In this document: one piece after another, positions 1-64,000 of the stretch | Position numbering within the stretch: position 1 is the first letter of the stretch | How the letters are laid out: every line of letters begins with the position of its first letter | Origin: an uncultured Planctomycetia bacterium | GTDB taxonomy: Bacteria; Omnitrophota; Gorgyraeia; JABMRG01; JAFGKX01 | Assembly (NCBI GenBank): GCA_964570585.1 | Contig: CAZMYR010000001.1 | Location: 17,441-81,440 of the forward strand | DNA: 64,000 nt | Direction: 5' to 3' | The notes under the pieces: model-generated | Database searches by the model: none | Told to the model about the DNA's origin: nothing | The model's input: only the letters and a program-made list of their open reading frames with translations | Program-made: the position numbers and the translations under genes

Positions 1-3000
1 TAGTTTGTGGCTATGTTGAATTTAATCACTCCTGCTTTGGCTAATACAGCAAGTTCTTCCATATCGCCTTCGATGGTTTCCGGCTGGACAATAGCTACAT
101 TAAATCTCTCGGCTTCTTTTTGCAACTCTTCTGTAAGCCAGGGACTTATCTTGTCCACCTGTGGTATAGGAGCCAATGTCTTCATATCATAATCTATGCC
201 ATGGCCTGAGCCATTATTTGTGGCAATAAGGTCAAAAGATAGGTTCTTTAATTTAAGATACTCTCCCATTACCCTTATAACAGCAGGATGGGTCATCTTG
301 GGCTCAAGCTTACCGTCACGTCTTGGGTTTGGCACTTTCTTATCAACCTGGCCCACCTCTATCACTTTTCCAAAATGGCCAGTTAATTCAGGAGTATGTT
401 TATCCACTATCCTATCTATATATTCAAGCTGATGCGCTGTCTCTTCTGCGTTGCTGGTAGGAAGAAGTAGTAGCTTTTGTTTCTCGCTTATACTCTTTGA
501 GACTTCTGGGCTTAGGTCACCTGCTATAGTAGCCCTGGCAACTTCTCTCATTATTTTGTCATAAGCAGCAATAACTTCATCTTCCGAAATACTTTCCACA
601 GGGCTCTTTTCGGAGACACCTGGCCCACGAACATCTTTATACATACGAGCTTTCTTGCGTAAAACGCCAAAGGCTGCATTCATATTTCTAACAACGCTGT
701 CAATCTTCCCAGGCGCTCTATTACGTTTTTTCATATTCGAGATAACTGTTCCTCTTATATGGTCAAGTCTTGCCATATTGTCTTTATCATATGGATTTGC
801 CTTAAGAAAATCAGCGCCCCATTCAAGCGGCAGCATAGAGTTCCTCTCCAGGCTAACAACTAAATCCTCAGCAGGCGTGCCATTTTTCTCATAATAGTCT
901 AAGACGGCCTCACCAGCTACTCCATCATAAATAGTTGAAGCATCTATGCCTATTGAGGTAAACCCTGCTTCAATTAAGGATTCAATATCACTCTTTATTA
1001 TCGCGCGCTCTGCGCTGAGATTATCATTTAACCTCCTCTGGACGGCTTCCAAGATTTTCACATCAATAGTATCAATTCTTATCTTATCATTATATGTACC
1101 CTCACCATTTTCCTTCTCATATTCCTCTTTCAATATCGCCTTTGCGTCAAATAAATAATCTTCATACTGAAGACGGCCACCATGTAAAACCAACGGGTTT
1201 TTAAATCCAATTCGCTCTGCTACTTCTCTTACATAGGCAACCACTCTTTTTTCATGTAAAGCATAACTAAGCTGGGAACGACCTACTGCAAAAATAACAG
1301 CAGCATTTTGGGCCATCGCAGCCTTGAGATGACCCTCAATCTGATTATAGCTGACGATATCGGCTGCTATTAATGCCTTCCTTGCCTTTTTTACAGCCTC
1401 GAATGCATCATGCCCGGGGGTAAATAAGCCCTCTGAGGGCCCAATTATAGTAGCTGTGCCGGTTGAGCCGACAGTTTCTATATACTGGTCATCACGGTGC
1501 TGGATAAGTTCGGTGATGGCCTGCTGGACCTTCCCTCCAGCTTCTTGGATAAGCATCTGGCGTGCTTTATTAGCAGCCGCTTCATCCCCGCTAATTGTCT
1601 TACGATCCCACTTTCTTATCTCAGCAATCCTTTCTTCAGGTAGTTTGCCTGCCGAGGAGGATTTTGCTTCAGCTATTGGGAGACCAGTAAGCTCCAGTGG
1701 CAGTGGCTGTATGCCACTTGCATCCTTAGTAATCAAAAATCCGCTATGTCGGTCATTGAGGATGGCGTTGGGGTCAAAGGTTATGAATATCTCATTGGTA
1801 AGGAAAGGGACTTCGTCCCCTGCCACCAGGTGCGAAGCTTTTTCTACAGGAAGGCGATGGATAATCACAGAATCGCCATCTTCAATAAAGTCAGGTTTTG
1901 CTTGACCGGTCTGAATAAATTTGGCTTGAATGCCTGCTCCGTTAACATCAGTAACTTCAAATAGATAACGAGCCTTAAGCAGAAGCTTCTGTCCTATCTC
2001 TATATAAGGAAAGTCTTCTTCTTTGCGCAGGCGGGCTACATCCATAACCGCTAATTTGTCTTTTACTCGACGGGTTACATAACGAGCAGCGAGTAACTCA
2101 AGGCCTAACCTTCCCTTATCATCATAATCATAATTCAGGGCAGTATTATACTTTGCTGTCTTGGCCTTTAGGCTTCTTCCGTATATTTCGCGAATAGCCC
2201 TGGCAAGCTCGTCAGGAAGCCTATATCCAAGGAAGGTATCCACCATTTCTCCCAAGTCCTGCTCTTCAGGAATTAGCAAAGGATTATCAGAGCCAAGCAT
2301 CTTTTCAGTCCAGTGGACAATCCTGTCAAACCCCTCTTTTCTTTCGCCTTTAAAGCTGTAGAAGTAGCCAAGATTATCTCTATTTTTCACCCTTAAACCT
2401 TTTATTATTTTACCCTCAGCCAGGGCCTGTAAGGTCTCTTCAATTAATTGCTCGGCTAATCTATCCAGTTGTTTCTGAATTCTTTTAGGCAGTAACTGAT
2501 ATGCTAAACGAGGCAAGACTTCATAGACTATCCATAGGTCACGACTCAAGATTATAGCTGCTTCGCCTTTCTCCTTAGCTTCCTCGGTTAAAAGGTCGGT
2601 TGCATCAACCTGCTCAAAGAAGCCATACATCCAGGTTGCGATTGCATTACGAACCTCTATGCTATCTCCATCAACCCTGGTAATAATCTCATTCTGGGTA
2701 TTCGATTTTCTGCTTAAGAAAGAAACAAAATATTGTCCTTCATCGCATTTTACATAATATTTTGCACCATCTATCAAATCTAATGCGATTTCGCTTACAT
2801 TATGTAAGGTCATGCCGGTCAGCTTAATATCTACAGGCTGAGCAGGTTTATAGATGTAATAAAGCGAACCATATTTTCTTTTCCCTTCTTGATATTGGCG
2901 CCTGGTGCCGGCTTCTTCAAACCCTAATTTTCCAATATACTTCTTAAATCTCTCTAAGACCCTATTGACTACCTTTTGCTTTTCATAACGGCCAAAGTTA

Positions 3001-3344
3001 GCATGCGTTCCTATCCTAACCTCAGGGCTGGCAAAAGACTTGGGTAACTCATTGTATGCATCAAGGAATGCCCCGAATGTCCTATCTCCCATAACCATGG
3101 GGACCAGCATCTTATTGGTTATCTCCACTGCGCTCATTTCTGCTCCGCTTAAAGGTTCCATTCCGTGACCGCTAACCTCTGCCCCTCCACCAATGCGGGC
3201 ATTGTTACGGAGGTTTACCAGAAGATTGGACTTGCGGCCTCCAAAAATCAGAGTCTCCTCATTCTCTGCCATTATACTGCCTTCTGTCTGTTTCATTTCA
3301 TCCTTCACATAACCAAAACCTACCGGGCCCTCTAAAACATCCAT
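1..3344 (-). CDS. Partial large multidomain protein, >=1114 aa; the C-terminal part continues past the window start. Ends in a class-II (Zn) aldolase-like module.
   Basis: Hand translation of the minus strand, codons topping at positions congruent to 2 mod 3. Verified codon by codon for 3-1673 and 3120-3360, with spot checks at 2400-2460 and 2880-2940; no stop from the ATG at 3342-3344 to position 3. Starts MDVLEGPVGFGYVKDEMKQTEGS. A possible SD (AGGGGAA) lies 13 nt upstream. Class-II fructose/tagatose-bisphosphate aldolase family signatures: SLIEAGFTSIGIDAS (941-985), IATNNGSGHGIDY (~200-240), GVIKFNIATN (12-41). Linker motif AEAKSSSAGKLP at 1638-1673. Absent from the supplied ORF track because it runs off the edge. 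Confidence 0.55.
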   Translation of the reverse strand, partial: MDVLEGPVGFGYVKDEMKQTEGSIMAENEETLIFGGRKSNLLVNLRNNARIGGGAEVSGHGMEPLSGAEMSAVEITNKMLVPMVMGDRTFGAFLDAYNELPKSFASPEVRIGTHANFGRYEKQKVVNRVLERFKKYIGKLGFEEAGTRRQYQEGKRKYGSLYYIYKPAQPVDIKLTGMTLHNVSEIALDLIDGAKYYVKCDEGQYFVSFLSRKSNTQNEIITRVDGDSIEVRNAIATWMYGFFEQVDATDLLTEEAKEKGEAAIILSRDLWIVYEVLPRLAYQLLPKRIQKQLDRLAEQLIEETLQALAEGKIIKGLRVKNRDNLGYFYSFKGERKEGFDRIVHWTEKMLGSDNPLLIPEEQDLGEMVDTFLGYRLPDELARAIREIYGRSLKAKTAKYNTALNYDYDDKGRLGLELLAARYVTRRVKDKLAVMDVARLRKEEDFPYIEIGQKLLLKARYLFEVTDVNGAGIQAKFIQTGQAKPDFIEDGDSVIIHRLPVEKASHLVAGDEVPFLTNEIFITFDPNAILNDRHSGFLITKDASGIQPLPLELTGLPIAEAKSSSAGKLPEERIAEIRKWDRKTISGDEAAANKARQMLIQEAGGKVQQAITELIQHRDDQYIETVGSTGTATIIGPSEGLFTPGHDAFEAVKKARKALIAADIVSYNQIEGHLKAAMAQNAAVIFAVGRSQLSYALHEKRVVAYVREVAERIGFKNPLVLHGGRLQYEDYLFDAKAILKEEYEKENGEGTYNDKIRIDTIDVKILEAVQRRLNDNLSAERAIIKSDIESLIEAGFTSIGIDASTIYDGVAGEAVLDYYEKNGTPAEDLVVSLERNSMLPLEWGADFLKANPYDKDNMARLDHIRGTVISNMKKRNRAPGKIDSVVRNMNAAFGVLRKKARMYKDVRGPGVSEKSPVESISEDEVIAAYDKIMREVARATIAGDLSPEVSKSISEKQKLLLLPTSNAEETAHQLEYIDRIVDKHTPELTGHFGKVIEVGQVDKKVPNPRRDGKLEPKMTHPAVIRVMGEYLKLKNLSFDLIATNNGSGHGIDYDMKTLAPIPQVDKISPWLTEELQKEAERFNVAIVQPETIEGDMEELAVLAKAGVIKFNIATN

Positions 3345-3392
3345 ATGCAGACGGATTCCCTGCTTTAAATATTCTTGCTTCATCTTCTCCAC

Positions 3393-6300
3393 TAACAGCT
3401 TAAACCCAGCGTAGAATTTCACTTCAACATAAAATATTGTCCTCTGAGTATCTTTTTCGCCTAAACGCCTGGCTTTCTCTACATCCTGCCTGGCTATAGT
3501 CCTGGCGTACAAGGCCATCAGTTCATCGCCTTGAACCATCTTGGCTAATTGGGGCAGCCAGGTAATTAACCTGTCCTTGTCTTCATCGCCGATTATGGCT
3601 ATTTCTACATCTTTCTCTTCAAAGGTGGCCATCGCCTGTCGGACAAACCACGGTATATTAGGATAAGGTTCGCCATCCGGGAACATATAGTCAGGGTCAT
3701 CGTGGACTACCAAAACCTTTTGCCCTAAAGCTCTAAAGATAATCTGATCCATTCCCCCTGAACCATGCTGATAACCTAATCCAAGGGTGGGTAAGCTATA
3801 TTTCTCAAACGGTCGCTGCCAGCAGAGTAAAGGCCGTTCTGAAAACTTCTCATCAAACTCTTTCTGTTCAGCTCTAGAAAAGCCTAAACTCTTTCCTAAA
3901 TCTTTACGGATTGCCTCCCATTTATCATCCCAATCTAATTCCCGGGTAGCCATTATAAGCTCGCGTATTCCACCCTTCTGGTGGATAGCCCTTTTCCATA
4001 ACCATCCCCATATATCTCTTCCTAAACGAATATAGGCTATTGAATATAAATAGTGGGTATAGGCAACCTCTACTGCAGAGAGCACTTTTATTTCTCTCTC
4101 TTTCAGCTGTTCTTCTGGACAGGGCCTGGTTCTGCCAGCAATAATACCTTCTTTTAAACCCTGCATCTCCTCATCATTAATACTCAATACCTGGGCTAAG
4201 GTATGTTCCCTACCTTTTTTATCCAGTTTAATATCGAACCAGCTGAGCATCTGTTTCCAGCCGCTAAACTCCCAGGGGTTATGGCTGGCTGTGCCGTGGC
4301 CACCACCAAATAAAAGATGCTCTGCCTCTTTATAGGCTTCGAGTAAATCTCCTCTTCCTTCTCCTACACATATCCCATCATTCCAGAGCAGGTTGACAAT
4401 AAGATAATACATTGGGGTTGAGATAATACCTTTCTTTTCAAAATCTTCCGCCAATACATTAAATCTTTCCACATCTTCAGGGCGCAGACGTCCGGCATCA
4501 AGGTCTTCCTTTATCCATTTCATAGCACGGTCAAGGCCTTTCTTATTAGATTTTACTAAAAATACGTTTACTCCTGAATAAAGCAGGCCTAAGGCATAGA
4601 CATCTCTATGTTCCTGTATAGGTAGGCGGCATCCACCACTGACTAAACCCCAAACCTTTTCTCGAAGCTGCTGATGCAGTTTGGGATTTTTTTCTATTTG
4701 GCGTTTTAATTCTTCGTCTTTTAAACCCATGCCTTCTAACATAGTGGTACCTAATTCTATGGCTGAGGAGAAGATAAGCTTCTTAGACATCAAGGCCGGA
4801 TATCGCTCTGTAATCCCAGGAAGTTTTAAGTCTGTGGTTCTAAAAGCGGAGCGTAAATCATAGGTTCTATAGGAGAACCACTGGCCATGTTCCATAATAT
4901 CGAATCTTCTAATAATATCGCCCTCGCGAACCTCTATATGTTCCTGGATAGTAACTCCTTTTGCCTTAATCTCTCGGGTATCATCAAAAAGAATATTATC
5001 TACACATTGGAGTTTTCCCTCAGTCCTTTTTTCCTTATAGGTTATCTCATGGGGGTTATCAATGATTTCTACTCCTGCAAATGGCCTCATATGACCATTT
5101 TTCTCAGGAACTTCATTTAGGATATCACTTATCTCATTAAGGAGTTTAGCTGAATCTTTAACCGTTAAACCAAAGACTTGAGAAAAGCTTTCTACTCCTT
5201 CTTTCCTGCTTTTAGAAGACACTCTGTTAGCTGCTGTATATTGAGCATCTCTGGTCATTATCTGGTGATAGGCAACTATCTTGGTAAGCGTCTTGTATTG
5301 TTCTAAGTCAAACTCAGATTTATGTCTGCGGAGGGTTTCAGGATTATGAAGGGCTTGGGTAAGTATCGATAATTGATCGGTCTTCAAGTTTAATCCAGGG
5401 TGAAGCATAGCATAAAGCGAGGTCAACATCGTAAGTAATTCTTCTGGAGCTGCTTCTCCTTTTTCGAGTTCTGCTCTTCCTATCTCATAGCCGCCATTCT
5501 TCAGAACAGCATTATATGCAAAAATTGTCCGCCAGATATCGCCGGCTTCTAAATAAGCCTTAGCCACCGCCCGGTATAGATGGCGCCATTCCTCTGCCTC
5601 TACTTTTTGGGGTAGTTTACGTAATTCAGCGGCGTCGGCCTCTATATCTCCCCCGGTAACCTCTGCTAAAATCCCAAGTATCCGGCTATCATCCTTTGTC
5701 TCTTTGAATATATCCACTGCTAATGGTAGAAGCCGCAATATAAAGTGCAATCTTTCCAAGCGCTTAATCCTTCTGGATAAATCTTTTTCAGTCTCGGCAA
5801 CATCTACTCCGTGAGTTACATAACTGCCTGCTGAAGCAGATTTGGTGGCAATAGCACCAATAAGGCTTTTAACTTCTTCAACGGGCTTGAAGAACTTAAG
5901 AACCTCTGCTTCGCCTTTAGCGCTAAGTACATATCTGCCAACAGTTGATGGAACATAAAGCGATTGGCCCCTCTTAAGAGGGATATCTTTCCCGCCTGAG
6001 CTAATTACAACCTCGCCTTTTATAACAAGAATATCGTGAGAAGTACCTTCTACTGGCGCTACACTTAATTCAGCCTCAGCGCCTTTTCCTTTTCCATTAA
6101 GCGTAAATCTGTGCACATTAAAATATTCCTGGGGCCAGACATTGGGGTATGTGCCTTGGATAAGGACTTCTTCTTTTGCTATCAAATCCTTGCCATACCT
6201 ATCTCGCCATTTTCCACGCTCAATTTGAGGCTCTAAAACAAAATTCTTCTCCTCTGTTGTTGTATCCTTTAAACCTTTCCTGACGAACATCTCTATTGTC

Positions 6301-8702
6301 TCAAACTCTGCCTGTAAGAAATCCTCTTCTGATGTAGTCGGACGTCTGGCTAAATTCTTGCGCATTATTAAACCTTTATCTTTTTTGAAAACAATAGGGG
6401 TAAAAAAGTCTGCAAAACTGAAGGTAATATTAGAGGTTTGCTGGGGTTCAACAAGTATAAGATGTTCATTGCCGCCTGTATCGTTTACAGGTATTACTAT
6501 CCAGGCCTCATTTTTGGCCTGCGGTCCTTTCAGGGGATGGGTCTGGTGGGAAAGGCCAAATATACTATGGGGATAACCGACGGGTGAGAGGATAACCTTC
6601 CCGGGCTCAAGTTCAATCTCATTAAATAATTCTACAATCCTGGCTCTGACACCTTGGATTTTGCTCATAAGCTGGCTGATTCTACGCCGATTTTCACTCT
6701 TTACAAATTCTTTTATATCCGGGATAAAATCGCCCCACCATCTACTCCCTGCTTGATAGTCGCACCAGTTTGTATAAACTTCTTTAAATCTTCTAAAAGT
6801 CTCTTCGTCAGTTATATCCAGGAGGTTCTTTAGCTCATGCTCCAGCTCTCTCTCTTCCTTCAGCCACTCAATAAAAACTTCTATTCCGACCTCATTGAGC
6901 TTTTCGTTGAACCCCATATGTACTCTATCTACAAAGTTTGTGCATTCAAACTTCTCAAAATAACCCTTATCTAAAGACTCACCAAGCATTTCGGGATTAT
7001 ATCCGAGAAGTTCTTTTAATGTTATAGGAGCCACATCTCCTAACGCTGTATCAGGAATAGTTGATAAGCCATCGTTATGAGTTGAATTAAACCAGAGCTC
7101 TGCTATGGGGTTATTTTTATCTATCGGCCTGCCTAAAACTATCTGGTTGGCTATTCCGCCCCAGGCATAATTTTTTTCCGCAGGAGTAGTTATTAGGGGA
7201 CTGTATTTTGCCTGTTCTATCAAATCCTTAATCTGTTTTATTCTGGTTTTTGCCTGGTTATTAGTTATAAGTTCGGGTAGCGAATCATCTGAAACATGAA
7301 AGTGAATCTCCCCGATGTTTTCTACTACTGTTCTGATAAGGTCAGCTATCTTCTTCTCATTTAACTCTTGATAAAATGTAAGCAGGTCTTTCTTGCCTGT
7401 AAACTGCTCCAGCATCTCTGTAGGGTTACTAATCCAGATAGGTTTAGGTGCGTCTTCTATGGTCCTGAGCATATAGTGTTTACCACCGGTGGATATAGTA
7501 GTATACGGTGGAAATTCTGCGTTCTTAACAATAGTTGCAACTGCCCCTGCCAACATCGGATCATAAGCAGGGTTAATCTTTTTCATATCTTTTGGGTCAA
7601 GCTTAATCGATATATCATTAAATCTCAATCCCCCTAAATTTACCATAAAGTCGGCATATCCCGGAAGGGCAAATGTCCAGGAACCTGCACTGACCCTCTG
7701 GGCCAAGACCTCTATTATGTTACCCGCTTCATCATATAAGATATTAAACTGGATACCTTCCCCTTCTGTTACATATTTTATGTCCAGAGAAATACCTTGG
7801 TAGTGTCCTACTCCGGTGCTGGTTGCCTGGATTGAGCCTGGCATCATATCGTGCAGAAAGGAGGTTTCATGAATGGTGGATAATTTCTTTTCCCTGGTAA
7901 GTTTCTTAAGGACATCGGGCACCCCTATAAGGCAATGGGCCATAAGATAGATAAGCTGCTTATTTCTCGCTGTTTGGAATTTCTTTGAATCATAGCGGGT
8001 AAGGGTAGCAAAGGCTGGGTTTGAAACGCTGCCTACGCCAAGCTTATCAATGCCTTCTGTGCCTCTATGATAAAATCCGAGTCCGCCTTCTTCATCCACT
8101 ACCAAAAACGGCAAGGCACTGACATCCAGATAGCTTAATCCTTTAGGGCTGGTAGCCATTCTGTCCATATCTGCAGTAACTCCAAAGGCTTCTCCTTCTG
8201 GCACATCTCGCTTAATCCATGATATTATATTCAGGGCCTGTCCGGCCATAAGCTGGAGAGCCTTTGATATCTTTGAATTCTGCAAGGAAAGACTCAGCTT
8301 TATTACTGTTGTATAAAATTCTTTTACATAGGGCTCGATGGTTCTATTATCAATAAACTTTTCTTTTAACTCATTGCTTATGGCTTCAAGGGCCGAAGGC
8401 AACTGGACAGATTTATATGCATTAAATAAAACCTTCGCTGCCTCTTTTGCTTTATACCCACCAATAACCAGCTCTACCATGCTTTCTACTTCAAGCTTAC
8501 CTGCGGTGGAAAGATAAGACTTGCCTGTTGGTACCTCTGATAAACTACTTCTAATTTTTGCACCCACGGAAGAGGGTGTATTTCGTAGAGAAGTTGCTCT
8601 TAGGGCATCAGTATCAGCAAATGCAGTTGGCTGAATTGTGCTTACAGCGAATATTATCGCTACGATTAAACTTACCGCCTTCTTTAACACCCCTTTACCC
8701 AT
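3393..8702 (-). CDS. Secreted large multidomain protein (1769 aa) with an N-terminal signal peptide and two mannose-6-phosphate-isomerase-like cupin segments.
   Basis: Start ATG at 8700-8702, preceded by GAGGAG with a 7-nt spacer. An alternative in-frame ATG lies at 8727-8729. The frame was verified open codon by codon from 8702 down to the TAG at 3393-3395. N-terminus MGKGVLKKAVSLIVAIIFAVSTIQPTAFA-DTD has positive n-region, hydrophobic core and AXA cleavage site, typical of a signal peptide. A PMI class-I-like motif GLSHQTHPLKGPQAKNEAWIVIP lies near 6480-6560. A cupin barrel ending GQSLYVPST lies at 5941-6122. This ORF is NOT in the supplied ORF track. Confidence 0.6.
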
Positions 8703-8893
8703 TTTCAAATCTCCTCTTTTTTTTGTCATAGTCTTTCATAAATCTTTGCTTTGTTATGCTTAAGTTATAAAAGTCTTTAATTACCCGAATACAGCGCAAC
8801 CCTTTTGCCTCGGTTTGTCCCCCTCGAAAATTTTTTATGGAGACAGTAAAATCGAGGCCAAAGGGTTGTTTAAACGCTATAACTCTATAACCC

Positions 8894-11800
8894 TTATGCT
8901 GCTATCAGGGCAGCCCAGGCCTGGCGCTGGAGTCTCTCTATCTCTTCCTGGCTTAGTTTCTCAACACCTGGTAGAGTGGTTATTATAAGCTCAAAGACAC
9001 TCCAGGTACCTTCTCTTAGGGCTTGCTCAACTATAGCTTCTATAGTATTCTGGGTGTATTGCTGATACATCTTCTTTATAGCAGGGAACAGCTGGTTGAA
9101 GTTATCTTCATTGAGAGACAAAAGACCCCTGGCTACGGCAATAAGCTCTGCCATTGGAAGAAGTATATCATCTTTCTTAACCCCTATCTTAAAGAGTTTG
9201 ACATCAGCAAGCTGTTGTTTGTCTGAGATAAGGATGGTTTTCTTTCTGTTTAGGGTCTGTCTGTTTACATCAGCTAATAATACTATCTGGGTCTTTTTAG
9301 TTACTTGGCCTTTATCCTTAAAGGATAGGGCATATTCTAAGGCGTCACGGAGTCGGTGGTCTTTAAGCATAGAGATAACCGCCATCCTCTGTTTTATATC
9401 AGGAATGGCGTTGGCATCTACGATGATGGTGCCTTCTGATTCTATCCTGGCAATAGGGGCACAAACTCTGGCAAATTCTATTACACTGCGCTGGGTTGCT
9501 ATCTTAAGCTGGATAAGCTCTTCTTCAGCTGAGGTAAGAGTAGTTTCTACTTTTAACCTTGTTGCCTTTGCACTTAATTGAGTCAATTTCTGTAAAGACT
9601 CTGTAAGCAAGCTATCATTGAGTAGTTCTACCTCTCCAGGAACCTGGGTGGTCTCTTTAACCAGGGCGTCAAGAAGTATATTCTCGGCATTAAGTAATCC
9701 TCTATTAAGCTCTGCCAGAGCCCGGTTGCCGGCTGAGGAGGATTTATTAGGCTTGTCTGATGATTTCTCTCTGCCAACCATCATATCGTCCATAGCAAAG
9801 GCTTGCACTTTTTTAGCATAAGCCTTCTCTGCTTTTGTGTATTTGGCACCTGCTCTTCTAACTAAGATTTTCTCTGCATCAGGGAGTCGCTTCAATAATT
9901 CTTTTCTGGGCGCAGGACCGGCTACGAGATTCTGTTTCTGTAATTCAACTATCTGTTTTCCGGTAAGAATAGCTATGCCAGCCTCTGCAGATTTATCTCC
10001 GATTTTTTGCACCAGTGCAGCTACCGGCATAAACCCCTCTAACATATTTTGAAGATCCCTTACCTGATATAAAAGAATATAGGCACCCTCAGTTTCTTTT
10101 AGCGAAAGAAGGGTTATATTAAAATCGTCGCATTGTAAAAGTAGCAGCCCTTTCTGTCCAAGTTTAGCATCTTTTATAAACTGCTGGTCATATCCAAGTT
10201 TTGAAACCTGTTTTTTAAATCCAATTAACACATTGTATAAAAGCAGCAGCCGGGATGCCCTTACATCGTTCATAGGAATATCTAGAGCCAGCCTTACAAG
10301 AATCTCTGGTTCAATAACCTTAACTTCCTCACCGGCCAGTATTACACCCGATGAGGAGGATTTGGATGTGGAAATAGGTTTTGGCAGCAGTTTTGAAATA
10401 GCTGCTGTGTCAAGCTCAGAAACCAGCGTAAGGGGAAGGTCCTCGCTGGGTGGCAGGTATTTGGCGGCATAATCGCTCTTCCAATCCTCTGTGAGCTGAG
10501 CTATCACCTCTTGCTTAACTATAGCATAGATACTGCCTTTTTTATCAATGCGTACATCAACAAGAGGGTTATCGCCTTTATATTCCCACCATTTGTGTCC
10601 TATCTTGAATCCTGGCTTGTCAGTCTCCATATAGAGAGAACCCGGCCCAAAGATAACCGCACTTGTGTCTATGCCGGACTTTAAGAATATGAGTTTGCCT
10701 TGCTTAATTTTGACAGATGACCAGCGAGTATTGGCTCCCATATTTCTGAAGGTATAATCACCGGCGGAAGGTATCTCTGGTATATAGTTGATTGCATGCA
10801 ATGTCTTAAGAAGACTTGAGAAAATTTCTGTAACCGACTTCTGTTCCTTAGCTCCGGCTGAGGAGGACTTGGTAGATTCCTGTATCTGTGCCATTAGTCT
10901 AATATTGCGCTCTAATACATTTTGAGCAGCAATATTATGAGCTAAAGCCGGTTTATCCTTAATTCTTTCCATCTGTTCTTTTGTAAGATGTGCTATATAA
11001 GCCTCAAGGCTACGCCTGCCCTTTATTCTCATCAATATTTGTATATCTGCAAAACCAGACAGTTCTGCCTTCAAAAAGCTAATGTATGCGTTATCAATTC
11101 CGGGCATACGAAAACATCCAGTAATCTCAAAAGGTGTGTGTTCAAACATACTTTGAATCATTCGCTCATTCAAAGATATGTCTCCTACGCTTCTGGCTTC
11201 ACGGCTTAATTTTTCAAAATTGTCAAATGGGAAATTTTCTTTTATATGAGCAAAAACAAGTCCATTATTCGCCAGATTCTCGCGTGTAATATCTTCGACT
11301 TTAATACCAACATCACCTATCCGGACTATCTTGCCGGCTGACGAGGATTTGCCTGCAACAGGTATTATTGCTACCTCAGGAACTAACTCAAAGACAGCCC
11401 AGAGGTCATATCTGTTGGGTTTTCCTAATTCAATAAAGCTGCCACCACCTTCCCAGCGATGTTGACCATATGCTACTACACCACCTGCCGTGGTAACAGG
11501 TTTACCTGTTTCAGGGTCAAATCCCCAGAATGGACCATGGGCATGGCCTCTTGGCAGGGGAAGATATGCTGGCTTTCCACTCTCATTATAATAGACCATA
11601 CCGCCCTTACCGGTTCCATTGCGCATACAGAAGTGAATCTCACCAAATGTGGTGTCTTTGGTTAGTTCGCTATGGTCGTGGTCTGCACAGTTTACACCCT
11701 GGCCTGCGGTCCAGAACTGGATATAACAGACCTTTTTCTCTTCACCGTTTATTATCTCTATACCCTTGAGGTTATAGAAAGCTAAATTATCAAAATGCTC

Positions 11801-14800
11801 GCCCCAACCATAGGTATTACAGTTTACCCAATTAAGCAGGTCTGCTCTTGAGCCGGTGGTGATATCAGTCTGAGACATTTCAGTAACAACAGCGTCAGGA
11901 GTTGTGTCAACCATGATAGCTACTATGGCACCTTTTTCTCCTGCCTCGATATACTCTTCTGTAACCCGGGTGTTCCTGAGCTGCTTGGCAGGAGCAAAGG
12001 CATCACGGTTGATATTGCTTAATTTACCGGTTATAACATTAACATAGTTTTCACCGCGTGTATGATCCAAGGCTAATTTTGCACCTGGAGCTAATTGGAC
12101 ATACTGCATACTCCAGCCTGCCATCTCCCATTTTTCGGTGGCGTTTATCAGGCTTTCAGCCATAGTCTTGAATCTTATTGCTATTTTGCGCTCATCCTCC
12201 TCGGTTATCTTTGCATCAGGTGTTATTTTAGCCAAAACTACTGCTGGCATCTGTGAATTTCTCTCAAACATCATCTGTTTTCTATAGGTCTCGGCCATGC
12301 TTAGCTCATTATCGTCATTTACCCCTTGGAATTCCCTGATATCCGCCAAGGCAGGAGCGATAACACTTAATGTACCATTTTGGGCAAGAATAGCAGAAAT
12401 CTGAACAAAATTTATCTCTCCTTTCTTGTTGGCAGAACTATCATAAGGATTTAGAAAATCACCCGCACTATCTTTAGGGAATTTCTCCAAAGTACTGAAT
12501 ATATCTTTTGCTTTTCCCATAAAGAGTCCTACATCGTCGCAGCCAAAATCTAATTTTGCACCTTTTTTGCTGCCTATTACCCTTCCATTTTTATCTACCA
12601 TGATAGGAGCGTAGGGGTCCTTTTTATATGTAGTAGCTATGCTAAAGGAGACATCGCCTAAGGCTTGATGTATCATAGTAAGCCAAAGAACAGTCTCCGG
12701 ATTCAATACTGCCATATCTCCCCATACAACAAGTAGATCTCCATCAAATTGCGCTAAATTCTCCTTTGCAGAAAGTACTGCGTGGCCGTCACCTTTTATA
12801 TAGTCCTCAAAGACATATTCTGCATCAAACCCGCCTTTATCTAAAGCCTCTTTTATCTCTGCAAAATTTCCGCCTTTACCTTCTTTTCCTAATGCATCCC
12901 TCCATTGTTCGGAACGGACTACAACAACGGGTTTTTTATCTAAAAACGCTGTCTGTCTTAATACGTGATAGATTATAGGTTCGCCGCATACCTTCTGGAG
13001 AACCTTTGACTTCTTGTCTGTCATCCTGGTACCCAGGCCTGCAGCAGCAACAATAACCCGTACCGGCCTTTGAAGCTTAAATTCTGCTGAATCTTTTATA
13101 CCCAGGATATCAAGAGTTAACCTTCTAATAGTATCTTTATTCTTTTCATAATTAGCCCCATCCCTTATAAGGTCTCTTAAGACGCTCTTGGCTAAAAAGT
13201 TCCTTAATTCTGTTAGCTCTTTTTTAAATTCAGCTATAGAAGAAAAACCGCCTTTCGTGTCCTTGACTTTGTAGTGTAGCGCCAAGAACCTACTCTGTAT
13301 AAGCTTGTTTAAATCTGTGGCATTAACAAATTTCATCTTTTGTATAATATTTTCAATCTCGCCATAACCTGGCCGGGTGAAGAGGCCATAAATTAAGTAT
13401 TCCAGCTCACCGATGGGGTCAACTCGCATAACAGAATAATCTATTAAAAAAGGTGAACCATCGGGTTTTATTAAGATGTTTCTGGTGTTTATATTCCAAG
13501 TCCCGGGAACATCTTTGCCCTGCAGGTATGAAGCTACATCGGTTATATTTATAACTGTATCTATGAGCTCGATACCGCGATAACCCATAGCCCCTTCATT
13601 AATGCCCTCAAATTTCTCGCCAAAAGGTACACCTTCGGCATAAGGATAGACTATCGCCTTTGCATCTTCTAAGCCGGCCCATTTATCTTTACCGGCGCTC
13701 ATAACCACTGGCCTATATATATGGGGATAATCCTCCGGGACTCTTCGTAAAAATTCATATATCTCATCTGCTTGCCTTTCCATACCCTCTGTTTCTAACT
13801 TCTTAATAACAAAAAGCTGCCCACTTTGTTCATCTTCTGCTAACAAGAGTTTCTCGCTTCCGTGTATCGGCCCGATGATAATAAATGTTTTTTCACCCAT
13901 CTTGTTACACAGGGTCAGTTTTTCAACAACTCCCTCTTCTCCAGCCGAGCTGGCTTTGACCATAGTATCGGCGGCTGAAGCTACCTCGGATCTTTCAATT
14001 CTCTGTCTAACGCCCTTAAACTCATCCGTAGTCCTGGCAACATCCATAACATCTGGCCAGAAAAGAAGCGTTTCCCCGTCGCTTTGCATCTGTTTTCTTA
14101 CATCTTTTTCGACCTTTTCAATAAAGGCATCTTTCGTGCTATCATTTATTCCGCTCATATACCTTCTTTCATTTGGTTCTGGCATCTCATCAAATACAAT
14201 CTCTGTACCGTCTGCTAAGGTTATAGAATAACGCGTTTCCTGTTTCACCGCATCCCCATGCTTCGCTGGCATTTTGGTGGTTTTGATATCACTTCGTTTT
14301 ACGGTATGGGGAGGTCTGCTATCGTCTATTTCAAAGTAAACCACTCTGTCTTCTTTCTGCTTCACATCACCAACTAAATCCTCTATTATTATTACCGGCT
14401 TTAGCCTGATAATAGCTCCTGTTTGGTCTACTTCCATACGATATGTTGTCTCTACCGGATGTTTGGTGATTTTAGTGCCTTCTACTTTTTCCACCCCTGT
14501 TCTTGGTGGTAAAAATTCTACAACGAATTCGCCCGCAAGTATATTAAGGCTATCATGCAATTCTTTATTGCCATGTTTTAATGCCGCAGCGGCCTTCTTG
14601 GTAAGGGTGTTTATCCTTTCTATTGTCCTTGCCTGAAGGTTGTGTAGGGCCTCTTTGCGTTTGTCTGGAATCTCATAAATCTTCCCTTCTTCTATCATCT
14701 CTTTTCCAAGATACCTCATACGTTCTTTATAATCTACGCGGTCATCATATTTTTCCATAGCTTCGAATCTGTCCAGGGTTCTTCTTACCACCCTGTTTAA

Positions 14801-17800
14801 GATATGCCAATCTGCCATAGCGCTATGTTCCTTACGCACCTGTAGGGGTATATTGGGCCTTGTTGCGGTCTTTAATCTATGGTGTCCACCTACTGTCCTG
14901 GTCCATGTCATAAGCCGGCCTGTCACGACCCTTACCAGATAGTTAAAGTATGGCTCTTCTCTCCTGTACAGCTGGCCTATTGTTGGTATAGGAAAAACTG
15001 AATCATCAAAACTGAACATATTCATACACATAAAAATCCTTTTGGATAAAGTGGTATCTTCTTGCGGGTCAAGAAGTGCGGTAACAGCCTCTGGCCTTGC
15101 AAGATAGAGTACCTTAAGGGCCGCCTCCTGCAACATATCAGAATCTATGGCACCCCTTTCCAGAAATGAATCTATCTGAGCATCGGCTGATTTATCTCTA
15201 TCGTGATTAAAGTGGGTTGTTGCGCACTGATTCCTTAAAAAGCGAATCTCATCCACATTGCCTGTAAATACCGAGCCTGCAAAACCCCTCTTATCCTTAT
15301 CTACAATCATCGCTCCTGTATTTGGGTTTACTGCAAAGGCACCAAGCGCCCTATCTAATACGCCAAGATAATCCACTGTATATCTATCATATTCATATGT
15401 ATGATATTCTGGAAATTTTTTCTCTTTATCTTCTGGCTTATTATCAACATGGGCAAGTATCGCATCCTCTGATACTACAACCCGTTCAGGAAGTCCTGTA
15501 TCGAGTAAGGCATTAAATCGCGTAGTATTATCAACATTCTTTTGAACTATCTGTCCTGCCTTCTCTGGTATTAAGGCGGTAGTCTCCTTTTCCTCCGGGC
15601 TACTATATCCATAGTATATCCTTATAACATCTGTTACCTTCTTGGAAAGAGTTGGATGAGTTCTTAGATATGCTACAAAATCCGATTCAGACTTTATTTT
15701 TTGCTTAGCAGCAGTGTGTAATTCCTTGAAGAATTTTTTTCTCATATCCTTAACCTCTTGCCTTCTCTTTTCTAAAATATCATCAAGCACTTTCCTTTTG
15801 GCAACCCTCATAACCGGGAGAGAATCATCATCCACTGAAGCCATTCTGAGACCCATTGCAAGCATAATGGTAAAGTTTCTTATCCCAGATATATTAGAGG
15901 CAAACTGGTCAGCCAAAATTCTTTCCAGCTGTGGCCTAATAGAGTCTACATCCTTAAACTGGCGTAGAATATCTTCGCGCAACTTGTCCTGGCGCCAAAG
16001 ATCTGTATAACGTTCAGTAAGCGTATCGATTACCTTTTTTACGATGTTGTCTCTTACATCCCAATCGACATAGGTTATATTGAAACCTCTTTTTTTAAAA
16101 GTCTCAATTACCATCCTATCTAATTCCCCCCATTTCATAGCGCGTATATCCTTTGGTGTCTTTTTACCCCCAAAAAGGGTTTTATTTACCCATTCAACCT
16201 CTTCGTCTTTCATCGGCTCTGCCTTGGCTCCAGGACCTTTAGTGAGTACATTCGAGGTAACAGCTATAGGGATATTGCGGTGACCAAACTCATCTAGAAC
16301 TTCAGTTTGACGCTCCAATACTCTATATAATGCACTGGGTCTTCTATATGAAGGTATCCATAAGGGGCCCAGGGTTATATCTCGCGCGCGCGCCATAGTA
16401 GCTCCTTTTTTAATTAAACGCCTCGATTCATCTAAAGCTGTTTCTGCAAATTTCTTCATATATTTAGGGAGGTCTTCTGCAGCCAGCTCATAAAATACCC
16501 CTTTACCTCCTGCTACATCTGAAACAATAAGATAATCTTCAAGTGCGCTGGTAAGATTAAGATAGTCCGGGGCATAGCCATTTATATAGCCGTGATATCT
16601 TAATATGTCTTCATCATATATATAGTAATTGACACCCTCTGGCGTTTCTATTCTCTTGATATTAACCTTTTTGCCGGTCTTATAACCTATCACCCTTAAA
16701 AAGTAGAGAAAGTCCTTGCCAAAATCGGTTGGCTCATCTTCATCATTAAAAATCATCTTAATATCATCCTGAATAGCAGCAGGCCTTATGCCTAAAACTA
16801 CCTGCAGAAGAGGTGCATTGGCCTTTTCGAGTAAGAATCTCTTTATGGCTTTTCTGTTTTCGGGAACATTATCGGCAAAGGCCTTATTACTCACCTTAGT
16901 TTTATCATCTCTCAGCAGTCCGCTGGCAACATTAGATATTCTTCTTACATTATCGGTATATTCTATATCATCAAAAAGATAAGCCAATTTATCCCTGAGG
17001 GCATCAGCTGCCTCCCTAAGCCTGCTTCGTCCCGTTATAGTGGTTGGGTCGGTCTCTTCAATTGTCTTTATAGGCACAAAAGATCTATATCTGTCTATAA
17101 TAACCGGTATGTAAGGGAGGTTGAATGTAAAACCGGAGATGTTTCTTTCAATCTGAGCGCCCACATAGATAACAGGCCTTCCATGTTCATCTACATCTTT
17201 CTCCTCCTTTAAATTTATAAATGCGTGGGGTTCCTTCTTTGTAACCTGCTCAGTAATCTCTTCTATAGTAAGCTCTTTATCATAATTATCAGGCAGCTCA
17301 AACGTCTCCATAAGCCCATCTATGGAAAAGAGTATAGAACCGGTGTGGAAATAAGGAAAGTGAGTTCTTAATTGGTCTTTGTCTAATTCAGATACGTGCC
17401 TTTTAAATTCTTCTGTCATATCATTCTTATCAGCAATGACCATCTTACTTTCGCCTGTCTCCTTATCAATCGCTGTTAAAAGAAGCCCTCCTCTTTCATT
17501 TCTGTTTTCAGCAACGCCTACTAAAGCTACTGGGACCGGTCTACCATCCTCTCTCGCTTCCTCTATCTGCTCAGCCAAAAGACCCTTTAATTCTGCTGAT
17601 AACCTTCCGGCAGTATTATTCATATGGGCGTTCATCACAAAGTTTATATTGTCTCTTTTTAACTTTGCTAAAATACCGTTTAATATAAGCCACCTGACAA
17701 AATCCCAGTGCCCGGGAGGATTGGTTACTAATCTGCCATCTGAAAGCCTGAGCGGTTTTCCAATATGTTGTCTTTGGATAGCGATACCTCTGCGTAACGC

Positions 17801-18772
17801 CTCTAATTCTTCTTCGGAAATCTTTTCTTGCCGATAATCCTCCTCCTTTTGTTCAAGGTAGTGGATTAATATAGTTTCTGAGGGTGTAAATCTTATCTGT
17901 ATCCCCTGTTCAAATATCTCTATATCGTTGCGGTTATAGCCATAATGGTCATTCCTCTCCAAAATCTCTTTTATCATCTCTCCAGTTTCACCGCTCCCCA
18001 TGAAATATACTTTAACCCGGGCACTCTTATCTTTGGTTGCTTCTCTCAGTTCCTCTTGTGAACGTTTCGCTTCTGCTATCTTAAGCTGCACAAACCCATA
18101 AAGCTGGTCTGGATTATCCGAGTTTAATTCAGGTATAGCAAATACAAATCCGGCCCTCATCTCGCCTTTTGTCCGTGTGCTTAATCCTCCTGCAGAAGAC
18201 CCAAAAGACGCAGGTATTCTACTGCCACGTTCTCTGAGTTCATGCAGTCGCCTTTCTTCCATATTCATAATATCTATAGGGCCTCTCCTACCGGTGGGAT
18301 CTGTGGTTGGCGGCGATTTAAGTTCCATCGGCCTTCTTATATTAACATCTTCTACGTAGTGGGCCTTCTGGGCAAAGTTTCGCATCGCCTCAAATGTCGG
18401 TAGCTCAGTCTCAAAGAAATGAAACTCAAGTAAGTCCCGGGCCTGCTTAAGTATGCGCTGCGCTTGTTCCTTCTTACCCTGTTTCAGCGCCTGCTCAGCC
18501 AAATCAAGCTGGGTGTTGTATATATTGTATAACTTCCCGTGTAAATGCTCAGGAATAACAACATCTGGTTTTATTGGACGGTTACCGCTTGAACTACTCT
18601 TCAGAGCTGCTACTATTGGCGGCCTACCTTCAAAAACCCCGACTGAAGAAGGCCTCAGATGGTCCTGAAGAATCACTGTAGTATCTACAGGAGCTGCCCA
18701 TAAGGTATTGGTTATAGTAAATGTTATCGCTATACTCAAGTTTAAAACCTTCGCTAATATCTCTTTAATCAT
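8894..18772 (-). CDS. Giant secreted multidomain protein (3292 aa) containing an APH/anomeric-sugar-kinase-like module followed by a sugar-1-phosphate nucleotidyltransferase module, plus at least 7 copies of the K-S-S-S-A-G linker motif.
   Basis: ORF track entry. ATG at 18770-18772 with GAGGAGGA 5 nt upstream. N-terminus MIKEILAKVLNLSIAITFTITNTLWAAPV is signal-peptide-like. Stop TAA at 8894-8896. Confidence 0.85.
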   Translation of the reverse strand: MIKEILAKVLNLSIAITFTITNTLWAAPVDTTVILQDHLRPSSVGVFEGRPPIVAALKSSSSGNRPIKPDVVIPEHLHGKLYNIYNTQLDLAEQALKQGKKEQAQRILKQARDLLEFHFFETELPTFEAMRNFAQKAHYVEDVNIRRPMELKSPPTTDPTGRRGPIDIMNMEERRLHELRERGSRIPASFGSSAGGLSTRTKGEMRAGFVFAIPELNSDNPDQLYGFVQLKIAEAKRSQEELREATKDKSARVKVYFMGSGETGEMIKEILERNDHYGYNRNDIEIFEQGIQIRFTPSETILIHYLEQKEEDYRQEKISEEELEALRRGIAIQRQHIGKPLRLSDGRLVTNPPGHWDFVRWLILNGILAKLKRDNINFVMNAHMNNTAGRLSAELKGLLAEQIEEAREDGRPVPVALVGVAENRNERGGLLLTAIDKETGESKMVIADKNDMTEEFKRHVSELDKDQLRTHFPYFHTGSILFSIDGLMETFELPDNYDKELTIEEITEQVTKKEPHAFINLKEEKDVDEHGRPVIYVGAQIERNISGFTFNLPYIPVIIDRYRSFVPIKTIEETDPTTITGRSRLREAADALRDKLAYLFDDIEYTDNVRRISNVASGLLRDDKTKVSNKAFADNVPENRKAIKRFLLEKANAPLLQVVLGIRPAAIQDDIKMIFNDEDEPTDFGKDFLYFLRVIGYKTGKKVNIKRIETPEGVNYYIYDEDILRYHGYINGYAPDYLNLTSALEDYLIVSDVAGGKGVFYELAAEDLPKYMKKFAETALDESRRLIKKGATMARARDITLGPLWIPSYRRPSALYRVLERQTEVLDEFGHRNIPIAVTSNVLTKGPGAKAEPMKDEEVEWVNKTLFGGKKTPKDIRAMKWGELDRMVIETFKKRGFNITYVDWDVRDNIVKKVIDTLTERYTDLWRQDKLREDILRQFKDVDSIRPQLERILADQFASNISGIRNFTIMLAMGLRMASVDDDSLPVMRVAKRKVLDDILEKRRQEVKDMRKKFFKELHTAAKQKIKSESDFVAYLRTHPTLSKKVTDVIRIYYGYSSPEEKETTALIPEKAGQIVQKNVDNTTRFNALLDTGLPERVVVSEDAILAHVDNKPEDKEKKFPEYHTYEYDRYTVDYLGVLDRALGAFAVNPNTGAMIVDKDKRGFAGSVFTGNVDEIRFLRNQCATTHFNHDRDKSADAQIDSFLERGAIDSDMLQEAALKVLYLARPEAVTALLDPQEDTTLSKRIFMCMNMFSFDDSVFPIPTIGQLYRREEPYFNYLVRVVTGRLMTWTRTVGGHHRLKTATRPNIPLQVRKEHSAMADWHILNRVVRRTLDRFEAMEKYDDRVDYKERMRYLGKEMIEEGKIYEIPDKRKEALHNLQARTIERINTLTKKAAAALKHGNKELHDSLNILAGEFVVEFLPPRTGVEKVEGTKITKHPVETTYRMEVDQTGAIIRLKPVIIIEDLVGDVKQKEDRVVYFEIDDSRPPHTVKRSDIKTTKMPAKHGDAVKQETRYSITLADGTEIVFDEMPEPNERRYMSGINDSTKDAFIEKVEKDVRKQMQSDGETLLFWPDVMDVARTTDEFKGVRQRIERSEVASAADTMVKASSAGEEGVVEKLTLCNKMGEKTFIIIGPIHGSEKLLLAEDEQSGQLFVIKKLETEGMERQADEIYEFLRRVPEDYPHIYRPVVMSAGKDKWAGLEDAKAIVYPYAEGVPFGEKFEGINEGAMGYRGIELIDTVINITDVASYLQGKDVPGTWNINTRNILIKPDGSPFLIDYSVMRVDPIGELEYLIYGLFTRPGYGEIENIIQKMKFVNATDLNKLIQSRFLALHYKVKDTKGGFSSIAEFKKELTELRNFLAKSVLRDLIRDGANYEKNKDTIRRLTLDILGIKDSAEFKLQRPVRVIVAAAGLGTRMTDKKSKVLQKVCGEPIIYHVLRQTAFLDKKPVVVVRSEQWRDALGKEGKGGNFAEIKEALDKGGFDAEYVFEDYIKGDGHAVLSAKENLAQFDGDLLVVWGDMAVLNPETVLWLTMIHQALGDVSFSIATTYKKDPYAPIMVDKNGRVIGSKKGAKLDFGCDDVGLFMGKAKDIFSTLEKFPKDSAGDFLNPYDSSANKKGEINFVQISAILAQNGTLSVIAPALADIREFQGVNDDNELSMAETYRKQMMFERNSQMPAVVLAKITPDAKITEEDERKIAIRFKTMAESLINATEKWEMAGWSMQYVQLAPGAKLALDHTRGENYVNVITGKLSNINRDAFAPAKQLRNTRVTEEYIEAGEKGAIVAIMVDTTPDAVVTEMSQTDITTGSRADLLNWVNCNTYGWGEHFDNLAFYNLKGIEIINGEEKKVCYIQFWTAGQGVNCADHDHSELTKDTTFGEIHFCMRNGTGKGGMVYYNESGKPAYLPLPRGHAHGPFWGFDPETGKPVTTAGGVVAYGQHRWEGGGSFIELGKPNRYDLWAVFELVPEVAIIPVAGKSSSAGKIVRIGDVGIKVEDITRENLANNGLVFAHIKENFPFDNFEKLSREARSVGDISLNERMIQSMFEHTPFEITGCFRMPGIDNAYISFLKAELSGFADIQILMRIKGRRSLEAYIAHLTKEQMERIKDKPALAHNIAAQNVLERNIRLMAQIQESTKSSSAGAKEQKSVTEIFSSLLKTLHAINYIPEIPSAGDYTFRNMGANTRWSSVKIKQGKLIFLKSGIDTSAVIFGPGSLYMETDKPGFKIGHKWWEYKGDNPLVDVRIDKKGSIYAIVKQEVIAQLTEDWKSDYAAKYLPPSEDLPLTLVSELDTAAISKLLPKPISTSKSSSSGVILAGEEVKVIEPEILVRLALDIPMNDVRASRLLLLYNVLIGFKKQVSKLGYDQQFIKDAKLGQKGLLLLQCDDFNITLLSLKETEGAYILLYQVRDLQNMLEGFMPVAALVQKIGDKSAEAGIAILTGKQIVELQKQNLVAGPAPRKELLKRLPDAEKILVRRAGAKYTKAEKAYAKKVQAFAMDDMMVGREKSSDKPNKSSSAGNRALAELNRGLLNAENILLDALVKETTQVPGEVELLNDSLLTESLQKLTQLSAKATRLKVETTLTSAEEELIQLKIATQRSVIEFARVCAPIARIESEGTIIVDANAIPDIKQRMAVISMLKDHRLRDALEYALSFKDKGQVTKKTQIVLLADVNRQTLNRKKTILISDKQQLADVKLFKIGVKKDDILLPMAELIAVARGLLSLNEDNFNQLFPAIKKMYQQYTQNTIEAIVEQALREGTWSVFELIITTLPGVEKLSQEEIERLQRQAWAALIAA
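12380..13080 (-). other. Sugar-1-phosphate nucleotidyltransferase (NTP_transferase fold) module inside the 3292-aa protein
   Basis: VIVAAAGLGTRM verified at 13021-13074. This is the G-x-G-T-R glycine-rich loop of GlmU, RmlA and MurU-type nucleotidyltransferases. Downstream LLVVWGDMAVL fits the family. Boundaries are approximate. Confidence 0.55.
13380..13700 (-). other. Protein-kinase-like / aminoglycoside-phosphotransferase-fold sugar kinase module inside the 3292-aa protein
   Basis: Translation PGTWNINTRNILIKPDGSPFLIDYSVMRVDPIGELEY (verified at 13451-13510). It resembles the HGDxxxxNxxxxxxxxxxxIDxE catalytic/Mg loop of APH, choline-kinase and AmgK-type kinases. Boundaries are approximate. 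Confidence 0.4.
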
Positions 18773-18898
18773 CTCATCCTCCTCATTTGTTTAAAAAGTC
18801 TTAAAAAATCCAGGCACAAAAAATCCCTCTCATCTAAAGTAAACTCATTTTTGGAATCACTCCTGACTTAACCAGGTGGATTCTAAATTTTAGGTTTG

Positions 18899-18928
18899 GT
18901 TATACCCTTTCTGCTGTACTTTATGCAA
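18899..18928 (-). promoter_or_regulatory. Candidate sigma70-like promoter for the 3292-aa gene (TTGCAT-18-TATAAC on the minus strand)
   Basis: Read from the reverse complement of 18893-18930; sits directly after the upstream terminator. Confidence 0.3.
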
Positions 18929-18950
18929 GAAAATCGCCTTCGGCGATAAC
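18929..18950 (-). terminator. Rho-independent terminator of the 1900-aa gene (minus-strand reading: ATCGCCGAAGGCGAT followed by TTTTCTTGC)
   Basis: Perfect 6-bp stem with a TTCG-type loop at 18933-18947, and a T-run on the transcribed strand. A second hairpin GCCCCGAAGGGG lies at 18961-18972. Confidence 0.5.
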
Positions 18951-19161
18951 TCTGACCTGTGCCCCGAAGGGGTATGCGCGATTTTCAGTGGTACCTGATT
19001 TTGAAATTCCATACCATAAATTATAAATATACTTTTTTAAAACTTATTTAAATTATACCAAAACTTCTTCATATTGTCAATTATTTTCTTACTAAAATCT
19101 CAGATTTTTCGGTAGATAAAGAGAAAATTTTATTCAGGCCTACCAAAAGACGAAATATATA

Positions 19162-22100
19162 CTATGCGGCGGCATTTATGAATTGGACAATTCTAAAATC
19201 AGCATCGGGCTTCAGATATCTTCTGTCCGTCCTATCTGCATCTTGCACCTTGTCGCCTTCAGTGGCTTTTGGTTCAGGTTCCTGTCTGGTGGTATCACTG
19301 GATAAATCCTTTCTACCTAATAATCTGGCTAACCCGCCACTTACGCTGAGTTGACCAGCTGCTCCTTCTCCGGAAATATCTGGAATTCCAAATTGGGCCA
19401 GATTTTTATTACTGAACTCGGGACGGCCTGTAACATCAATAACTCTGCCAATACCTTCTGGAAAAGAAGGTATTGTTGTCTTCTCATCCGGAAGCTCTAC
19501 TTCAAGAGTTACCAGCCCCTCAAGTTTTCCATAGTATCGGTCTGTTTCTGCCGTTAATCCGTCTTTAAGGGGAACGCAATATCTATCCTTAACAATAACT
19601 CTTTCGTTCGCAAGAGGCCCAAGTCTTTCATAAGTTTCAGCTGATATCGGAATTTCTATTTCTCTTCTTGAAATTCCTTCTCCTATCTTAATGGTAAAGA
19701 AATATTTAGTGCCTTTTTGCCTAATTCTTACTTCCGTATCGCCTTCTATGAATAGATAACGTTGAATAATCCTTGCCGGTGTATAAGAATTCAAAAATTC
19801 CGGAAAATCAAAAAGTAGAAACTTCCTTTCTATCTCCAGGCCTTCTTCTTTTGCCTTAAGCTGAGTTGCAATCTTTTCTAAAATCTCCTTAAGCAAAGCC
19901 TGCCTTAGTCCGACATCATCTATAAGTCCGGTTAGAATATCTGTTATTCTCAAATATAAATCTCTTATATGTTCATTTTTCCAGACGTCTTCTTTAGGCG
20001 GTACCAAAACTGTTTCTTCCCCACTCAACTCTCCGTCAGGCCTCTTTCTTTCAACGATTAACTTAGAGCCTGCTCGTAAGTTTCCCTCATTATCAAGACC
20101 AAGCACGGCATAGACCACAGGCGCATTCATAGGAACGCTTTCCGGATCCTTAACTGCACAATATCCTTCTCTGCCCATAGAACCATCCCTATCGACCAGG
20201 ATAGGCTCGGTATTTATCTGCTTAAAACCAGTAATCTCACCGACATACCTCATAAATTGTGCAGCCGGCCTCATATTTATCTCGGTGTTACCATCAGGTA
20301 AAACCTTTGTTCCAACGTTAATGGGCTTAATCTCCACATGGGTCGTCATTCTGTTGGTTGCATTCTTTACCTTTTCCAAAAGCCCTGCCTGAGAAATCTG
20401 CGCATATTCCTCTAAATTCAAATCAAATAATCTTAAGATTGAATTAACCTTAATATAAAATTGATTGCTGCTAAAATTATCTCCTGGAAGCGGCTGGTCC
20501 AAATTCATATCCTTGCCTTTGCTTAAGACATGGACAAATGTTCCGCCTTTTTCTACTTCACCCTTAATGCCAGGCTTTAGCCTTTTTCCTTTGAAAATAA
20601 TACTCAGTTTATCTCCTTCTAACTTTAGCTCTATACCTTTTGGGAGCTTGGATGACCTTATAATTTTCCCTTTTCTTGCGATAACCCTAAATTCTTTATC
20701 CTCTCCTTGGAAACAAGCAGGGTCAGTAGACCGAAAACTACCGAATATCTTATCGTCCTTGTTTATACTATAAACGGTGTTCTTCTCTATCAGAAGAGTC
20801 AAGATATCGACATCTTTCTTTCTCATAAGATAAGCGGCCTTGGCCGGATCCAGCATACCACCTACATCATCGCCATTTGCTATATGAAGTACTTTAGCGC
20901 CTCTCTGGGCCAACTCGAATAATCTCCTGCTTAAGACCAGCTTGGCAATGATATCGAAATGGCCAACCGGCTTACCGGTATACCCGCCGTCGTCATTTCT
21001 GAATATATCTCCCATATCGCCATTATCGGATAACCATTGTTCTACATTTGCATCAGCATCTTTTCCGTGAGGCAGGTTATATTTTTTACTATCTAAAGGG
21101 GCACCTGAAGCTCTTATGTCTTTATCTGTCGGATTAACCCTGGGTATCTCCCCCTGGGCATATAAGTATAAATCATTCGGAGAATAAATCCCGTATCCGG
21201 CTACCCTTTTCCCAAGATAACCGATATTATTACCACTGCCCATAATCGCCAAGGGTATATATCCCCGGCGAGCTTTTTTAACCAGGTATTTTAAATACAT
21301 CATCTTTACTTCAACGCTGCTAAATAGCCTTCCTGCTATCTTCCATATCGGGGCAAGGAGCTTCAACTTCTGTGATTCTGGTATCTTTACCTTATACCCA
21401 TAGAACCTGCCGGAAGTGCCACCGCCCGGAATTACTTCAGCAATCTCTTCGTTCTCCACCATTTCCATCCCTTCATCATCAAGTTCCTGTATATTCATTC
21501 CGCTTTCTGAAACCGCATCTTCAAAACTCCTGACCTTACTTTTTGGCGGGGCAATCTCTGACTCAGGAAAGCTGCTCTTTTCGACACTAAGCTTACCTGT
21601 TTTATATTGTCTTTGTAATCCTAAAAATTCCTCAAAATCTACAGAAGCAGAAGTATCAGGGTCATCTTCATTAAGAGGAGGAAAATACTTCTTTATTATC
21701 TCTAAAGCCTCTTGAGGGTCTTTCTTTTTTGTCAACTCAAAGATAGTGTGCGAATCGTATTTTTTTAGCCTGGGCTCATATATCCTGACCATCGGGTCGC
21801 GTAACAGGTACTTAATAAATGGGCAAGAATAACCGTTATCAATCAACAATCTTCCAAAAGACGTCTCTTCTATTGGAATATCAAAGATTGAATGCATTTC
21901 GCTAACTGCCTCTAATGGTCCAGAACTCAGGTGAGCTACGTTCTTCTGTCCATTAAGCTGTCTTTTGTCTGATGGGTCTATACCAAGAGGAAGTTTTCCC
22001 AAAACAGCATCCCGTCTAATGCTGCCGGCTATATTATTACCTCTGGGATTATTATCATCACCTAATAACCCTATCCTGCTCTCCTGCCAGGTAGCGCTCT

Positions 22101-24864
22101 TATTATTTGCATTCCTGATTATAATCGCAATCGTCTTTGTCCCTGAATTCTCTTTAAATAGTCTAAATAGGCTTGGCACATAGCCGTTCATTACCAAAGT
22201 AGGCCGGCCATTGTTTATCCTTGGGTCTTTTACAGGAAAGATATTTCTTGCATGCCCGACTTTATTTAGGCCAAAACATAATCCGTTTCTAAACCATGCT
22301 ATACTCTCTCCGTCGTCTCCCAAAAAAGCTTTACTAAGAACTAACTCCTTATCTTTCTTCCTTAGGCGAATCCAGTCTCCTTCTACGGCTATCTCATCGA
22401 TGGAGAATCGTCTCTTAAGCTCTTCAAAAGATATATCCGGCCTTGACACATTCCAAAGTTCAGTAATATCTTCCTCCGATAAACCTTTATTAAGAAGTTC
22501 GGCTGCAGGCATAACCATATCCTCGCTGAAAGGCTCATCAAAGAAGAACTCAAAATCTGGCGTATTATAAAGCTTTCCTATATTATACATAACAGTCGGC
22601 GGAAATTCCCATGAGATATATCCTTGGTAAGCTTCCTGGTATAAAACAGATATCTTCTCAGGATATTTTTTAAAATAAGCCCCATCAAAAACTCTCATCC
22701 CAACTATTTCATATCCAAAATATTGCACCCTTCTTAAAATATCTTCCACCGTAGCATGGTTTGATGTAAATGGCGGTTTCAATAATAATACCGACTCTTT
22801 GGCAGGTTTGCTTACAGATGGTATAAGCGCGCCAACAGAAAGTTCATCAGTGCCATCTTTTTTTGAGGAGGCAACTGTATCAGTCTCGCCCATAACCTTC
22901 TCAAGAAGTTCTCTTGATAATACCGATTCTTCCCCAGCCAGCTTTTCAGGGGAAGCCTCTGGTAATTGAATATAAGCCATCCTGCTGGTTTGAAAGACCA
23001 TATCCAGGGCAGCCATATCCTGGGCCCTCTGTCTCTCAATATCGCCGGCACCCTTATTGTAATTGTAGGGCCTAACCTGGCTATATACATATACATTCTT
23101 ACCTTCTACATACTTTATGTTGAAGTCTTCAAAATACTCTGCGCAGTGAATGCATAATGGAGTACTGCTGGATATATCTATTAGCCTTTCATACACAATG
23201 TCCTTTTTCTCTTCTTCACTCATCCTTTGGTTAGAAATTCTTCTGGTCTTGATCTGGCCGGTATCGATATTTCGAAATCTTACCAGAACGCCGCCATCCT
23301 CCAAATCAACCCCTGCCAAAAGCTCTACGCAAGGTATGCCTTCATCATAGGATATTATCCTGGCAATCGAATGAGCCATCTTAGCGCCTCTTTCGGCACA
23401 TTTTGATGGGCACATATTTCTTGGCCTATAAGGAATTTTGCTCATCCAGTCCGTCTTATGCCTCCGGCAATAGGGCTGACCGATGGCATTAGAAATTATA
23501 GAGCAAGGGATTACATTGATAGCTATATCGCTAAGCTCTTCTTTTCTAAAACCCCTCTCTATCAATAAACCTTTATACAGCTGTTTGCACTCTTGCAATT
23601 TTTCTTCCGCCAATGCTGGAATCTTTGATTCATCTTCTCCCATCTCCCTAAGAGCATCTTTAATGGCCTCTTTAGACTCTTCTGGGGTAAACAGATTAAA
23701 ATGATTAAGGAATTGGAATCCGCTGCTTCCATCGACTGCATAATACCGCCTGCCTGCAACCTGGTCTTTTTCCACCATTATCTCAATCGAGCCTACTGGA
23801 TTATACGGACAGGTCGTGCAACCTCGATTGGCATTGGCAAGCTTTAATAATTGCTGAAGAGCAGGCATCTCCTCAGTCGCCTTTGAATCACTCCTGTAAT
23901 CTACAAGAGAAATATTGGTATATAGCGGTATGTATTTCATTCCGTAGGGCAGTGTCTCTCTGAGCCTGGCATCAAAACTTCTCTCAAATCCCTCCCTAAC
24001 AAAAACTATTTTGTAATATATATCTCCATTCTCTCTCAAAAGTACCAGTTTGCCATTAAATCCTAAACAATTCTTTGGCATAAAGGTATGAATCTTGTAT
24101 TTTGCATCGCCGGTTACAAATCTACAAAGCTGTTCAATCAGCTCTCCAACACTATCAGTAGATATCAGCGCTTCTATCTCTTGCCTGACCTCATCCAGGT
24201 ATTCTGCTTTTTTAAGTAAGACAGCCCCTCTTCTTGTTTTATAATCTTGTGAGGGAGTAAATTCAACAACATCTACTCCTTCTAAACTGGTCAAACTACG
24301 TAAAGAGGCCATCAGAGATTCTGCTTTTTCCTCTGGTAGTTTTTCGTCCTCGGGTAAGTCTAAACTGATACCATAAACTTCTCTTAGTTTATTTACATCT
24401 GGATTTCCTCTGTTTTTAAGTAAGAATTGCCAGATAGTAGAGGGGTTGTATTTCTGCCATGACTGTCTTATTGCGGGTATGTTACAAAAAAGAGAGCACC
24501 ATACCCTGATATCCTCTTGAGAGGTTGCCCTGGAGGCTAACATTCCCATAACATTCAAGGCTTCGGATGTAATTTCAACAGTTGGCTGTTTTATCTTACC
24601 AAAGGTCAATTCAGGATTGGCTTTCAAAAATGAGCTGTGAACCTCAAATATTCTGCCCACCCTATGATAAGCATCAGCTGTACTCAGTCTCCTTAATTCA
24701 CGATTAATAGCGCTGCAATGCTTCTGAAAGATATCGTCGCCTAAATGACCAGGAAGCTGTATACCCGTGGCGCATGGGCGTAGATAGCCCTCTCCGGGAT
24801 AGACCGGTATGGCCAGTTGGTTAATAGCAAATGTTACAATTAGAATAACTTGTACGATTCTCAT
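19162..24864 (-). CDS. Large secreted multidomain protein (1900 aa) containing a UDP-sugar pyrophosphorylase (UDPGP family)-like module
   Basis: ORF track entry. ATG at 24862-24864, stop TAG at 19162-19164. N-terminus MRIVQVILIVTFAINQLAIPV is signal-like. The region around 20300-21300 reads LHIANGDDVGGMLD and PVGHFDIIAKL, which resemble the NVDNLGA and GHGD motifs of eukaryotic-type UTP-sugar-1-P uridylyltransferases. This is a family-level similarity from memory only. Confidence 0.8.
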   Translation of the reverse strand: MRIVQVILIVTFAINQLAIPVYPGEGYLRPCATGIQLPGHLGDDIFQKHCSAINRELRRLSTADAYHRVGRIFEVHSSFLKANPELTFGKIKQPTVEITSEALNVMGMLASRATSQEDIRVWCSLFCNIPAIRQSWQKYNPSTIWQFLLKNRGNPDVNKLREVYGISLDLPEDEKLPEEKAESLMASLRSLTSLEGVDVVEFTPSQDYKTRRGAVLLKKAEYLDEVRQEIEALISTDSVGELIEQLCRFVTGDAKYKIHTFMPKNCLGFNGKLVLLRENGDIYYKIVFVREGFERSFDARLRETLPYGMKYIPLYTNISLVDYRSDSKATEEMPALQQLLKLANANRGCTTCPYNPVGSIEIMVEKDQVAGRRYYAVDGSSGFQFLNHFNLFTPEESKEAIKDALREMGEDESKIPALAEEKLQECKQLYKGLLIERGFRKEELSDIAINVIPCSIISNAIGQPYCRRHKTDWMSKIPYRPRNMCPSKCAERGAKMAHSIARIISYDEGIPCVELLAGVDLEDGGVLVRFRNIDTGQIKTRRISNQRMSEEEKKDIVYERLIDISSSTPLCIHCAEYFEDFNIKYVEGKNVYVYSQVRPYNYNKGAGDIERQRAQDMAALDMVFQTSRMAYIQLPEASPEKLAGEESVLSRELLEKVMGETDTVASSKKDGTDELSVGALIPSVSKPAKESVLLLKPPFTSNHATVEDILRRVQYFGYEIVGMRVFDGAYFKKYPEKISVLYQEAYQGYISWEFPPTVMYNIGKLYNTPDFEFFFDEPFSEDMVMPAAELLNKGLSEEDITELWNVSRPDISFEELKRRFSIDEIAVEGDWIRLRKKDKELVLSKAFLGDDGESIAWFRNGLCFGLNKVGHARNIFPVKDPRINNGRPTLVMNGYVPSLFRLFKENSGTKTIAIIIRNANNKSATWQESRIGLLGDDNNPRGNNIAGSIRRDAVLGKLPLGIDPSDKRQLNGQKNVAHLSSGPLEAVSEMHSIFDIPIEETSFGRLLIDNGYSCPFIKYLLRDPMVRIYEPRLKKYDSHTIFELTKKKDPQEALEIIKKYFPPLNEDDPDTSASVDFEEFLGLQRQYKTGKLSVEKSSFPESEIAPPKSKVRSFEDAVSESGMNIQELDDEGMEMVENEEIAEVIPGGGTSGRFYGYKVKIPESQKLKLLAPIWKIAGRLFSSVEVKMMYLKYLVKKARRGYIPLAIMGSGNNIGYLGKRVAGYGIYSPNDLYLYAQGEIPRVNPTDKDIRASGAPLDSKKYNLPHGKDADANVEQWLSDNGDMGDIFRNDDGGYTGKPVGHFDIIAKLVLSRRLFELAQRGAKVLHIANGDDVGGMLDPAKAAYLMRKKDVDILTLLIEKNTVYSINKDDKIFGSFRSTDPACFQGEDKEFRVIARKGKIIRSSKLPKGIELKLEGDKLSIIFKGKRLKPGIKGEVEKGGTFVHVLSKGKDMNLDQPLPGDNFSSNQFYIKVNSILRLFDLNLEEYAQISQAGLLEKVKNATNRMTTHVEIKPINVGTKVLPDGNTEINMRPAAQFMRYVGEITGFKQINTEPILVDRDGSMGREGYCAVKDPESVPMNAPVVYAVLGLDNEGNLRAGSKLIVERKRPDGELSGEETVLVPPKEDVWKNEHIRDLYLRITDILTGLIDDVGLRQALLKEILEKIATQLKAKEEGLEIERKFLLFDFPEFLNSYTPARIIQRYLFIEGDTEVRIRQKGTKYFFTIKIGEGISRREIEIPISAETYERLGPLANERVIVKDRYCVPLKDGLTAETDRYYGKLEGLVTLEVELPDEKTTIPSFPEGIGRVIDVTGRPEFSNKNLAQFGIPDISGEGAAGQLSVSGGLARLLGRKDLSSDTTRQEPEPKATEGDKVQDADRTDRRYLKPDADFRIVQFINAAA

Positions 24865-25007
24865 AGTTAACCTTTATGCAGTAGTGAATGAATTTATTAT
24901 CGCGCACCCTTCGACTTTTGTATATTCTGCATCCATGGCAGCTTTAAATCTCCTAAACTTCCTTCTTTCTTTCATCTTAATTACCCTTTCTGCTAGGTTT
25001 GGGTTTG

Positions 25008-25122
25008 CCCACCAGCATCAAAAGATGCTGGTGGGCTGGGGGCTAAAGCCATGTTATATGGCTTTACTTTATTCCGTCATTGCGAGCCCTTGACGTCTTC
25101 GATGTCAAGGGCGAAGCAATCT
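25008..25122. promoter_or_regulatory. Two strong hairpins downstream of the giant gene's stop: GCCCACCAGCATC-AAAA-GATGCTGGTGGGC (25008-25037) and an imperfect ~20-bp stem around CCCTTGACGTC...GATGTCAAGGG (25078-25122)
   Basis: A perfect 13-bp inverted repeat is seen directly. No clear T-run follows, so a terminator or RNA-processing role is inferred only. Confidence 0.4.
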
Positions 25123-25174
25123 CAAACGTAGAGATTACTTCGGTTGACTCCGCCAGCTTCCATTAGACTTGATA

Positions 25175-28100
25175 TTAAGCCTGCGAAAGAACCTGTTCAT
25201 GCTCCCTGATATAATCTTCATGCAGATCGCTCAGATCAGAGATAATCTCAAACCTCTTATCCTTAAGCAGCATAATGAGCGCCTCTACTACTTTCTGTCT
25301 GGTCCAGACATCAAGGTCTTCTTTCGCTGATGCGAATACGCGTACCTGTGTTATGCCGTCTTTACTCTGTAACTTGTATGCTATATTCTCTACATTCATT
25401 TGTGCAGTAAATACATAATCGAAATGGTCCCTGGTTATACCTTTTACTTCCAGACTTGCAAGTAAAGTATGCATATTTCTTTCTTTATTCACAAGGCAGA
25501 ATTTCCTGCCGTCTCTTCCGGCAGAAAGCACAAGCTGCTGCAATGCCCTGCTTTCTTTAAGGGCATCGGAATAAATAACTATTGCCTGATTATTCAGCTT
25601 AACTGCTATTTCGCCTTCAGGTGCATAATCGAGTAGAGCCTTTGCAATCTGATATTCAAGCGAATAATCTGCTATCTGTGTTAGGTTAAGACCGCGGATT
25701 TGCTCAGGCATAGGCTCTTTTGCTGGAGGAGCCTTGGCTACCTCTTTGGAGGCGGCAACCTCCATTAACGATTTTATAACATACCTATCAGCAAATAATC
25801 TGAGCGCATAGGTTGCCATCTCCCGAACAAATATATCTGCTTTCTCATCCTGCAAAACAGCTAAAAGCGCCTGCTTCGCTGCTTCAATATCTTCCTGCGG
25901 AATATCTTGGTTTGAATATATTATATTCTCTATGGCAGCGATATTTTCGACACCTGCAAATGATGCGGTTTTGTTTTTATTTAATTCTTCTACCTGAACT
26001 TTTATTTCGCCGGCAGAGGAGGCCTTTGGAGCCTCTGTTTTTGTAACTGAGGGTTTCCCTGCAGCGCCGATAGTAGATGTTGACTCAGGCGGTGGTGTAG
26101 TCTTACCTATAAACCTTGCCAATTCTTCCTTTGCCTTTTGTATATCAGCAGGTATCTCAACCGCAACCATAAAACCTTTGCCAGCAGGCCCATACTCTGT
26201 TAGTTTAGGAACCTCTTCCACCGCAAGCTCAGCAAAATATGGAAACTCATCTATTAGTGTCGAGGTGTCTATAGGCGGTGCATAGCCTATGCGTCTAATC
26301 CTTAAATAAGAGCTGTTTTCGGGTCCATTAACAATCTTATCATATGTAGCTACTGTCCTTCTTTGAAGCATCGGGTGCTGCATTAATATCACCGTGTCCA
26401 GCTCATTGAGGCTGCAATGATTATCCCTGACCTTTTGCTTTTCGGCGCGCCTATCCTCTGAATCAGAGCTATTCACTTCTGCGCTTAATACATCCAAACC
26501 ATTTCTTACGTTTTCTTCTGTCTGCGTAGAAGCTGTTTCTATGATTATATGCGATTCATCAACACCTTTCATTATAAGGGTTTCTTTTATAAGCCTTGCT
26601 TCTGAGACACCGGCCGTTTTCAGTTCCTGGTTTGACTTTTTCTCTATATCCGGAATTTCATCAAAAATAGGCAATTTATACCCGGCCTTTTTAAGATTAG
26701 TTATCAGGAATTTTGTCTCGTGCCCAACCCCGCCGCTTATAAATATGTTTTTGACATTTCCTGCGCGATATAATTCCTCCGCTCTCATTATGTATTCGAG
26801 TCTGCTATTACCGAATAGCCATAGCAGGTCTGCAGAAGGCTGTTCGGTATCTCTCTGCGCGAGGTAATCGAATATCTTCACCAATGCATCTATAATCTCC
26901 TTCTTCAGGACGGTGCCTGCAGAAGAAGCTTTTGTCTTTCCCTCTGTCTGAGTAAGGCTCACGTTGGCAAGTTCCCTGCTGCAGTAGGTTTGAGTAATCG
27001 GGCCTTCCCAGACAGCATATAATATGTTGTTAGCCGTAGCTTTTCCTATATATTTATTTCTATTTTTATTTACCGCATCAAATAACTGCTTTAATTCATC
27101 AGCAGAAACTGGCCTATTTACCCTGCCTAAAACTACATGAACAGCATCCTGTCTAAAGCTGCCGGGGAAAATCTTCTTGGGGAAAATTCCAGACATATTA
27201 TCTCTTATCTGAGTCAGCTGCGGATTGTCAACATATCCTATTGCCATCACAATGCCAACCGAACTTAAAATGGCGCCTTCAAATGTTACATCAAAAGGTT
27301 CTGCCTTTTCTAATATCCTCTTTACACTATCTGTCTTTAACAATATATCTTCAGGCGCATCGCCTTTGTAATCTTTTTTGGAAGAGAAAACGCTGGTATG
27401 GAATCCCACCGCACCATTTTCTGCCGGGGTAGTCCTTTGCGGCTTGCTCCATAAGACTATATCGCCTGGTATATCCCTGGCAATCTGTTCCTGCAGAGAA
27501 ACCAGATTGGCAATCAACTCCTGAGACTGCGGCTGTTTCGGCCATTCTATTACCGCCCCTACTGCCTGGCCTGTTAATGGCTGGCCTGTTTCTGTATAAT
27601 AATCTCTGTTTCTGGTTAAATCATCCCTTGTTATACCCCGGTCCTGTTCTATTTTTTTTCTTGTTTCGTTGTGCAAAGTGTCATATTTCTTATCGAGCGC
27701 GGAACGTGATTCGGGATATATCTTTTTTTCTCCAGAAGGTGAACTCTTTGAAGTTTTTACTGGATAATATAATTTTAGTGAGCTTGATGCTAACTCCTGT
27801 AGCTGTGCATCAACATCTGTATCTGGCTCTCTCCTTGCCTGTCTTAATATTGCTCTCCATTCATCACCAAATAAGGCATTTTTGACTTGTGGATAAAGGA
27901 CTACCTCGGCAGCTTTTAAGAGCTCTGGATTGGCTTTAAAATATTCAACTGTAGCTTCAAGGGCCTCGTATTCTAAGGCATCTGGATGGTTAAGGTGCCA
28001 TACCTCATGCCATACAACGCCGTGTAAAAATGCGTCGTAGGTTTTGGTGTGTCTGGCTTGCCTTTTCGCAAATTCCTCTTTGGTTTCCTCTTTGGTTCCG

Positions 28101-31100
28101 GTTTTTAATTGTTCAAGCCACGGTTCTTGGAGTAAGTATCTGTTAATTTCAATAATGCTTGGTTTATGCTGGCCAACCTGTTCTTGGTCAGAGCTTACAA
28201 CTACAGTAAAGGTTACATCATCTTTTATGCCCTGCTCACTAAATGCCCTTGTCAGGTGTTGCTCAAGTTTCTTCTTCTCGCCTGGCTTAAACTCACCTTC
28301 TGTGGCTGTTAAAGTTACTCTTCCATCTGAATATGTAGCTGTTGCAGTAACAGAAGGCACTACATCAGTTACGGTTGTGGTTGCTGGGTAAGGCTGGGAT
28401 AGCTGTTTAAAATCAGTATCCACATTACAACCGAGTTTTTTAAGGACTCTAATGGCCTTAGCTTTAGTGCGAGCTGAAACGTTAGACTCATGCAATAGCT
28501 TAAATAAAGATCCCGCTGCTCGTTTATCGCCAAGCCCACCTAAAATAATAGCCGCCTTGACTCGATTCGGAGAATCGGTAGTGGCCTTATTAAATAAAAC
28601 CTGTTTCGCCCGATCATCTCCTATTGCACCTAAAGCTATAATGATTGCGCGATAACGTTTTAATCTCATATGCCATATTTTACATCTAGCATCCCAATAA
28701 GGAGACACTTCCCCCCACCATTCATAAAATTCTTTTAATATGCCAAGCACGAAAGGAGTAATAAATATAATTAGCAGTATTAATAGGCTTATTTCATCCT
28801 TACTCATTTTATCTTTATTACGAAAACAACCTGTTAACAACATAGAAAGACTGCTAAGTAATAAGAATATTGAGTTATTTCTGGCGAAATATTTTATTAT
28901 ATTTTTAATTTTTTTAATTAAAATTTTGATTTTGTTTGCACGAAGTTTTTTGGATTCAGGGGCTATCTGTGGCAAAAGTTCTTTCAAATCTTTAGTTTCC
29001 TGTTTAATCAATTTATAAGCGCGCTGGTGCCATAAAATCCTTAGCTCTTGCACCAAATCTCCACCTACGGCTATTTCATAACGCATTTCAGGATGTCCCT
29101 GTCCCCTGCGCATATCATAATATCTTTTCTCTAAATCGCTGATTTTCCTTGAATATTTCTTAAACAGTACATTATCTGCCAAATGGCTTATTATCACAAA
29201 CGTCAGTGGAAGAGTTATTAAACCTGCAAATACTAAAATTAATCTGTTTGCATTCAAGACCCAAAATGGCACATCTAAAGCTATTGGCAATGGCACAGCG
29301 GCTGCAGCAACAATCCAGACAGATAGGAATGCGCTAATTGCAAAAGAGCGGAATATCGTAGAAATTATCCTGGCACGTTCAGGATGCGTCTTTACCATTT
29401 CTTCCACTGCCCGCTGATACTGGCGGAATAAATAACCGATAAATACCAAACCTGCCAAAGTAGGCGCTAAAGCCCACCACCCGGCTATTGTAATTCCCAG
29501 TCCAAGGCCTACCATAACACCAATGCCCAAAGCCGCGCCAAAAACCTTGGCCATAAAATAGGCTATATTGCCAGGCCTATCTCCTATAGGATTAAACATC
29601 ACATATGGACCTAATAGCATACCGCTGGTAAATATAAGATGTATGCCAAGCAAAACTACATTAGAAATTCCCAATATGCTAATTGCCCATAAATTAAATA
29701 TAAACATTATAGCGCCCAGCACCATTACAGCTTTCAGGCCACCAAGGAATCCCTGCGTATCAGATTTTAAATTCTTAAGGATATCCCGCGTAAAGTAATC
29801 TCTTATGCTCTTTATCCGTTCTATTACAAATATACCCTTATTAACGCTTAAACTATCTATTTTTGTCTCTGCCTTTGAAGCCACAAATTCATAAGTAAGT
29901 CCAAGATAGGCCCTTATCTGTCCAAATGCCTCAATTCCTAAACGCGGAGCAAATAGTATCATATCAAAAAAGAGTGTCTCAATCCATTCTCCGAAGCCAA
30001 CTAAAAATCCGCGAGCCCTTATCCTTGCTAACATACCATTAAGTCTCAATATCTGATTATAGAATGTACCTATCATCCAATATATTATATGTACACCTAT
30101 AAACGGTGTTGCGTTAAACAGAATCTCGAAAGGCAAGGCTATTATGTTAAGAAGAGACATAGGCGAATCCATAAAGTAGCTTCCATACCCTCTTCTTATC
30201 CTCTTCTCAAAATAGGACTCAGGTCCCATGTGATTGGCAAATTGGACTAAAGGTTCACCTTCGGCCTGATAGAGTCCTCCGGACCATCTAGTCGGTGCTT
30301 TACCGCTCCATTCATCAAGGCCGAAAGATTCCCTCATCTTAAAGGCAATGGCTTCTGATATGGCAGACTCAGGAACTTCGCCAAGTGATATCTTATTATA
30401 AACCTCCAATAACACCGCTACTAAGTCCTCGCTCTGATGCGGGGCATTTGGAGAATAGCCTATCATTCCGAAGAATCTGTCAAGGTAAGAATTGCTAAAT
30501 TGCTCCATACCTCTTGTTATAGGAGCAAGGGGATAATTAAGCCCGAGTTCTTTGGCTAACAGTTTTCTATAAGATACCGAACTTATATTCTCCCAGCCTG
30601 TTCCTACCTTATCAACAATACCATGCATGGCCTGGCCATGGCCAAACTCAATAAGAAAAGATGATATCGCAGTAGGTGTGCCAAGGAAGGTGGTGTTTCT
30701 ATATGCAGGCATAATAGATATATTGGGATTCTCTCTCATTCTCATAACATCTTCTGCAAACTTCGGTGTATTTAACTTGGTGGCATTTCTGTCAACAATT
30801 ACCATGGAGGTTGCGCCTACCATAAGTTCGGGCTTCGTAAACATAGCATTCATAGCGCCTGCTTTACAGGAGAATGGGGTTGAATGCCTGAAGGTCTCTG
30901 CCCTGCATCTCCTTGTCTCTCTATCTGCGGCTTGTATGCCTCTTTCGTCCAGGTACTTCTGATACCCGATATTGCTTCCAAGTTCGATAAGGCGCGCTAA
31001 TTTCTTCTGCCATTTCACAAAACCAGGAGCTTTTCCCTCGGCCCATCGAGATGCTACCTGTCCTTCTTGTTCGTATTCTTTTATCTGGTTTTGAACTATC

Positions 31101-34100
31101 AGGAAATTGAATTTATCAGGAATTCCTTCTTTTCCAAGTGCAACAGACTTCGTATACAGGTTTGCCGCAACATCCCTACATTTGCTAACAGCCATTAGCT
31201 CTGTTACGTGACGGGCTATTTCCGCACCGAGTAGAATCTTGGCCTTTTCTTCATTCGTTAAATTGTAATCCAAGGGGGCGTCCTTATCGTCACTACGTTT
31301 TATGCCTATCCTTAGGTCCCTTGGCATATCTTCCTCAAACTGATCAGGTGTTACAAACATTACTTCTGAATCATGCTCAGCTTTATGCATGAAATCCACC
31401 CAATCATAAAGGTCTTTTTCTGTTATCTTCTTATCCTTAAGAAGAACCTTAAAAAGCGGCAAGCCATCTAAATCTAAAGCTCTCCACCCTTTATAATCGT
31501 ACCCCATATTCTCCATTATTTTCTCTATCGAGCCGTCCTTATACTTCTTGGGTAACGCGCTCCATGCTCTCATAACCTCTTTTGTTATATCCGCCGGCTT
31601 GCCTCTCGATGGCGAATCCAGCGGATCTCCTACATATATAATAAGGGTCTTTTCTTCGCTGCGTTTCTGTTTCTCGGCCTCTGCGAGAGGTTTACCCGTA
31701 AGAGGCAGGCTGTCCTTCCCGGGTCCTTTTGTCGGTTTCAGCCAAGAGAAGATAAAAGTCATAAAATGGTAAGTTCCGGTCTTCATAAGATAAGCGGCTC
31801 TGAAAAATGCGAATGCCGACCACCAGGTTCTTAACAAATGCTCCCCAAAATGCAGGCCAAACCAATTAAGTGAAGCAGAACCCATAAAAGTGCCCACGGT
31901 TAGGAATATGATGTGTTGCATTAATACCAACAGAACGGCGCGGGGCCTGCCCACATAAGCAGACGGCCTGGAAACGTCATATACCATAAGCCCTAAAAGG
32001 GAACGGCTAAATGCTAACAGGCTGAATGCCTCTAATGCAAGAATGCTCTTAACAAGCATGAGTAATAAGACTGCGCCTATTCCCATGCCTGGTAAAGAAA
32101 GCATGCTCAAGAAAACAATCCCTGCCACAGGTACAACAGCTAAGAATTTGCGAGCAATTCCTTTCCCATTGAAATGAGCCAAGCTGTAACATTCTGTAAT
32201 AATATTTATGATAAGAGCGGCTGAAATAAATATGATTACCGGTATAAGAAGCCATGATAAAGACAAAGAAGCAAGCGCTGTAGTAATACCATACCATAAT
32301 CCAGCTGCTGAACCTGTGATGCCGGCCTGTGTACCAAAATGCAGGATATTTAACATAAGAAGTACAAAATCAGGCAGAAAATCCGATATCCTGAATAGTA
32401 TAGGGTTAACTCCCCTTGGACCCTTAGTTTTGCTAAACTTTTCGTACTCTTCTCGCCTAAAGGTACCCTCTGTGATACCCGATTCCTCTAATATTCCTCT
32501 GTATTCTCCATCGTCTTCTTGCTCAGCTCCTTGTACTATAGCATCTCTTATTCTGCCTCTTATTTGAAATAGGTAAGTCTCAAGATGGCTAATCAAAGCA
32601 TTGTTATATTTTCCAGGCACCCTGGCTCTTCTTAACATATATCTGATAGTGGCTGGAAGCCCATCGAATTCTTCCTTTGACATCGTGTAACTCTGCAAGG
32701 CATCTTTTTGTGCTTGGGTTAAATTATTGAATGCATTTAAGTACCTATTAGGTCTTCCTGGTAATGCACCAAATTGCTCAAGCACCTTCTCAAGCCTAAG
32801 CTTACCATTTACATAATCCCCTCTTTCTGCATCCGGTCTTACGTGGACATGTATTTCCACCCTGTCTTCTTTCTCATCTACATCAAAGACATAATTGCCC
32901 TTTACTATCTCTCTTCCGAAATAGGAACCAAGATCCTTTACGTAATTATCCAGACTATCCAGTCCGCGTGTTGTCTTTGCCTTTAAAATAGCGTGCCTTA
33001 ATTCCATTCCTGGATTGTTATCCTTTATATCACTTACTTCTTTGGCAAATATCAGATTATAAATGGCCATTAAGCTGTAAAGGAATGTTACCTCTGCCCT
33101 TGCGTCTGATGCTGTAAATTTCCTTTTGATAAATAACTGTCTTTCTTTATTACTCATAAACGGAGTAACTGTCTCAAGCACCTTATCTGCAAATCTCTTA
33201 TGGGCGGCATTAATAATCTGCTCTCTTTCCTTTTCTGTGCCTAATATTTCTGATGGGGTCTCATCTTTTGCCCTTCTGTAATACCTCTGAGCTGTAGTCT
33301 GCCATATTCTGGAATAGATTAGTACGACCAGCTTATAAGTAGGCAGGACAAACAGAAGAACAACATTCCAGTGTGCAGCCAGCCATTTAATTAATATCGC
33401 TGCAGCAGGAGATAATCCTAAGAATGCAACAGCAACGACTCCAACAACTACGGAAGTAATAACTGTAATCTTCTTACGCCTTGAAAGCTTTAAAAACCAT
33501 CTCTTTATGCCAGATAATAATGACGTCAACGCATTCTTTATAATTGAGAACGATAATGTCCAGGTCATTGTACAAGCAACGATTTCGCCATACCCTGCAG
33601 CATGGATCTTTTCGTGAGAAAGTATTACAGATTCGGCTATACTGGTTAAAAGAGGGATATTAGGTAGGTTGTCGAAAACTCTTTTGCGTCCTTCTAATCG
33701 GCCTTCAGGTCTATATTCTTCATCTAGGCATAGATATTCTATTTGGCGGGCATTGGGGTCGGCATTATAGTGGACAATTTCTCTTTCCTGCCCATCCGGG
33801 CCTCTAATATTAATGTTGCTGTTTACAAAAGCTCTTCTTATAAAGATCAATGTTATGATTCTTCTTATTGTATATATAGAGGCCAGGCCGCTAAGTATCG
33901 CAAAAATAACCGGCAAATCAAACAAGAATGCCATAATACCAAATGCGGTTGCGGTTACTGCACCTGCTCCTGAGCACCATTTTAATATCCTTGTACTTAT
34001 TGGCATTTTTTGATCTTCGGTAGGCTCCTTATCCCCATCTGGAATTACTGGAGGGCTTCCTGTTTTAGGATGTCTCTTTCTCTTGGCTGGCTTGGTTTTA

Positions 34101-37100
34101 GCTACCCTACTCTTAACAATAAGATGCCTTGAGACCCCCAATATAATTAGGGCTGCAACCAATAGGCTCGATGCGTTTATCCAGGTCTCTATACTATAAT
34201 CTGCAATAAACCTTTCTGTGTCTCTTTGTGCCACGGGCACTGCCGGCATTGTGCTTTCTATTACACGCCCTTCTGCATCTAGGAGAATCTCTGCAGTAGA
34301 GATAGAGGGGCTTCCTGGAATAATTATGAATCCTTGTCCTGAATCTACGTTATTTTGAGATATTTTATCAAAATCTTTTACTATCAATTCAGGCATCAAT
34401 GAAGCTCCAACAGAAGGGTATTTATTCAACTCCGCAATGGCCCAATTTGTGGCATTACCATGGTTTAGTTTCACGGCCATTCTCAAGAACCTTGCGGTAA
34501 GTTCAGGAGAAATAGCATCGCCTTCTCTCCTTAGAGTTATTTTATTTTTCCAATCAAGGCCCCATTTTCCATCGACAGTTACGCCATGCGCCCGGACAAG
34601 GTTGTCCAAGGAAGCCTTTAACTTCCCTCCATTTACTCCCATCACATTAGCTGCCTCAAGGAATGATAGCCAGTCATCAGGTGAGGACAGAAACTCTGCG
34701 AGCAATCTAATCTTTCCTGAACGCCAATCTTTCACCTCTCTAATACTTTTCGGCACGCATCCCTGCTCCTCAAGAACTGGCAACACATGGTTTATCAACC
34801 ATTCCTTCTGCTTTTTCAGGACATCAGCTATATTAATATTAATCTCTTCTAATCTCTTCTTTATTTCTTCCGGCAAGGTATCCTTATCCAATTCATCCAC
34901 ATATTTCAGCAAAAGGTATGCTTCCGAATTAGTGCCAACCGGATAATATACCTTTTCCTTTCCGGCATATTCCATATATTGGGCAAAACCGTCATCACCG
35001 GCTTTCCTCCTGAAACTCAATGCTGTTTCCAAAAATCTTCTGGCTGTCGCTATTGCCGCCAACTTATCCTCTTCCCGCTCAGCTTTTTCAGCAAGCTTAA
35101 ATGCCGCATCTGCGGCAGCTATTTGCGCCAAAGCCGTAGCTTTTGATTCAAATACTACAACCTCGTCCTCTGCGCTCTTTAATATTAGTTCTTCCGGATT
35201 GCCTGTATACAGATGATAGAATCTGGTTAAAGCTTTTTGTTTTCCATCTATGGTTCTCTGGTTGCTGTAGAATTCTAATATTTTCTTAACCGCAGCAAGC
35301 GCTTCGTCTTTTTTAGAGCGGAGTAAAAAAGGCACGATATATTTTAATTCATAAACAGTATCGACGTAATCAGAATATGGTGAGGTCGGTATTAGGCCTG
35401 TTTTTTCGTTTTGTGAATTTATCAGCATCTCTACTGCAGCATCAAGCTCTACACCTCCTATGGCTAAAGGCGCAACCTCCTCTGAATAAGGCAAAGTTAA
35501 ATTTTCAAATAGAGTGGGTAATAATTTTATTTGTTTATACCGATTTTCATATTCTTCAATTGTGGTTATTTTCGGCGCTCTTTTCTTGACTTCTTCGTCA
35601 ACATTGGGGTCTTTTAATAAGCCCAGCTTTCTGGCCACAGTCGGAACTACATTCACATGCAATGCACTGAAATGTCTTCCAAGCCAATCATCTCCTTTTA
35701 CAGGATAGACTATATCGTAATTGTCTCCATAGGCAAGGGCAACAACCCCCTCCAGCTGATTCATAATAGCGGGATTTACAACTGTTAGTACATTGCCCGC
35801 TATGCCATCAGGATCAGGAATTTCATAAATTGCTACTCTTCCATCTGGCAATTTTGCCATTTTGCATAAACTGATGAAGTTACCATTAGCATCCAGGATA
35901 TAACGTGGTATAGGCTCATCCTGATTTGAGTTAACATCATATACTGTGGTATACCATCTGGGTTGATTTGCTTCCAGTCTCGGTGAACGAACTCCAAGCA
36001 AGTGGCTTCCGTCTCTGTCCATTATTCTAAACGTGGTCGTTCCCTGGCGGGAGGTAAATGTGGCAAGAATATGGTCTGAATCAACATCGACACCACTTAT
36101 AATGTGGTTTTTGTATATGCGCTTTAGCTCTTTGCCTCTTCCTGAGATTGCACCATCCCCTAAAAGCTGCACAGTAGTAAAGCCAAGCCTTATCGGCTCT
36201 GCCCCTTTATAATACAATCTTACAGCCTCTATCGAGGTAATATCAATCCCTGCATCTTTGAGGGCCTGGATGGATAAAACTCTTATATTTCCATGCTGGA
36301 TAGAATCTATCGGGGCAACAACTACGGAATATCTATCTGCCTCTTTACCGTTCTTAAAATGAATCTTATTCATACCTACAGGAATCCACAACGGTACCTT
36401 TTTAGTTGTTCTGCCGTCAGTTACTTCAACCTCAAATTCTACCGTATCCTTATCCGCGTCTAAGTAGAAATATAGAAATTCAAATCCTGAAGCATCATCT
36501 CTGCCATTAGCTAATCTAAGATCGAGATGGTTGCCCGGAACAAGGGTATGGTATGCAAAAGGAGTGTCTGTAACTTCAGGAAGAGAATATACTATCTTCT
36601 GGGCTGGCTCACCCTTAGACCCTATTCTCCTATCTATAACCAACCTCTCCTCTCCTGTCCTCGCATCAACCCATACCTCTCCAGTATATAATATATCGCC
36701 GTTAGGCGCATACTTAGTAGATTTCTTTACTATATAACGGCCTGCCAGCATATCAGGCAGATATGGGTTTCGCATTATATCTCTTTTTACTACATCGTCT
36801 TCCCGCTTCTTTGTCTCTTTGATTATGTTATTATTTTCATCAAGCACTACATCATAAGTTATGCTGTTATCTTCAAAACCTCGCCTATCATAATTAATCA
36901 CGGTATATATCGCATTTCCAAAAGAGAACCTTCTGATAAGGTAATACAGTAACCCTTCAGAATCTACAATCATACTTAGCCATCTACCATCTGGCAGTTT
37001 GTTCATATCCTCATAGTAAACTTTTCTATCGTCCTGCTCTAATCTGTAAAAAGCTATATAATAGTCGTTAATTACACCTGCTCCATGGCCATGTTTGTTC

Positions 37101-40100
37101 ATTCTATCCTTTGCGGCCTGGGGCAAATCCTCAAAATTTACCCTTACACTCTTACCAAAGAATTTGTCAAAACCTATAGTGCCATTGGGGTTATCTATGC
37201 GCTCATATGTTTTTGATACAACGTCGCCTGGCTGCGGATTCTGTGATTTATGCTTTATGACAATCTCAACCGTATCATCCCAGATTCTGGCGTAGGTCTT
37301 ATCCCTGCCGGGAATACGGGCACAGTAGAGAGCCAAGGGTGGGATTGGCACATTGGACTTATTATTATGCATCTGGGCTATTCTGACTATTCTTTCTACT
37401 GCAGGAGCGTAGCGATTGATACCTAATTCTGTTAAGTCGGCAGCGGTAAGAATATAACGGCCTCTGCCGATGCCAACCTCTTTGAGTTTATCATCAGAAA
37501 TATCTAACTTTGTTGTATCAACTATATAGACATAAGATTGGCCCTTGTAATGGCCGCTTTCGGGGTCAGCGCTCCAGGATTCAAGACGGGCTATATCAAG
37601 CGCTGTCTCAAAGAGTTTCTCGCCTTCATTGAGCTTAAAGGCATGCTCGCCCTCTTCCTGGTTAAGCTCATCATATCTGCTGTAGCTGAATATGCGCTTC
37701 TGTACATCATAGTAGCCTACGGTCCTGCCAAGTTTATCTATATTAACAGCTACAGGTTTTAAGGTTCCGTCCGGCTGGCGCTTTTTAACATCTGTTGCAA
37801 TAGGCGCGTATTTATCAATCTCACCGGCTACCTCTTTAAGGGTTAATTTAAGGTTATCTTTTTCCTCGCCCTCCGGCTTCATCTCTACATTGCGCGGGTT
37901 CTCTGCAACCTCATCTGCCTTTCTGCCTTCAAAAGCCATCTCATTTTCATCTATATAATACAGGAGCGCTCCTTTAGGATTGCCTTTTGAATCTAGTAAT
38001 TCAACGCTCAATGTGCCATATACCTGCGTAGTGGCGTCGATATTAATGGGCTTTTGGCCGTTTAATGTATAATTTTCTATCTTTATGCGCCTCATTCCGC
38101 CTTTTTGAGGCTCAAATATGCCAACATAGGTAAATGCGTCAGTAGTGCTATGCACTTCACTCACGCGGCCTTTTATGGTTTCTTCAATCTCGATGCCTTT
38201 ATTTTCCGGCTTATTTTCAAATTCTATAAACTTCTTCTGGGCTTCATATAGTGACTTTCCGTAGAATGCTCTTGTTATTTTGTCTCCAAAAGTATCGCCT
38301 TTAATTATTGCCACAACTGCAAACTCTCTAAGTTCTTCTTTAACCTTGTGCTTTGAAGAGTACTCTTTGGGCCTTTCTTCGATATTCGCTAAGTTATTAT
38401 CTTTGCAGATAAAGTTTAACTGCTCTATAGCTTTACCATCTTTCGTCTCAAGCCCCAGGTGCCTTATATCTACTACAAACCTTTTATCTCTCGCATAAGC
38501 GCTTCTGTCATTTGCCTGTTCAATCTCAGAGTTCCCTTTTGCATATTCGATGTGAACCCACTGCAATTCTTCACGCTCCTCGCCATTCTTCATCTCGTGC
38601 ACGTCAGAAGCAGTAGCAGTTATCACCTTGTCGTAGCCAGTTGCTGGCTTTGAAGCAAGCACAGCAACTGTAGTATTTTGCGGGTTTAGTTCGCCGTCGG
38701 AGACGGCTCCTACACCCGGGTTTATTCCTATATATACGCGCCGTGAATTATTGGAATACCTTTTGAGTTCTCCTATTTGCTCTGTAGCTTCATTGTATTT
38801 GTAGGTATTTTCACCTATTACCTTTCTTGCCTTATTTAAAACAGCAAAGCTTATCTCGCCATTTATTGCTTTGGCTATGCGCACACCATCATGCCTTATA
38901 TCAAAGAACTCGATATCCTGCCAGCCATCGTCAAGGCGGAAATTCTTTGCTGCCTTTACTTCTGTGAAGCGGACGTAACCGCTGGCATCAAGCTCTTCGA
39001 GAGAGTTAAATGTTTTATATTTAACATCTTTTTGAGCAGGCGCATATTGATATCCTATGAAGAAATTACCAAGAGAAACAGGTATGGATACTATTCCCAG
39101 CTTCAATGCCTTTTGGATGTTTTCAATCGTCTGCGTCTCTTTAAATGCTTTTGCGATTTCAATATACTCATCCCTTTTCCTCTCTTTGTATTTGTCTTTA
39201 TTTTCAAATGTAATCCTTAAATCTTCTTCACCTGAATCCTTATAAGTTATAATTGTAAATTCCCCATTTACAATATTCTCTTCTTCAATTATCCGGCTTT
39301 GTTCATCAAGGGTAAATCTTATTTCAGCAACCCTGTGGCCGGATCTGTCATATTCTGTCCTGGTATATGCCCTTATCTTGTAGGCTTTTCTCTTGGTAAA
39401 GCCGGTAACATGACCAATGTCTTCAAAATAGGTTATCTCGCTAAAGTCGTAGAATAAACTACCGTCATCAACTCTAATGGTTTTGAGAGGATAACCCTTC
39501 TCTTCATGATAGGTGGTAGCTATATCTACAAAGCCTTCATCAGGCAGCCAGATGCCTTCTTCTTCCTTTCTTACCAGCCAGCCATTCCTGAAGGTGGATA
39601 TGGAGCTCTTTTTGGTTACCTTATTGTAGACCTCGTAAACCACCTCATTTTTACTCTTATCTTCGCTGATTTTTTCTTTTACCACATCGGCCCAGTTAAA
39701 ACCTAACTGAAGATAGCCCTTATTTGCATCTTTTCCATCTAAGGACTCTTTCACAAAATCAACCGGATACCAGTTCCATTCACCATTTATTTCTACCCTG
39801 GCAAAGGTAACCAGGTGGGCTTTTTTGGTGTATTTATCAACTATCAGCTTCTTTCTGAGCGCATATTTTGAAAGGCCCTCTTTTGTCTTTATATATTCAT
39901 CTTCTCCATCGGACACCCTTATAATGGCATAATTGTCTTGAATGCGGGTAAGTTCCTCATTTATTCTTGCTTTGCTCAGGCACATTACAACCTTAGGGAG
40001 TCTTCCATCCTGAGGTATCAATCTCATATATCTTATATCAAGGGAAGGTGCATATTGCATCGGGACAGGGATATCGGCATCAAGGTCCTCTCTTCCTTCC

Positions 40101-43100
40101 TTTCCGCCTGTTTCTTTGTATCTTTCTTCATCTATTATTACATAATAACCCTCTGAGTCTTTTTTGATATCGCTTAATTCAAACAGGGTCTTTTCTACGA
40201 GGTTGCCTTTTTCATCCTCTACAAAAACGGCCTCTTCTTCCATCATCTCTGGCGTATAAACCAGGCCTTCAAGATAATGCCTTTCACCACCGGGCAGGGC
40301 TATGTAGTGTAATATACGGCCATCATCAGCAGTAGTCTCATCGATATTTACATAACAAAGTTCTCTCTGCTCAGGTGTCATATAACCTAATACGAGTATT
40401 CTGTTGAAATCCTGGCCTGTTAGCTCTTCTACCTTAAAGGTATCCCAGCTAACAGCGAGACCATTCTTGCCTCCAAGGAGATTCCTGTATTCTATAAGTG
40501 CGGCAAGGGTGGCACGCATAATCTCCGGCAGATGGACTACCTTAAGAAGTCTGCCGGTCTTTTTATCCACTAAAAGCTTATCCGCTGCGGTAAGGATTAT
40601 CTTTCTGGGCTTTCCTTTTTCTTCGGCTTCAAGGAGATAAACTACAGAACCGTCGTCTTGGACAGTCTTTATAATATGGTATCTTTCGGCAAGGGTCCTT
40701 TTGTCTGTATTTCCTATAAGCAGGGCTTGAGCCTCTATCTTATCTATGTTGATGTCTGTCTCAGACATCCGCCTGTAACGTTCTATCTCCTCTATATATT
40801 TATCTGTATCTCCTTTGAAAAGCCCCTCAATTTTAATCTGGCCGGTATGATTGACAAAATTATATTCAGTAAAATCATATAACTTAGCAGCGGTAAAGGA
40901 GGGGACAAACAGATAGCGCTTCAGGCCTCTGCCTTCTGTTGCCTCTTCAATATACTGCTGTCTTTTCCGGGCCTCCTGGATAAACTTTTTATATTTTTCA
41001 TCTATTTCTCTCTGTCTCTGGGCTTCTTCTCCTGCCAATTTGTCATCTGGAATACCCTGGCGATAGACTAAACGATAGAATGCGGTTATGCCCGGGTCTG
41101 CCCTGCCTCGGTCTATAACTGAACCCTCTCTGATATAACGTGGGAAGCTTCCTCCTGCCGTAGTTATGGCTGAATCCTGAAGGTTGTGGTTGACTACTCC
41201 AATTAGGGATGGGCTAATCTTTTGCTTATATACGTATGCCCGAAGTAAAGTAGCCTCAACATCAACTTCACCTTCTTTTTCGCCGATTCCGCTTATCGTA
41301 ACTTCTCTATACTGACCTGTTCCTTCTTCTATCCTGGCGGTTACGGTCTTATGGTTATCCTTTCCTATGGAATGGAGAATGCTTCTTAGGTCGCTACCGG
41401 TAACCCTTTCGACTTCACCCTCTTCAAGGAATAATAGCCAGGCCAGGGCCTCTCTTAAATTTCCTGGTTCTTTCTGTTTATATTTAATAGATTTAAATAA
41501 ACCAAATAATCCTTTGGTTTGCCCGGCGGTTATTCTTGAATAGACCCGATTATACTGGCGGTTCCAGATTAAGGCTCTGTTTCTGTTTACCCATCGGGTT
41601 ATCCTTTCAGCAGCTTTAGTGTATCTTTTGGGTTTACCCGGCTTTATCCTGAGGTGCTTGGAATACTCATTAAGAAATTTACGCACGGTTAAGTTATCGA
41701 GCGGGTTTATTTCGGTATGTCTTTTGTCCGCATAAATAGCTCCGTCTTTACCCTGGCGCCTTAAGATATCCTCTGCCAGTTGATAGAGATAGCTACCAAT
41801 CTGCTCAGAAATATCGGCTTCAGGGTACCTTTTTATATGCCTCAGCATGCTCAAGCCTAAGCGGACGCTGGAAGTAATATCCTCTCTCTGCCCGGGTATC
41901 TTTCTTTCGGCATTATCAACCCCAATTCTGTCATTAAAGAAGGCTGTTGCCTCTTGCTCAGAAACGGGCTTGATAGACCTGGCCTTTCGGTTAAAGATAT
42001 CAAGGTAAGTCTCGTATATCTGTGGTGCAAGCCCTTCATCCGATTCTGCCACATAGACGTTATTCCTGGTAAGAGTAAATGAGAGTCCCGGCCTGGTCGG
42101 AAAGCCTGTTGGATTCTGGGCCATCTGGCGGATAAAATGCTGAGTGCCGGAGGTCATCGGACTTCTGGCCGGGGAGACCCCAAACTCTTCCATAGCCTCA
42201 TCAATTCTTACTTCGCCGGTTAGTCCGGGCCAGGGCATACCCCGGACTTCCTCAGTGGGCAACGAAGTTCTCTTTATCCAGGCCTTGGCCTCATCAAGCA
42301 TATCCTTGGTGGTCGGTATCTCACCGTAGGCAAACTCAAGCCCGCTACTGTATAGAGTCTCACTTCCTAAGAATGCCCTGCCTTCAAATCTGGCCTGCAG
42401 ATTATCAGCTATATCAATATAAGGAGTTTCTATCCCGCTATCGACTCCGCTATCTTCACCAAACCGCTCCAGGCCTAAGGTCATCTTGATTCCGGTCCTG
42501 GGGTCGGTGTAATTAAATCCTGCTCCGGTGTTAAAAATACTGGCCTTAGCCGAAGGTTTAATCCCAATCGGATTTCCGTCAAAATCATGGATATTCGTTA
42601 TACCGGTGGCCTTACCGTCTACCCATCCGGTCTTGGCAAAGAGGCTGAAGTTCCCGCTAACGGTGTAATCAATCTTTCCGCCCATAGCGGTAGTGGTTCC
42701 CTCAACCTGATTAAGCCCGTTTCCTTCGTTTACCGCCAGAAGTCCTACTCCGCTTAACATAACCCGGTCGTTTATATCAATGCTCGGATGGGCGAATAGT
42801 CCGTAAACGGTGCTGGTGGTCTCTGTAAATTTCCTCCGGTTAGAAACCATATCCAAATCCAGATACTCTATATATTCACCTGCAAATGGACCGGCCATTA
42901 AGGTTCCGGCGGATTTTTTATCTTTGCCCTCCCATTCAATCTCCAGCGGTAGAGCTACGAGTTTGATAAACTTACCATCAGCAAGTTTGTGATTTACCAA
43001 CAACCCGTGAACCCTGGCATTTCTATTTATTCTATAGATATCCTCAATAGCAGAGGTGCGGGTATTAAGCTCATAGCCTATCGGAAGGGCCAGGAGTCTC

Positions 43101-46100
43101 TCCCAGTTTATCCAGTCAAATCCAGTAACTTCACCAAAACCTATATTATGAAGTTCCTCATAGGTAAAGATTAAATCTGAAAATGCATCCCGGTTTAAAG
43201 CAATCTTAACTGAGAAGTCCCGGACATGGCTTAAGGCCCTTTGAGTATATTCTGCAGACCATTCTTCTTTAGCCGCTATCTTCTCTACTGCATCCTCAAG
43301 ATAGGCCCGAATCTGTTTTGAGCTGGCAGCCAGGGTCTTTTCCAAATCCTCTTCTACCTCAGGAGTAATCTGACCTAAAACCTTAGTCCTCAGCATCCGC
43401 ATATGGCGTTCTTCAAGCAGAAATTTAAAACTCTTATCCAGCACCGCCTCTGCGGCCATAGATAATCTGGCCTCTGAGGCATCCAGGCCCAAATACCAAT
43501 CGTAGGCATCTATTATGGTCTCCTCCCGGTATTTAAAATATCCGGCATCTCTGGCCAATATCTCTAAAAATTCCTCCCTGGCCTCCTCCGGCATCTGGGC
43601 TAAGTAATCTTCAAAATCCATCTGACCATAATATCCCCAGTTTACATTCCGGGCATACCGCTGTAACTCTGTCCATCGATTATTTGCTCCATTGGGATTG
43701 TTTTCAAAATCAACCGCAACACCATAGCGGTCTATGTCGCTCTGCATGCCCCCTATGTTGGCCTCTATACCCTCTATTCCATCCTCACAGGACAGAATAT
43801 AATTTTCCAGCGCCTGTTTCATTGCAGGGTCCATGCCGGGGTTATCGGCAATAGTCTCTTCTGTCTGTTCTATGCGTTGACGTAACTCATCCTGTTCATC
43901 CTGGTATTCCTGGATAAGGCCATTTATGTCATCAATCACCTCTTTCTGCCATTGGTTATACTGAAGCTGCAAGGCCTGGAAGTATCTCTCATATTGAAGT
44001 TTGGCGGTTAGCGCCCCGGTCTGCTCAAGCATCCTTATCACACTCTGGAGTCTTTCCTTTCTAATATTCTGCCGGCTGATAAGGTGTTCTTCGTTTCTTT
44101 TAAGATATAAATATAATATCTGTTTGTACTCTTCTAAGCTGAGGGAGGCTGATTCTGCCTCTTTTTTGAGTTCTTCCTCTATGGCTTGAGGCGACTTCTC
44201 GGTAATATCAAGGAGTCTCTTCACTAACCCCTTTTTACCTCCGAAACGCTTGATATTCTCAAGAATATAGGCCCTAATCTTTTTCCCATACTCTGTCTCA
44301 AAGAGGCCAAGCGCTGTCTCTTCAACTTTGGGCTCGCGGACTGTAGGTATGCGGGTATAGGGGTTGAGCTGATATCCAAATGTTCTTTCGCCAAGATATG
44401 GCAGTCTATCGCCTATGGTCCGAGAGGCCTCAGCCTCCTGGCGTTTCTCTTCCATCTGATGGTGGGTATCGGTATATTCTATTACTGCAGGGATAACCTG
44501 GGGGTTGCCCTCTGAATCTATATAGGTAACCTGATTGGGATACTCAAAGCTAACCAGAGTATCTTCGCCAAGAGTCACCTCGCCGATACCAGGATAATTA
44601 ATTTTTTTGCCAAACAGGTCGATGACCCGATTCTCCTTTATTATATGAAGGGCCAGAGGCTTGCCTTCCAGACTCTTATATTCTGTGATAATATTGCCGG
44701 AAATATCTCTTAACCTGCCTTCTATATCCTGCAGATAGATAGCATCCGGAGTGTAGATAATGGCCTTAATATTTTTAACCACATCGGCCTCAAACCCAGC
44801 CACAAAATTCTGCTCATTTTCTATGACAGCACCTAAATTGATTTCGAGGCTGTCCTGGTCTATGTCTTTGCCATCTATTGTTACCGAAGTTATTCTTCCG
44901 TCTACATCAACCTCTATCCTGACAGGCTGACCGTATTCTGTCTTTAGATTTACTTCTTCCACATTGGGCATAAAGTAAAGGTGGGCAGCTTCTTTCTTAT
45001 CCACCTCGGTAAAGCCCAGGCTTTCAAGATAGGCTTTATCTTTAGTTTCTATGCGATATTCATATCTGGTCACCTCTTTTATTTTGGGCTTGCCGTTTTT
45101 GAGGATATCTTCAAATAGCTCTATATTTTTCTTTAGCGCCTCTGCGCTCTCTTTCAGCTTAGCTTGCTCTGTGGTACCAGCAGCAAACCTTAGCTGTTCA
45201 TTGACTCTCTTTAATCTATCCTCCAGTTGCTTAAGGAGGCGCTTGTAGAAATCTCTCTCTGGGCGGGTGAGCTTCTGGCGGATAAGATTACCTTCTGCAT
45301 CTTTAGCCCGCTCAAACCGCTTTATCGGTATCCTTCTGAATATCAGATTAGCCGGCAGCAGGCCTTCTTCATCCACAATCTCCGTAGTCTCATCAAGCCG
45401 CACCCCGCAGAGGATTCGTTTACCGGTAAATAGCTGATAGCGTAAATCCATATCCCTTAATGAAGGCATTACCAGCTCTCCCCGTCGGGAGACAAAGCTC
45501 TGGGTCATCAAAAAGCTCTCCCCATCATTGGCCCTGGTGAAGGTATTCTTTCTGGCTAAGGGCATATTGGCCGGAATAATCGAAGGTATATCCTCGCTGA
45601 AGAAGGGTTTTCCGGTCTGAGGGTCAATCAACACTGCTCCTCTGGCTTCCTGCATATAGGTAATAATCTGGGACATCCGCTGCATATCCCTTCCGGTAGG
45701 AATAAGGAACATATGCCCTTCTTTTAACCAGCGGTTTTCTTCAGGTCTATCACTCTCAAGGAATTTTCTTACTCTTTCATCATACATTCTTAACTGATAA
45801 AGGACCTGCTTCTGGAGTTTATACCTTCCGTTCTCCTTTATCCGGTTGCCTCTTCCGTCTCTTAAATAAACATAGCGGCAGGCCTCCTGAATCTGAGTCA
45901 GGCGGGCATCAGTATGGTAGATTTTCTGGTCGCTTACCTTAAAGAAGTAGGCCTTCTCTGGATTCTTGGGATGGTAAACATAAAAGCCTTTTCCTTCTAC
46001 GAAGCTGTTGGCTTCAGCAATTATGGCATCTTGACCGAATATTCCTAAGAACTTGCGATTTTTAGTTAGGGCCGCTTTAATCTCTCTTAAGGATTTTATA

Positions 46101-49100
46101 TCTTCAAGGCCTTCAAAGCCGAGCCTTCTCAACTCCTCAGTAGTAAGTTCTTCCCCAAGCTCCACATCCGGTCTTTCTATGCTCCAGTAGGCAGTATCCG
46201 TATCAACTTCAGTATCTGCTGCTGCCAGCAGCCAGACCATAAGCTGCTCCGGAGCAAACTGATAGGTTCCAAGCTCATCACCTAAGGCCAGGCGCAGCCA
46301 GGTTACCAACATATGAGGCAAGTCTGTAAAGTTCTGAGGACCAGCTAATTTTGCCTTGGTCCAGTTTCCTTCAATTATATTAATGCTAGTCCTTTTTTCT
46401 CCATCTTCACCTTTTATCTTCTTACTTTCATAAAGCAAATTCTGGGGATTATTAACCCAGACATGGACACAAAAGGCGTCCGGCAATAAACCTCCACCCT
46501 TTTCTTCAACTTCTTTAATGGCCGGTGCAGTAGTCAACTCATATAGGACAGCTAAGGCTAAAGCAGGATAGGCCTCTGGGGAAATATCAGTGCCGGCCAA
46601 ACCAGCACCGACTACATCCAGAACCTGCTGGAGGTTGAAATTATTCGGAGTTTCAACGCCAATGAAGTTTCCGTCTCCTAATCTGACCAGGCCTGCTCCC
46701 AGAGAAGTGGGTGTGCCTATATGAAACTTTAGCTTAAAGCGCTTATCCATATGCTCAAACATCTCTGCGGCGTACCATTTGTGGGTTCTCTTATATTCAT
46801 CATAGTCAACTATGAATCTTAAGAACTGCTCCAGGCCCCCTTCTGCATCGCTCTCCGCCTTCTCTTTCTGTATCTTATAGTATTCTTTGGCCTTCATCCG
46901 CCTCTGGATATCATCGGCGATGAGCTCTAATTGCTTCTTAAGGTCGTTCTGGGCCTCTTCAGAAAGCTCTTCGTTCTTCTCAACTAACTTTTTAGCCCGC
47001 TTCTTAAACTCCTCCCAGGCCTGTTTTGCCTCATCGTTCATCGGCATGGTAGGTACGTCCTTATGCCTGCGTAAGATATCCTCTTGCCTTGCTGCTACTA
47101 CTGGCTGGGTTACAGGTTGAACTGCTGCAGGCGGGATTGTCTTTATCACGGCTTTTATGGCAGCTCTTAATATCTGCAAGCTGACTAAGACATTCGGGTC
47201 TGTTATGCCCAATCTTCTGGCCTTTTCAGTAAGTTGTGCGCGGGCAGCAGCTAATTTCCGCTGTTGAGTGGTTAACTCATCCTGCCTCTTATTAAGCTCT
47301 TCTAACTGTTCAAGAACAGCCTCAAGCTGGGTGATATATTCCAGTTCTTTGTTGATAGCTGGGTCTATCTCCTGCTCAAGCTGGGTTAAGGAGTTGGTGG
47401 TATCTGCTAATGCTTTCTCGAGCTTGGTAAGCTGTTCTTTAAAGGCCTGGAACTGGGGTAGGGCCTGGGCCTGTTGGCTTAGTTTTTCAGTAATGGCCTG
47501 AATCTTTTTTTGTAAGGCGGCCTGCTGGTCTCTTAAGGGCAGGATCTTTCTGGTAGTATCTGAGGAGGAGTCGATGATATCTTTTATCCGGTATCTTAAG
47601 CTATGCTCATTTAAACGAGCGGCTAAGTCGATTAGGCCTAATTCCCTAATGCTTTCGGCAAGTTCACTGCGGGCTTCTTCTATAGACCGGGCCTGGGCTG
47701 ATAATTCATTCTCTTTCTGCAGCAGCTGCCCCAATTCTCCAAGCAGCGCTTCCAGTTGGGGTATATTCTCTGGGGCTATTGCTGGCTGTGCTTGAGGCTG
47801 GGCTGGTTGAGCTGGTCTTTTCTCTTCGGCTGGTTTTTCTACTTTGGCTGCTCTTTCCGCTTGGGCTGCTCTTTCTGGTGGCGGAGGCGGTACTACTGTC
47901 CCAGCCTCAGGTTCTTCATATTCTCGCTGTAAAATCTGCACAAGCTGCTCCAGTAATTGTAACCGCTGCTCCAGCCGTTTAATCTCTCCTTCAAGATGAA
48001 CAATGTGGGCAGGGATACCGACTTCTGGCGCAAGAAGCTTCTCTTGTTCCTGGAGGAGTCTCTCTTTAGTAAGGTCTTCTGCTGGGAAGTCAGGGTCTAT
48101 CTCTTGGACTTTTTTTAAGAGGTTCTGGTCTATCCGTGGCTGCAATGATAAAAGCCCTGCGATATTTGCAAGCTGAGTTTTTATCTGCTCAGCTTCTTTT
48201 ATTTGCTCATCTGTAGCTTTCTTCTGTATCTGCTCAAGGATGTACTTCTGTTGCGCAAGCATAAGTTCTGCTAACTTAGCCTGTGCGGTTGTTTTCTCAA
48301 GAGGGGTCTCTGCCTGCCCTAACTCCTGCTGGGCTTTTTCTATGCCTGGTTTAAACCTTTCTTCTGCATCAGGAGCGAGTCTGGCATATGCGGCAAGGCG
48401 GGTTGAATGTTCTTTTTTGAGGCGTAACCGTTGTAATGCGTTATTTAATTGCTCAATCTCTCTTTCAATATCAGCAATATCCTCAACCCGAACAATGTGA
48501 GGTCCAATGCCTATCTCTGATATAAGAAGCTTCTGTCTAATTTCGCGGAGGGCTACTGTTAAACGAGCAGATATATTCTTTTCTTCTGCTTCTTTATTAT
48601 ACGATTCTATTAAGTCGTTTAACTCCTGCTCTACAGCACTAATTTGTAGGGTAAGGGTCTCTATCTCTTTATCAAGTTCTTTCTGTGCTTCTTCTTTTTC
48701 TTCAGAAGCCCTTTGCTCTTTTAATCCTTTCAGCGTTCGTTTTTGCTGATTAAGAAAAGTATCTAATTGTTCTATCTGTTGCCTTAATGACAGCAGTGTT
48801 TCGATATCTTCTAATCGCTGCTTTATTATATCGAGCTCTTCTTTTTGCTCATCAGTTGCGCTGTTTCTAATCTGCTCAAGGATGTATTCCTGCTGTGCCC
48901 GAATAAGCTCAGTGAGCCTGATTTGCGCAGTTACCTTATCAGGGTCTGTTACAGCCTCACTTAATTCTTTATGGGCATCTTCTATCTGCGATTTAAATTT
49001 TTCTTCAGCATCGGGGGCAAACTTTCTATATAAGGCAAGGCGCTTTCTCTGTTGCTGGCCCTCTTTTATGCGTTGCCTGAGTTGCTTAAATTGTCCTTCC

Positions 49101-52100
49101 CAATCAATAACGATTTCAGCTGGCGTCTGTTCGCTTACCTGTGGCGCGTGTATGATATTATCTATTGCCCTTGAAGCCAAAAGTGTGCAATAATCGAGCA
49201 ACTGTTTTGGCGCTTCTGCCACATTAATCTCTGCTTTTGTATAAGCAACACCTTCATGCTGGCTCTGCGCTACAACCGCAGCAGGCGCTGAAGCAAGCAT
49301 AGAAACACCCATAGCAGGCATAAGAATTGCGTTTAGCGCTTTTGTTACTTTCTCGGGGTCTCTGGCTAAGTGGCTTAATCTGCTAAACCCTACTTTGGCT
49401 ATGTTAAGTTCGACCAGGGCATCTGTAATTGCTTTTCTGAAAGCAGGTTTCTGTTCATCAGGTAGTATTTCGGAAGGGATCTTGAAAATCATGAGGTCGA
49501 TTTCCGGCTGGGAGAAGAATCCTCCGTCTTTCGGCGGAGAATGGGCCTGCATCTGTTCTAAAAATTCCTGCATAAGCCTGTGTTTGCCGGCAGCCTCTGC
49601 CAAAACATTAAATGACAGCTGCAATGGGTTTTGCGTTCCCGTTACATTATCTTTAAAATTTTTGACAGCATTGCGTATAGATTCGGAAACATCTCCAAGA
49701 CCTGAAGCTGATAAATTGCGTATAGACCCGTTAAATGTCCATGCCTGGCTTTTGGCAAGATGGGAATAGTCTAATCTCTTTTCCATTCTTTTTGTTATAA
49801 TCGCCTCTGTGCGAAATCCCAACCAGGTTGCTATCCCAAGAAGCGACAAAGCGGTTATGCCTTTTATTATAAATAAAACTGTGCCTGAAATTGCCAACGG
49901 TACTGCCCAGCCGCCAACAAATAAAAGCACTATTCCCAAAATTGCTCCGGCGGCTATCATGACCGCCCTGGCATTAAGTGCAGCCGCCCTGCCCACATAA
50001 GCTAACCTGCTTATTCTTTTAGCCTCTGTTTCACCTTTTATAATAGCCTCGTTTTCTGCAATTCTCTGAGAAAAACGCCACTGGGACATCATGAGTAAAA
50101 CACCTTGAATGGCAAAAAGGCCCATTATAGGATAGCCGATAATTGCTAAGATTCCACCCCCGGATATGCTGCCTGCTGCAATAGCCGCTGTGACGGAATT
50201 AATTACAAAGGCGCCGAAAAGTGCTGTTAAACCAAGCCCCAGGAAGCCTATTAAGATACCAGCACCAAATCCTGCTATAATCATCCATCGGTTTTTAGCA
50301 ATAGAATCATTACTGTATGCGAAAATCCTATATGCAAGAATGCCTCCCAATGCAACTGCTGAAAGTCCTGGCACAAAGAGCATAAGAGCTGATGCCTCTA
50401 CTGCTGCAACCAGTAAAGCAGAAACCCCGAGGGTAGTTAAAAACCCTCCGATAAACGCTCTAAAAAACCTCTTTGGCGTGCTCATAGGTAATCTGGGCGC
50501 CTGTGAAAGGTCTTTACGCGCAGTGCCCAGCAATGCTAAGGAAGATATAAGCCCTATAATGCCCAATACAGCTGATGCAAGAAAGAAAATTGCACCAACC
50601 GTAGGGGCGGTAAATGGCGCGGTTCCTACAAGCGAAAGCAGCGCCATAGCACCGACAAAAGGAGAAAATGTGGCCATTATTGTAAGTGTCTTTCTCCAGG
50701 TGGATAAACCAGCAGCCTCAAGTGCATCTTTCCATGTTGTCTGCTCGCCAAGGGCAATAGCATTTGCCATCTTTGCAGCAGCTGTATCTGTTTGTGAGAG
50801 CCTTTTAATTTGAGAATTTAGTGCCCATGTTATCATAATGGCCACAACCCCAATAACAACAAGCCCTACAGGCCCGGCAGCAAGTAAAACCGACAGGAGA
50901 TTGCCTATTACCGGCAGGCCTAAAGCTGTACCAACCCCTCCGACTGTAAGCGCTTTAAACACCCATCCTAAGAAAAACGCAAGGCCAATGTTAGCGGCAA
51001 TGGCAAAGGCGGCAGGGAGTATTTTTAAGGATGAACGCTTGAATCTGTCACCTAAGGAAATCTTTCTTTTTTTAGCCAGCTCTTTGGCTGCTTCTATTTG
51101 TTGCTGTTCTGGGGGGATTACGCCGGCAAGATGATGGGCAAGGGCTGTGACCTCTTTCCCCATCTTTTCCTCTCTTTGCCTTTCCATGGTTTTGTACGAT
51201 AGTGCTGTCAGGCGTTTTATTTCTCCATATATCTGCTGCGGATTGAGAAAGGTCCTTTCATATCCAGGGCGTGAAGACGCCTGCTGAAGTCTGTGTTTGC
51301 TTCTTCCTGCTTCATCAGTAAACTTCATCCACCCTTCGTGAATTATCTCCAGTGCCTTAGATTTAAGGTGATCTGTAATAATATCATATATTAGTTCGCA
51401 CGCCTTCGGCGGAGTAGCATCTTTCTCTAATTGCAGCTCTGCCTTCAGAAGAGGGAGGATATCTTTCCCAAATTCCGTCTCCATAAAACGTAAGATATCT
51501 TCCCTTGAAAGCGTGGCTTTTTGGCTCCCACCTATAAAATTTGTAGCTGCCTTAACTATCCTCTGTGCAATGGCGTCCAGTATTTCCTTTTCAATGAGCG
51601 GTGCTATGCCATGGCGAACTATTTGAAGCCTGAATTTAATCTGCGGCATATTGAATTCTTTCCCTGTAAATTTGCCGAATTCGATTTCCTGGCGCCTCAT
51701 ATTTTGCTCATGGTCATTAATGGCCTCTCTCATCTGCTCAATAACTTTTAAGTTTTCTTTGGCTTCCTTAGATTTTTCAGAGTCAAGATTAAACTTAAGG
51801 TCATATACCTGCGCACCTTTTGTCTTTCTCTCAAAATATCCGAGTTCTTCCTGGATAATATTGCGGTATTTTATGAAAATGTCATCCTTCAGCGACCAGA
51901 CACCTATCCAAAAACCGATTTTACCGTTTCTTGCAACCCTGCCTCGGAACTGTATATCCTCTACGGTCAGAGGACAGTAGGTAGATATAGCAACCATTTT
52001 ATCGCCTTTAAAATCTACGCCTCTTCCACTTAAGTTTGTAGAAACAATTATGACATTCTTATATTTAGATAATTCCTCAACCATATCCTTCAGCTGATAA

Positions 52101-55100
52101 TAATTGCCAGATGTAAATTCCACAATTACCGTATTTATAGAACCATCCCGTGCCATTTCCTCTAAAATGGCTTTTATCTCCTCCGGGTTCTTATCCATTA
52201 AATCTTTTATGGAATCGCTTTTTACTATATTATCTAATACTTTCCTAATTATATCCTCAATTATAGTCTGCCTATTTGCGCTCTTATCTTCTAACCTTGC
52301 TAATATGTCACTTAACTCCGATGTCATGCTATCTACATCGGCTACCTCTATATGCCCTTGATTTGATAATTCACCTAAAATTTCACTCACTTTTTTTACT
52401 GCCTCTTCTACTGTCTGTGACCTTTCAACCTCTTCTGCTAAACGCCTCAAATATCCCTCCATATACTGATCTGTAACTTTACCATTTTGCCTTACGCGCC
52501 TGTAATTCCCCTGGCCAATTCGTGAGCGATGAAGAAGAGAATCCACATGATTACTTACGGTCCTGTCTGATTCGCAATTTAGCAGTATGGAACCTACTTC
52601 TTCAGGAACACCTTCAGTAATCATCTCAGCAGGCAACTTGTGGTTTATATGTAACCGCTCCACTAAACCAGTGGTCTTCTGTCCGGAAGTGCCTTTATCA
52701 GGACACATAAAACCATAATCTGTACGTTGAGGTTTTGGCTCTTCGCCCTTTCCTGCTTCTGCTTCGCCTTTTTCTACTCTTGCCATTCGAATAAGCTCCT
52801 TGGAAGATACAAAAGGCAACTTATAATCATCTGCTGTATCTTTCCCAACAGTAGCTGAAGCTAAAGATATTCCTGAAACAAGTCCCATTTCAGGGTTGAG
52901 AACCTCCGGCGTTGTCATCGAGGCAGAAGACATCCTTTCTTTTTCAATCTTTAAGTTAGCATTATTTAACCTGTTTTCCTTTATTCTTACAGCCGTATCA
53001 AGCCCAAAGCTCCATTGTCTTCCTTCCAGCTTTCGGCCGCTTGCGTCCTTATCAATAATATTCAGCTTCCCTCCGGATACATCATATTGCTCTTTCCTGT
53101 TTTGATAAAGATATGCACCGAGCGCCAATTCCATATATTCCTGCCACAAATGGGTATCGCCTATGCCAAAAAGTTTTCCCTTATTTGCTTTATATTCATC
53201 TATTGTATCCAGTATTTGTCCAAGCCACACCTCTCCTGTTCTTTTAAAGGTTACTAAGGAATCGCCTCTTTTACAAAGTTCTCTATTAACATAAAATTTT
53301 CCGTTTCTTTCGAATATGAGCCTGTGTTTCCAGATAAGTTCATCGGCAATTTGTTGCATCCTGAGCCTTTGTTCAGCAAGGTCTGCCAACCCCTGTAGTA
53401 TGCCTGTCCCTGATATAACGCAAGGGGTAAACACATGTTTCTTTAAGGGGTTATCACCTTCATCAAAATAGATAAAGTATGTCTGCCCTTCCCGCACCAA
53501 TGCCAGGTCTTCTTCCTTTCTGGACATAAAGACATCATCCTCGTACCTATGGATGAAGTTATATATATTAATATAAATTACATCAGCTTCTTCAAAAAGC
53601 TTTCTTTCCGTGGTATCCTGCCTGTTGCCTTGCGCATCCACAAAATAGGCCTTTCTGTCTCCTGTTCCTGCCTCTGAAATAACATATCCTGTCTTAGCGC
53701 CAAAATATGCATTAACCCTGCCCGCCTTTCTTCCGTCTCTTTCTATCAGGTTTTCTTCGGTATGAATAATAGCCACATCTCTCTTGCCAGGCCTTTTGCC
53801 TGTTTTCTCACGTTCCCATACATAAGGAAGGCTCTTTAGGAGTGATGTGCCATTAAACACGAATGTCTTTCCGGCGGATGTGGGCATCTCTACTGCGGCG
53901 CCGTTTCTCATAACTTTAGCAACCGCTGCCTGAATCTTCCATTTTTCACGATCCCATTCAATCTCGTGGGTTACCGCATCCTCAGTAAGGCCGCTGGCCA
54001 CTATTGCCTGCTCTATCAATTCTAACAACAGGTCTTTATCAAAATCTACACCTTGTGATTTTAATGACTTTAAAATAACACTAAACCTATCCTGAAATTC
54101 TTCTATCGTCATCCGCTCAAGTACAGGCCCCACTTTTGCAACCTTTTCGCCTTCTGGCACCGCTGGTTTCCTGTCGCTTTCTACCCTTGCTTTTTGCGAG
54201 GTCTCCTGCAGCTGTGCGCGCAGCTTCTTTATAGTATCTTGGGCTCTGGCAAGTTCTTCTTTCTGCCTTGCTTTTTCCCTTCGGGTTTTTTCTAATTCTT
54301 CTTGAACTTCCGCAAGTTTTCTTTCTGCTTCCTCAAGCCTCCCGGTAAGTTCATCAAGTCTCTCGCCGGGAAATAAGGCATCAAAAAGCGGCGTATTTAT
54401 TGATTTGGCAACATCAGGGTCTACTTTAGAAAGGTCTATATTGCTTTCACTGCCATAATATTTTTCTTTGTCGATGCGGTGAAGGCCTCTGAAGTTTCCT
54501 AAAGTAATAGGAACCCGGCCTGCCAGAACCCTGATTCTTCTGCTTAAGGTATCTGCGTTGTGCTTAAACATCCAGGGCCGGATAGGAAATTTTATGCCCT
54601 GTTTTCCGAGTTCTTTATTTAAGGCAACTATATTTTTAAGTTTCTCAATAAATAAAACGCGATTGCTTTTAAGGCTTTTGCGTATTTCCTCAGATTTAAC
54701 AAGCCGCTCTGTATCTTCAGCTGCAAATTCTTTATTTGCCCCGATGTCTTCTAATATTCCTTTCAGAGTCTTTCCGGCAGAGGAGGCTTTGACTTTGGCA
54801 CCAGGAGCCAGGGTCAGTCTCAGTTTCTTATCCTCCTTATCGATTCTGTCAAGCCCGGCCTCATCATTTGCATATAATCTTTTTAGCTTATCTAACTTAA
54901 CTGCATATATATCTTTACCCTCTTCCCATGCAGATGTAAGCTCTTCGAGTCTTCTCTTAAAAAGTTCTTCTTTCGCTTTTTCTATCTTACTTCTTACATC
55001 TTGATAGGCATCCGCCCCTTTAAGGCGTTCAAATTCTTTGGTAAGGTGGGCGGCAACCTGAAATTCAACGCTCGATTTCTCTGTCGGCTTAATCGGTCTC

Positions 55101-57106
55101 TCTTCAAATCTTTCTAATGCGCGCGTTCTTTCAGCGCCTTCTAAAACAGATATATGGAATTTATCTTTATCATCTTTTGAAAGGGAAACCTTAAATACAT
55201 TCTCATAAAAACCAACCAAAATATAGGCATTTTCCTCATCTGGCTCTGCCCTGAAATTCATATGTTGGAGTATCCTGTTAAACTGTTCAGAAGTAACAGG
55301 CCCGGGCATTTCATCCTTTAATTGACTTTCCCCGAGCAGCCTTTTAAAATTACTAAACCAGGCTCCGTGTAATTCTTTTGCATCAACATTAGGATGGCGA
55401 AGATAAGCCTCTGCCGCGCTGCCTATTACCTCTGTAGCTAATCCGACTAAAATTTCCAAACTCTGAAGCATATTCGAATACAGGGTCGCAGCAGCAAGGT
55501 AATATTCGTTATTGGAGAGAATTTCCTCAAATGGCTCTTTTTTGTTTAAGATGATATCTTCATATGGCCTTTCTAATGCATTATGGGAAAATTTGGGGAG
55601 GACTACTATGTAGGAGACGCCTTTGTCTTTTAGGAGTTCTTTCACTCCCTGGGTGTGGAAACCACCGGTGATTAAGACTGCCAACTGGCAACTGTCTACG
55701 TCCATCTTGGCAAGGGTATTTTTGACTATTGCCTTGTCTCTTTTTGCTGCTACTTCATAAAATCTTTCTACTATCGGAAGGGTTTTTGCTATAATCCTCA
55801 TCTCAGGCACTAAGTTTGTGGTAATATTATGCTTTATCATCATCCTGGTAAGCTGGTGGGCTATTGCCTGAGGAATGAATTCATCCCGGTGAGCTTTATA
55901 ATAGGCGAGGTCTCTGTTTATTATCTTGGCATCCAAAAGGTCTACTAATATGTCTGCCCTTCTTGATATCCGGGCAAGTTGTCTCTGGTCATCGTTTTGG
56001 AATAATCTTTCTTCTATTTGCCATCCTAACTCATCCATCTCCTGAAAAAGTTTATCTTGTAGTACAGAGTCGTACATATTGATGTATTCTATGTAATTTT
56101 CAAGGTCCGGATATGCTGTAAAATCTATATCCGCCTTTTTGGCTAAATCGGATAAGTGGTTATGGAAGGTGGAGGACGGAATTTTGTTTAATCTGAAAGA
56201 GAGGCTTTCTGAAAGAAGTTTTTCTATATCCTTTTCGGAAAGTTTTTCTGAAAGAATATTTATAAGTTCTTTTCTTTGGGTTTCTGCTTCTTTAAAATTT
56301 ATTTCTTCTTCTAAGCCGGACGCCTTAAGAAGGGAAAATACGCTTTTATATTTTGATACATCTATTCCTAAAGAGCGGGCTAATCTACCAAGGTGCTGCC
56401 AGTATTCTTTAAATGAGAGCCTTTCGGTTTGATAGGCCCGCCTTTTCTGGTCTAATTCTATTAATCTTCCGGAGTAGATTCCCTTTTTTAGGTCTGAGAC
56501 GGTCTTTTTTAATGTTATGACTGCCTTGTGGATTTCACCTTTGTTATTAAGAGATTCAATATAGGCGCTGACGTTGTCTTTGTAGAGTTGAGGGTCTTCT
56601 GCGCCGTATAATTTTACGTTGGATTTCGATATCGCTTTATAGTATTCAGCGGCATTTATCTTTCCGCGGTTTAAGAAATACTGGGCAAGGTCTTTTCTTA
56701 TTTTATCATGGGGGTGAGAAGAAAGGGGTGAAACATCTACAAAGCCATAGGCGCCTTCGAGCAAAATCAATTTAAGGTTGTAATCTTTAACTAGAACGCC
56801 AAGGAGTTTGCTTATCGATTCCTGCGCGCCTAAATTAGAGTGGGCATCCTGGATATGAATTATAATGCGGTTATTGCCGGCATCAAAGACTTCTCGGACA
56901 ATTCCGTAATCTTCCGGAATGGAGATTTTGGAAAGCTTAACAAAATCCTTAGCCTGCGCATTTAATACCTGATTGCCTCTTACAAATGACCATAAATGTG
57001 TTCCGTTTCCTGCCCAGGCTATCTGCTGGACAAAAAAACAAAAGGCTACAAATAGACTAATAACTTTTATAATTAAGCTATATCTACCTGTAGCCTTTTC
57101 TATCAT
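25175..57106 (-). CDS. Giant membrane-anchored multidomain protein, 10,643 aa (a 31.9-kb gene). N-to-C order: TraB/GumN-like region, SF2-helicase-like ATPase, 10-12-helix TM bundle, ~900-aa coiled coil with internal tandem duplication, Pro-rich linker, long beta-rich regions, three further polytopic TM bundles, HExxH motif, HEAT repeats, DUF218 (SanA/YdcF/ElyC-like) module.
   Basis: ORF track entry: single uninterrupted ORF. ATG at 57104-57106 with an AAGGGGG / AGGG SD-like run upstream. The N-terminal hydrophobic segment LIIKVISLFVAFCFFVQQIAWA is a signal anchor. Domain calls come from motifs read in the translation (see sub-features). Confidence 0.85.
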   Translation of the reverse strand: MIEKATGRYSLIIKVISLFVAFCFFVQQIAWAGNGTHLWSFVRGNQVLNAQAKDFVKLSKISIPEDYGIVREVFDAGNNRIIIHIQDAHSNLGAQESISKLLGVLVKDYNLKLILLEGAYGFVDVSPLSSHPHDKIRKDLAQYFLNRGKINAAEYYKAISKSNVKLYGAEDPQLYKDNVSAYIESLNNKGEIHKAVITLKKTVSDLKKGIYSGRLIELDQKRRAYQTERLSFKEYWQHLGRLARSLGIDVSKYKSVFSLLKASGLEEEINFKEAETQRKELINILSEKLSEKDIEKLLSESLSFRLNKIPSSTFHNHLSDLAKKADIDFTAYPDLENYIEYINMYDSVLQDKLFQEMDELGWQIEERLFQNDDQRQLARISRRADILVDLLDAKIINRDLAYYKAHRDEFIPQAIAHQLTRMMIKHNITTNLVPEMRIIAKTLPIVERFYEVAAKRDKAIVKNTLAKMDVDSCQLAVLITGGFHTQGVKELLKDKGVSYIVVLPKFSHNALERPYEDIILNKKEPFEEILSNNEYYLAAATLYSNMLQSLEILVGLATEVIGSAAEAYLRHPNVDAKELHGAWFSNFKRLLGESQLKDEMPGPVTSEQFNRILQHMNFRAEPDEENAYILVGFYENVFKVSLSKDDKDKFHISVLEGAERTRALERFEERPIKPTEKSSVEFQVAAHLTKEFERLKGADAYQDVRSKIEKAKEELFKRRLEELTSAWEEGKDIYAVKLDKLKRLYANDEAGLDRIDKEDKKLRLTLAPGAKVKASSAGKTLKGILEDIGANKEFAAEDTERLVKSEEIRKSLKSNRVLFIEKLKNIVALNKELGKQGIKFPIRPWMFKHNADTLSRRIRVLAGRVPITLGNFRGLHRIDKEKYYGSESNIDLSKVDPDVAKSINTPLFDALFPGERLDELTGRLEEAERKLAEVQEELEKTRREKARQKEELARAQDTIKKLRAQLQETSQKARVESDRKPAVPEGEKVAKVGPVLERMTIEEFQDRFSVILKSLKSQGVDFDKDLLLELIEQAIVASGLTEDAVTHEIEWDREKWKIQAAVAKVMRNGAAVEMPTSAGKTFVFNGTSLLKSLPYVWEREKTGKRPGKRDVAIIHTEENLIERDGRKAGRVNAYFGAKTGYVISEAGTGDRKAYFVDAQGNRQDTTERKLFEEADVIYINIYNFIHRYEDDVFMSRKEEDLALVREGQTYFIYFDEGDNPLKKHVFTPCVISGTGILQGLADLAEQRLRMQQIADELIWKHRLIFERNGKFYVNRELCKRGDSLVTFKRTGEVWLGQILDTIDEYKANKGKLFGIGDTHLWQEYMELALGAYLYQNRKEQYDVSGGKLNIIDKDASGRKLEGRQWSFGLDTAVRIKENRLNNANLKIEKERMSSASMTTPEVLNPEMGLVSGISLASATVGKDTADDYKLPFVSSKELIRMARVEKGEAEAGKGEEPKPQRTDYGFMCPDKGTSGQKTTGLVERLHINHKLPAEMITEGVPEEVGSILLNCESDRTVSNHVDSLLHRSRIGQGNYRRVRQNGKVTDQYMEGYLRRLAEEVERSQTVEEAVKKVSEILGELSNQGHIEVADVDSMTSELSDILARLEDKSANRQTIIEDIIRKVLDNIVKSDSIKDLMDKNPEEIKAILEEMARDGSINTVIVEFTSGNYYQLKDMVEELSKYKNVIIVSTNLSGRGVDFKGDKMVAISTYCPLTVEDIQFRGRVARNGKIGFWIGVWSLKDDIFIKYRNIIQEELGYFERKTKGAQVYDLKFNLDSEKSKEAKENLKVIEQMREAINDHEQNMRRQEIEFGKFTGKEFNMPQIKFRLQIVRHGIAPLIEKEILDAIAQRIVKAATNFIGGSQKATLSREDILRFMETEFGKDILPLLKAELQLEKDATPPKACELIYDIITDHLKSKALEIIHEGWMKFTDEAGRSKHRLQQASSRPGYERTFLNPQQIYGEIKRLTALSYKTMERQREEKMGKEVTALAHHLAGVIPPEQQQIEAAKELAKKRKISLGDRFKRSSLKILPAAFAIAANIGLAFFLGWVFKALTVGGVGTALGLPVIGNLLSVLLAAGPVGLVVIGVVAIMITWALNSQIKRLSQTDTAAAKMANAIALGEQTTWKDALEAAGLSTWRKTLTIMATFSPFVGAMALLSLVGTAPFTAPTVGAIFFLASAVLGIIGLISSLALLGTARKDLSQAPRLPMSTPKRFFRAFIGGFLTTLGVSALLVAAVEASALMLFVPGLSAVALGGILAYRIFAYSNDSIAKNRWMIIAGFGAGILIGFLGLGLTALFGAFVINSVTAAIAAGSISGGGILAIIGYPIMGLFAIQGVLLMMSQWRFSQRIAENEAIIKGETEAKRISRLAYVGRAAALNARAVMIAAGAILGIVLLFVGGWAVPLAISGTVLFIIKGITALSLLGIATWLGFRTEAIITKRMEKRLDYSHLAKSQAWTFNGSIRNLSASGLGDVSESIRNAVKNFKDNVTGTQNPLQLSFNVLAEAAGKHRLMQEFLEQMQAHSPPKDGGFFSQPEIDLMIFKIPSEILPDEQKPAFRKAITDALVELNIAKVGFSRLSHLARDPEKVTKALNAILMPAMGVSMLASAPAAVVAQSQHEGVAYTKAEINVAEAPKQLLDYCTLLASRAIDNIIHAPQVSEQTPAEIVIDWEGQFKQLRQRIKEGQQQRKRLALYRKFAPDAEEKFKSQIEDAHKELSEAVTDPDKVTAQIRLTELIRAQQEYILEQIRNSATDEQKEELDIIKQRLEDIETLLSLRQQIEQLDTFLNQQKRTLKGLKEQRASEEKEEAQKELDKEIETLTLQISAVEQELNDLIESYNKEAEEKNISARLTVALREIRQKLLISEIGIGPHIVRVEDIADIEREIEQLNNALQRLRLKKEHSTRLAAYARLAPDAEERFKPGIEKAQQELGQAETPLEKTTAQAKLAELMLAQQKYILEQIQKKATDEQIKEAEQIKTQLANIAGLLSLQPRIDQNLLKKVQEIDPDFPAEDLTKERLLQEQEKLLAPEVGIPAHIVHLEGEIKRLEQRLQLLEQLVQILQREYEEPEAGTVVPPPPPERAAQAERAAKVEKPAEEKRPAQPAQPQAQPAIAPENIPQLEALLGELGQLLQKENELSAQARSIEEARSELAESIRELGLIDLAARLNEHSLRYRIKDIIDSSSDTTRKILPLRDQQAALQKKIQAITEKLSQQAQALPQFQAFKEQLTKLEKALADTTNSLTQLEQEIDPAINKELEYITQLEAVLEQLEELNKRQDELTTQQRKLAAARAQLTEKARRLGITDPNVLVSLQILRAAIKAVIKTIPPAAVQPVTQPVVAARQEDILRRHKDVPTMPMNDEAKQAWEEFKKRAKKLVEKNEELSEEAQNDLKKQLELIADDIQRRMKAKEYYKIQKEKAESDAEGGLEQFLRFIVDYDEYKRTHKWYAAEMFEHMDKRFKLKFHIGTPTSLGAGLVRLGDGNFIGVETPNNFNLQQVLDVVGAGLAGTDISPEAYPALALAVLYELTTAPAIKEVEEKGGGLLPDAFCVHVWVNNPQNLLYESKKIKGEDGEKRTSINIIEGNWTKAKLAGPQNFTDLPHMLVTWLRLALGDELGTYQFAPEQLMVWLLAAADTEVDTDTAYWSIERPDVELGEELTTEELRRLGFEGLEDIKSLREIKAALTKNRKFLGIFGQDAIIAEANSFVEGKGFYVYHPKNPEKAYFFKVSDQKIYHTDARLTQIQEACRYVYLRDGRGNRIKENGRYKLQKQVLYQLRMYDERVRKFLESDRPEENRWLKEGHMFLIPTGRDMQRMSQIITYMQEARGAVLIDPQTGKPFFSEDIPSIIPANMPLARKNTFTRANDGESFLMTQSFVSRRGELVMPSLRDMDLRYQLFTGKRILCGVRLDETTEIVDEEGLLPANLIFRRIPIKRFERAKDAEGNLIRQKLTRPERDFYKRLLKQLEDRLKRVNEQLRFAAGTTEQAKLKESAEALKKNIELFEDILKNGKPKIKEVTRYEYRIETKDKAYLESLGFTEVDKKEAAHLYFMPNVEEVNLKTEYGQPVRIEVDVDGRITSVTIDGKDIDQDSLEINLGAVIENEQNFVAGFEADVVKNIKAIIYTPDAIYLQDIEGRLRDISGNIITEYKSLEGKPLALHIIKENRVIDLFGKKINYPGIGEVTLGEDTLVSFEYPNQVTYIDSEGNPQVIPAVIEYTDTHHQMEEKRQEAEASRTIGDRLPYLGERTFGYQLNPYTRIPTVREPKVEETALGLFETEYGKKIRAYILENIKRFGGKKGLVKRLLDITEKSPQAIEEELKKEAESASLSLEEYKQILYLYLKRNEEHLISRQNIRKERLQSVIRMLEQTGALTAKLQYERYFQALQLQYNQWQKEVIDDINGLIQEYQDEQDELRQRIEQTEETIADNPGMDPAMKQALENYILSCEDGIEGIEANIGGMQSDIDRYGVAVDFENNPNGANNRWTELQRYARNVNWGYYGQMDFEDYLAQMPEEAREEFLEILARDAGYFKYREETIIDAYDWYLGLDASEARLSMAAEAVLDKSFKFLLEERHMRMLRTKVLGQITPEVEEDLEKTLAASSKQIRAYLEDAVEKIAAKEEWSAEYTQRALSHVRDFSVKIALNRDAFSDLIFTYEELHNIGFGEVTGFDWINWERLLALPIGYELNTRTSAIEDIYRINRNARVHGLLVNHKLADGKFIKLVALPLEIEWEGKDKKSAGTLMAGPFAGEYIEYLDLDMVSNRRKFTETTSTVYGLFAHPSIDINDRVMLSGVGLLAVNEGNGLNQVEGTTTAMGGKIDYTVSGNFSLFAKTGWVDGKATGITNIHDFDGNPIGIKPSAKASIFNTGAGFNYTDPRTGIKMTLGLERFGEDSGVDSGIETPYIDIADNLQARFEGRAFLGSETLYSSGLEFAYGEIPTTKDMLDEAKAWIKRTSLPTEEVRGMPWPGLTGEVRIDEAMEEFGVSPARSPMTSGTQHFIRQMAQNPTGFPTRPGLSFTLTRNNVYVAESDEGLAPQIYETYLDIFNRKARSIKPVSEQEATAFFNDRIGVDNAERKIPGQREDITSSVRLGLSMLRHIKRYPEADISEQIGSYLYQLAEDILRRQGKDGAIYADKRHTEINPLDNLTVRKFLNEYSKHLRIKPGKPKRYTKAAERITRWVNRNRALIWNRQYNRVYSRITAGQTKGLFGLFKSIKYKQKEPGNLREALAWLLFLEEGEVERVTGSDLRSILHSIGKDNHKTVTARIEEGTGQYREVTISGIGEKEGEVDVEATLLRAYVYKQKISPSLIGVVNHNLQDSAITTAGGSFPRYIREGSVIDRGRADPGITAFYRLVYRQGIPDDKLAGEEAQRQREIDEKYKKFIQEARKRQQYIEEATEGRGLKRYLFVPSFTAAKLYDFTEYNFVNHTGQIKIEGLFKGDTDKYIEEIERYRRMSETDINIDKIEAQALLIGNTDKRTLAERYHIIKTVQDDGSVVYLLEAEEKGKPRKIILTAADKLLVDKKTGRLLKVVHLPEIMRATLAALIEYRNLLGGKNGLAVSWDTFKVEELTGQDFNRILVLGYMTPEQRELCYVNIDETTADDGRILHYIALPGGERHYLEGLVYTPEMMEEEAVFVEDEKGNLVEKTLFELSDIKKDSEGYYVIIDEERYKETGGKEGREDLDADIPVPMQYAPSLDIRYMRLIPQDGRLPKVVMCLSKARINEELTRIQDNYAIIRVSDGEDEYIKTKEGLSKYALRKKLIVDKYTKKAHLVTFARVEINGEWNWYPVDFVKESLDGKDANKGYLQLGFNWADVVKEKISEDKSKNEVVYEVYNKVTKKSSISTFRNGWLVRKEEEGIWLPDEGFVDIATTYHEEKGYPLKTIRVDDGSLFYDFSEITYFEDIGHVTGFTKRKAYKIRAYTRTEYDRSGHRVAEIRFTLDEQSRIIEEENIVNGEFTIITYKDSGEEDLRITFENKDKYKERKRDEYIEIAKAFKETQTIENIQKALKLGIVSIPVSLGNFFIGYQYAPAQKDVKYKTFNSLEELDASGYVRFTEVKAAKNFRLDDGWQDIEFFDIRHDGVRIAKAINGEISFAVLNKARKVIGENTYKYNEATEQIGELKRYSNNSRRVYIGINPGVGAVSDGELNPQNTTVAVLASKPATGYDKVITATASDVHEMKNGEEREELQWVHIEYAKGNSEIEQANDRSAYARDKRFVVDIRHLGLETKDGKAIEQLNFICKDNNLANIEERPKEYSSKHKVKEELREFAVVAIIKGDTFGDKITRAFYGKSLYEAQKKFIEFENKPENKGIEIEETIKGRVSEVHSTTDAFTYVGIFEPQKGGMRRIKIENYTLNGQKPINIDATTQVYGTLSVELLDSKGNPKGALLYYIDENEMAFEGRKADEVAENPRNVEMKPEGEEKDNLKLTLKEVAGEIDKYAPIATDVKKRQPDGTLKPVAVNIDKLGRTVGYYDVQKRIFSYSRYDELNQEEGEHAFKLNEGEKLFETALDIARLESWSADPESGHYKGQSYVYIVDTTKLDISDDKLKEVGIGRGRYILTAADLTELGINRYAPAVERIVRIAQMHNNKSNVPIPPLALYCARIPGRDKTYARIWDDTVEIVIKHKSQNPQPGDVVSKTYERIDNPNGTIGFDKFFGKSVRVNFEDLPQAAKDRMNKHGHGAGVINDYYIAFYRLEQDDRKVYYEDMNKLPDGRWLSMIVDSEGLLYYLIRRFSFGNAIYTVINYDRRGFEDNSITYDVVLDENNNIIKETKKREDDVVKRDIMRNPYLPDMLAGRYIVKKSTKYAPNGDILYTGEVWVDARTGEERLVIDRRIGSKGEPAQKIVYSLPEVTDTPFAYHTLVPGNHLDLRLANGRDDASGFEFLYFYLDADKDTVEFEVEVTDGRTTKKVPLWIPVGMNKIHFKNGKEADRYSVVVAPIDSIQHGNIRVLSIQALKDAGIDITSIEAVRLYYKGAEPIRLGFTTVQLLGDGAISGRGKELKRIYKNHIISGVDVDSDHILATFTSRQGTTTFRIMDRDGSHLLGVRSPRLEANQPRWYTTVYDVNSNQDEPIPRYILDANGNFISLCKMAKLPDGRVAIYEIPDPDGIAGNVLTVVNPAIMNQLEGVVALAYGDNYDIVYPVKGDDWLGRHFSALHVNVVPTVARKLGLLKDPNVDEEVKKRAPKITTIEEYENRYKQIKLLPTLFENLTLPYSEEVAPLAIGGVELDAAVEMLINSQNEKTGLIPTSPYSDYVDTVYELKYIVPFLLRSKKDEALAAVKKILEFYSNQRTIDGKQKALTRFYHLYTGNPEELILKSAEDEVVVFESKATALAQIAAADAAFKLAEKAEREEDKLAAIATARRFLETALSFRRKAGDDGFAQYMEYAGKEKVYYPVGTNSEAYLLLKYVDELDKDTLPEEIKKRLEEININIADVLKKQKEWLINHVLPVLEEQGCVPKSIREVKDWRSGKIRLLAEFLSSPDDWLSFLEAANVMGVNGGKLKASLDNLVRAHGVTVDGKWGLDWKNKITLRREGDAISPELTARFLRMAVKLNHGNATNWAIAELNKYPSVGASLMPELIVKDFDKISQNNVDSGQGFIIIPGSPSISTAEILLDAEGRVIESTMPAVPVAQRDTERFIADYSIETWINASSLLVAALIILGVSRHLIVKSRVAKTKPAKRKRHPKTGSPPVIPDGDKEPTEDQKMPISTRILKWCSGAGAVTATAFGIMAFLFDLPVIFAILSGLASIYTIRRIITLIFIRRAFVNSNINIRGPDGQEREIVHYNADPNARQIEYLCLDEEYRPEGRLEGRKRVFDNLPNIPLLTSIAESVILSHEKIHAAGYGEIVACTMTWTLSFSIIKNALTSLLSGIKRWFLKLSRRKKITVITSVVVGVVAVAFLGLSPAAAILIKWLAAHWNVVLLFVLPTYKLVVLIYSRIWQTTAQRYYRRAKDETPSEILGTEKEREQIINAAHKRFADKVLETVTPFMSNKERQLFIKRKFTASDARAEVTFLYSLMAIYNLIFAKEVSDIKDNNPGMELRHAILKAKTTRGLDSLDNYVKDLGSYFGREIVKGNYVFDVDEKEDRVEIHVHVRPDAERGDYVNGKLRLEKVLEQFGALPGRPNRYLNAFNNLTQAQKDALQSYTMSKEEFDGLPATIRYMLRRARVPGKYNNALISHLETYLFQIRGRIRDAIVQGAEQEDDGEYRGILEESGITEGTFRREEYEKFSKTKGPRGVNPILFRISDFLPDFVLLMLNILHFGTQAGITGSAAGLWYGITTALASLSLSWLLIPVIIFISAALIINIITECYSLAHFNGKGIARKFLAVVPVAGIVFLSMLSLPGMGIGAVLLLMLVKSILALEAFSLLAFSRSLLGLMVYDVSRPSAYVGRPRAVLLVLMQHIIFLTVGTFMGSASLNWFGLHFGEHLLRTWWSAFAFFRAAYLMKTGTYHFMTFIFSWLKPTKGPGKDSLPLTGKPLAEAEKQKRSEEKTLIIYVGDPLDSPSRGKPADITKEVMRAWSALPKKYKDGSIEKIMENMGYDYKGWRALDLDGLPLFKVLLKDKKITEKDLYDWVDFMHKAEHDSEVMFVTPDQFEEDMPRDLRIGIKRSDDKDAPLDYNLTNEEKAKILLGAEIARHVTELMAVSKCRDVAANLYTKSVALGKEGIPDKFNFLIVQNQIKEYEQEGQVASRWAEGKAPGFVKWQKKLARLIELGSNIGYQKYLDERGIQAADRETRRCRAETFRHSTPFSCKAGAMNAMFTKPELMVGATSMVIVDRNATKLNTPKFAEDVMRMRENPNISIMPAYRNTTFLGTPTAISSFLIEFGHGQAMHGIVDKVGTGWENISSVSYRKLLAKELGLNYPLAPITRGMEQFSNSYLDRFFGMIGYSPNAPHQSEDLVAVLLEVYNKISLGEVPESAISEAIAFKMRESFGLDEWSGKAPTRWSGGLYQAEGEPLVQFANHMGPESYFEKRIRRGYGSYFMDSPMSLLNIIALPFEILFNATPFIGVHIIYWMIGTFYNQILRLNGMLARIRARGFLVGFGEWIETLFFDMILFAPRLGIEAFGQIRAYLGLTYEFVASKAETKIDSLSVNKGIFVIERIKSIRDYFTRDILKNLKSDTQGFLGGLKAVMVLGAIMFIFNLWAISILGISNVVLLGIHLIFTSGMLLGPYVMFNPIGDRPGNIAYFMAKVFGAALGIGVMVGLGLGITIAGWWALAPTLAGLVFIGYLFRQYQRAVEEMVKTHPERARIISTIFRSFAISAFLSVWIVAAAAVPLPIALDVPFWVLNANRLILVFAGLITLPLTFVIISHLADNVLFKKYSRKISDLEKRYYDMRRGQGHPEMRYEIAVGGDLVQELRILWHQRAYKLIKQETKDLKELLPQIAPESKKLRANKIKILIKKIKNIIKYFARNNSIFLLLSSLSMLLTGCFRNKDKMSKDEISLLILLIIFITPFVLGILKEFYEWWGEVSPYWDARCKIWHMRLKRYRAIIIALGAIGDDRAKQVLFNKATTDSPNRVKAAIILGGLGDKRAAGSLFKLLHESNVSARTKAKAIRVLKKLGCNVDTDFKQLSQPYPATTTVTDVVPSVTATATYSDGRVTLTATEGEFKPGEKKKLEQHLTRAFSEQGIKDDVTFTVVVSSDQEQVGQHKPSIIEINRYLLQEPWLEQLKTGTKEETKEEFAKRQARHTKTYDAFLHGVVWHEVWHLNHPDALEYEALEATVEYFKANPELLKAAEVVLYPQVKNALFGDEWRAILRQARREPDTDVDAQLQELASSSLKLYYPVKTSKSSPSGEKKIYPESRSALDKKYDTLHNETRKKIEQDRGITRDDLTRNRDYYTETGQPLTGQAVGAVIEWPKQPQSQELIANLVSLQEQIARDIPGDIVLWSKPQRTTPAENGAVGFHTSVFSSKKDYKGDAPEDILLKTDSVKRILEKAEPFDVTFEGAILSSVGIVMAIGYVDNPQLTQIRDNMSGIFPKKIFPGSFRQDAVHVVLGRVNRPVSADELKQLFDAVNKNRNKYIGKATANNILYAVWEGPITQTYCSRELANVSLTQTEGKTKASSAGTVLKKEIIDALVKIFDYLAQRDTEQPSADLLWLFGNSRLEYIMRAEELYRAGNVKNIFISGGVGHETKFLITNLKKAGYKLPIFDEIPDIEKKSNQELKTAGVSEARLIKETLIMKGVDESHIIIETASTQTEENVRNGLDVLSAEVNSSDSEDRRAEKQKVRDNHCSLNELDTVILMQHPMLQRRTVATYDKIVNGPENSSYLRIRRIGYAPPIDTSTLIDEFPYFAELAVEEVPKLTEYGPAGKGFMVAVEIPADIQKAKEELARFIGKTTPPPESTSTIGAAGKPSVTKTEAPKASSAGEIKVQVEELNKNKTASFAGVENIAAIENIIYSNQDIPQEDIEAAKQALLAVLQDEKADIFVREMATYALRLFADRYVIKSLMEVAASKEVAKAPPAKEPMPEQIRGLNLTQIADYSLEYQIAKALLDYAPEGEIAVKLNNQAIVIYSDALKESRALQQLVLSAGRDGRKFCLVNKERNMHTLLASLEVKGITRDHFDYVFTAQMNVENIAYKLQSKDGITQVRVFASAKEDLDVWTRQKVVEALIMLLKDKRFEIISDLSDLHEDYIREHEQVLSQA
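26500..26900 (-). other. DUF218 (SanA/YdcF/ElyC-like) module near the C-terminus
   Basis: LLWLFGNSRLEYIMRAEELYRAGNVKNIFISGGVGHET, verified at 26630-26760. It matches the R-x-A-x-LY...-ISGG core of DUF218. Confidence 0.45.
27990..28025 (-). other. HExxH zinc-metalloprotease-like motif (VVWHEVWHLNH)
   Basis: Seen in translation at 27931-28030. A single short motif is weak evidence. Confidence 0.25.
28430..28660 (-). other. PBS-lyase/HEAT-like repeats
   Basis: RAIIIALGAIGDDRAKQVL ... AAIILGGLGDKRAAGSL ... AKAIRVLKKLG. This is the repeated xALxxxGDxRA pattern. Confidence 0.45.
28740..34010 (-). other. Three further polytopic TM bundles (about 33300-34010, 31750-32600, 28740-30250) separated by soluble regions
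   Basis: Examples are ISTRILKWCSGAGAVTATAFGIMAFLFDLPVIFAILSGL, KITVITSVVVGVVAVAFLGLSPAAAILIKWL, PDFVLLMLNILHFGTQAGITGSAAGLWYGITTALASLSLSWLLIPVIIFISAALII and KAVMVLGAIMFIFNLWAISILGISNVVLLGIHLIFTSGMLLG. Coordinates are approximate. Confidence 0.5.
46600..49300 (-). other. Extended coiled-coil region followed by a Pro-rich linker (PPPPPERAAQAERAAKVEKPAEEKRPAQPAQPQAQP, about 47790-47900)
   Basis: Heptad-like Q/E/K/L-rich sequence over ~900 aa. Coordinates are approximate. Confidence 0.5.
48200..49190 (-). repeat. Intragenic tandem duplication (two ~636-bp / 212-aa units) inside the coiled coil
   Basis: Protein units LALYRKFAPDAEEKFKSQIEDAHKEL...ILEQIRNSATDEQKEEL and LAAYARLAPDAEERFKPGIEKAQQEL...ILEQIQKKATDEQIKEA. 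They are mirrored by the paired antisense ORFs 48240..48500 (MYFCCASISSANLACAVVFSRGVSA...) and 48882..49193 (MYSCCARISSVSLICAVTLSGSVTA...). Confidence 0.7.
49790..51020 (-). other. Polytopic transmembrane bundle 1 (about 10-12 helices)
   Basis: Runs of Ala/Gly/Leu/Ile/Val-rich ~20-aa segments, e.g. AAFAIAANIGLAFFLGWVF, GLVVIGVVAIMITWAL, IIAGFGAGILIGFLGLGLTALFGAFVI. The Ala/Pro-rich plus-strand ORFs 50166..50813 and 50838..51134 are their antisense shadows. Confidence 0.6.
51830..53930 (-). other. SF2 helicase-like ATPase module (Walker A, DEGD, motifs V/VI) with a long insertion
   Basis: EMPTSAGKTFV verified at 53858-53890 (P-loop). Further motifs are FIYFDEGDNPL (motif II-like), IIVSTNLSGRGVDF (motif V-like) and QFRGRVARNGK (motif VI arginine finger). 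Confidence 0.55.
55600..56900 (-). other. TraB/GumN/PrgY-like region at the N-terminus of the giant protein (tentative)
   Basis: RIIIHIQDAHSNLGAQESIS and AVLITGGFHTQGVKELL resemble the two GTAH / GAAH motifs of the TraB family. The similarity is weak. Confidence 0.25.
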
Positions 57107-57815
57107 CTGACCCTAACCCCCTTGGAGCATTAGTCCCCTTAGAACTTAAATCTGAATATCGGCCTGTTTTTAGGGTAAGCCTTCAAAAGATTTATGATGT
57201 TTTTTTCACATTTTTTAAAGACTTTTTTAACTGGCGTAATAAGTATACCATATAAATGCCTGATTGTCAAGGGTTCCTGTGATTTTTTTGCTTGGTCTGC
57301 CCTGCTAAGAAAACTCAGCTTTTGGCAGGTCCGGAGATGCTGTTTAGAAGCTTTTCAAATGCTGTTTATCGACTGAACTTTAATTAATCTTTGTTATAGC
57401 TTATATATTGTATTGCAAATATTATAAGCCCAAACCTCACTGATGTCAAGAATTTTTTTAAAAAATACAGACGTTTCCCAACTCAATCGGGAAACTGCCC
57501 CATTTTCAATCGGGAAAGTGTACCCTGCCATGATACACCAAAACCGAGGAGCATTATGGAGCGAGACATTAGGAATTTTTTGCTATACAAAACGCCATAA
57601 GCGAAGCAATCACCTATGAGCAGTGATAGCATTTTTTTAGCATTTTACGAACGAGAATGAGCGAGCCCCGAAGGTTCGGGGCGAGCGAAGGAAAGTTTGT
57701 GTTTGAGCCCGAACACATCATAAGATGTGAGGGCGAGTTAAATTTTCCCGAAGTGAGTAAAATGCGTGCCAAAGGCAAAAAATGCGTGCTGCGAGTAGGT
57801 GATTGCTGAGCACGT

Positions 57816-57837
57816 AACCGTATCATAACCGTATCAT
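57816..57837. repeat. Perfect tandem direct repeat 2 x AACCGTATCAT
   Basis: Seen directly. A second direct pair AAAATGCGTGC is at ~57759-57769 and ~57779-57789. A hairpin GCCCCGAAGGTTCGGGGC is at 57665-57682. Confidence 0.5.
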
Positions 57838-57889
57838 TGTCGTAACTCATTGTTTTTATTAATGATAAAAGAGCTCAAAAAAACCGGCA

Positions 57890-57917
57890 TCTCAAAATTC
57901 TATATAGAATTTTGAGA
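57890..57917. promoter_or_regulatory. Perfect 28-bp palindrome TCTCAAAATTCTATATAGAATTTTGAGA (candidate dimeric-repressor operator)
   Basis: Its reverse complement is identical to itself. It lies in the ~1-kb spacer between the divergent giant gene and the brnTA operon. Confidence 0.45.
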
Positions 57918-58074
57918 CAATTGTCCTAAAAATTCAAGTATTTTTAAAGAATTGCTCATCGGGATACTCCTTCTCGGTAAAATTATGGGAAAAGGTGAAA
58001 ACGCCCGCACGGTAGCATTAAGGTTAAGTTAACTTTTGTGCCAGGAGTTAGGGGGGGGTATCAGGTTGAGAATA

Positions 58075-58100
58075 AAAAAATTAAAATTAAAATTAAAATT
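58075..58100 (+). promoter_or_regulatory. (AAAATT)n A-tract array immediately upstream of the -35 box (UP-element-like)
   Basis: aaaaaattaaaattaaaattaaaatt. It is preceded by a G8 homopolymer at 58051-58058. Confidence 0.35.
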
Positions 58101-58104
58101 GTTG

Positions 58105-58133
58105 TTGACAAAGGGCACACATTGTGTTATATT
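58105..58133 (+). promoter_or_regulatory. Sigma70-type promoter TTGACA-17 nt-TATATT driving brnTA
   Basis: -35 box at 58105-58110 and -10 box at 58128-58133, with consensus spacing. Confidence 0.55.
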
Positions 58134-58438
58134 TATATGCATTGAGGTATTATACGTGGAATGATGAAAAAAATAAAAAGTTAATCGTAGAACGAAATAT
58201 CTCTTTTGAAGAAATAATTTTCTATATTGAAAAAGGTTGTTTGCTTGATACTTTAGACCACCCAAACAAGAAAAGATATAAGAGGCAACGCATATTTGTG
58301 GTGAGAGTAAAAAATTATGTTTACCTTGTACCTTTTGTTGAGAAAGAGAAAAACATTTTTTTAAAGACAATTATTCCTAGTCGTAAGGCTACGCGAATAT
58401 ATTTAAAGGAGGATAAAAAAAATGGCCAAACTAGATAA
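58124..58438 (+). CDS. brnT: BrnT-family (DUF497) ribonuclease toxin
   Basis: WNDEKNKKLIVERNISFEEIIFYI ... IFVVRV ... KTIIPSRKATRIYLKE matches BrnT hallmarks (WD..K...N..KH.ISFEE and RIISARKAT). The track start is GTG at 58124, which overlaps the -10 box. An in-frame TTG at 58142 is the more likely, leaderless start. Stop TAA at 58436-58438. Confidence 0.75.
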   Translation: MLYLYALRYYTWNDEKNKKLIVERNISFEEIIFYIEKGCLLDTLDHPNKKRYKRQRIFVVRVKNYVYLVPFVEKEKNIFLKTIIPSRKATRIYLKEDKKNGQTR

Positions 58439-58694
58439 AAAAGAAAAAGCAATCCTTAAATCCTATGAGAAGGGAGAGTGGCGGTCAGTAAGGAACTTAA
58501 AATCAAAATTGAAAGATTATAAGATGTACGCAAGGGCAACTCTTAAAAAAGATAAACGAATAAATATTAGAATACCTTCACAGGATTTAGAAGGAATTCA
58601 AAGAATAGCTATTGAGGAAGGGCTTCCTTACCAAACTTTTATAACAAGCATTCTTCATAAATATGTTACAGGAAGGCTTAGGAAGGCCGGCTAA
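58422..58694 (+). CDS. brnA: BrnA-family antitoxin
   Basis: AAAGGAGGA lies 8 nt upstream of the ATG. The start overlaps the brnT end by 17 nt. KRINIRIPSQDLEGIQRIAIEEGLPYQTFITSILHKYVTG is close to the BrnA consensus (RISIRL...DLE.IK..A.EEGIPYQTLI.S.IHKYV.G). Toxin-first gene order is typical of BrnTA. Confidence 0.8.
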   Translation: MAKLDKKEKAILKSYEKGEWRSVRNLKSKLKDYKMYARATLKKDKRINIRIPSQDLEGIQRIAIEEGLPYQTFITSILHKYVTGRLRKAG

Positions 58695-58695
58695 T

Positions 58696-58716
58696 AAAAG
58701 GGGACCGTCCCCTTTT
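58696..58716 (+). terminator. Rho-independent terminator after brnA (AAAAGGGGACCGTCCCCTTTT)
   Basis: 5-bp GC stem with a 3-nt loop, flanked by an A-run and a T-run. Confidence 0.65.
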
Positions 58717-58729
58717 ACCTAAATTTAAA

Positions 58730-59100
58730 AACTTCTATTATATCTCAAATGGTCCTGGAGGCCTTGACAGTCAACTACCCCACGCCTAAAGGTGGAGGGC
58801 TTGTGAGAATAAGCCTGGTTGACTAGGGGGCATTGAAAGATGCAGAAGTTAAGAGAAAGAAGGATAACCAACACACCTACGGTTATTACGCACGACCGTA
58901 GCAACTGTGGTCTGTCATTAAACAGCCCTGAGGGTAGGGACAGTGTGGCAGGCTTAAAAACCTCTCTTAACAGCCCCGATGCGTCTCTAACTGCGAGTCC
59001 CGCCCTTTTACAAAAGGGCGGGACGAGAGGACACGCAGGACAGAACCCGAGGGTATCTGTCGTTTACCCCCACACCAAAAGTTTTGGTGTGGGGGTTTAT
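58730..59100 (+). ncRNA. Candidate omega-RNA (OMEGA guide/scaffold RNA) upstream of, and overlapping, the iscB start
   Basis: Strongly structured. Perfect 13-bp hairpins GTCCCGCCCTTTT/ACAAAAGGGCGGGAC (58997-59024) and CCCCCACACCAAAAG/TTTTGGTGTGGGGG (59067-59095). The track's 5' extension of the iscB ORF (58840-59088) translates to low-complexity, non-protein-like sequence. The extent is approximate. Confidence 0.4.
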
Positions 59101-60315
59101 GTCCTCAGTAAAAAGGGCAAGCCACTCATGCCCTGTTCGCCAAGAAAGGCAAGAGTGCTTCTCAAAGAGACCAAGGCAAGGGTTGTAAAGAGGGCTCCCT
59201 TCACAATAAAGCTTAATATCGCCACGGGAGAAGCAGAGCAACCGATTACTCTTGGTGTTGACAGCGGATACAACTCATTGGGCTTATCAGCAGTATCAAA
59301 AGATAAAGAGCTTTATAGAGCTCAAGTAAGGCTAAGAGAAGACTTGGTAAAACTTAATTCAGAACGAAGGCAGTATCGCCGGGGGAGGAGATACCGCAAA
59401 ACATGGTACAGAAAGCCCAGATTTCTTAACCGAAAGAAACCCCCAGGATGGTTGGCACCTTCCATCCAGCACAAATTGGACTCACATATCAAATTAATCA
59501 CCAAGGCCAAAGAGATACTGCCCATTTCAAAGATTAGTATTGAAGTGGCAGCATTTGACATCCAAAAGATTAAGAACCCTGACATTGAAGGCGAGGGTTA
59601 TCAAAAAGGCAAACAGGCGGGATTCTGGAATGTAAGGGAGTACGCACTTCACCGGGATAACCACCAGTGTCAGCACTGTAATGGCAAATCCAAATCCTCG
59701 GTATTGGAGCTACACCATATCATATCAAGACAGACAGGAGGAGACAGACCTGAAAATCTGATAACTTTATGTTCTATCTGCCACGATAAGGTATCAAAAG
59801 GCCAATTAGAACTTAAAGCCGAACCATCCAAGGGATTCAAAGCTGAAACCTTTATGTCAACAGTTAGATGGAAGTTGATTAATAAGCTGCGAGACTCTGG
59901 TAATATGGTAACACACACTTATGGTTATGTAACAAAAAGCAAGAGGATAGAGTTGGGGATACCAAAAAATCACACCAACGATGCCTTTGTGATAGCAGGT
60001 GGGACTACTCAGAAAAGGACAACATCGGAAGATTTCATCAAACAGGTCAGAAGGAGTAACCGTAAGTTGTTTAAAGGAGACAGGAGTCAGATAAGGAATA
60101 CGGCCGAGAGGTTTGTCTGTGGATTTCAGAGGTTTGATAAAGTGCTATACAATGGTGTGGAGTGCTTCATTTTTGGCAGAAGAAAAACAGGCTATTTTCA
60201 TCTAAGAAAATTGGATGGAACTAAAATTCATTCTTCAGCAAAACAAACAAAGCTAACTCTGCTTGAGAGCGCAAAAACTTTACTGATAGAAAGAAGGCTG
60301 GCTCTCCTCCCCTGA
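59089..60315 (+). CDS. iscB: IscB RNA-guided nuclease (PLMP domain, split RuvC with inserted HNH)
   Basis: The proposed GTG start at 59089 gives MGVYVLSKKGKPLMPCSPRKARVLL, the PLMP motif. Other motifs: RuvC-I LGVDSGYNSLGLSAV; Arg-rich bridge helix RRQYRRGRRYRKTWYRKPRF; RuvC-II ISIEVAAFD; HNH CQHCNG...LELHHI...NLITLCSICH; RuvC-III NHTNDAFVIAGG. The track ORF is 58840..60315; stop TGA at 60313-60315. Confidence 0.75.
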   Translation: MGVYVLSKKGKPLMPCSPRKARVLLKETKARVVKRAPFTIKLNIATGEAEQPITLGVDSGYNSLGLSAVSKDKELYRAQVRLREDLVKLNSERRQYRRGRRYRKTWYRKPRFLNRKKPPGWLAPSIQHKLDSHIKLITKAKEILPISKISIEVAAFDIQKIKNPDIEGEGYQKGKQAGFWNVREYALHRDNHQCQHCNGKSKSSVLELHHIISRQTGGDRPENLITLCSICHDKVSKGQLELKAEPSKGFKAETFMSTVRWKLINKLRDSGNMVTHTYGYVTKSKRIELGIPKNHTNDAFVIAGGTTQKRTTSEDFIKQVRRSNRKLFKGDRSQIRNTAERFVCGFQRFDKVLYNGVECFIFGRRKTGYFHLRKLDGTKIHSSAKQTKLTLLESAKTLLIERRLALLP

Positions 60316-60346
60316 ACCTTTTGGCAGGGGTTTGCGAGCCGGAGTT

Positions 60347-60374
60347 TTTCAATGAAGCGATTATAGGGTATAAT
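60347..60374 (+). promoter_or_regulatory. Candidate promoter of fic (TTCAAT-16-TATAAT), bracketed by 13-bp direct repeats AATGAAGCGATTA at 60351-60363 and 60385-60397
   Basis: Consensus -10 TATAAT at 60369-60374. The repeats are seen directly. Confidence 0.35.
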
Positions 60375-60407
60375 TATATCAGAAAATGAAGCGATTAGAG
60401 GTGCTAA

Positions 60408-61535
60408 ATGATTTACATATGGAAGCAAAAAAAATGGCCTCAGTTAAAATGGCAAAGCGATAAACTGCTGCCATCTTTAAGCCAGGCACGCTTCCTTCAA
60501 GGGGAACTGTTAAGCAAGATCCGTTCTCTGGGCTTAAACCAGGGCAAGGAACCAAGTGCTGAAATACTGGTAGAGGAGACTGTTAAAACCGCTGCTATTG
60601 AAGGAGTCCGGCTGGATAAGGATGCTGTGCGTTCATCCGTAGCGAGAAGATTAGGCCTGCCTACAGCAGGTTTAAAATCACCAGATAAAGACGCAGAAGG
60701 CCTTGTCAGCGTGCTCCTGGATGCTACTAGAAATTATAAAAAACCACTTACTGTCAAACGCTTAAAATCATGGCAGGCGGCACTATTTCCGACAGGTTAC
60801 TCAGGGCTTTCTAAGATAAGGGTAGGAAAATGGCGTGGAAAAAGTCCGATGCAAGTAGTCTCAGGACCTATTGGTCGTAAGAGAGTTCATTTTGAGGCCC
60901 CGCCATCAGAAAGAATAGATACAGAAATAAAAAAGTTCATAAAATGGTGGCAGAAACCCCCAAAGAACTTAGACAGCTTATTAAGGGCAGGCATTGCCCA
61001 TTTCTATTTTGTTACCATTCATCCTTTTGAAGATGGCAATGGCCGTATAGCCAGGGCATTAACAGATATGGCCTTATCTCAGGATGAGAATCTTCCAAAG
61101 AGGTATTATTCTCTTTCAACCAGTATAATGGCAGGAAGAAAGGCATATTACGATATCTTGGAGAAATGCCAAAGAGGCACGCTTGATATAACAGAATGGC
61201 TGTTGTGGTTCCTGAAATTCTATTTAAAGGCAATTGAGGAATCAGAAAAGGCTATTCAAAAATCATTGCAAAAGGCAGAATTTTGGCAAAAGCATGCTCA
61301 AACCAACCTGAATAATAACCAACGGAAAGTAATTAATCGCTTGCTTGATGCCGGTCCAAGTGGCTTTATAGGAGGCTTAACCACGCGAAAATACGTAGCA
61401 ATGACAAAGACAAGCAGGGCCACGGCTTATAGGGATATCTCTGATCTGGTAAGAAAGAAGATACTGGCTCGCTCTAAAGCTAAAGGCAGAAGCGTCTCCT
61501 ACGAGCTCATCTTTGTTGAAAAATTACAGACGTAA
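60408..61535 (+). CDS. fic: Fic/DOC family protein (AMP-transferase-type Fic domain with DUF4172-like N-terminus and C-terminal wHTH-like tail)
   Basis: The Fic active-site motif HPFEDGNGRIARAL (HxFx[DE]GNGRxxR) is present. The N-terminus MIYIWKQKKWPQLKW is typical of DUF4172-Fic proteins. GAGGTG lies 6 nt upstream of the ATG. Confidence 0.8.
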   Translation: MIYIWKQKKWPQLKWQSDKLLPSLSQARFLQGELLSKIRSLGLNQGKEPSAEILVEETVKTAAIEGVRLDKDAVRSSVARRLGLPTAGLKSPDKDAEGLVSVLLDATRNYKKPLTVKRLKSWQAALFPTGYSGLSKIRVGKWRGKSPMQVVSGPIGRKRVHFEAPPSERIDTEIKKFIKWWQKPPKNLDSLLRAGIAHFYFVTIHPFEDGNGRIARALTDMALSQDENLPKRYYSLSTSIMAGRKAYYDILEKCQRGTLDITEWLLWFLKFYLKAIEESEKAIQKSLQKAEFWQKHAQTNLNNNQRKVINRLLDAGPSGFIGGLTTRKYVAMTKTSRATAYRDISDLVRKKILARSKAKGRSVSYELIFVEKLQT

Positions 61536-61621
61536 AATATATCGCATCGTTAAATTTACTCTACGGCTGGACATAACCCGACCCGACCGTAATGGCTAGG
61601 GGGGGCATTTTTGGTCAGGTA

Positions 61622-62806
61622 TTATTTTTCTTTTTTCTTTTCTTGCACAAATTTCCTCTGAAGATAATCTACGACTTGTTTAAACTTGTAAAGCCTGTCG
61701 GCATCCTCATCGGGAATATCAATGCCAAGCTCTTCTTCAAAGGTCATTGCGATTTCAATGCTGGCTAAAGAATCCACACCTAAATCCTTTACAAGATGGG
61801 CATTATCATGGATTAAGTCTTTTGATATGCCTAATTGTTCCGCGATAATTTTTCTGGCTACATCCGGAATATCTTCTTTCGTTATCTCTTTTTTCTTTTC
61901 TTCCGGCGGTTTAGGAGACGCTTTATATTTTAGTCCGAGCGCCGGTATTCTAACAGCTTTATCTGTCTTAAAATATAAGTTGTTTTTTATGGCAGTGTCT
62001 CTTACTAATCTACCGAGTTTATCTAACCTAACATCAACTGCCGGAGGAAGATTTGAGAGATTAATCCCTTCTGTCTTCTCGTCCTCTGGTTTATTACTGT
62101 AAACAATTATATCTTTCGGTTTATCGTCCGATTTAGTTATGGCTTTATATATCTCACTTTTAGCCCCTAGCACTATTTGATTCCCTAATACAATATCAGG
62201 CCTGAAATTGTGAAGCTCTTTTTTTATGTCTTCTTCTACCCCCCCTATTTTGCTTGAATCAAATGTTTTGACGCCTACGAACAACATCTGCATTGAGTAT
62301 TCACCGCCGCATTTTTCTTTACTCTCAAAATATATGTTTTTAGGAACAAAGTAGTTAAGAGCAAGGTCTATAAACAAAAGTTTCGCCTTCGGCATTATAT
62401 AAGGATCATTATATATAGGGATTTCTTCTTTTTTAATTATTCTTCTGCCTTCTAAAACATCTTTTGCTGTCTCAACTATAGTATTGGGGCTAAATGGTTT
62501 TGCCATAAAGGCATCATATTTAAGCCCCTTTACTTTTTCTTCATATTGTTCACCATATCCTGTTAAAATTACAACTTTTGTTTTTGGGTACTTTTCGTTT
62601 ATTATCTCTAAAACACCAGGGCCGTCTAAACCTTTCATTTTCATATCTAATATGACAAGGTCGATACCTTTTGATTCTAGTTTCTTCACGGCTTCTTCGC
62701 CGGATAAGGCAATAGCTACACTATGGCCTTCTTTTGAAAAGAAATACTCAAGGGTAGATGTAAGTTCTTTTTCATCGTCTATAACAAGGATATTTTCATT
62801 TGGCAT
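61622..62806 (-). CDS. Response regulator receiver domain fused to an unknown middle domain and a C-terminal acyl-carrier-protein (phosphopantetheine-binding) domain
   Basis: REC domain: ILVIDDE...DLVILDMKMKGLDG...KPF. C-terminus: IAEQLGISKDLIHDNAHLVKDLGVDSLASIEIAMTFEEELGIDI is a classic ACP helix-II DSL motif. No DNA-binding output domain was recognised. Confidence 0.7.
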   Translation of the reverse strand: MPNENILVIDDEKELTSTLEYFFSKEGHSVAIALSGEEAVKKLESKGIDLVILDMKMKGLDGPGVLEIINEKYPKTKVVILTGYGEQYEEKVKGLKYDAFMAKPFSPNTIVETAKDVLEGRRIIKKEEIPIYNDPYIMPKAKLLFIDLALNYFVPKNIYFESKEKCGGEYSMQMLFVGVKTFDSSKIGGVEEDIKKELHNFRPDIVLGNQIVLGAKSEIYKAITKSDDKPKDIIVYSNKPEDEKTEGINLSNLPPAVDVRLDKLGRLVRDTAIKNNLYFKTDKAVRIPALGLKYKASPKPPEEKKKEITKEDIPDVARKIIAEQLGISKDLIHDNAHLVKDLGVDSLASIEIAMTFEEELGIDIPDEDADRLYKFKQVVDYLQRKFVQEKKKEK

Positions 62807-62825
62807 CTTTTTGCTCCTTATGTTT

Positions 62826-64000
62826 TTATATAGCTGGTAAAGTTATTTTAAAATATGTTCCTTTGCCATATTCCGATTCAACGTCAATTGTTCCTTTATG
62901 GTTTTCTATCATTGCTTTTATCACAGATGAGCCTATGCCCGTGCCTTTTTCGGTTGTAGCTTTGGTAGTAAAAAATGGTAAAAAAAGCTGGTCCGATTCC
63001 TCTTTTGTCATACCAATACCATTATCGGATAACTCTATACGCCAGAGATTGTTATCTGTAAAAGCCTTTATTTTTGTTTCAGGTATATAATCTTTTTGGT
63101 TTTGTTTCTTTTGTTGTTCCGCATCATGAGCGTTGTCTAAGAGATTAAAGAATATATCCTGAAGTTGCGCCATATCACCTTTTATTTTAAGGGGCGTTTT
63201 CTCTACATCGGTTTTGAGATTAAGTTCTGTAATATCGAATTTGTATGATAAAAGTTCAATAGTTGCAGTTATAACCTCATCGAGATCGACTAGCTTATAT
63301 TTTGTCTCCTTCCGGGAAAATACTGTTAAGTGTTTGGTGATGTTGCCTCCTAAATTAGCGTTTTCTGCAATGCTTTTCATTGCTTTTTCGGCTCTTACCA
63401 AGAAAGTTTTATTCTCATTGGATAAACTTACTTTTTTCATTCCATCCTGCATAATATCAAGTGCCTCTTCTGCTTTTGCCCAGATGGCCTGAAAACGGTT
63501 GTTAATTTGATGCCCCATCATAGAACCCATCTGTCCTATAGAGCGAAGCCGGTGTTCATGAAACTGCTGGGCTAGAGATTTTCCGGTTTCTTCATAAAAT
63601 ATGGCATTTTCAATGGCTAAAGCTGCCTGATTAGCCAATACCTGAAATACTGCTAAGTCATCTGATGTATACATATCGCCTGAGAGTTTCTTGCCCATTG
63701 CCAGGAAGCCTATTAACTCATTTTGGATGAAACTAGGAATTATTATATCAGCTTGCATGTCTTTCATGTTTTTAGCTATGTTCTTTCCCTCCGGCATAAG
63801 AGCTGCCTCATCATATATTAAAATGTCCCTATGGCCTTTAAGCCATTTTATTAAGGGTATGTTGCTTTGTATCTTCCCTGCAGGGAGATTTGATATATTT
63901 TGTCTGTTTCTTTTTGCCCTTAGGTTATATTCGTCTGCTTCGGGATTTCGTAGATATATATAAGCATGACTAACACCAATGGCTTTGCTCATTACGCGTA
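62826..64000 (-). CDS. GAF-domain sensor histidine kinase (HisKA + HATPase_c); may extend beyond the window end
   Basis: H-box FHEHRLRSIGQMGSMMGHQINN, N-box LLDNAHDA, G-boxes DNGIGM and GTGIGSSVI. The first ATG is at 63990-63992 and no stop lies between it and 64000. The gap to the downstream regulator is 19 bp. Confidence 0.75.
   Translation of the reverse strand, partial: RVMSKAIGVSHAYIYLRNPEADEYNLRAKRNRQNISNLPAGKIQSNIPLIKWLKGHRDILIYDEAALMPEGKNIAKNMKDMQADIIIPSFIQNELIGFLAMGKKLSGDMYTSDDLAVFQVLANQAALAIENAIFYEETGKSLAQQFHEHRLRSIGQMGSMMGHQINNRFQAIWAKAEEALDIMQDGMKKVSLSNENKTFLVRAEKAMKSIAENANLGGNITKHLTVFSRKETKYKLVDLDEVITATIELLSYKFDITELNLKTDVEKTPLKIKGDMAQLQDIFFNLLDNAHDAEQQKKQNQKDYIPETKIKAFTDNNLWRIELSDNGIGMTKEESDQLFLPFFTTKATTEKGTGIGSSVIKAMIENHKGTIDVESEYGKGTYFKITLPAI

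Follow-up and report, generated by a model that had tools for sequence, protein, structure and literature searches.

What does a phosphomannose isomerase (PMI)-like sequence do in a protein that begins with a signal peptide? The window, i.e. the whole 64,000-nucleotide stretch analysed here, had been read from sequence alone as encoding two PMI-like cupin segments at 5941-6560, within a secreted protein of 1,769 aa. The host gene, protA, has an open frame that extends from ATG 8729/8702 as far as the left window edge (2,909 codons), and over 2,900 residues its product shows 100% identity to a database protein of 3,924 aa (P0052). Counted from the second ATG at 8702, which is preceded by a GGAG Shine-Dalgarno sequence, the full product is therefore 3,924 aa long rather than 1,769 aa, and the window covers only its first ~2,900 residues. 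The features of the locus are given in Table 1.

Table 1. Features of protA and its product in the window, with nucleotide positions.
Feature	Position	Strand	Remarks
protA (host gene), N-terminal 2,909 codons	3..8729	-	frame without stop codon, runs past left window edge
Signal-peptide-like N-terminus	8616..8729	-	translation and Kyte-Doolittle scan
N-terminal region, aa 39-501	7227..8615	-	helical bundle, then cupin (about nt 7599-8171)
Complete PMI-like bicupin domain, aa 502-953	5871..7226	-	encloses coordinates flagged earlier
N-terminal PMI signature YAWGG ... AELWF	7089..7169	-	by alignment with 1qwr and the ManA proteins of Salmonella and E. coli
Strands FEKFE (K593) and RVHMGF (H604, G606)	6909..6959	-	hhalign maps
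Cupin motif-2 histidine H721 (PHSIFG)	6555..6572	-	hhalign; counterpart of canonical 4th zinc ligand ('HAIG' His)
Transposed catalytic block S-H-Q729-T-H731-P ... K739-N-E741-A-W	6501..6551	-	mimics canonical 'LSVQVHP...GKTECW'
EPQQTS, counterpart of canonical 'ETQQNSD'	6432..6449	-	hhalign, family counts
C-terminal cupin of PMI fold, aa 867-940	5910..6131	-	Pfam MPI_cupin_dom; holds GQSLYVPST
K-S-A-S-A-G linker motif	5826..5843	-	directly after PMI-like domain; K-S-S-S-A-G motif family
PGM/PMM-like domain region, aa 1441-2000	2730..4409	-	TASHNP nt 4275-4292, GDEDKDR nt 3570-3590
Second K-S-S-S-A-G boundary motif	1647..1664	-	upstream of aldolase-like domain
Class II fructose-bisphosphate-aldolase-like region, aa 2441-2909	3..1409	-	Pfam F_bP_aldolase, NCBIfam; continues past window

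The protein begins with a putative Sec-type signal sequence, composed of a Lys-rich n-region, the hydrophobic stretch AVSLIVAIIFAVSTI, and QPTAFA followed directly by DTD, between which cleavage would take place. According to the Kyte-Doolittle scan, this hydrophobic segment is the sole one in the visible 2,909 aa. Signal or membrane segments are also found in the L017 and L018 homologues and in most family members of at least 1,300 aa.

For the PMI-like domain, hhalign gave a full-length match to Bacillus-type PMI (98.9%, E 3e-17), the family profile reached E 6e-10 against the PDB, and a structure search returned a significant PMI match. In isolation, the domain scored 24.2 for Pfam PMI_typeI_cat (cut-off 22), spanning only profile positions 7-78 of 143, 29.6 for MPI_cupin_dom (cut-off 27) and exactly the threshold for Cupin_2 (27.2/27.2); NCBIfam manA (TIGR00218) gave 32 bits versus a cut-off of 116. 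With HMM, profile-profile and structure searches all significant, the PMI-like assignment of the sequence-only reading is upheld. The domain has the double-stranded beta-helix and motif 2 (G-x5-P-x-G-x2-H) of the cupin superfamily, hhalign pairing 'E-P-G-K-V-I-L-S-P-V-G-Y-P-H' with the canonical 'K-P-G-D-F-F-Y-V-P-S-G-T-V-H', and shows the bicupin fold of type I PMI, in which a catalytic cupin is joined by a C-terminal one and a helical insert is optional; it is not the small single cupin, fused directly to a guanylyltransferase, of type II PMI. Both peptides originally noticed were recovered on the minus strand, the first in 6501..6551 and GQSLYVPST in 5910..6131. The interval 5941-6560 lies inside the domain but covers just the C-terminal ~45% of 5871-7226, and what had been taken for two separate segments proved to belong to one bicupin domain, one peptide to its catalytic Gln-x-His...Lys-x-Glu block and the other to its C-terminal cupin.

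Canonical PMI employs Gln/His/Glu/His metal ligands and a catalytic Lys (PMC4718643). Residue counts over 95 family domains indicate that a putative set of this type is present and near-invariant in the domain, but not in canonical order. Of the canonical zinc ligands, H721 alone is collinear in the hhalign alignment: H604, collinear with the Gln ligand, varies (71 His, 11 Tyr, 7 Gln), G606, collinear with the His ligand, is Gly in 92/95, and the Glu ligand has no collinear partner. A collinear mapping of all four ligands was rejected because these positions are variable or Gly, whereas the displaced Q-x-H...K-x-E block is near-invariant. Conserved residues are K593, H721, H731 and K739 (94/95 each), Q729 (93/95) and E741 (92/95), and a sub-profile of the block aligned best to canonical PMI residues 89-123 (E 1.9e-4). 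H721, Q729, H731, K739 and E741 are equally strict in the 30 copies from proteins of at least 1,300 aa and in the 64 small ones, and the window copy retains every near-invariant family residue. The Gln-x-His-Pro...Lys-x-Glu-x-Trp block, which holds the general base together with three metal ligands out of four, has been relocated to just past the motif-2 histidine, where Q729, H731 and E741 would meet H721 at one metal site; the original collinear ligand positions have decayed. The Arg of the canonical 'TYR' motif is replaced by Ser (S771; 91/95), which might alter how phosphate is bound. Two further positions, R790 and K791, are near-invariant across the family.

The domain belongs to a rare, unnamed and undescribed PMI subfamily: of 1.84 billion cluster representatives, 90 match at E<=1e-30. 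The window copy shares 27-36% sequence identity with stand-alone relatives and is devoid of a ~45-residue helical insert found between SHQTHP and KNEAW in most of them. Genes for stand-alone members overlap PGM_PMM genes or directly adjoin them (L003, L004, L019, L023, L025), and fusions of PMI-like and PGM domains, ~1,040 aa in length, are present in MAGs of Acidobacteriota and Thermoanaerobaculia (L020, L026, L029, L030), with further PMI-like/PGM fusions in P0033 and P0050. In fusions of ~900-940 aa, a nucleotidyltransferase is followed by the PMI-like domain, and P0070, P0084 and P0086 combine nucleotidyltransferase, PGM and PMI-like domains in single chains. As the N-terminal parts of P0040 and P0049 match only the guanylyltransferase portion of TIGR01479 (GMP_PMI), the PMI-like domain replaces the type II PMI cupin there. 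The PMI-like gene lies adjacent to a GMP-like gene in L001, and to rmlA and an epimerase in L005. The partner mutases are divergent, with no NCBIfam equivalog cut-off reached (best: archaeal GlmM, 128-154 bits versus 439). Where homologues of the PMI-like and N-terminal regions share the host protein's architecture, they stem from Omnitrophota/Omnitrophica MAGs; the labels of the two nearest ones (45% identity) read just 'Bacterium' and 'Planctomycetales'.

Upstream of the PMI-like domain, the aa 39-501 region gave no Pfam or PDB sequence match, its profile against PDB sequences being empty up to E 10. Structurally, its cupin resembles archaeal cupin-type phosphoglucose isomerase (cPGI), the closest match being the enzymes of P. 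furiosus and T. litoralis (PDB 1x7n, 1j3p); this likeness has no counterpart at the sequence level, the margin over generic cupins is small, and the putative ligands are His/Gln/Asp/Asp versus His/His/Glu/His in cPGI (PMC6627849). Downstream, the PGM/PMM-like domain has an intact TASHNP phosphoserine loop and DxDxDR metal loop. The aldolase-like region scored 38.1 bits for Pfam F_bP_aldolase (cut-off 25.5) and gave no phmmer match in the PDB. Pfam scans of aa 38-500, 960-1440 and 2001-2430 gave no match. The K-S-S-S-A-G motif recurs at several domain boundaries of the protein.

Outside giant proteins, members of the subfamily are fused or adjacent to phosphohexomutases or mannose-1-phosphate guanylyltransferase-like proteins, the next two enzymes on the way to GDP-mannose, which points to the isomerisation of Fru-6-P and Man-6-P for nucleotide-sugar synthesis. 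Most likely, this rare-subfamily domain with its relocated block actively serves as a metal-dependent aldose-ketose isomerase of hexose 6-phosphates, interconverting Fru-6-P and Man-6-P and supplying the phosphohexomutase-like domain located further down its chain; the pair would be part of a fused route from sugar phosphates to nucleotide sugars. The theme of sugar activation, suggested earlier from the sequence, gains support from relatives fused or adjacent to phosphohexomutases, guanylyltransferase-like or RmlA nucleotidyltransferases, from the same-chain PGM/PMM-like domain, and from NTP_transf_3 and an AUDH sugar cupin in the 3,292-aa neighbour. An HMM derived from the fusions detected no guanylyltransferase-type domain in the four giant proteins of the window, and a search of these proteins for another PMI-like copy was likewise negative. 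The lack of a guanylyltransferase-type domain, the manA score far below its cut-off, the lost collinear ligand positions and the Ser in place of the 'TYR' Arg speak against the isomerase reading.

The signal sequence predicts export to a place where neither Fru-6-P nor Man-6-P would be expected, which speaks against this substrate unless the site of action is an unusual one. It seems unlikely, but deserves consideration, that the domain works as a cupin isomerase or epimerase on a different substrate, be it Glc-6-P, another hexose or heptose phosphate, or a free sugar; in the last case, an unphosphorylated sugar from prey or host cell-wall polymers would be processed extracellularly. The extracytoplasmic location predicted by the signal peptide is in line with this, as are the loss of the phosphate-contacting 'TYR' Arg, the divergence of the partner mutases and the one neighbourhood that holds rmlA, a glucose-1-P enzyme, and not a mannose enzyme. 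Extracellular sugar pre-processing has also been proposed for such domains by West-Roberts et al. (bioRxiv 10.1101/2023.11.21.568195). Conversely, several independent fusions place the domain at the position of the type II PMI cupin in GMP-PMI enzymes, its constant linkage to phosphohexomutases implies a hexose-6-phosphate product, and R790 and K791 could bind the phosphate.

Further afield, the four co-oriented giant genes might encode an exported, self-translocating metabolic assembly line that acts outside the producer cytoplasm, a view that we regard as doubtful. In such an assembly line, the cupin-PGI-like, rearranged PMI and PMM-like domains would stand in pathway order (Glc-6-P -> Fru-6-P -> Man-6-P -> Man-1-P), followed by the aldolase-like domain, with the K-S-S-S-A-G boundary motifs serving as cleavage points or hinges of the chain. 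Its place of action would be the periplasm, the site of contact or the interior of a prey or host cell, where it would divert the victim's hexose phosphates.

Improbable, too, is that the giant-protein copy is a catalytically silent module (pseudoenzyme) which binds sugars or sugar phosphates and was recruited into an exported adhesion or cell-wall-processing protein. An exported context lacking the usual substrates, the low identity to stand-alone relatives and the missing ~45-residue insert would fit such a role; against it stand the complete set of near-invariant residues in the window copy, catalytic positions as strict in large proteins as in small ones, and a same-chain PGM-like domain whose catalytic serine and metal loop are retained. 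A chance or generic cupin likeness without PMI kinship, to which the sub-threshold Pfam PMI and cupin scores on the whole 2,909-aa sequence and a phmmer match to the PDB of only E 0.006 might point, is ruled out by the decisive results of the family profile, isolated-domain Pfam, hhalign and structure searches.

As a probable isomerase, the domain defines a previously unannotated PMI subfamily with a relocated metal-binding and catalytic block, for which several kinds of gene fusion suggest a function. The subfamily may fill 'missing PMI' gaps in the GDP-mannose pathways of Acidobacteriota, Myxococcota, Planctomycetota and Omnitrophota genomes, and represents a natural experiment in cupin active-site plasticity. 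To the sugar-phosphate enzymes along Omnitrophota-type giant proteins it adds a PMI and possibly a cupin PGI. The equal constraint on catalytic residues in embedded and cytoplasmic copies sharpens the question of where, and on what, signal-peptide-bearing enzyme chains act, and the sites of cleavage or junction left unlocated by earlier work now have a concrete candidate in the K-S-S-S-A-G motif.

A cytoplasmic-type enzyme behind a signal peptide, remarked upon earlier as unusual, is so in general, but signal-peptide-borne sugar-phosphate enzyme domains are already reported for Omnitrophota giant proteins (bioRxiv 10.1101/2023.11.21.568195), as is a sugar-metabolism module (bioRxiv 10.64898/2026.06.07.730766). 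With these 'Archaeovorin-type' proteins, the host protein shares an N-terminal signal or anchor sequence and a run of divergent domains from sugar-phosphate metabolism (PGM/PMM, class II aldolase) that is predicted to lie outside the cytoplasm. The neighbouring proteins measure 3,292, 1,900 and 10,643 aa; SecA_DEAD and SecA preprotein-binding domains, missing from the host protein itself, occur in the largest, whose adjacent, co-oriented gene also encodes many transmembrane clusters, and may be a further trait of this type. At 3,924 aa, and 10,643 aa for the largest neighbour, the proteins fall well short of the at least 30,000 aa of the Archaeovorin type, which is the working definition of giant proteins in West-Roberts et al. 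2023 (bioRxiv 10.1101/2023.11.21.568195). A PMI domain, present in the host protein, is absent from the domains listed in both reports, and our literature search returned no paper connecting PMI with Omnitrophota giant proteins.

Compared to GMP-PMI enzymes (AlgA/ManC/XanB; TIGR01479), P0040 and P0049 (~900-940 aa) have the same order of guanylyltransferase and PMI-like domain and presumably follow the same logic, whereas their C-terminal module is a ~450-aa type I-fold bicupin instead of a ~115-aa type II cupin; the window protein, unlike GMP-PMI enzymes, is without a guanylyltransferase domain in its chain. For type I PMI, comparison was made with the Bacillus-type enzyme (B. subtilis YvyI/ManA, 1qwr; EC 5.3.1.8), further structures being 1zx5, 2wfp and 1pmi. 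The window domain is larger (~450 aa versus ~315 aa), carries a ~90-residue helical insert after the second strand, is embedded in a signal-peptide-bearing 3,924-aa protein, and remains below the NCBIfam manA cut-off. Its Gln-x-His...Lys-x-Glu block lies past the motif-2 His, and not ahead of it as in type I PMI; the collinear Gln and His of the latter correspond to His/Tyr/Gln and Gly in the subfamily, and the 'TYR' Arg to Ser. Common to both are the N-terminal WGG...ELW signature, the Lys of 'LTKILD', the 'HAxxG' histidine of motif 2, 'E-x-QQ-x-S-x-x-T-Y', the C-terminal cupin, and the putative ligand and base set of Gln, His, Glu, His and Lys.

Translation of the minus strand at positions 5941-6560, where the sequence-only reading had placed cupin segments resembling phosphomannose isomerase (PMI), gave an open frame with both peptides it had named, QTHPLKGPQAKNEAW and GQSLYVPST; the interval lies inside a PMI-like domain but covers its C-terminal part only. 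Profile matches of the whole protein were marginal (MPI_cupin_dom, 25.5 bits; manA TIGR00218, E 6e-8), and the excised domain (aa 501-959) reached the gathering thresholds of three Pfam models, MPI_cupin_dom, Cupin_2 and PMI_typeI_cat. The domain has 31 homologues, mostly stand-alone proteins of 430-525 aa covering 95-98% of the query. Searched against the PDB, the homologue profile matched the PMIs of B. subtilis (1qwr, E 6e-10) and Salmonella (E 2.6e-6), and hhalign against a Bacillus-type manA alignment (three annotated manA products) gave 98.9% probability and E 3e-17, both at full length. On these profiles, the likeness to PMI goes beyond what chance would be expected to produce.

Residues of the host protein were numbered from the upstream of two in-frame ATGs (window 8729 and 8702); subtracting 9 gives the numbering of its database copy, P0052, which starts at the second ATG, the only one preceded by a ribosome-binding site (GGAG). 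The frame runs from 8729 to the left window edge without a stop (2,909 codons), and P0052, found in the representative-library search, is 100% identical across 2,900 residues, so that the protein is 3,924 aa long and not 1,769 aa as first reported. The ORF list leaves out frames that cross a window edge, the sole reason why this one is missing from it. Its N-terminus (MGKGVLKKAVSLIVAIIFAVSTIQPTAFA/DTD) has a classic n/h/c signal-peptide layout, 29 residues long when counted from 8702, and is the sole hydrophobic segment found by hydropathy scan in the visible 2,909 residues. For aa 39-501 there are only five homologues, in two of which a CofD-like domain adjoins. The two motifs of the PGM/PMM-like domain align with the P. 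horikoshii phospho-sugar mutase at its phosphoserine loop and its Mg loop. In the aldolase-like region, the Pfam match spans profile positions 5-79 only, phmmer found no match in the PDB, and by eye 'LVLHGG' stands in place of the canonical 'HLDH', so the region may miss the catalytic Asp and the zinc His. A further 1,024 residues follow outside the window.

Features of the host protein and its neighbours (nt, window positions; aa, host protein unless stated)
Feature	Position	Strand	Basis or content
Signal peptide	N-terminus	minus	n/h/c layout, hydropathy
Region without sequence-based assignment	aa 39-501	minus	precedes PMI-like domain
PMI-like domain	aa 502-953; nt 5871-7226	minus	family HMM envelope
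Peptide QTHPLKGPQAKNEAW	aa 729-743; nt 6501-6545	minus	translation
Peptide GQSLYVPST	aa 921-929; nt 5943-5969	minus	translation
Region without assignment	aa 960-1440	minus	between PMI-like and PGM/PMM-like domains
PGM/PMM-like domain	after aa 960-1440	minus	TASHNPWEFSGWK and GDEDKDR
Region without assignment	aa 2001-2430	minus	between PGM/PMM-like and aldolase-like parts
Class II aldolase-like region	nt 3-1409	minus	Pfam and NCBIfam profile matches
K-S-[S/A]-S-A-G, host protein	nt 5826-5843, 1647-1664	minus	
K-S-[S/A]-S-A-G, host protein outside window	P0052 aa 3023, 3373, 3659		
K-S-[S/A]-S-A-G, 3,292-aa neighbour	about nt 11330-11350, 10850-10870, 9725-9745		
3,292-aa neighbour	nt 8894-18772	minus	NTP_transf_3, AUDH sugar cupin
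10,643-aa neighbour	nt 25175-57106	minus	SecA_DEAD, SecA preprotein-binding, Helicase_C at aa ~990-1730
RRXRR-HNH endonuclease	nt 58840-60315		
DUF4172-Fic protein	nt 60408-61535		
Response regulator fused to phosphopantetheine-binding (ACP-like) domain	nt 61622-62806		
GAF histidine kinase	nt 62826-63992		

Canonical type I PMIs bind zinc through the Gln and His of 'SVQVHP', the Glu of 'GKTE' and the His of 'HAIG', and Gln, Lys and Glu take part in catalysis (PMC4718643). When the domain is aligned collinearly with E. coli ManA and Bacillus-type enzymes, the motif-2 His alone is truly matched, by H721. H604 (His in 71, Tyr in 11 and Gln in 7 of 95 family domains) stands opposite the canonical Gln and G606 (Gly in 92) opposite the canonical His, and the Lys-x-Glu strand has no collinear partner; the collinear mapping of the four ligands was rejected. 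Directly after H721, the subfamily carries S-H-Q729-T-H731-P ... K739-N-E741-A-W743, which resembles the canonical 'LSVQVHP...GKTECW'; used as a sub-profile, this 45-residue block finds its best local match in canonical PMI residues 89-123 (E 1.9e-4, 37% identity). Its residues are near-invariant among the 95 domains (Q729 in 93, H731 in 94, K739 in 94, E741 in 92), as are H721 and K593 (94 each). We conclude that the putative ligand and base set is conserved with its sequence order permuted, motif 1 standing behind motif 2, and the permuted ligand residues would, we infer, meet in space.

The subfamily is rare, with 90 representatives at E<=1e-30 among 1.84 billion clusters, beyond which scores drop steeply to about 1e-13 (ordinary PMIs of ~320 aa). 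The sugar-activation theme proposed for the domain is supported by its relatives, which are fused or adjacent to phosphohexomutases, GMP-like and nucleotidyltransferase partners. A four-domain phosphohexomutase gene overlaps or abuts stand-alone PMI-like genes at five loci (L003, L004, L019, L023, L025), and both parts form one protein of ~1,040 aa at L020, L026, L029 and L030, from metagenome-assembled genomes (MAGs) labelled Acidobacteria/Acidobacteriota and Thermoanaerobaculia, and in library proteins P0033 and P0050. A nucleotidyltransferase precedes the PMI-like domain in seven proteins of ~900-940 aa (P0040, P0047-P0049, P0051, P0055, P0066), and nucleotidyltransferase, mutase and PMI-like domains share one chain in the large proteins P0070, P0084 and P0086. 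A GMP-like gene directly adjoins the PMI-like gene in a Planctomycetota MAG, and in another MAG the neighbours are rmlA and a sugar epimerase/dehydratase. Both the PMI-like/phosphohexomutase (~1,040 aa) and the guanylyltransferase-like/PMI-like (~900-940 aa) proteins are apparently undescribed bifunctional architectures.

GDP-mannose is made from Fru-6-P in three steps, by PMI, phosphomannomutase and guanylyltransferase. As the fusion partners correspond to these steps, they support a PMI function, which the subfamily probably has. On the best-supported reading, the domain would interconvert Fru-6-P and Man-6-P as an active, metal-dependent aldose-ketose isomerase of hexose 6-phosphates, combining the type I PMI fold with a permuted catalytic block, and would work beside the phosphohexomutase domain as part of a fused sugar-phosphate route. 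None of the partner mutases, which are divergent, scores as high as an NCBIfam equivalog cut-off. Action of the domain on another substrate is unlikely, if the strongest of the alternatives. A binding-only pseudoenzyme is less probable again: the catalytic residues are as strictly conserved in 30 copies from proteins of at least 1,300 aa as in 64 small copies, which argues against a dead domain. Chance resemblance is scarcely credible given the full-length hhalign match and the gathering scores passed.

The host protein and the 3,292-aa neighbour carry eight copies of the hexapeptide K-S-[S/A]-S-A-G between them, five in the former and three in the latter; five copies lie in the window, where residue shuffles give an expectation of 0.002. 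Copies flanked by recognised domains mark domain boundaries: one directly follows the PMI-like domain, one lies upstream of the aldolase-like region and one directly follows the AUDH cupin. Codons vary and flanks are unrelated among the copies, so that conservation acts at the peptide level; the motif was not found in 19 large or fused relatives encoded by other genomes. Candidate roles for it are processing by polyprotein cleavage, a hinge, or a site of modification.

The host gene is preceded upstream by three further genes of like orientation (3,292, 1,900 and 10,643 aa). The first encodes a MobA-like nucleotidyltransferase (aa 1907-2032) followed by an aldos-2-ulose dehydratase/isomerase (AUDH) cupin (aa 2205-2463, E 5e-37), the locus's second sugar-converting cupin. 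The second has a UDPGP match below threshold. The third has a weak HEAT match, and its transmembrane-like segments fall into several clusters (aa ~2030-2610, 7640-7930, 8290-8410, 9130-9460). By eye, all four giant proteins have hydrophobic N-termini; three pass the hydropathy threshold, but the 3,292-aa protein does not. Strand and GC skew change at about 56-58 kb, past the giant-gene block.

That a cytoplasmic-type enzyme behind a signal peptide is unusual, as had been remarked, is fair, but the paradox is already on record for Omnitrophota giant proteins. West-Roberts et al. (bioRxiv 10.1101/2023.11.21.568195) described such giants with divergent SecA domains, offered two possible explanations, a mistaken localisation or pre-processing of sugars by the domains, and stated their cleavage points to be unknown. 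A 2026 preprint (10.64898/2026.06.07.730766) reported a SecA_DEAD architecture cluster and a module of sugar-metabolism domains to which PGM belongs, with signal peptides or TM helices in 94% of long proteins; neither preprint mentions PMI or cupins. Relatives sharing the N-terminal and PMI-like architecture come from Omnitrophota MAGs. Signal-like N-terminal segments recur at loci L017 and L018 and in most family members of at least 1,300 aa, and are absent from small relatives in other phyla; the recurrence among Omnitrophota homologues makes the paradox real. Sequence favours export, while the enzymology is more in keeping with cytoplasm-like surroundings, and these could belong to a host or prey cell. 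We regard the domain finding as solid and testable, with function read from sequence and gene context and the headline paradox published before; what is added is a rearranged PMI subfamily and one more domain for giant multi-enzyme proteins of a class already described.

The 10,643-aa neighbour fits the SecA-bearing giant-protein architecture reported for Omnitrophota. Compared with canonical type I PMI, the subfamily carries its Gln-x-His...Lys-x-Glu block after the motif-2 His. In P0040 and P0049, the match of the transferase part to TIGR01479, the GMP-PMI model, is confined to the guanylyltransferase portion of that model, so that the PMI-like domain replaces the type II PMI cupin; in contrast to type II GMP-PMI, these transferase fusions carry a type I-fold domain.

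Follow-up and report, generated by a model that had tools for sequence, protein, structure and literature searches.

A protein-kinase-like domain, a GlmU-type nucleotidyltransferase and an AUDH-type bicupin in one motif-delimited module of a giant protein of probable Omnitrophota origin

Results

A 3292-aa protein (ORF B, 8894..18772, on the minus strand like every feature given here) carries a protein-kinase-like domain (PKL; aa 1617-1870, 13163..13924) directly N-terminal to a GlmU-N-terminal-type sugar-1-phosphate nucleotidyltransferase (NTase; aa 1897-2183, 12224..13084), followed by an AUDH-type bicupin (aa 2205-2463, 11384..12160). These three domains make up the segment aa 1612-2474, which, as read from its sequence, is one motif-delimited module of a beads-on-a-string multi-enzyme protein and lies at 11351..13939 of the window, the whole 64,000-nucleotide stretch of DNA that was analysed. 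The sequence-only reading had placed a kinase-like module 5' of a sugar-1-phosphate nucleotidyltransferase in this polypeptide, and that order is confirmed; the span it gave for the pair (10330-13080) leaves out the kinase-like part.

The module is bounded by a hexapeptide, K-[AS]-S-[SP]-[AS]-G, which delimits the modules and occurs at 11 sites against 0.0075 expected. In ORF B, KSSSSG (motif 1, aa 58-63, 18584..18601) ends the leader, KASSAG (motif 2, aa 1606-1611, 13940..13957) precedes the PKL/NTase/cupin module, KSSSAG (motif 3, aa 2475-2480, 11333..11350) closes it, and motifs 4-6 (10853..10870, 10346..10363 and 9728..9745) lie between four small C-terminal modules (aa 2481-2634, 2641-2803, 2810-3009 and 3016-3292; 8897..11332). 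Further copies are located in ORF A (KSSSAG at 1647..1664) and, four times, in ORF D. Because the codons vary across the 11 sites, selection acts on the peptide; a repeat at the DNA level was ruled out on the same ground. A sister lineage apparently has [SK][AS]SSPV instead of this hexapeptide.

The N-terminal leader (aa 1-57, 18602..18772) is signal-peptide-like, ending in TLWA/AP and then an HLRPSS motif. Homologous leaders occur in P0001-3 and in two proteins from L001 (phmmer, E 1e-6 to 1e-5); the conserved stretch of ~60 aa terminates in the hexapeptide, and the K, S, S and G of motif 1 are invariant across the six aligned leaders. Since its Kyte-Doolittle hydropathy stays below 1.6 throughout, the leader is closer in character to a signal peptide than to a membrane anchor. 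Its profile, too short a query, gave no significant match among 5.8 billion proteins. At the opposite end, ORF B (...ALIAA) and ORF C (...INAAA) both terminate in -AA, and the last ~117 aa of ORF B are similar to the C-terminus of a 3325-aa L001 protein. Literature searches with the motif strings returned irrelevant papers only, and we found no earlier description of the hexapeptide, the leader or the -AA C-terminus.

The PKL fold was revealed by a structure model together with a profile search and not by family scans, as Pfam and NCBIfam found no kinase family in the segment (Pfam even at E<=10) and no kinase model was among the NCBIfam matches of the whole 3292-aa protein at E<=0.1. The AF2 model of the 863-aa module (four sequences) was confident for the PKL only; the NTase and cupin parts had pLDDT <50 and were not used. 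The domain is bilobal, with the beta3 Lys (FVIKK), the alphaC Glu among its conserved Glu residues, a loop at the D-x4-N position (W-N-INTR-N), the Mg-binding Asp in LIDY (the DFG equivalent) and canonical spacing. Its nearest structural neighbours are Hanks-type Ser/Thr protein kinases and not APH-type small-molecule kinases, and the APH profile (PF01636) was unmatched in four members of the family in Pfam at E<=10. Of the APH-fold kinase proposed earlier, the kinase fold stands and the APH family does not. A profile search of the PDB with the PKL alignment gave one marginal match, the LRR pseudokinase 5uv4 (E 0.17), over the catalytic loop. Of the remote matches to the PKL family, 11 of 17 are Pkinase proteins. 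Compared with PknB, PknG and YabT, however, the PKL is only 10-19% identical, has no Pfam Pkinase match, a degenerate glycine loop, WD for HRD, DY for DFG and a short activation segment, and lacks the APE motif. In ORF B, Asn1760 (codon AAT, 13493..13495) stands in place of the catalytic Asp, so that the aligned loop reads W-N-I-N-T-R-N. This Asn is confined to the window copy; the Asp is kept in 17 of the 18 relatives, and the complete Lys/Glu/Asp/Asn/Asp catalytic set is present in homologues. The domain looks like a protein kinase with the catalytic residue missing and not like a sugar kinase.

The PKL family is small, with 34 representatives at E<=1e-3 among 1.84 billion sequences (~20 of them strong), nearly all within proteins of 1000-4000 aa. 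The order PKL then NTase is kept in six proteins (ORF B, P0001-3, P0010 and P0018); the PKL stands without a downstream NTase in P0009, P0011-16, P0019, P0022 and P0023, and by these sequences it is a mobile module that occurs in many other contexts. Conversely, the NTase is present without a PKL in L005, where the helix that connects the two domains in ORF B (aa 1871-1896, 13085..13162) is conserved, as it is in every protein with the NTase. P0003 corresponds to P0001 with one additional motif-delimited module, and P0002 is a free-standing 650-aa gene with the leader, the motif and the PKL+NTase unit, which makes the pair experimentally tractable, directly expressible and assayable. When GTDB genome contigs were queried with the single protein there was no match; an alignment-based scan gave one locus, the sole relative among the GTDB reference genomes, in the Candidatus Omnitrophota MAG JAMWDE010000001 (44% identity), with the NTase within an ORF of at least 4975 aa.

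The active sites of the NTase and the cupin were judged from sequence alignment alone. The GLGTRM loop noted earlier for the NTase is intact (AAGLGTRM), and the domain matched NCBIfam GlmU models (E 2.8e-21), Pfam NTP_transf_3 (E 1.5e-7) and, in the PDB, GlmU entries exclusively (9dqf, E 1.4e-14 with the alignment). A profile search thus bore out the nucleotidyltransferase half of the earlier claim and not the APH half, and both domains fell within one motif-delimited module. The NTase shares with the GlmU N-terminal domain and MurU the fold family, the G-x-G-T-R-M loop, the catalytic Lys and the GD and GVN metal motifs; it keeps AAGLGTRM...K, GDG(H)AV, WGDMAV and QGVN, and is 54-57% identical to its counterparts in P0001-3, the motifs being invariant except for AGLDTRM in P0001 (one G-to-D change). 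Nevertheless, it is only ~25-34% identical to GlmU and MurU, contains a 25-30-aa insertion, has altered sugar- and uracil-contact positions relative to GlmU and, unlike either, is embedded in a 3292-aa protein with a signal-peptide-like leader. Its GlmU score of 75 bits compares with equivalog cut-offs of 367-725, the matches end at about position 245 of the 450 in the model, and no left-handed beta-helix acetyltransferase domain follows (no hexapeptide-repeat Pfam match); the AUDH cupin stands there instead.

The bicupin, a cupin of sugar-isomerase type that the sequence-only reading did not mention, matched Pfam AUDH_Cupin (PF18637) over profile positions 23-307 of 308 (E 4.7e-37; 128.5 bits, gathering score 25). 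Its sole PDB match was the aldos-2-ulose dehydratase/isomerase (AUDH) of Phanerochaete chrysosporium (4a7k, residues 463-731, E 7.5e-21), with which it shares the H-x-H-x-E and downstream His motifs. Unlike that enzyme, it is bacterial and fused to an NTase, and it has neither the beta-propeller dehydratase nor the C-terminal lectin-like domain. A stand-alone secreted homologue, P0047, is 41% identical.

Most of the remaining ORF B (aa 2481-3292 and most of aa 64-1605) gave only sub-threshold, chance-level Pfam matches at E<=0.05. The largely unannotated module 2 (aa 64-1605, 13958..18583) includes, at ~aa 100-304, a divergent region of the UDP-sugar pyrophosphorylase type (UDPGP/UAP1-like), which scored just below the gathering score for Pfam UDPGP (21.5 bits against 22, E 1e-4) and matched the UDP-GlcNAc pyrophosphorylases 4bma (E 7e-4) and 9g53 (E 1e-3) in the PDB. 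Adjacent giant proteins likewise carry sugar-pathway modules, as had been claimed. ORF A (3..8729, at least 2909 aa, its C-terminus beyond the window edge) has ManA-like (aa 519-588 and 867-940), GlmM/PGM-PMM-like (aa 1651-1749) and class II aldolase-like (aa 2440-2599) stretches in Pfam and NCBIfam. We regard these as divergent, since nearly all scores lie far under the equivalog or gathering cut-offs, the exception being Pfam F_bP_aldolase (27.4 bits against 25.5). ORF C (19162..24864, 1900 aa) has a UDP-glucose-pyrophosphorylase-like stretch at aa 1293-1356 (PDB UGP 2oef, E 3.6e-4; Pfam UDPGP, 19.6 bits) and a CYTH domain at aa 1677-1823 (PDB CYTH proteins 2fbl and 3typ, E 2e-17); an NDK-like stretch at ~aa 690 had no Pfam or PDB support and was dropped. 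ORF D (25175..57106, 10643 aa), the largest, combines a divergent SecA_DEAD/SecA_PP_bind/Helicase_C motor (aa 987-1728, with no SecA_SW match listed) with ~25 hydrophobic segments in three clusters, HEAT repeats and a DUF218.

Discussion

The four-gene locus is of a kind already described for Omnitrophota, both as giant 'Archaeovorins' (West-Roberts et al., bioRxiv 10.1101/2023.11.21.568195) and as 'multi-enzyme metabolic clusters' (bioRxiv 10.64898/2026.06.07.730766). Shared features are very long ORFs in tandem that have signal peptides, many TM segments or both, a polytopic protein (here ORF D) with a divergent SecA_DEAD and preprotein-binding motor lacking the scaffold/wing domain, HEAT repeats, and embedded domains of sugar metabolism (PGM/PMM, aldolase and others) whose predicted location is outside the cytoplasm. 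An Omnitrophota origin of the locus is probable from the one 44%-identical relative and from the architecture, the window carrying no marker gene. The proteins here (1900-10643 aa) are below the Archaeovorins studied in 2023 (at least 30,000 aa), whereas ORF D falls within the >=10-kAA class of the 2026 preprint. Embedding such enzymes in signal-peptide-bearing megaproteins had been called unusual; the embedding and the leader are there, but enzyme-studded giant proteins were already on record in these two preprints, although text searches of both turned up neither 'nucleotidyl' nor 'cupin'.

Our preferred reading, which we hold at slightly better than even, is a motif-delimited, probably exported module with the NTase as its core, a sugar-acting cupin and an accessory PKL. 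The NTase would be the working core and most likely condenses an NTP and a sugar-1-phosphate into an NDP-sugar, given the strong conservation of the nucleotide loop, the catalytic Lys and the Mg-binding Asp/Asn motifs; the sugar need not be GlcNAc-1-P, since several of the positions that contact the sugar in GlmU have changed. The cupin still has its full set of metal-binding His and Glu residues and may act on a keto- or anhydro-sugar. We infer that the PKL serves regulation or scaffolding and does not carry out step 1 of a pathway, because its nearest relatives are Ser/Thr protein kinases, it is mobile and in this copy the catalytic base is gone (Asp to Asn), although the ATP/Mg-binding residues remain. 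By analogy with the mycobacterial kinase PknB, whose substrates include GlmU and RmlA (PMC8044546), Asp-bearing relatives may phosphorylate the enzyme or a partner. The signal-peptide-like leader suggests that the protein probably exits the cytoplasm, in which case its NTP-dependent modules would need a nucleotide-supplied compartment, for example a host or prey cell or the interface between two cells; the leader may instead be a non-cleaved anchor.

The AmgK/MurU or NahK/GlmU route proposed earlier retains its order and its GlmU-type NTase, whereas the APH-type kinase and the MurU equivalog drop out (NF045697 scores 13.9 bits, E 0.026, where its cut-off is 370). We consider it unlikely that the PKL acts on a free (amino)sugar, adding phosphate at the anomeric hydroxyl, and that the GlmU-like NTase then turns the resulting sugar-1-phosphate into a UDP-sugar. 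A kinase-superfamily enzyme does precede a GlmU-like NTase here as in those pairs, and MurU was itself identified beside amgK as a 'GlmU-like nucleotidyltransferase' (PMC5371407). The kinase-then-NTase order in all six proteins speaks for such a salvage, as do the homologues with a complete catalytic set and the neighbouring sugar-phosphate modules. AmgK and NahK, however, are separate cytoplasmic proteins of the APH family with a catalytic Asp, whereas this PKL is fused, is closest to Hanks-type kinases, lacks that Asp and belongs to a family often without an NTase. As counterpoints to the accessory reading, the conserved order does suggest functional coupling, and a small-molecule or glycan substrate is compatible with the ranking of fold neighbours; POMK and FAM20B are protein-kinase-fold enzymes that phosphorylate sugars in secretory compartments, and kinase activity is not always abolished by Asp-to-Asn.

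Quite improbable, in our view, is that the domains are enzymatically dead relics reused as structural or binding beads (sugar- or nucleotide-binding, lectin-like) in a surface adhesin or attachment protein. The lost PKL Asp, the AGLDTRM of one homologue, the many neighbouring enzyme-like modules far below family cut-offs and the attachment role proposed for giant Omnitrophota proteins (10.1101/2023.11.21.568195) would fit it, but the NTase motifs (G-x-G-T-R-M, K, GD and GVN) and the cupin metal ligands are kept at only 41-57% identity, as purifying selection on catalysis would produce. We give very little credence to an effector whose kinase and NTase phosphorylate or nucleotidylate proteins in a prey or host cell, making no sugar nucleotide: secreted bacterial kinase effectors exist, the PKL is nearest to protein kinases and the leader is signal-peptide-like, yet the NTase resembles only GlmU-type sugar-1-phosphate nucleotidyltransferases, a fold for which we know of no use in protein NMPylation, and the adjoining cupin is a sugar-acting domain.

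Finally, we tentatively suggest, at well under even odds, that these ORFs may encode bacterial polyproteins that carry their own dedicated code for sorting and processing, in which a protease or modifying enzyme acts at the hexapeptide after export, releasing or marking discrete enzymes such as the PKL/NTase/cupin unit. The code may comprise a ~60-aa pre-pro leader (signal peptide, [AH]LR[PA]xS and K[ST]SS[AS]G), K-[AS]-S-[SP]-[AS]-G between every enzyme module, and the -AA C-terminus. None of the domains detected in the window is a C39 or S8 peptidase. If true, the code would provide cleavage points, which the 2023 giant-gene study stated to be unknown (10.1101/2023.11.21.568195), and the hexapeptide offers a concrete, testable rule for dividing giant proteins into units for structure prediction and proteomics. 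Enzyme-studded giant proteins are among the least understood features of the ultra-small, probably predatory or episymbiotic Omnitrophota, and if NTP-dependent enzymes act outside the producer's cytoplasm, this would bear on how these cells exploit their hosts.

Organization and Affiliation of the Locus

Four very long ORFs follow one another on the minus strand of the window: ORF A (3..8729, at least 2909 aa, with its C-terminus beyond the window edge), ORF B (8894..18772, 3292 aa), ORF C (19162..24864, 1900 aa), and ORF D (25175..57106, 10,643 aa). GC content is even across them (0.38–0.47). ORFs A and C have a single hydrophobic segment each, which is N-terminal, ORF B starts with a signal-peptide-like segment of only moderate hydrophobicity, and ORF D has about 25 hydrophobic segments grouped in three clusters. 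Judging by its N-terminus, ORF B would be exported. Around the module studied here we found further sugar-related regions, namely ManA-like, GlmM/PGM-PMM-like, and class II aldolase-like modules in ORF A, a UDP-sugar-pyrophosphorylase-like N-terminal region in ORF B (Pfam UDPGP, 21.5 bits, slightly below the cut-off of 22; PDB UAP1, E 7e-4), and a UGP-like stretch in ORF C. A CYTH (triphosphate tunnel metalloenzyme) domain is clearly present in the C-terminal part of ORF C (aa 1677–1823, 19396..19836, minus strand), with the EIERKF signature and a match to PDB 2fbl/3typ (E 2e-17). ORF D carries HEAT repeats and a DUF218 domain and, immediately upstream of its first cluster of TM segments, a divergent SecA_DEAD/SecA_PP_bind/Helicase_C motor (aa 987–1728, 51923..54148, minus strand). 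It also contains HExxH strings at 33602..33616 and 27995..28009, the latter 82 residues before a copy of the boundary hexapeptide described below.

This picture matches that of the giant proteins of West-Roberts et al. (10.1101/2023.11.21.568195), in which divergent SecA domains, HEAT repeats, and many TM segments occur, as do domains with a predicted extracellular location (triosephosphate isomerase, glucose-phosphate isomerase, FBPase, PGM/PMM, and aldolase); the shared features are the SecA-like motor, HEAT repeats, TM segments, PGM/PMM, and aldolase. A 2026 preprint likewise reports "multi-enzyme metabolic clusters" bearing signal peptides (10.64898/2026.06.07.730766). The sequence-only reading was right that cytoplasmic-type sugar enzymes sit in signal-peptide-bearing giant proteins, but the surprise it expressed is already on record, since both preprints describe such proteins. 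Text searches of the two turned up no reference to the kinase-like/nucleotidyltransferase/cupin module itself. Its nearest homologues (56–57% identity) are in metagenomic loci adjoined by other large proteins, with ADK, APH, DprA/LOG-like, and PilZ matches. Among 185,579 GTDB species representatives, the sole relative is a Candidatus Omnitrophota MAG, where the nucleotidyltransferase lies inside an ORF that is 4975 aa or longer. We conclude that the module is real and well delimited and that the locus belongs to a known class.

Other elements occur beyond ORF D. Two overlapping small ORFs (58124..58438 and 58422..58694, plus strand), one resembling a BrnT-type toxin (Pfam E 2.6e-7, slightly under the gathering score) and the other a CopG-type antitoxin (E 4.5e-6), probably form a type II toxin-antitoxin pair. 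A HEARO RNA (Rfam RF02033, 58770..58991, plus strand, 119.7 bits, E 4e-25) immediately precedes an RRXRR+HNH ORF (58840..60315, plus strand) on its 5′ side and overlaps it; we take the two to be an IscB-type OMEGA element, whose protein probably starts further downstream than the listed ATG. Finally, a gene at 61622..62806 (minus strand) fuses a response-regulator receiver domain to a C-terminal phosphopantetheine-binding (ACP-like) domain, an unusual pairing, and adjoins a GAF-histidine kinase gene (62826..63992).

A Kinase-Like Domain Fused to a Nucleotidyltransferase and a Cupin

The fusion of a kinase-fold module with a nucleotidyltransferase in ORF B was borne out. The nucleotidyltransferase (aa 1897–2183) matched GlmU models over aa 1901–2178 (NCBIfam, E 2.8e-21) and Pfam NTP_transf_3 (E 1.5e-7). 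All 17 of its PDB sequence matches were GlmU N-terminal domains (best E 1.4e-14), with which its AAGxGTRM...K, GD, and GVN motifs align, while the similarity stops at the start of the GlmU acetyltransferase. On these matches its identity as a nucleotidyltransferase is certain. Every NCBIfam score is far under the equivalog cut-off, that of the MurU model being 13.9 bits against 370. It would convert a sugar-1-phosphate into an NDP-sugar. It is followed by an AUDH-type bicupin (aa 2205–2463; Pfam E 4.7e-37; PDB 4a7k E 7.5e-21) that keeps the HxHxE/H motifs and may act on a keto- or anhydro-sugar. The interval originally assigned to the pair (10330–13080) corresponds to aa 1898–2814, so that it includes the nucleotidyltransferase and the bicupin, which went unmentioned, and leaves out the kinase-like domain.

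That domain (PKL, aa 1617–1870, 13163..13924, minus strand) matched no Pfam or NCBIfam family and was revealed by profile search and structure modeling. Searching 1.84 billion representatives with a profile of the ORF B domain and three homologues, we obtained 34 proteins, some 20 of them strong matches and nearly all 1000–4000 aa long; in the weak tail, 11 of 17 were Pkinase proteins. An AlphaFold2 model from 18 sequences was confident (pLDDT 88.6, pTM 0.84), and the β3 Lys, conserved Glu residues, D-x4-N loop, and Mg-binding Asp are canonically spaced. APH similarity, which had been proposed for this kinase, was absent by sequence and by structure. The catalytic loop of the family reads (V/I)-W-D-x4-N, and 17 of the 18 members aligned have the Asp. 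In the window copy the corresponding stretch is W-N-I-N-T-R-N, and because Asn1760 (codon AAT) occupies the position of the catalytic Asp, this copy is likely to be a weak kinase, if not a pseudokinase; its role in ORF B would be regulatory or scaffolding. The Asp-bearing homologues may be active.

Do the Two Domains Form One Pathway?

The sequence-only reading saw in this order of domains a two-step, AmgK/MurU- or NahK/GlmU-type route of anomeric kinase plus uridylyltransferase. In local HMM searches, PKL directly adjoined a following nucleotidyltransferase in ORF B and in five homologues (P0001–P0003, P0010, and P0018), but no nucleotidyltransferase directly followed it in ten others (P0009, P0011–P0016, P0019, P0022, and P0023). 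Conversely, in the locus of Omnitrophota MAG JAMWDE010000001 (L005) a different region replaces PKL 5′ of the nucleotidyltransferase. Since each domain occurs without the other, the pairing is a trait of a sub-family and not an obligate two-step enzyme. By eye, the region in L005 (aa ~1050–1280 of the translated ORF) has a GNAT-like motif, RGQGLAKEF; an acetyltransferase-like region adjoining a putative uridylyltransferase recalls both activities of GlmU.

Glycan kinases with a protein-kinase fold exist, and homologues that keep the Asp may have activity, so a sugar or glycan could still be the substrate of PKL. Against an AmgK/MurU-type route stand the absence of APH similarity, Asn1760, the frequent occurrence of PKL without the nucleotidyltransferase, and the GlmM/PGM-like mutase module of ORF A, which could make an anomeric kinase dispensable as a source of sugar-1-phosphate. 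The analogy is weakly supported at best. PknB phosphorylates RmlA, and GlmU is cited as another of its substrates (PMC8044546), a precedent for Hanks kinases targeting the sugar nucleotidyltransferase class.

Boundary Hexapeptide, Shared Leader, and C-Termini

ORFs A, B, and D together contain 11 copies of the hexapeptide K-[AS]-S-[SP]-[AS]-G, where composition predicts 0.0075 (1647..1664, 9728..9745, 10346..10363, 10853..10870, 11333..11350, 13940..13957, 18584..18601, 26009..26026, 26915..26932, 27731..27748, and 54773..54790, all on the minus strand). Its codons vary between sites, so selection acts at the peptide level. The sites always separate recognizable modules: those at aa 1606 and 2475 exactly bound the PKL/nucleotidyltransferase/cupin module of ORF B, two flank the DUF218 domain of ORF D, and the aldolase-like module of ORF A begins beyond that ORF's site. 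In a sister lineage (L005, P0010, and P0013), strings of the [SK][AS]SSPV type take its place.

A leader of about 60 aa (18584..18772 in ORF B, minus strand) is homologous in ORF B, P0001–P0003, and two proteins of locus L001, otherwise different large proteins. It runs from a signal-peptide-like segment through [AH]LR[PA]xS to K[ST]SS[AS]G. P0002 consists of leader, motif, and PKL plus nucleotidyltransferase, and nothing more, and P0003 equals P0001 with one additional motif-bounded module. A leader profile, too short a query, had no significant match in a big protein database. Nearly all complete proteins of the set end in -AA: ORF B (ALIAA, 8897..8911), ORF C (NAAA, 19165..19176; both minus strand), P0001 (EAA), P0002 (IAA), P0003 (QAA), P0009, P0011, P0016–P0019, and three L001 proteins; ORF D ends in QA. 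Such an ending might act as a signal for sorting or degradation. At its C-terminus, a 3325-aa L001 protein is similar to the last ~117 aa of ORF B.

We found nothing on the hexapeptide in the searchable literature, and it, the shared leader, and the -AA ends appear to be undescribed features. We identified no protease within the window. The hexapeptide may be a candidate processing or modification site, and the three features fit a modular "polyprotein" with such a site. The boundary motif, together with the leader and the terminus code, most deserves to be pursued further.

What the first reader, a model, noticed from the sequence alone, without database searches (positions are those of the whole stretch)
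20100..21300. UDPGP-like sugar-nucleotide module embedded in the 1900-aa protein
The 1900-aa protein has a UDPGP-like region (HIANGDDVGG and GHFD motifs) that would fit a UDP-sugar pyrophosphorylase. It sits within the same locus as the kinase plus nucleotidyltransferase module, consistent with a shared sugar-activation role. This is a family-level similarity from memory only.
Basis: partly seen in the sequence, partly recalled or inferred. Interest (0 to 1): 0.8.

Follow-up and report, generated by a model that had tools for sequence, protein, structure and literature searches.

The report
Divergent UDP-sugar pyrophosphorylase domain, kinase-fused
A 1900-residue membrane-tagged bacterial protein really does contain a very divergent but apparently intact UDP-sugar pyrophosphorylase domain, sitting directly behind a nucleoside-diphosphate-kinase-like domain in a rare conserved pairing that looks built to make UTP and use it at once to activate a sugar.

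Summary
The minus-strand ORF 19162-24864 (1900 aa) carries GHFD (20953-20964) and HIANGDDVGG (20857-20886).

Most phosphate- and nucleotide-contacting residues are kept, including the essential C-terminal lysine (K1572). Differences are a reshaped nucleotide loop, a roughly 75-aa beta insertion and no C-terminal domain.

The domain is part of a module. An NDK-like domain with its catalytic histidine (aa 683-1028) lies directly upstream, as in 30 of 48 detectable relatives. A CYTH triphosphatase-like domain follows (aa 1677-1823).

The gene lies among four giant ORFs carrying other sugar-metabolism domains, as reported for Omnitrophota giant proteins; the organism itself was not identified. This is a new variant of a known enzyme family. 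Activity, sugar specificity, reaction direction and cellular side are all untested.

The parts
19162..24864 (-). 1900-aa ORF. Order of parts: N-terminal hydrophobic helix, 640-aa unknown region, NDK-like domain, linker, UDPGP-like domain, CYTH domain, charged tail.
   Evidence: ORF list and translation. Relatives at 50-61% identity over aa 41-1606.
24793..24864 (-). N-terminal hydrophobic helix (aa 1-24), a signal peptide or a signal anchor.
   Evidence: Kyte-Doolittle scan: it is the only hydrophobic segment in the protein.
22825..24744 (-). N-terminal region of unknown fold (aa 41-680) with invariant Cys-rich motifs.
   Evidence: No Pfam or PDB match, either alone or as a 3-sequence profile. 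Shared only with P0002 and P0004.
21781..22818 (-). NDK-like domain (aa 683-1028) with a large internal insertion. Catalytic set kept: K696, R950, N975, H978, S980, E989.
   Evidence: Profile A2 against PDB: nucleoside diphosphate kinases, best E 1e-10 (1xqi), with 108 chains listed at E<=10. Invariant columns.
20086..21501 (-). UDPGP-like sugar-1-phosphate nucleotidyltransferase domain (aa 1122-1593). This is the finding.
21403..21429 (-). Glycine-rich nucleotide-binding loop PGGGTSGRF (aa 1146-1154). G1149 and R1153 are near-invariant, and R1153 aligns with AfUAP1 R141.
   Evidence: PMC8386105.
20953..20964 (-). GHFD motif (aa 1301-1304), equivalent to PPGHGD of UGPases. G1301 stacks on uridine; H1302 contacts the beta-phosphate and sugar OH-2.
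   Evidence: residue roles from PMC3270307.
20857..20886 (-). HIANGDDVGG motif (aa 1327-1336), equivalent to the S-N-G-D-N-L-G-A strand and loop of Leishmania UGP (N219-N222). The last Asn is Asp here.
20560..20787 (-). Beta-rich insertion of about 75 aa (aa ~1360-1435), ahead of the sugar-binding loop. Absent from canonical UDPGP enzymes and from part of the family.
   Evidence: Alignment A1, columns ~290-380. Modelled as strands with pLDDT 79-92. HMMER gaps against 8c0b.
20539..20553 (-). Sugar-binding loop EKGGT (aa 1438-1442). K1439 is equivalent to TbUGP K256, and G1441 to G258.
20149..20151 (-). Codon of K1572, equivalent to the essential catalytic lysine (potato UGP K367, TbUGP K377, AfUAP1 K437).
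   Evidence: Invariant in 21/21 sequences and 41/46. Aligned to the 'LPVKT' lysine of UGPases. Role from PMC3270307 and PMC8386105.
19396..19836 (-). CYTH / triphosphate-tunnel domain (aa 1677-1823) starting with the EIERK (ExExK) motif.
   Evidence: phmmer against PDB: 2fbl/3typ (NE1496) E 2e-17. Pfam CYTH E 4e-4.
17051..18109 (-). Second, more degenerate UDPGP-like domain in the adjacent 3292-aa ORF (aa 222-574). PPGHWD and the C-terminal Lys are kept, but NxDN is replaced by HMNN.
   Evidence: A1 HMM E 5e-34. Pfam UDPGP 22.2 bits. UAP hits in PDB.
12263..13060 (-). GlmU-like NTP-transferase domain in the 3292-aa ORF (aa ~1905-2170), followed by an AUDH-type cupin.
   Evidence: Pfam NTP_transf_3 E 1.5e-7 and AUDH_Cupin E 4.7e-37. 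GlmU chains E 4.6e-11.

Best explanation
Residues 1122-1593 of the 1900-aa protein form a highly divergent but catalytically competent member of the eukaryote-type UDPGP family of sugar-1-phosphate nucleotidyltransferases (NTP + sugar-1-P <-> NDP-sugar + PPi). The nucleotide is most likely UTP. The sugar is most likely a hexose-1-phosphate rather than a HexNAc-1-phosphate. The domain works as the second half of a conserved two-domain module. The NDK-like domain directly upstream (aa 683-1028, catalytic His978) would re-phosphorylate UDP to UTP at the expense of ATP. The UDPGP-like domain would then couple that UTP to a sugar-1-phosphate. Together they would form a UDP -> UTP -> UDP-sugar regeneration unit. 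The C-terminal CYTH domain may dispose of a polyphosphate by-product. The module is tethered by an N-terminal hydrophobic helix. It sits in a row of giant multi-enzyme proteins that carry further sugar-phosphate and sugar-nucleotide domains. Shown here: homology, fold, conservation of active-site residues, and recurrence of the domain pairing. Inferred: activity, nucleotide and sugar specificity, direction of the reaction, coupling between the domains, the role of CYTH, and the cellular side on which the module acts.
Against: The window's own sequence scores 16-20 bits against Pfam UDPGP, below the 22-bit gathering score. The 'PK' lysine of the nucleotide loop (AfUAP1 K148) aligns with Glu1163. 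A lysine five residues later (K1168) might substitute, but the alignment there is ambiguous. NxDN reads NGDD. The sugar-contact positions differ: Glu->Asp1456 and Asn->Ser1465. The C-terminal beta-helix or dimerisation domain of canonical enzymes is absent, and a 75-aa insertion sits next to the sugar loop. The N-terminal helix looks like a signal peptide or anchor. If the protein is exported, UTP and sugar phosphates would not be available in the usual way. CYTH co-occurs with the module in only one other relative, and there at a different position. There are no biochemical data for any family member, and the reaction is freely reversible, so its direction is unknown.
Confidence: 0.7

Rival explanations
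1. The chemistry is the same but runs in the catabolic direction. The domain pyrophosphorolyses scavenged UDP-sugars (UDP-sugar + PPi -> UTP + sugar-1-P). The fused NDK-like domain passes the gamma-phosphate of UTP to ADP. The released sugar-1-phosphate enters the PGM, isomerase and aldolase domains of the neighbouring giant protein. The module would then be a harvesting device for a host-dependent bacterium.
For: UDPGP reactions are reversible, and AfUAP1 was caught performing pyrophosphorolysis in crystals (PMC8386105). The downstream giant ORF has weak matches to PGM/PMM domain II and an MPI cupin (both below Pfam's cut-offs) and to class-II FBP aldolase (just above it), which suit catabolism as well as synthesis. 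Giant multi-enzyme proteins of this style are reported from Omnitrophota with reduced, host-dependent metabolism (bioRxiv 10.64898/2026.06.07.730766).
Against: Nothing in the sequence fixes the direction. No PPi-generating or PPi-dependent partner was identified. The GlmU-like transferase and the second UDPGP-like domain nearby are classically biosynthetic.
Confidence: 0.2
2. The domain is a nucleotidyltransferase of the UDPGP fold but with a different substrate pair. It could use another NTP, or a phosphorylated acceptor other than a common hexose-1-phosphate, such as an unusual sugar, a sugar acid or a non-sugar phosphate.
For: The nucleotide loop is remodelled to GGTSGRFYGY...PE. A 75-aa insertion abuts the sugar loop. 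Two sugar-contact positions differ from UGP, Asp1456 and Ser1465. The His1302 position varies H/N/S across the family, which suggests diversified acceptors. The uracil Gln is replaced in 12 of 46 relatives.
Against: In this protein the uracil-reading Gln (Q1237), G1301-H1302 and the KGG loop are all of the UGP type.
Confidence: 0.25
3. The domain is a pseudoenzyme, either a scaffold or a UDP-sugar-binding sensor inside a giant structural or regulatory protein, with no turnover.
For: It falls below Pfam's threshold. The canonical PK lysine aligns with Glu. The paralogous copy in the next ORF has lost the NxDN motif, so degeneration does occur in this locus.
Against: The phosphate-contacting and catalytic residues are near-invariant across relatives that share only 20-30% identity. 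That pattern is what purifying selection on catalysis would produce. The fused NDK-like domain also keeps its whole catalytic set.
Confidence: 0.1
4. The motif resemblance is a chance match in a long ORF.
For: Single-sequence scores are marginal: 16-21 bits, covering only about 60 residues.
Confidence: 0.01

Closest known systems
Eukaryote-type UDP-N-acetylglucosamine pyrophosphorylase (UAP1/AGX1; PDB 8yp3, 4bqh, 3oc9, 1jv1, 4bma, 2yqc)
   Different: Identity is 11-17%. His1302 stands where UAPs have the GlcNAc-reading Asn. The 'PK' lysine aligns with Glu1163. There is extra 'FYGY' in the loop, a 75-aa beta insertion and no C-terminal domain. The domain is embedded in a 1900-aa protein behind an NDK-like domain.
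UDP-glucose pyrophosphorylase, UGP, Pfam PF01704 (PDB 8c0b, 7ppr, 2icx, 2oef, 3gue, 3r2w)
   Same: These are the best sequence-profile matches, E 5e-29 to 1e-18. GHFD corresponds to PPGHGD. NGDDVG corresponds to NGDNLG. EKGGT corresponds to the KGGT sugar loop. FSSNQ corresponds to FNTNN. 'AVKDPE' corresponds to the 'LPVKT' catalytic Lys. The uracil Gln is kept.
   Different: The UGP nucleotide loop (LNGGLGTxMG) is not matched. The sugar contacts are Asp and Ser instead of Glu and Asn. The left-handed beta-helix C-terminal domain is missing. The sequence is below Pfam's gathering score on its own.
Nucleoside diphosphate kinase (PDB 1xqi, 1xiq and many others), for the fused upstream domain
   Same: The N-terminal 'KP' strand and the C-terminal 'GxxNP...GSIRRD...NxxHxSxG...E' block are present. 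The catalytic His and its Asn, Ser, Glu and Arg partners are invariant.
   Different: The domain is about 345 aa instead of about 150, with a large insertion between the two halves. It is covalently joined to a UDPGP-like domain. I found no described natural fusion of this kind in the paper library.
Multi-enzyme 'metabolic cluster' giant proteins of Omnitrophota (West-Roberts et al. 2023, bioRxiv 10.1101/2023.11.21.568195; bioRxiv 10.64898/2026.06.07.730766)
   Same: This window has very long ORFs of 10643, 3292, 1900 and >=2911 aa, each with an N-terminal signal-like helix. One has a divergent SecA_DEAD domain and many TM segments. Sugar-metabolism Pfams are scattered through them. This matches the described classes.
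   Different: A term search of both papers found no mention of pyrophosphorylase, nucleoside diphosphate kinase or CYTH; the only 'UDP' hits in the 2023 paper concern a UDP-GlcNAc 4-epimerase. The taxonomic origin of this window was not established, and there are no relatives in GTDB representative genomes.
CYTH inorganic triphosphatase NE1496 of Nitrosomonas europaea (PDB 2fbl, 3typ), for the C-terminal domain
   Same: E 2e-17 over aa 1677-1823, with the ExExK motif present. The enzyme is described as a specific inorganic triphosphatase (PMC3440374).
   Different: Here it is the C-terminal domain of a multi-enzyme protein. Its substrate in this setting is unknown.

Membership tests
UDPGP (Pfam PF01704; eukaryote-type UGP/UAP/USP) | Scores above Pfam's gathering threshold (22 bits) | tested here: not met
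   The window's copy scores 16.0 bits as the whole protein, 19.7 as a 576-aa segment and 20.2 as a 500-aa segment. Nineteen of 21 aligned relatives do match PF01704, best E 1.1e-30.
UDPGP (Pfam PF01704; eukaryote-type UGP/UAP/USP) | Homology to solved family members over the whole catalytic domain | tested here: met
   Profile A1 against PDB: UGPases E 5e-29, UAPs 1e-14 to 1e-17, USP 4e-10. No other enzyme family appears above the noise.
UDPGP (Pfam PF01704; eukaryote-type UGP/UAP/USP) | UDPGP-type fold rather than the generic short sugar-nucleotidyltransferase fold | tested here: met
UDPGP (Pfam PF01704; eukaryote-type UGP/UAP/USP) | Glycine-rich nucleotide-binding loop with a phosphate-binding Arg (UAP: GGQGTRLG) | tested here: met
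   GGGTSGRF, aa 1147-1154. G1149 and R1153 are each 45/46 in the family and align to AGGQGTRLG of Ca, Af and mouse UAP.
UDPGP (Pfam PF01704; eukaryote-type UGP/UAP/USP) | Lysine of the 'PK' motif after the loop (AfUAP1 K148; end of the TbUGP NB loop) | tested here: inconclusive
   HMMER aligns P-K of AfUAP1 with P1162-E1163 (family consensus PE..RIK). One alignment instead pairs the Lys with K1168, which is K/R in 42/46.
UDPGP (Pfam PF01704; eukaryote-type UGP/UAP/USP) | Uracil-reading Gln (TbUGP Q163, the 'NQ/QQG' motif) | tested here: met
   Q1237 in 'YAQGEIPR' aligns with FNQS/FNQG/FQQG. It is Q in 34/46 relatives.
UDPGP (Pfam PF01704; eukaryote-type UGP/UAP/USP) | P-x-G-H/N-G-D motif (uridine stacking; beta-phosphate and sugar contact) | tested here: met
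   PVGHFD, aa 1299-1304, aligned to PPGHGD of Leishmania and fungal UGP. G1301 is 45/46. The position of H1302 is H/N/S across the family.
UDPGP (Pfam PF01704; eukaryote-type UGP/UAP/USP) | N-x-D-N-L-G strand and loop | tested here: met
   N1330-G-D1332-D1333-V-G1335 aligned to Leishmania N219-G-D221-N222-L-G. The final Asn is Asp here and in 33/46 relatives.
UDPGP (Pfam PF01704; eukaryote-type UGP/UAP/USP) | Essential C-terminal catalytic Lys (potato K367, TbUGP K377, AfUAP1 K437) | tested here: met
   K1572 is invariant in alignment A1 and 41/46 in the wider set. It aligns to the Lys of 'FLPVKT'. Role.
UDPGP (Pfam PF01704; eukaryote-type UGP/UAP/USP) | C-terminal beta-helix or oligomerisation domain | tested here: not met
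   The model ends with one helix after K1572 and then becomes disordered. A linker and the CYTH domain follow. TbUGP residues 408-485 form this domain (PMC3270307).
UDPGP (Pfam PF01704; eukaryote-type UGP/UAP/USP) | Catalyses NTP + sugar-1-P <-> NDP-sugar + PPi | not testable with these tools
   Requires an enzyme assay.
Nucleoside diphosphate kinase (the fused upstream domain) | Sequence homology, plus the catalytic His and its Lys, Arg, Asn, Ser and Glu partners | tested here: met
   Profile A2 against PDB lists 108 chains at E<=10; all 60 shown are NDKs, E 1e-10 to 3e-4. H978, N975, S980, E989, R950 and K696 are invariant in 12/12 sequences. No Pfam hit for the single sequence.
CYTH / triphosphate tunnel metalloenzyme (the C-terminal domain) | ExExK motif and homology to solved CYTH proteins | tested here: met
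   EIERK at aa 1677-1681. 2fbl/3typ at E 2e-17. Pfam CYTH at 20.7 bits, below its 23.2 cut-off.
Omnitrophota giant multi-enzyme proteins | Encoded in an Omnitrophota genome | tested here: inconclusive
   No housekeeping marker lies in the window. There are no relatives in GTDB representative genomes. The only relatives are on metagenome contigs. The architecture matches published descriptions.

The most novel reading that the evidence does not exclude
The NDK-like, UDPGP-like and CYTH string is a self-contained nucleotide-sugar regeneration unit, running UDP -> UTP -> UDP-sugar with by-product removal. It would belong to a set of signal-peptide-bearing giant multi-enzyme proteins that operate outside the producer's cytoplasm. 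They could act on its surface, or after delivery into a host or prey cell, where they would rewire or drain the partner's sugar-nucleotide pool. That would make cytoplasm-type sugar-activation chemistry an exported effector function.
Probability: 0.1. Interest if true: 0.85.

Novelty: new variant of a known kind. Interest (0 to 1): 0.45.

Why it matters
The finding identifies a rare, so far unnamed branch of the UDP-sugar pyrophosphorylase family. Only 48 clusters were detectable among 1.84 billion representative proteins, and where checked they are either unnamed or called hypothetical. Its hallmark is a covalent pairing with an NDK-like domain. That pairing suggests direct hand-over of freshly made UTP to sugar activation. 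The arrangement is of interest for enzymology and for one-pot nucleotide-sugar synthesis. It also gives a concrete, testable function to about 900 residues of 'dark' sequence in the giant multi-enzyme proteins recently described from Omnitrophota-like bacteria. Finally, it sharpens an open puzzle about those proteins: nucleotide-dependent, cytoplasm-type enzymes sit behind signal-peptide-like N-termini.

Tried and rejected
- **Single-sequence AlphaFold** of aa 1100-1676 gave pLDDT 36.7 and was unusable. It was replaced by the 21-sequence alignment model.
- **The word-indexed protein search** found only one 393-aa fragment, with either the single sequence or the alignment as query. All useful relatives came from the exhaustive HMMER search.
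An earlier attempt failed because alignment A1 was too diverse to derive search patterns.
- **Exact look-up** of the 1900-aa protein and of the response-regulator gene found nothing on record. Only the Fic gene is on record, on a 2.4-kb JGI metagenome contig.
- **The afdb50 fold library** was unavailable.
- **Single-sequence phmmer** of the N-terminal third of the domain against PDB found nothing. A sub-profile was needed.
- **The N-terminal 640 aa** have no PDB match even as a 3-sequence profile.
- **Gene neighbourhoods of relatives were uninformative.** The neighbour of a stand-alone NDK-UDPGP protein (L004, a 598-aa gene) is unrelated to that N-terminal region and has no Pfam hit. The neighbourhood of relative P0003 (Ppx-GppA, two thymidylate kinases, QueC, POR) gave no clear pathway clue.
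- **A kinase next to the GlmU-like domain** of the 3292-aa ORF was looked for with Pfam and not found.
- **Literature searches** for a natural NDK/UDP-glucose pyrophosphorylase fusion found nothing relevant. A search for the Leishmania UGP residue names also found nothing.
- **Chance resemblance** was considered and rejected.
Full report
**What is at the coordinates.** The window holds four very long minus-strand reading frames in a row:
- 25175-57106 (10643 aa)
- 19162-24864 (1900 aa)
- 8894-18772 (3292 aa)
- a frame of at least 2911 aa that runs off the left end at 3-8735

The finding lies in the 1900-aa ORF. Both quoted motifs are there: GHFD at aa 1301-1304 (window 20953-20964) and HIANGDDVGG at aa 1327-1336 (window 20857-20886). 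About 150 residues upstream is a glycine-rich loop, PGGGTSGRF (aa 1146-1154, window 21403-21429). The family profile built later delimits the domain as aa 1122-1593, window 20086-21501.

**Is it more than a chance resemblance?** With the single sequence the evidence is thin but points the right way.
- Pfam UDPGP (PF01704) matches aa 1298-1356 to profile positions 163-220 at 16-20 bits, under the 22-bit gathering score.
- phmmer against PDB finds Leishmania UDP-glucose pyrophosphorylase at E 3.6e-4 over the same 60 residues.

An exhaustive HMMER search of 1.84 billion representative proteins found only 48 relatives at E <= 1e-3. Most of them are embedded in proteins of 800-4100 aa. An alignment of 21 of these domains (A1) changes the picture.
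- As a profile it hits solved UDP-glucose pyrophosphorylases at E 5e-29 to 1e-18, UDP-GlcNAc pyrophosphorylases at 1e-14 to 1e-17 and a UDP-sugar pyrophosphorylase at 4e-10. Coverage is nearly the whole profile.
- Nineteen of the 21 members individually match PF01704, best E 1.1e-30.
- With the same alignment AlphaFold2 gives a confident model (pLDDT 89.2, pTM 0.88). The single-sequence model had been useless.
- All top 50 Foldseek hits in PDB are UDPGP-family enzymes, E 4e-17 to 1e-13, probability 1.00.

**Catalytic residues.** I mapped residues through the HMMER alignments. Their roles come from the T. brucei UGP structure paper (PMC3270307) and the A. fumigatus UAP1 mechanism paper (PMC8386105).

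Residues that are kept:
- the glycine loop and its arginine (G1148, G1149, R1153 = AfUAP1 R141)
- the uracil-reading glutamine (Q1237 = TbUGP Q163)
- G1301-H1302 (= TbUGP G191-H192; uridine stacking and beta-phosphate/sugar contact)
- N1330-G-D1332 (= Leishmania N219-G-D221)
- the sugar-loop lysine and glycines (K1439, G1440, G1441 = TbUGP K256 and G258)
- the essential C-terminal lysine (K1572 = potato K367, TbUGP K377, AfUAP1 K437, whose K437M mutant is dead)

Across 46 family domains that share only 20-30% identity, G1149, R1153 and G1301 are each 45/46 and K1572 is 41/46.

Differences:
- The last Asn of NxDN is Asp.
- The two glucose contacts, Glu281 and Asn303 of TbUGP, are Asp1456 and Ser1465 here.
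- The 'PK' lysine after the loop aligns with Glu1163, with K1168 as a possible shifted replacement (ambiguous).
- A beta-rich insertion of about 75 residues precedes the sugar loop.
- The C-terminal beta-helix domain of canonical enzymes is missing.

The position of His1302 is H, N or S across the family. UAPs use Asn there and UGPs use His. I therefore infer a hexose-1-phosphate rather than a HexNAc-1-phosphate for this copy, but that is inference only.

**The domain is half of a conserved module.**
- Aligning the whole 1900-aa protein to the 48 relatives shows that conservation starts at about aa 690, not at the UDPGP-like domain.
- A profile of that upstream region (A2) hits nucleoside diphosphate kinases in PDB, best E 1e-10, and all 60 chains shown are NDKs. 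The catalytic histidine (H978) and its partners (K696, R950, N975, S980, E989) are invariant.
- This NDK-like domain (aa 683-1028, with a large insertion) lies directly upstream of the UDPGP-like domain in 30 of 48 relatives. These include stand-alone proteins of about 810-870 aa from what appear to be high-GC organisms, one of them on a soil-metagenome contig.
- Downstream, aa 1677-1823 form a CYTH domain with the ExExK motif, at E 2e-17 to NE1496. NE1496 is described as a specific inorganic triphosphatase (PMC3440374).
- CYTH accompanies the module in only one other relative, at a different position, so this link is weaker.
- The first 640 residues match nothing.

**Surroundings.**
- The next ORF (3292 aa) opens with a second, more degenerate UDPGP-like domain: aa 222-574, A1 HMM E 5e-34, Pfam 22.2 bits, NxDN lost.
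- Further along the same ORF are a GlmU-like NTP-transferase and an AUDH-type cupin.
- The left-end ORF has weak matches to PGM/PMM domain II (E 5e-4) and an MPI-type cupin (E 1.3e-5), both below Pfam's cut-offs, and to class-II aldolase (E 3.1e-6, just above its cut-off).
- The 10643-aa ORF has a divergent SecA_DEAD/helicase region and, by a simple hydropathy scan, some two dozen hydrophobic segments.
- All four ORFs begin with a single hydrophobic helix. Two of them have AXA-type cleavage sites.
- In a metagenome relative (L002, a 647-kb contig) the UDPGP-like domain and the C-terminal end of the NDK-like domain sit inside a stop-free frame of at least 7144 aa whose other parts are unrelated. 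The module therefore moves as a unit among giant proteins.
- This picture fits published descriptions of Omnitrophota giant proteins: SecA-like domains, signal peptides or TM helices, and 'multi-enzyme metabolic clusters' rich in sugar-metabolism Pfams.
- A term search of those papers found no mention of a pyrophosphorylase, NDK or CYTH.
- I could not establish the organism. GTDB representative genomes hold no relative.

**How it most likely works.**
- The best-supported reading is an active sugar-1-phosphate uridylyltransferase fed by the fused NDK-like domain. The NDK-like domain would convert UDP + ATP to UTP. The UDPGP-like domain would convert UTP + sugar-1-P to UDP-sugar + PPi.
- Such a unit would recycle the UDP released by glycosyltransferases.
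- Homology, fold, residue conservation and recurrence of the fusion are shown here. Activity, substrates, coupling and direction are inferred.
- The main rival keeps the chemistry but reverses it. Scavenged UDP-sugars would undergo pyrophosphorolysis, and phosphate would be transferred to ADP. That would suit a host-dependent organism and the aldolase, PGM and isomerase domains next door.
- A different substrate pair and a pseudoenzyme role are less likely, given the conserved residues.
- The signal-peptide-like N-terminus is unexplained if the enzymes need cytoplasmic NTPs. The 2026 preprint raises the same paradox.

**Verdict.** This is a new variant of a known enzyme family, not a new kind of system. 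It is a rare, very divergent UDPGP branch defined by a remodelled nucleotide loop, a beta insertion, loss of the C-terminal domain and a conserved fusion to an NDK-like domain. Here it is embedded in a giant multi-enzyme protein. Interest is moderate: the fusion is new as far as I could find and directly testable, but the underlying chemistry is ordinary.

Noticed in passing
window 19052-19080 (minus strand): A perfect sigma-70 consensus, TTGACA-17 nt-TATAAT with an upstream TG, sits in the 389-bp gap between the 1900-aa ORF and the 3292-aa ORF. It suggests the downstream giant gene has its own promoter.
   Followed up: no
window 24793-24864, 18680-18772, ~8600-8735, 57000-57106: All four giant ORFs start with one hydrophobic helix. 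AXA-type signal-peptidase sites are seen in two: AWA/GNG in the 10643-aa ORF and AFA/DTD in the left-end ORF. An 'LRPxxxG'-like motif follows the helix in three: GYLRPCATG, DHLRPSSVG and LRNTPSSVG. Cytoplasm-type nucleotide-sugar enzymes behind signal-like N-termini are a topological puzzle.
   Followed up: partly
window 22825-24744 (aa 41-680 of the 1900-aa ORF): A 640-residue region has no Pfam or PDB match even as a profile. It has invariant Cys-rich motifs (CRRHK...MCPSKCAERGAK, TPLCIHCA) that look like metal sites. It is shared only with two metagenomic giant proteins.
   Followed up: partly
window 17051-18109 (aa 222-574 of the 3292-aa ORF): This is a second UDPGP-like domain (A1 HMM E 5e-34, Pfam 22.2 bits). 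It keeps PPGHWD and the C-terminal Lys but has HMNN in place of NxDN, so it may be a degenerate or re-purposed paralogue.
   Followed up: partly
window 11381-13060 (aa ~1905-2463 of the 3292-aa ORF): A GlmU-like NTP-transferase is followed by an aldos-2-ulose dehydratase/isomerase-type cupin (AUDH_Cupin E 4.7e-37; PDB 4a7k E 1.3e-19). This is an unusual pairing inside a giant protein.
   Followed up: no
window 3-8735 (minus strand, runs off the left end): A fourth giant ORF (>=2911 aa) has weak matches to class-II fructose-bisphosphate aldolase, an MPI-type cupin and PGM/PMM domain II; the last two are below Pfam's cut-offs.
   Followed up: no
window 25175-57106 (10643-aa ORF): This ORF has a divergent SecA_DEAD plus SecA preprotein-binding plus Helicase_C region near aa 987-1728. 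It also has DUF218 and HEAT repeats near the C-terminus, and four clusters of hydrophobic segments (some two dozen by a simple hydropathy scan). About 90% of it has no Pfam match.
   Followed up: no
window 58840-63992: The flank holds ordinary-sized genes: an RRXRR/HNH endonuclease, a DUF4172-Fic protein, a response regulator fused to a phosphopantetheine-binding (carrier protein) domain, and a GAF histidine kinase. GC skew flips sign at about 57 kb, where the giant-gene block ends. The Fic gene is found identically on JGI metagenome contig Ga0315545_1046150.
   Followed up: partly
L002 1-21434 (Ga0265297_10000029, a 646.8-kb contig): The whole 21.4-kb locus is one stop-free frame (>=7144 aa). 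Only the UDPGP-like domain and the tail of the NDK-like domain resemble the window's proteins, so the module is shuffled between otherwise unrelated giant proteins.
   Followed up: partly
relatives P0019 and P0029/P0031/P0044 (one search set): P0019 (2797 aa) carries two UDPGP-like domains in one protein. A group of stand-alone proteins of about 810-870 aa, apparently from high-GC organisms (one traced to a soil-metagenome contig), consists of just the NDK-like plus UDPGP-like pair. The ones looked up are unnamed in their source records.
   Followed up: partly

Follow-up and report, generated by a model that had tools for sequence, protein, structure and literature searches.

The window analyzed here, a stretch of 64,000 nucleotides, contains a giant open reading frame (ORF) on the minus strand (25175..57106), which spans 31.9 kb and encodes 10,643 amino acids (aa) followed by a stop codon. 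This in-frame stop is the only one among the 10,644 codons of its own frame, whereas the other five frames contain 313-903 stops each, and the coding GC pattern persists throughout, with the codon-position order GC1>GC3>GC2 uniform from end to end. The ORF is a real gene, coding over its full 31.9 kb. Two sigma-70-like promoter matches (57242..57449, minus strand; consensus matches only) lie 136-315 nt upstream of its ATG, one reading TTGACA-17-TATAAT (12/12) and the other TTGACA-17-TATACT (11/12, with TG). An artifact, whether an assembly chimera or several genes joined through lost stop codons, is a most improbable explanation of such a length: independent sequences do reach only aa 1-2660 (P0001, P0002, L002-L005) and aa 7691-7847 (L069), but these relatives are collinear across the first 2,660 aa, the stop count and the uniform codon-position GC argue for one gene, and complete long-read genomes of Omnitrophota are documented to contain ORFs of at least 10 kaa. 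All features of the giant gene described below are on the minus strand, with positions counted from the first letter of the window.

The window extends just 6.9 kb beyond the giant gene on its upstream side, where it contains BrnT and BrnA as a pair, an IscB element accompanied by HEARO RNA, Fic, and a paired response regulator and histidine kinase. Downstream follow three large multi-enzyme ORFs of 1,900, 3,292 and at least 2,911 aa, all of which open with signal-like hydrophobic N-termini and carry sugar-nucleotide and sugar-phosphate enzyme domains, in agreement with a preliminary description of the locus that had placed sugar-activation modules next door. Neither secY nor secE nor secG occurs in the window. 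For the N-terminal domain as for the SecA-plus-bundle module discussed below, every named homologue is from a Candidatus Omnitrophota MAG and, judged by these relatives, the host of the giant gene is probably an uncultured Omnitrophota bacterium.

The protein begins with a Sec-type signal peptide or signal anchor (aa 1-32; 57011..57106), as had been proposed earlier, with a hydrophobic core at aa 11-29 that is preceded by an n-region containing K4 and R8 and followed by an A-W-A|G site; the signal-like segment is kept in relatives P0001, P0049-P0052 and L002-L004. The adjoining region (aa 33-560; 55427..57010) represents a conserved Omnitrophota domain family, for which 74 homologues were found, along with at least 590 loci across the genomes of Omnitrophota. 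The family, which mostly occurs as stand-alone proteins with signal peptides, is a candidate hydrolase family of the Tiki/ChaN/TraB superfamily with an inserted helical stretch. Three motifs, IQDAH (aa 85-89), EG (117-118) and TGGFH (480-484), are nearly invariant among 57 sequences of the family. The order in which they occur (H-x-Q-D-A-H on the N-terminal side, E-G centrally and T-G-G-F-H on the C-terminal side) may resemble that of the Tiki/TraB-PrgY/ChaN/erythromycin-esterase superfamily, with its signature of paired His motifs and a Glu; unlike in that superfamily, a ~200-aa helical insert separates the motifs, and no member of the family reaches a Pfam gathering score. Sub-threshold PF04187 matches appear in 12 of the 57 members (best 24.5 bits against a cutoff of 27.7) and are, together with one DUF5694 match, collinear with the C-terminal motif. 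The TraB-like region previously suggested here gave no Pfam match in the giant protein, even at E<=1, and no PF01963 (TraB/PrgY) match is listed for members of the family, so that the suggestion survives only as a weak affinity to PF04187, a sister family within the Tiki superfamily. A charged helical linker (aa 561-990; 54137..55426), coiled-coil-like at about 913-985 and showing weak coiled-coil-type Pfam matches only, leads from this domain to the ATPase.

The ATPase is predicted, from profiles and structural models, to be a full SecA homologue comprising NBD1, PPXD (preprotein cross-linking domain), NBD2, scaffold, wing and two-helix finger. NBD1 with its inserted PPXD (aa 991-1440; 52787..54136) is recognized by Pfam SecA_DEAD (34.8 bits, cutoff 24.6, E 1.4e-8) and, just below the cutoff of 23.5, by SecA_PP_bind (22.1 bits, E 2.3e-4), and it contains the Walker A motif EMPTSAGKT (aa 1073-1081; 53864-53890) and DEGD (aa 1215-1218; 53453-53464). 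NBD2 with a helical insertion (aa 1441-1775; 51782..52786) matches Helicase_C (23.7 bits, cutoff 23.5, E 6e-5) and holds the conserved stretches TNLSGRGVDF, which includes motif V (GRGVD, aa about 1695-1699), and QFRGRVAR, which constitutes motif VI (aa 1719-1726; 51929-51952). In a 31-sequence alignment, G1079 and K1080 of Walker A, D1215 and E1216, G1696 and D1698 of motif V, and Q1719, R1723 and R1726 of motif VI are nearly invariant; read from sequence, every catalytic motif of a DEAD-like ATPase is present, and the P-loop, described earlier as intact, is not degenerate. The scaffold helix, helical wing and two-helix finger (aa 1776-2015; 51062..51781) were delineated by hhalign, AF2 and Foldseek, and the finger loop SSRPGYERTFLN (aa 1944-1955; about 51242-51277) carries Tyr1949.

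Several comparisons converge on the SecA assignment. Chains of E. coli SecA match the motor at E 5.5e-5, with an alignment that spans chain residues 189-357 and includes the PPXD; a home-made SecA profile scores it at 6e-37; and hhalign yields a probability of 98.7%, collinear across NBD2, scaffold and wing as far as the beginning of the finger, the finger aligned by itself being weak (P=0.023). SecA_SW gave no Pfam match in the scan of aa 1-5000 at E<=0.01. The AF2 model of the motor (pLDDT 80.7, pTM 0.80) contains helices at 821-873 (53 residues), 940-984 and 997-1034 in model numbering, with Tyr1949 in the hairpin loop, and, where the PPXD is expected (model residues ~280-430), an insert of mixed alpha/beta structure. 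Searched with Foldseek against the PDB, this model retrieved SecA or SecA2 in all of its top 25 matches (2e-23 to 1e-12), through alignments of 1,046-1,159 columns that span full SecA chains, and with a target-normalized TM-score of up to 0.67 against 6itc, a substrate-engaged SecA-SecY structure. The next-best fold class, RIG-I-like helicases, follows at 7e-6, about 17 orders of magnitude behind SecA. The preliminary description had called this segment an SF2-helicase-like ATPase with a P-loop, DEGD and motif V/VI arginines: the motifs hold and AlphaFold modeling gives a confident fold, whereas the family is that of SecA. A generic SF2 RNA/DNA helicase was considered and rejected, as SecA profiles and structures win and the sole helicase-family match is RhlB at 18.6 bits against a cutoff of 564.

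Canonical SecA and the giant protein's module have in common an NBD1 with Walker A and DExD, a PPXD within NBD1 and motifs V and VI in NBD2, together with the helical wing, a long scaffold helix and a two-helix finger whose loop bears an aromatic residue. In contrast to canonical SecA, the module is internal (residues ~990-2015 of the 10,643-aa chain), carries a ~110-aa helical insertion within NBD2, and has a signal-like helix, the Tiki-like domain and a coiled coil in place of the lipid-binding N-terminus. The canonical C-terminal linker and zinc-binding SecB-docking tail are likewise absent, being replaced by a 10-TM bundle within about 75 aa of the finger; the zinc-binding tail is not universal among genuine SecA and SecA2 proteins either.

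Such divergence could be taken to mean that the module is a non-translocating anchor or scaffold, binding nucleotide for regulation or for docking at SecYEG or the membrane, within a protein that as a whole would serve as a static scaffold or adhesin spanning the envelope. Consistent with this are the rarity of the module (just 48 matches among 1.84 billion representative proteins), its identity of about 18-20% to canonical SecA, the loss of the C-terminal tail, and the very long branches reported for the SecA domains of such giant proteins (West-Roberts et al., 10.1101/2023.11.21.568195). However, the Walker A Lys, the DE pair, motif V and the motif VI arginines are kept here and across giant-type relatives, the PPXD, scaffold and finger are predicted with good confidence, and the center of the protein is devoid of adhesin-type repeats; because catalytic motifs and SecA subdomains are conserved, a dead domain is unlikely, and we regard the anchor or scaffold explanation as quite improbable.

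Membrane bundle 1 (aa 2029-2426; 49829..51022) begins where canonical SecA would end. The 10-12-helix bundle announced after the ATPase is best read as five hairpins of TM helices, 10 helices in all, whose conserved K/R-rich loops are predicted to be cytoplasmic. In P0001, P0004-P0007, P0009, P0010, P0012, L003 and L005, a polytopic bundle starts about 590-740 aa past the DExD motif, which is the canonical SecA length from DExD to the C-terminus, while L002 (933 aa) and the giant protein itself (814 aa) have longer spacings. No PDB chain, SecY included, is similar to bundle 1 at E<=10, and the AF2 model of this region has a pLDDT of 47, with only aa 2427-2593 reaching 70-80. The latter residues form a conserved juxtamembrane domain (49328..49828), predicted to be helical and, from TM orientation, cytoplasmic. 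A single weakly hydrophobic TM helix (aa 2594-2612; 49271..49327; KD 1.8), conserved in P0002, follows and is proposed to be an internal signal anchor running from inside to outside.

Three more polytopic clusters lie toward the C-terminus, as had been predicted: cluster 2 (aa 7641-7932; 33311..34186) with 4-5 TM helices; cluster 3 (aa 8236-8408; 31883..32401) with about five; and cluster 4 (aa 8985-9457; 28736..30154) with about 7-8 helices (8985-9307), a K/R-rich loop (9308-9438) and a last, single TM helix (9439-9457). Between them lie a soluble, predicted cytoplasmic segment (aa 7933-8235; 32402..33310) and a soluble segment without detectable domain that is predicted to be extracytoplasmic (aa 8409-8984; 30155..31882). 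In total, the protein has about 29 TM helices in addition to its signal-like N-terminus.

This topology was derived from Kyte-Doolittle windows and the positive-inside rule, without a trained predictor. In bundle 1, K/R residues make up 30/160 on the proposed inside and 1/60 outside, and six K/R stand within the 15 aa preceding TM 2029. Across the whole model the K/R density is 0.20 inside and 0.05 outside, a test that is partly circular, as the weak helices 2594-2612 and 7843-7866 were picked in part for fitting the rule. The loop after TM 7646-7664 has eight K/R in its first 15 aa and, consequently, the 5,033 aa before that helix should be outside.

The N-terminal signal peptide is of textbook quality, and it counts against self-export of the chain; since stand-alone relatives of the Tiki-like domain look secreted and the Kyte-Doolittle scan found no hydrophobic segment between aa 30 and 2029, the standard reading of the signal peptide would put the ATPase outside the cytoplasm. 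A conserved contradiction thereby arises between a textbook signal peptide and the 2,000 residues behind it that should be cytoplasmic, and any model of these proteins must resolve it. Taken at face value, the signal peptide would mean that the first 2,000 residues, Tiki-like domain and ATPase included, leave the producer's cytoplasm to function, for instance, in or on a host or prey cell that provides ATP, the TM bundles entering a foreign membrane. Conservation of the signal peptide in relatives, the secreted appearance of stand-alone family members, neighboring ORFs that likewise pair signal peptides with cytoplasm-type enzymes, and reports of Omnitrophota as host-dependent or predatory would suit such a course. 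It would nevertheless reverse the very clean positive-inside pattern of bundle 1, and no known mechanism exports a folded motor of 1,000 aa with 29 TM helices behind it, which makes export of the N-terminus very unlikely.

Beyond the proposed internal signal anchor extends a helical or coiled-coil stalk (aa 2620-3420; 46847..49249), rich in E, K, Q and L, whose length of ~760-800 aa falls short of the ~900 aa first estimated. The duplicated 212-aa unit reported for it is borne out by residues 2664-2780 and 2875-2994 (48% identity, E 5e-27, offset 211-214 aa), and a second duplication relates 3077-3284 to 3217-3416 (E 3e-10). The poly-Pro linker is also present, as PPPPP at 3073 within a Pro/Ala/Gln-rich stretch (aa 3070-3116; 47759-47899). 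The stalk is followed by a non-repetitive region of 4,220 aa (aa 3421-7640; 34187..46846), predicted to be extracytoplasmic, which has no detectable domain, no credible Pfam or PDB match and no internal repeats, and for which, although several thousand residues here had been described as beta-rich, crude propensities suggest a mixed alpha/beta composition. Apart from the two local duplications, both in the stalk, the giant gene contains no noteworthy DNA repeats, whether tandem or dispersed, and Pfam detects no adhesin domains in the protein. A repetitive giant adhesin of the RTX, Bap or SRR type was rejected in view of the lack of tandem Ig-like, cadherin-like or serine-rich repeat arrays.

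The HExxH motif mentioned in the preliminary description occurs twice, as HEKIH (aa 7831-7835; 33602-33616) within the conserved module of membrane cluster 2 and as HEVWH (aa 9700-9704; 27995..28009), followed by LNH and recognized as a motif only, without profile support; two occurrences compare with 0.24 expected from shuffles (P about 0.02). The cluster 2 module shares 43-47% identity with an ORF from a complete chromosome of Omnitrophota, in which the motif reads HERTH; a wider search returned no homologue beyond this one, and no Pfam peptidase profile matches around either motif. HEAT repeats (aa about 9485-9580; 28367..28654) are supported by HEAT_2 (32.5 bits against a cutoff of 27.7, E 1e-7) and by designed alphaRep and natural HEAT chains, which match down to 1.4e-18 over 2-5 stretches. 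A DUF218 module of the YdcF/ElyC/SanA family (aa about 10106-10330; 26117..26791) scores 32.7 bits with PF02698 (cutoff 27.7, E 7.9e-8) and matches YdcF 3ca8 at E 2.7e-7; both modules had been named correctly before. The C-terminal tail (aa 10331-10643; 25178..26116) adds one weak extra HEAT-like match.

The envelope connection drawn for DUF218/ElyC relatives is correct as literature, the DUF218 domains of E. coli ElyC, SanA and YgjQ being predicted to be periplasmic (PMC3879167). Similarly to what is predicted for ElyC and SanA (PMC3879167), the module in the giant protein comes after a TM helix that, from its flanking residues, should place it outside; in contrast to ElyC, SanA, YgjQ and YdcF, it is the last module of the chain, placed after HEAT repeats and about 500 unassigned aa. 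Its functional tie to the neighboring sugar-activation genes is conjectural, a matter of inference only.

The giant protein is a new example of an already published architecture class, not a new kind of machine. Giant, TM-rich, SecA_DEAD-bearing Omnitrophota proteins have been described with the suggestion of self-export (West-Roberts et al. 2023, 10.1101/2023.11.21.568195), and a 20-protein PF07517 architecture cluster has been reported (Nielsen & Lui 2026, 10.64898/2026.06.07.730766). The present protein shares with the Omnitrophota SecA_DEAD giants the inferred phylum, a length of at least 10 kaa, many TM helices, a signal peptide with TM segments, SecA_DEAD and SecA_PP_bind matches, a chain mostly invisible to Pfam, HEAT repeats, and a protease-like domain by the N-terminal signal peptide. 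It differs from them in standing, with 10.6 kaa, at the small end of the class; in lacking the glycosyl-hydrolase, methyltransferase, NUDIX and dockerin domains that define the 'Archaeovorin' and 'Dockerin' types; in having a Tiki/ChaN-like N-terminal domain, not C39 or S8; and in the absence from the window (6.9 kb upstream covered) of the type II/IV secretion genes upstream and pilZ downstream that are reported around giant genes. Furthermore, the modules of the class are said to be without SecA scaffold and wing (10.1101/2023.11.21.568195), whereas scaffold, wing and finger are all predicted here.

How proteins of 10,000 to 150,000 residues are made, inserted and used is the question at stake, and Omnitrophota are its richest source of cases. 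Among the roles originally envisaged for a molecular machine (secretion, membrane fusion or cell-cell attachment), the sequence features and models point to secretion, fusion and attachment being guesses; the contrast drawn with a passive adhesin is upheld in so far as a motif-intact SecA motor is fused to a polytopic domain and adhesin-type tandem repeats are lacking. We give an even chance to the reading that this is a giant inner-membrane protein of Omnitrophota type with a SecA of its own that exports about 6,800 aa of the chain it belongs to. The motor would be cytoplasmic, held at the membrane by the 10-helix bundle, and would already be folded during translation when the internal signal anchor at aa 2594-2612 emerges; driven by ATP, it would then push residues 2613-7645, 8409-8984 and 9458-10643 across the inner membrane, through either SecYEG or the protein's own bundle. 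Once exported, the ~760-800-aa stalk may hold the large non-repetitive domain off the membrane, toward the cell surface, a host or prey, while the C-terminal DUF218 module would be periplasmic, as in ElyC and SanA, and could act on envelope-precursor metabolism; more speculatively, the glycans involved may be supplied or modified by the sugar-activation multi-enzymes encoded downstream.

A bundle that starts where free SecA ends, here and in at least ten relatives, turns self-export into a concrete and testable idea, that of a cis-acting motor beside an internal signal anchor, in a protein small enough to dissect and with an embedded SecA predicted to be complete, the two-helix finger included. 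In a bolder version, which we consider a long shot, the motor and its fused 10-helix bundle would form a self-contained translocon without SecY, serving as both motor and conduit for the about 6,800 aa, with the conserved N-terminal helix working in cis, either to tether the protein to the membrane or to bind as a ligand in the motor's own clamp; if true, Omnitrophota giants would embody a new autonomous principle of protein export.

Self-export also has to be weighed against a dedicated accessory translocase, in which motor and bundle would export separate substrates, such as the three downstream multi-enzymes, in the manner of the SecA2/SecY2 systems, which serve a single class of large glycoproteins. 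The signal-like N-termini and sugar-related domains of all three downstream ORFs fit this arrangement, SecA2 structures rank among the top fold matches of the motor, and accessory Sec loci likewise bring together SecA2, a dedicated channel and glycosylation genes, with a specialized second SecA for very large surface proteins standing beside sugar-modifying enzymes (PMC5578698, PMC5076819). On the other hand, in accessory Sec the motor, channel and substrate are separate, whereas here the motor and its presumed substrate are one polypeptide, the motor being covalently part of a 10,643-aa chain with about 6,800 aa itself to export; no SecY2 or Asp homologues were seen in the window; bundle 1 resembles neither SecY nor any other PDB chain; and enzymes working on NTPs and sugar phosphates are unusual cargo for export. 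We hold an accessory translocase to be unlikely. The lineage, moreover, is other than that of the Gram-positive bacteria with accessory Sec, and the neighbors in the window are sugar-activation and isomerase modules, not Gtf glycosyltransferases.

The giant, a 10,643-aa protein of ORF 25175..57106 (-), most likely belongs to the giant, TM-rich, SecA_DEAD-bearing proteins of Omnitrophota (10.1101/2023.11.21.568195; 10.64898/2026.06.07.730766), and a cis-acting SecA would be the best-supported mechanism for it. The ORF is uninterrupted in the window, with a single, terminal stop codon in its frame against 313-903 in each of the other five frames over the same span, and its codon-position GC (GC1 ~0.5 > GC3 ~0.4 > GC2 ~0.35) is uniform across all 1,000-codon blocks; it is therefore coding over its entire length, and an origin as an assembly artefact, against which both observations speak, is extremely improbable. 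Between 136 and 315 nt ahead of the ATG, consensus matching placed two strong sigma-70-like sequences, including a 12/12 match (TTGACA-17-TATAAT). In the 310-nt spacer after the stop codon (24865-25174), inspection by eye shows two long inverted repeats rich in G+C (CCCACCAGCATC...GATGCTGGTGGG and GCCCTTGAC...GTCAAGGGC), which could be terminator-like or REP-like elements; a simple terminator scan made no call on them on the coding strand.

Central to this reading is the ATPase, whose motifs (EMPTSAGKT at aa 1073, DEGD at aa 1215) lie where the preliminary description had placed them, with the P-loop intact; its label of an SF2-like ATPase was sound in kind but too generic, since profiles and structural comparison give a complete SecA. 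Pfam reports SecA_DEAD (aa 987-1399, 1.4e-8), SecA_PP_bind (aa 1320-1373) and Helicase_C (aa 1672-1728), and SecA chains are the sole PDB sequence matches within the first 5,000 aa. An exhaustive HMMER search with aa 960-2020 against 1.84 billion representative proteins returned 48 hits in total: the fragments P0001 and P0002 at ~47-49% identity, a dozen or so pieces of other very large membrane proteins at ~30%, and canonical SecAs after these. A word-index search had found no matches for two segments of the giant, whereas the 47-49% relatives are present in the same underlying collection; for charged or low-complexity-rich queries, a negative of that search does not indicate absence.

Ten of the canonical hits were combined into a SecA profile, which recovered the giant at 6e-37, and profile-profile comparison carried the match beyond the second nucleotide-binding domain (NBD2) and, at a probability of 98.7%, along the scaffold helix and the wing as far as where the two-helix finger starts. 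In an AlphaFold2 model of the motor from a 31-sequence alignment (pLDDT 80.7, pTM 0.80), a helix of 53 residues comes after NBD2 and leads via a small helical domain to a helical hairpin whose loop (aa 1944-1955, SSRPGYERTFLN) contains Tyr1949; the fingertip of canonical SecA bears a functionally important aromatic residue. Foldseek comparison of this model with the PDB gave SecA or SecA2 as the top 25 of 25 matches (E 2e-23 to 1e-12), with alignments spanning whole chains and a best target-normalised TM-score of 0.67 to 6itc, a substrate-engaged SecA-SecY structure (PMC6599042); RIG-I-like helicases, at 7e-6, came second as a fold class. By these models, the ATPase is predicted to be a complete SecA-type motor. 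SecA modules of giant proteins are said to lack scaffold and wing (10.1101/2023.11.21.568195); in the giant both are predicted to be present, although too divergent for Pfam, and in several of the ~30% relatives the SecA profile also aligns 110-165 positions beyond motif VI.

By its sequence relatives, the motor forms a conserved unit with the first polytopic membrane cluster (bundle 1, aa 2029-2426), whose first TM helix begins ~75 aa past the finger. The DExD-to-bundle distance is ~590-740 aa in P0001, P0004-P0007, P0009, P0010 and P0012 and in the Omnitrophota loci L003 and L005, which equals the DExD-to-C-terminus length of free SecA, so that the bundle stands in for the SecA C-terminal tail; the distance is longer in the Omnitrophota locus L002 (933 aa) and in the giant (814 aa). 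Detectable homology to bundle 1 is confined to the bundles of P0001, P0002 and P0011, and in their alignment with it K/R-rich conserved loops alternate with short uncharged ones. Profile and PDB-sequence searches found no similarity of bundle 1 to a SecY-like channel, and an AlphaFold2 model from four sequences (pLDDT 47) gave no usable fold to compare with SecY. The catalytic residues of the motor are near-invariant across the 31-sequence alignment (Gly/Lys of Walker A, DE of DEGD, Gly/Asp of motif V, Gln/Arg/Arg of motif VI), and that the giant is a non-translocating scaffold is improbable. Were the motor-bundle unit an autonomous translocon, the significance of the giant would be sharply greater.

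The membrane bundles of the preliminary description were recovered by Kyte-Doolittle hydropathy as clusters at aa 2029-2426, 7641-7932, 8236-8408 and 8985-9307, together with an N-terminal segment (11-29), an isolated weak helix (2594-2612) and a helix at 9439-9457, and a topology model was derived by applying the positive-inside rule to these helices. Six K/R lie in the 15 aa preceding TM 2029, and with bundle 1 drawn as five hairpins, K/R occupy 30 of 160 'inside' positions against 1 of 60 'outside'. The chain would be back inside at aa 2427-2593, be led out by the weak helix 2594-2612 and return inside through TM 7646-7664, which is followed by 8 K/R in 15 aa; beyond it, 7922-8235 would lie inside, 8409-8984 outside and 9308-9438 inside, and the HEAT and DUF218 end would lie outside. 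K/R density over the whole model is 0.20 inside against 0.05 outside (Fisher P 1.5e-7), a test that is partly circular because the positive-inside rule had decided two weak helices. Under this model ~6,800 aa would have to cross the membrane, and DUF218 would lie on the same side as in ElyC, SanA and YgjQ, where it is predicted to be periplasmic (PMC3879167).

Topology also concerns the N-terminus, where aa 1-32 form a textbook Sec signal peptide, with K4 and R8 ahead of a hydrophobic core and A-W-A|G after it; this peptide is kept in the closest relatives and in P0001 stands just ~190 aa before the SecA-like module. The hydropathy scan found no hydrophobic segment in aa 30-2029, so that the ATPase would end up outside the cytoplasm if the signal were cleaved or N-in. 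This conflicts with the need for ATP and with the charge pattern of bundle 1, both of which point inside, and an ATPase truly operating outside the cell is very improbable. With the motor inside, the signal helix may be an uncleaved tether replacing the lipid-binding N-terminus of SecA, or may be bound in cis by the motor's own clamp; another possible explanation is that the giant acts outside the producer cell. The three large neighbouring ORFs have the same oddity, signal-like N-termini preceding NTP-transferase, phosphoglucomutase, aldolase and cupin-isomerase domains, and a role of the giant as an accessory translocase for these neighbours is unlikely, if worth bearing in mind.

Behind the signal peptide, the Tiki-like domain (aa 33-560) gave no Pfam match even at E<=1 and has 74 homologues in a 5.8-billion-protein collection, the named ones nearly all from Candidatus Omnitrophota MAGs. 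Sub-threshold matches to PF04187 (ChaN, Tiki superfamily) in 12 of 57 family members, the best at 24.5 bits against a cutoff of 27.7, mostly cover the C-terminal motif of the family; because TraB belongs to the same superfamily, the earlier 'TraB-like' label, although unmatched on the giant itself, is a reasonable lead. The motifs IQDAH, EG and TGGFH are near-invariant, and many members stand alone as proteins of ~500 aa, each with a classical signal peptide. GTDB species genomes hold at least 590 loci of the family, the best 80 all from Omnitrophota and some of these labelled 'Planctomycetia' by one assembly pipeline; of these best 80, 15 have a SecA-like module no more than 10 kb downstream, and in L002, L003 and L005 it shares one open frame (>3,800 aa) with the Tiki-like domain. 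L002 9890-21586 (+) (JAZDPX010000023.1), the closest genome relative among the loci listed, matches the giant at 59% identity across aa 1-769, with 73% in its best segment, but at ~25% in the SecA-like module, so modules evolve, or are swapped, at very different rates; together with the DExD-to-bundle distances of these two proteins, this contrast suggests module-wise mosaic evolution among giant genes. Proteins with a signal peptide and the IQDAH/TGGFH motifs are very abundant in Omnitrophota, often in several copies per genome and without Pfam annotation, as on the 133-kb contig PLNN01000019.1 with its three loci (L008, L064, L067).

With a cis-acting SecA, the motor would be made first during synthesis, bundle 1 would anchor it in the membrane, and it would export the long segments downstream of the internal signal anchor. 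Self-export was already proposed in general terms in the West-Roberts preprint (10.1101/2023.11.21.568195); added here are the predicted completeness of the motor, the exact motor-bundle junction and a part order compatible with co-translational use. The exported portion would open with a helical stalk of ~760-800 aa, at most roughly 110 nm long if one continuous helix (0.15 nm per residue), which may well fold back. Residues 2620-3420 have the highest helix propensity and least Gly+Pro of the giant and are E/K/Q/L-rich; tiled BLAST bore out the duplicated 212-aa unit described there (2664-2780 with 2875-2994, 48% identity, E 5e-27, offset 211-214 aa), a motif scan located the poly-Pro stretch (PPPP at 3073), and a weaker second duplication joins 3077-3284 and 3217-3416, the repeats being decayed at the DNA level. 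A 4,200-aa non-repetitive body would follow: aa 3421-7640, put down as beta-rich in the preliminary description but seemingly mixed alpha/beta by crude propensities, contains no internal repeats and had no credible match in Pfam, NCBIfam or PDB sequences, 500-aa tiles included. A 576-aa loop and the HEAT/DUF218 end would complete the exported portion. Both terminal modules had been named correctly, HEAT repeats (~9485-9580) and DUF218 (~10106-10330) scoring above the Pfam threshold and matching PDB sequences of alphaRep/HEAT chains and YdcF, respectively.

The HExxH claim held for the motif, which occurs at 7831 and 9700 (2 observed against 0.24 expected, P ~0.02), while peptidase profiles gave no match. 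The motif at 7831 belongs to a membrane-proximal module with a single homologue, the N-terminus of a 1,011-aa ORF on a complete Omnitrophota chromosome (L069, CP070780.1; 43-47% identity), in which the motif reads HERTH; one such homologue is weak evidence at this identity, and a wider homologue search for the module found no further matches. That ORF, at L069 6425-9460 (+), opens with the 2-TM and HExxH module of giant aa 7691-7860, bears further on a 'IIHGDYYAHNIIW ... DWE' motif like that of aminoglycoside/choline-kinase-type phosphotransferases, and lies directly upstream of a 1,836-aa ORF with a Tiki-like domain.

The sequence of the giant is nearly orphan, its best-conserved module having drawn just 48 hits from 1.84 billion representatives, whereas its architecture class is already published. 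Within that class the giant is set apart by a Tiki-like N-terminal domain where C39 or S8 would stand, by its predicted complete scaffold and two-helix finger, by its DUF218 terminus and by its gene neighbourhood.

Downstream of the giant, the three large ORFs (window 3-24864, (-); of 1,900, 3,292 and at least 2,911 aa, the last truncated by the window edge) each join a signal-like hydrophobic N-terminus to cytoplasm-type sugar enzymes, yet gave no match over most of their length in domain searches. Their domains comprise NTP_transf_3, an AUDH cupin (4.7e-37), a weak UDPGP match, an MPI cupin, PGM_PMM_II and a class-II aldolase. On the other side, two small overlapping ORFs at 58124-58694 (+) appear to encode a BrnT toxin (PF04365, at 2.6e-7 short of the gathering score) together with a CopG-type antitoxin (PF12441, 4.5e-6), between the giant's promoter region and what looks like an IscB-type nuclease with guide-like RNA. 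The latter combines a HEARO RNA (58770-58991 (+), Rfam RF02033, 119.7 bits, E 3.8e-24) with an ORF bearing a 'KPLMPCSP' motif and the domains RRXRR (1.2e-63) and HNH (58770-60315 (+) with the RNA); because the RNA overlaps the mechanical start at 58840, translation probably begins at a codon downstream of it. A DUF4172 and Fic protein follows at 60408-61535 (+), and an identical protein occurs on the 2,359-bp contig Ga0315545_1046150 (L001) of JGI metagenome 3300031624. Within 61622-63992 (-), a 388-aa GAF and histidine-kinase-ATPase protein adjoins an unusual 394-aa protein in which a response-regulator receiver is fused to a phosphopantetheine-binding (ACP-like) domain.
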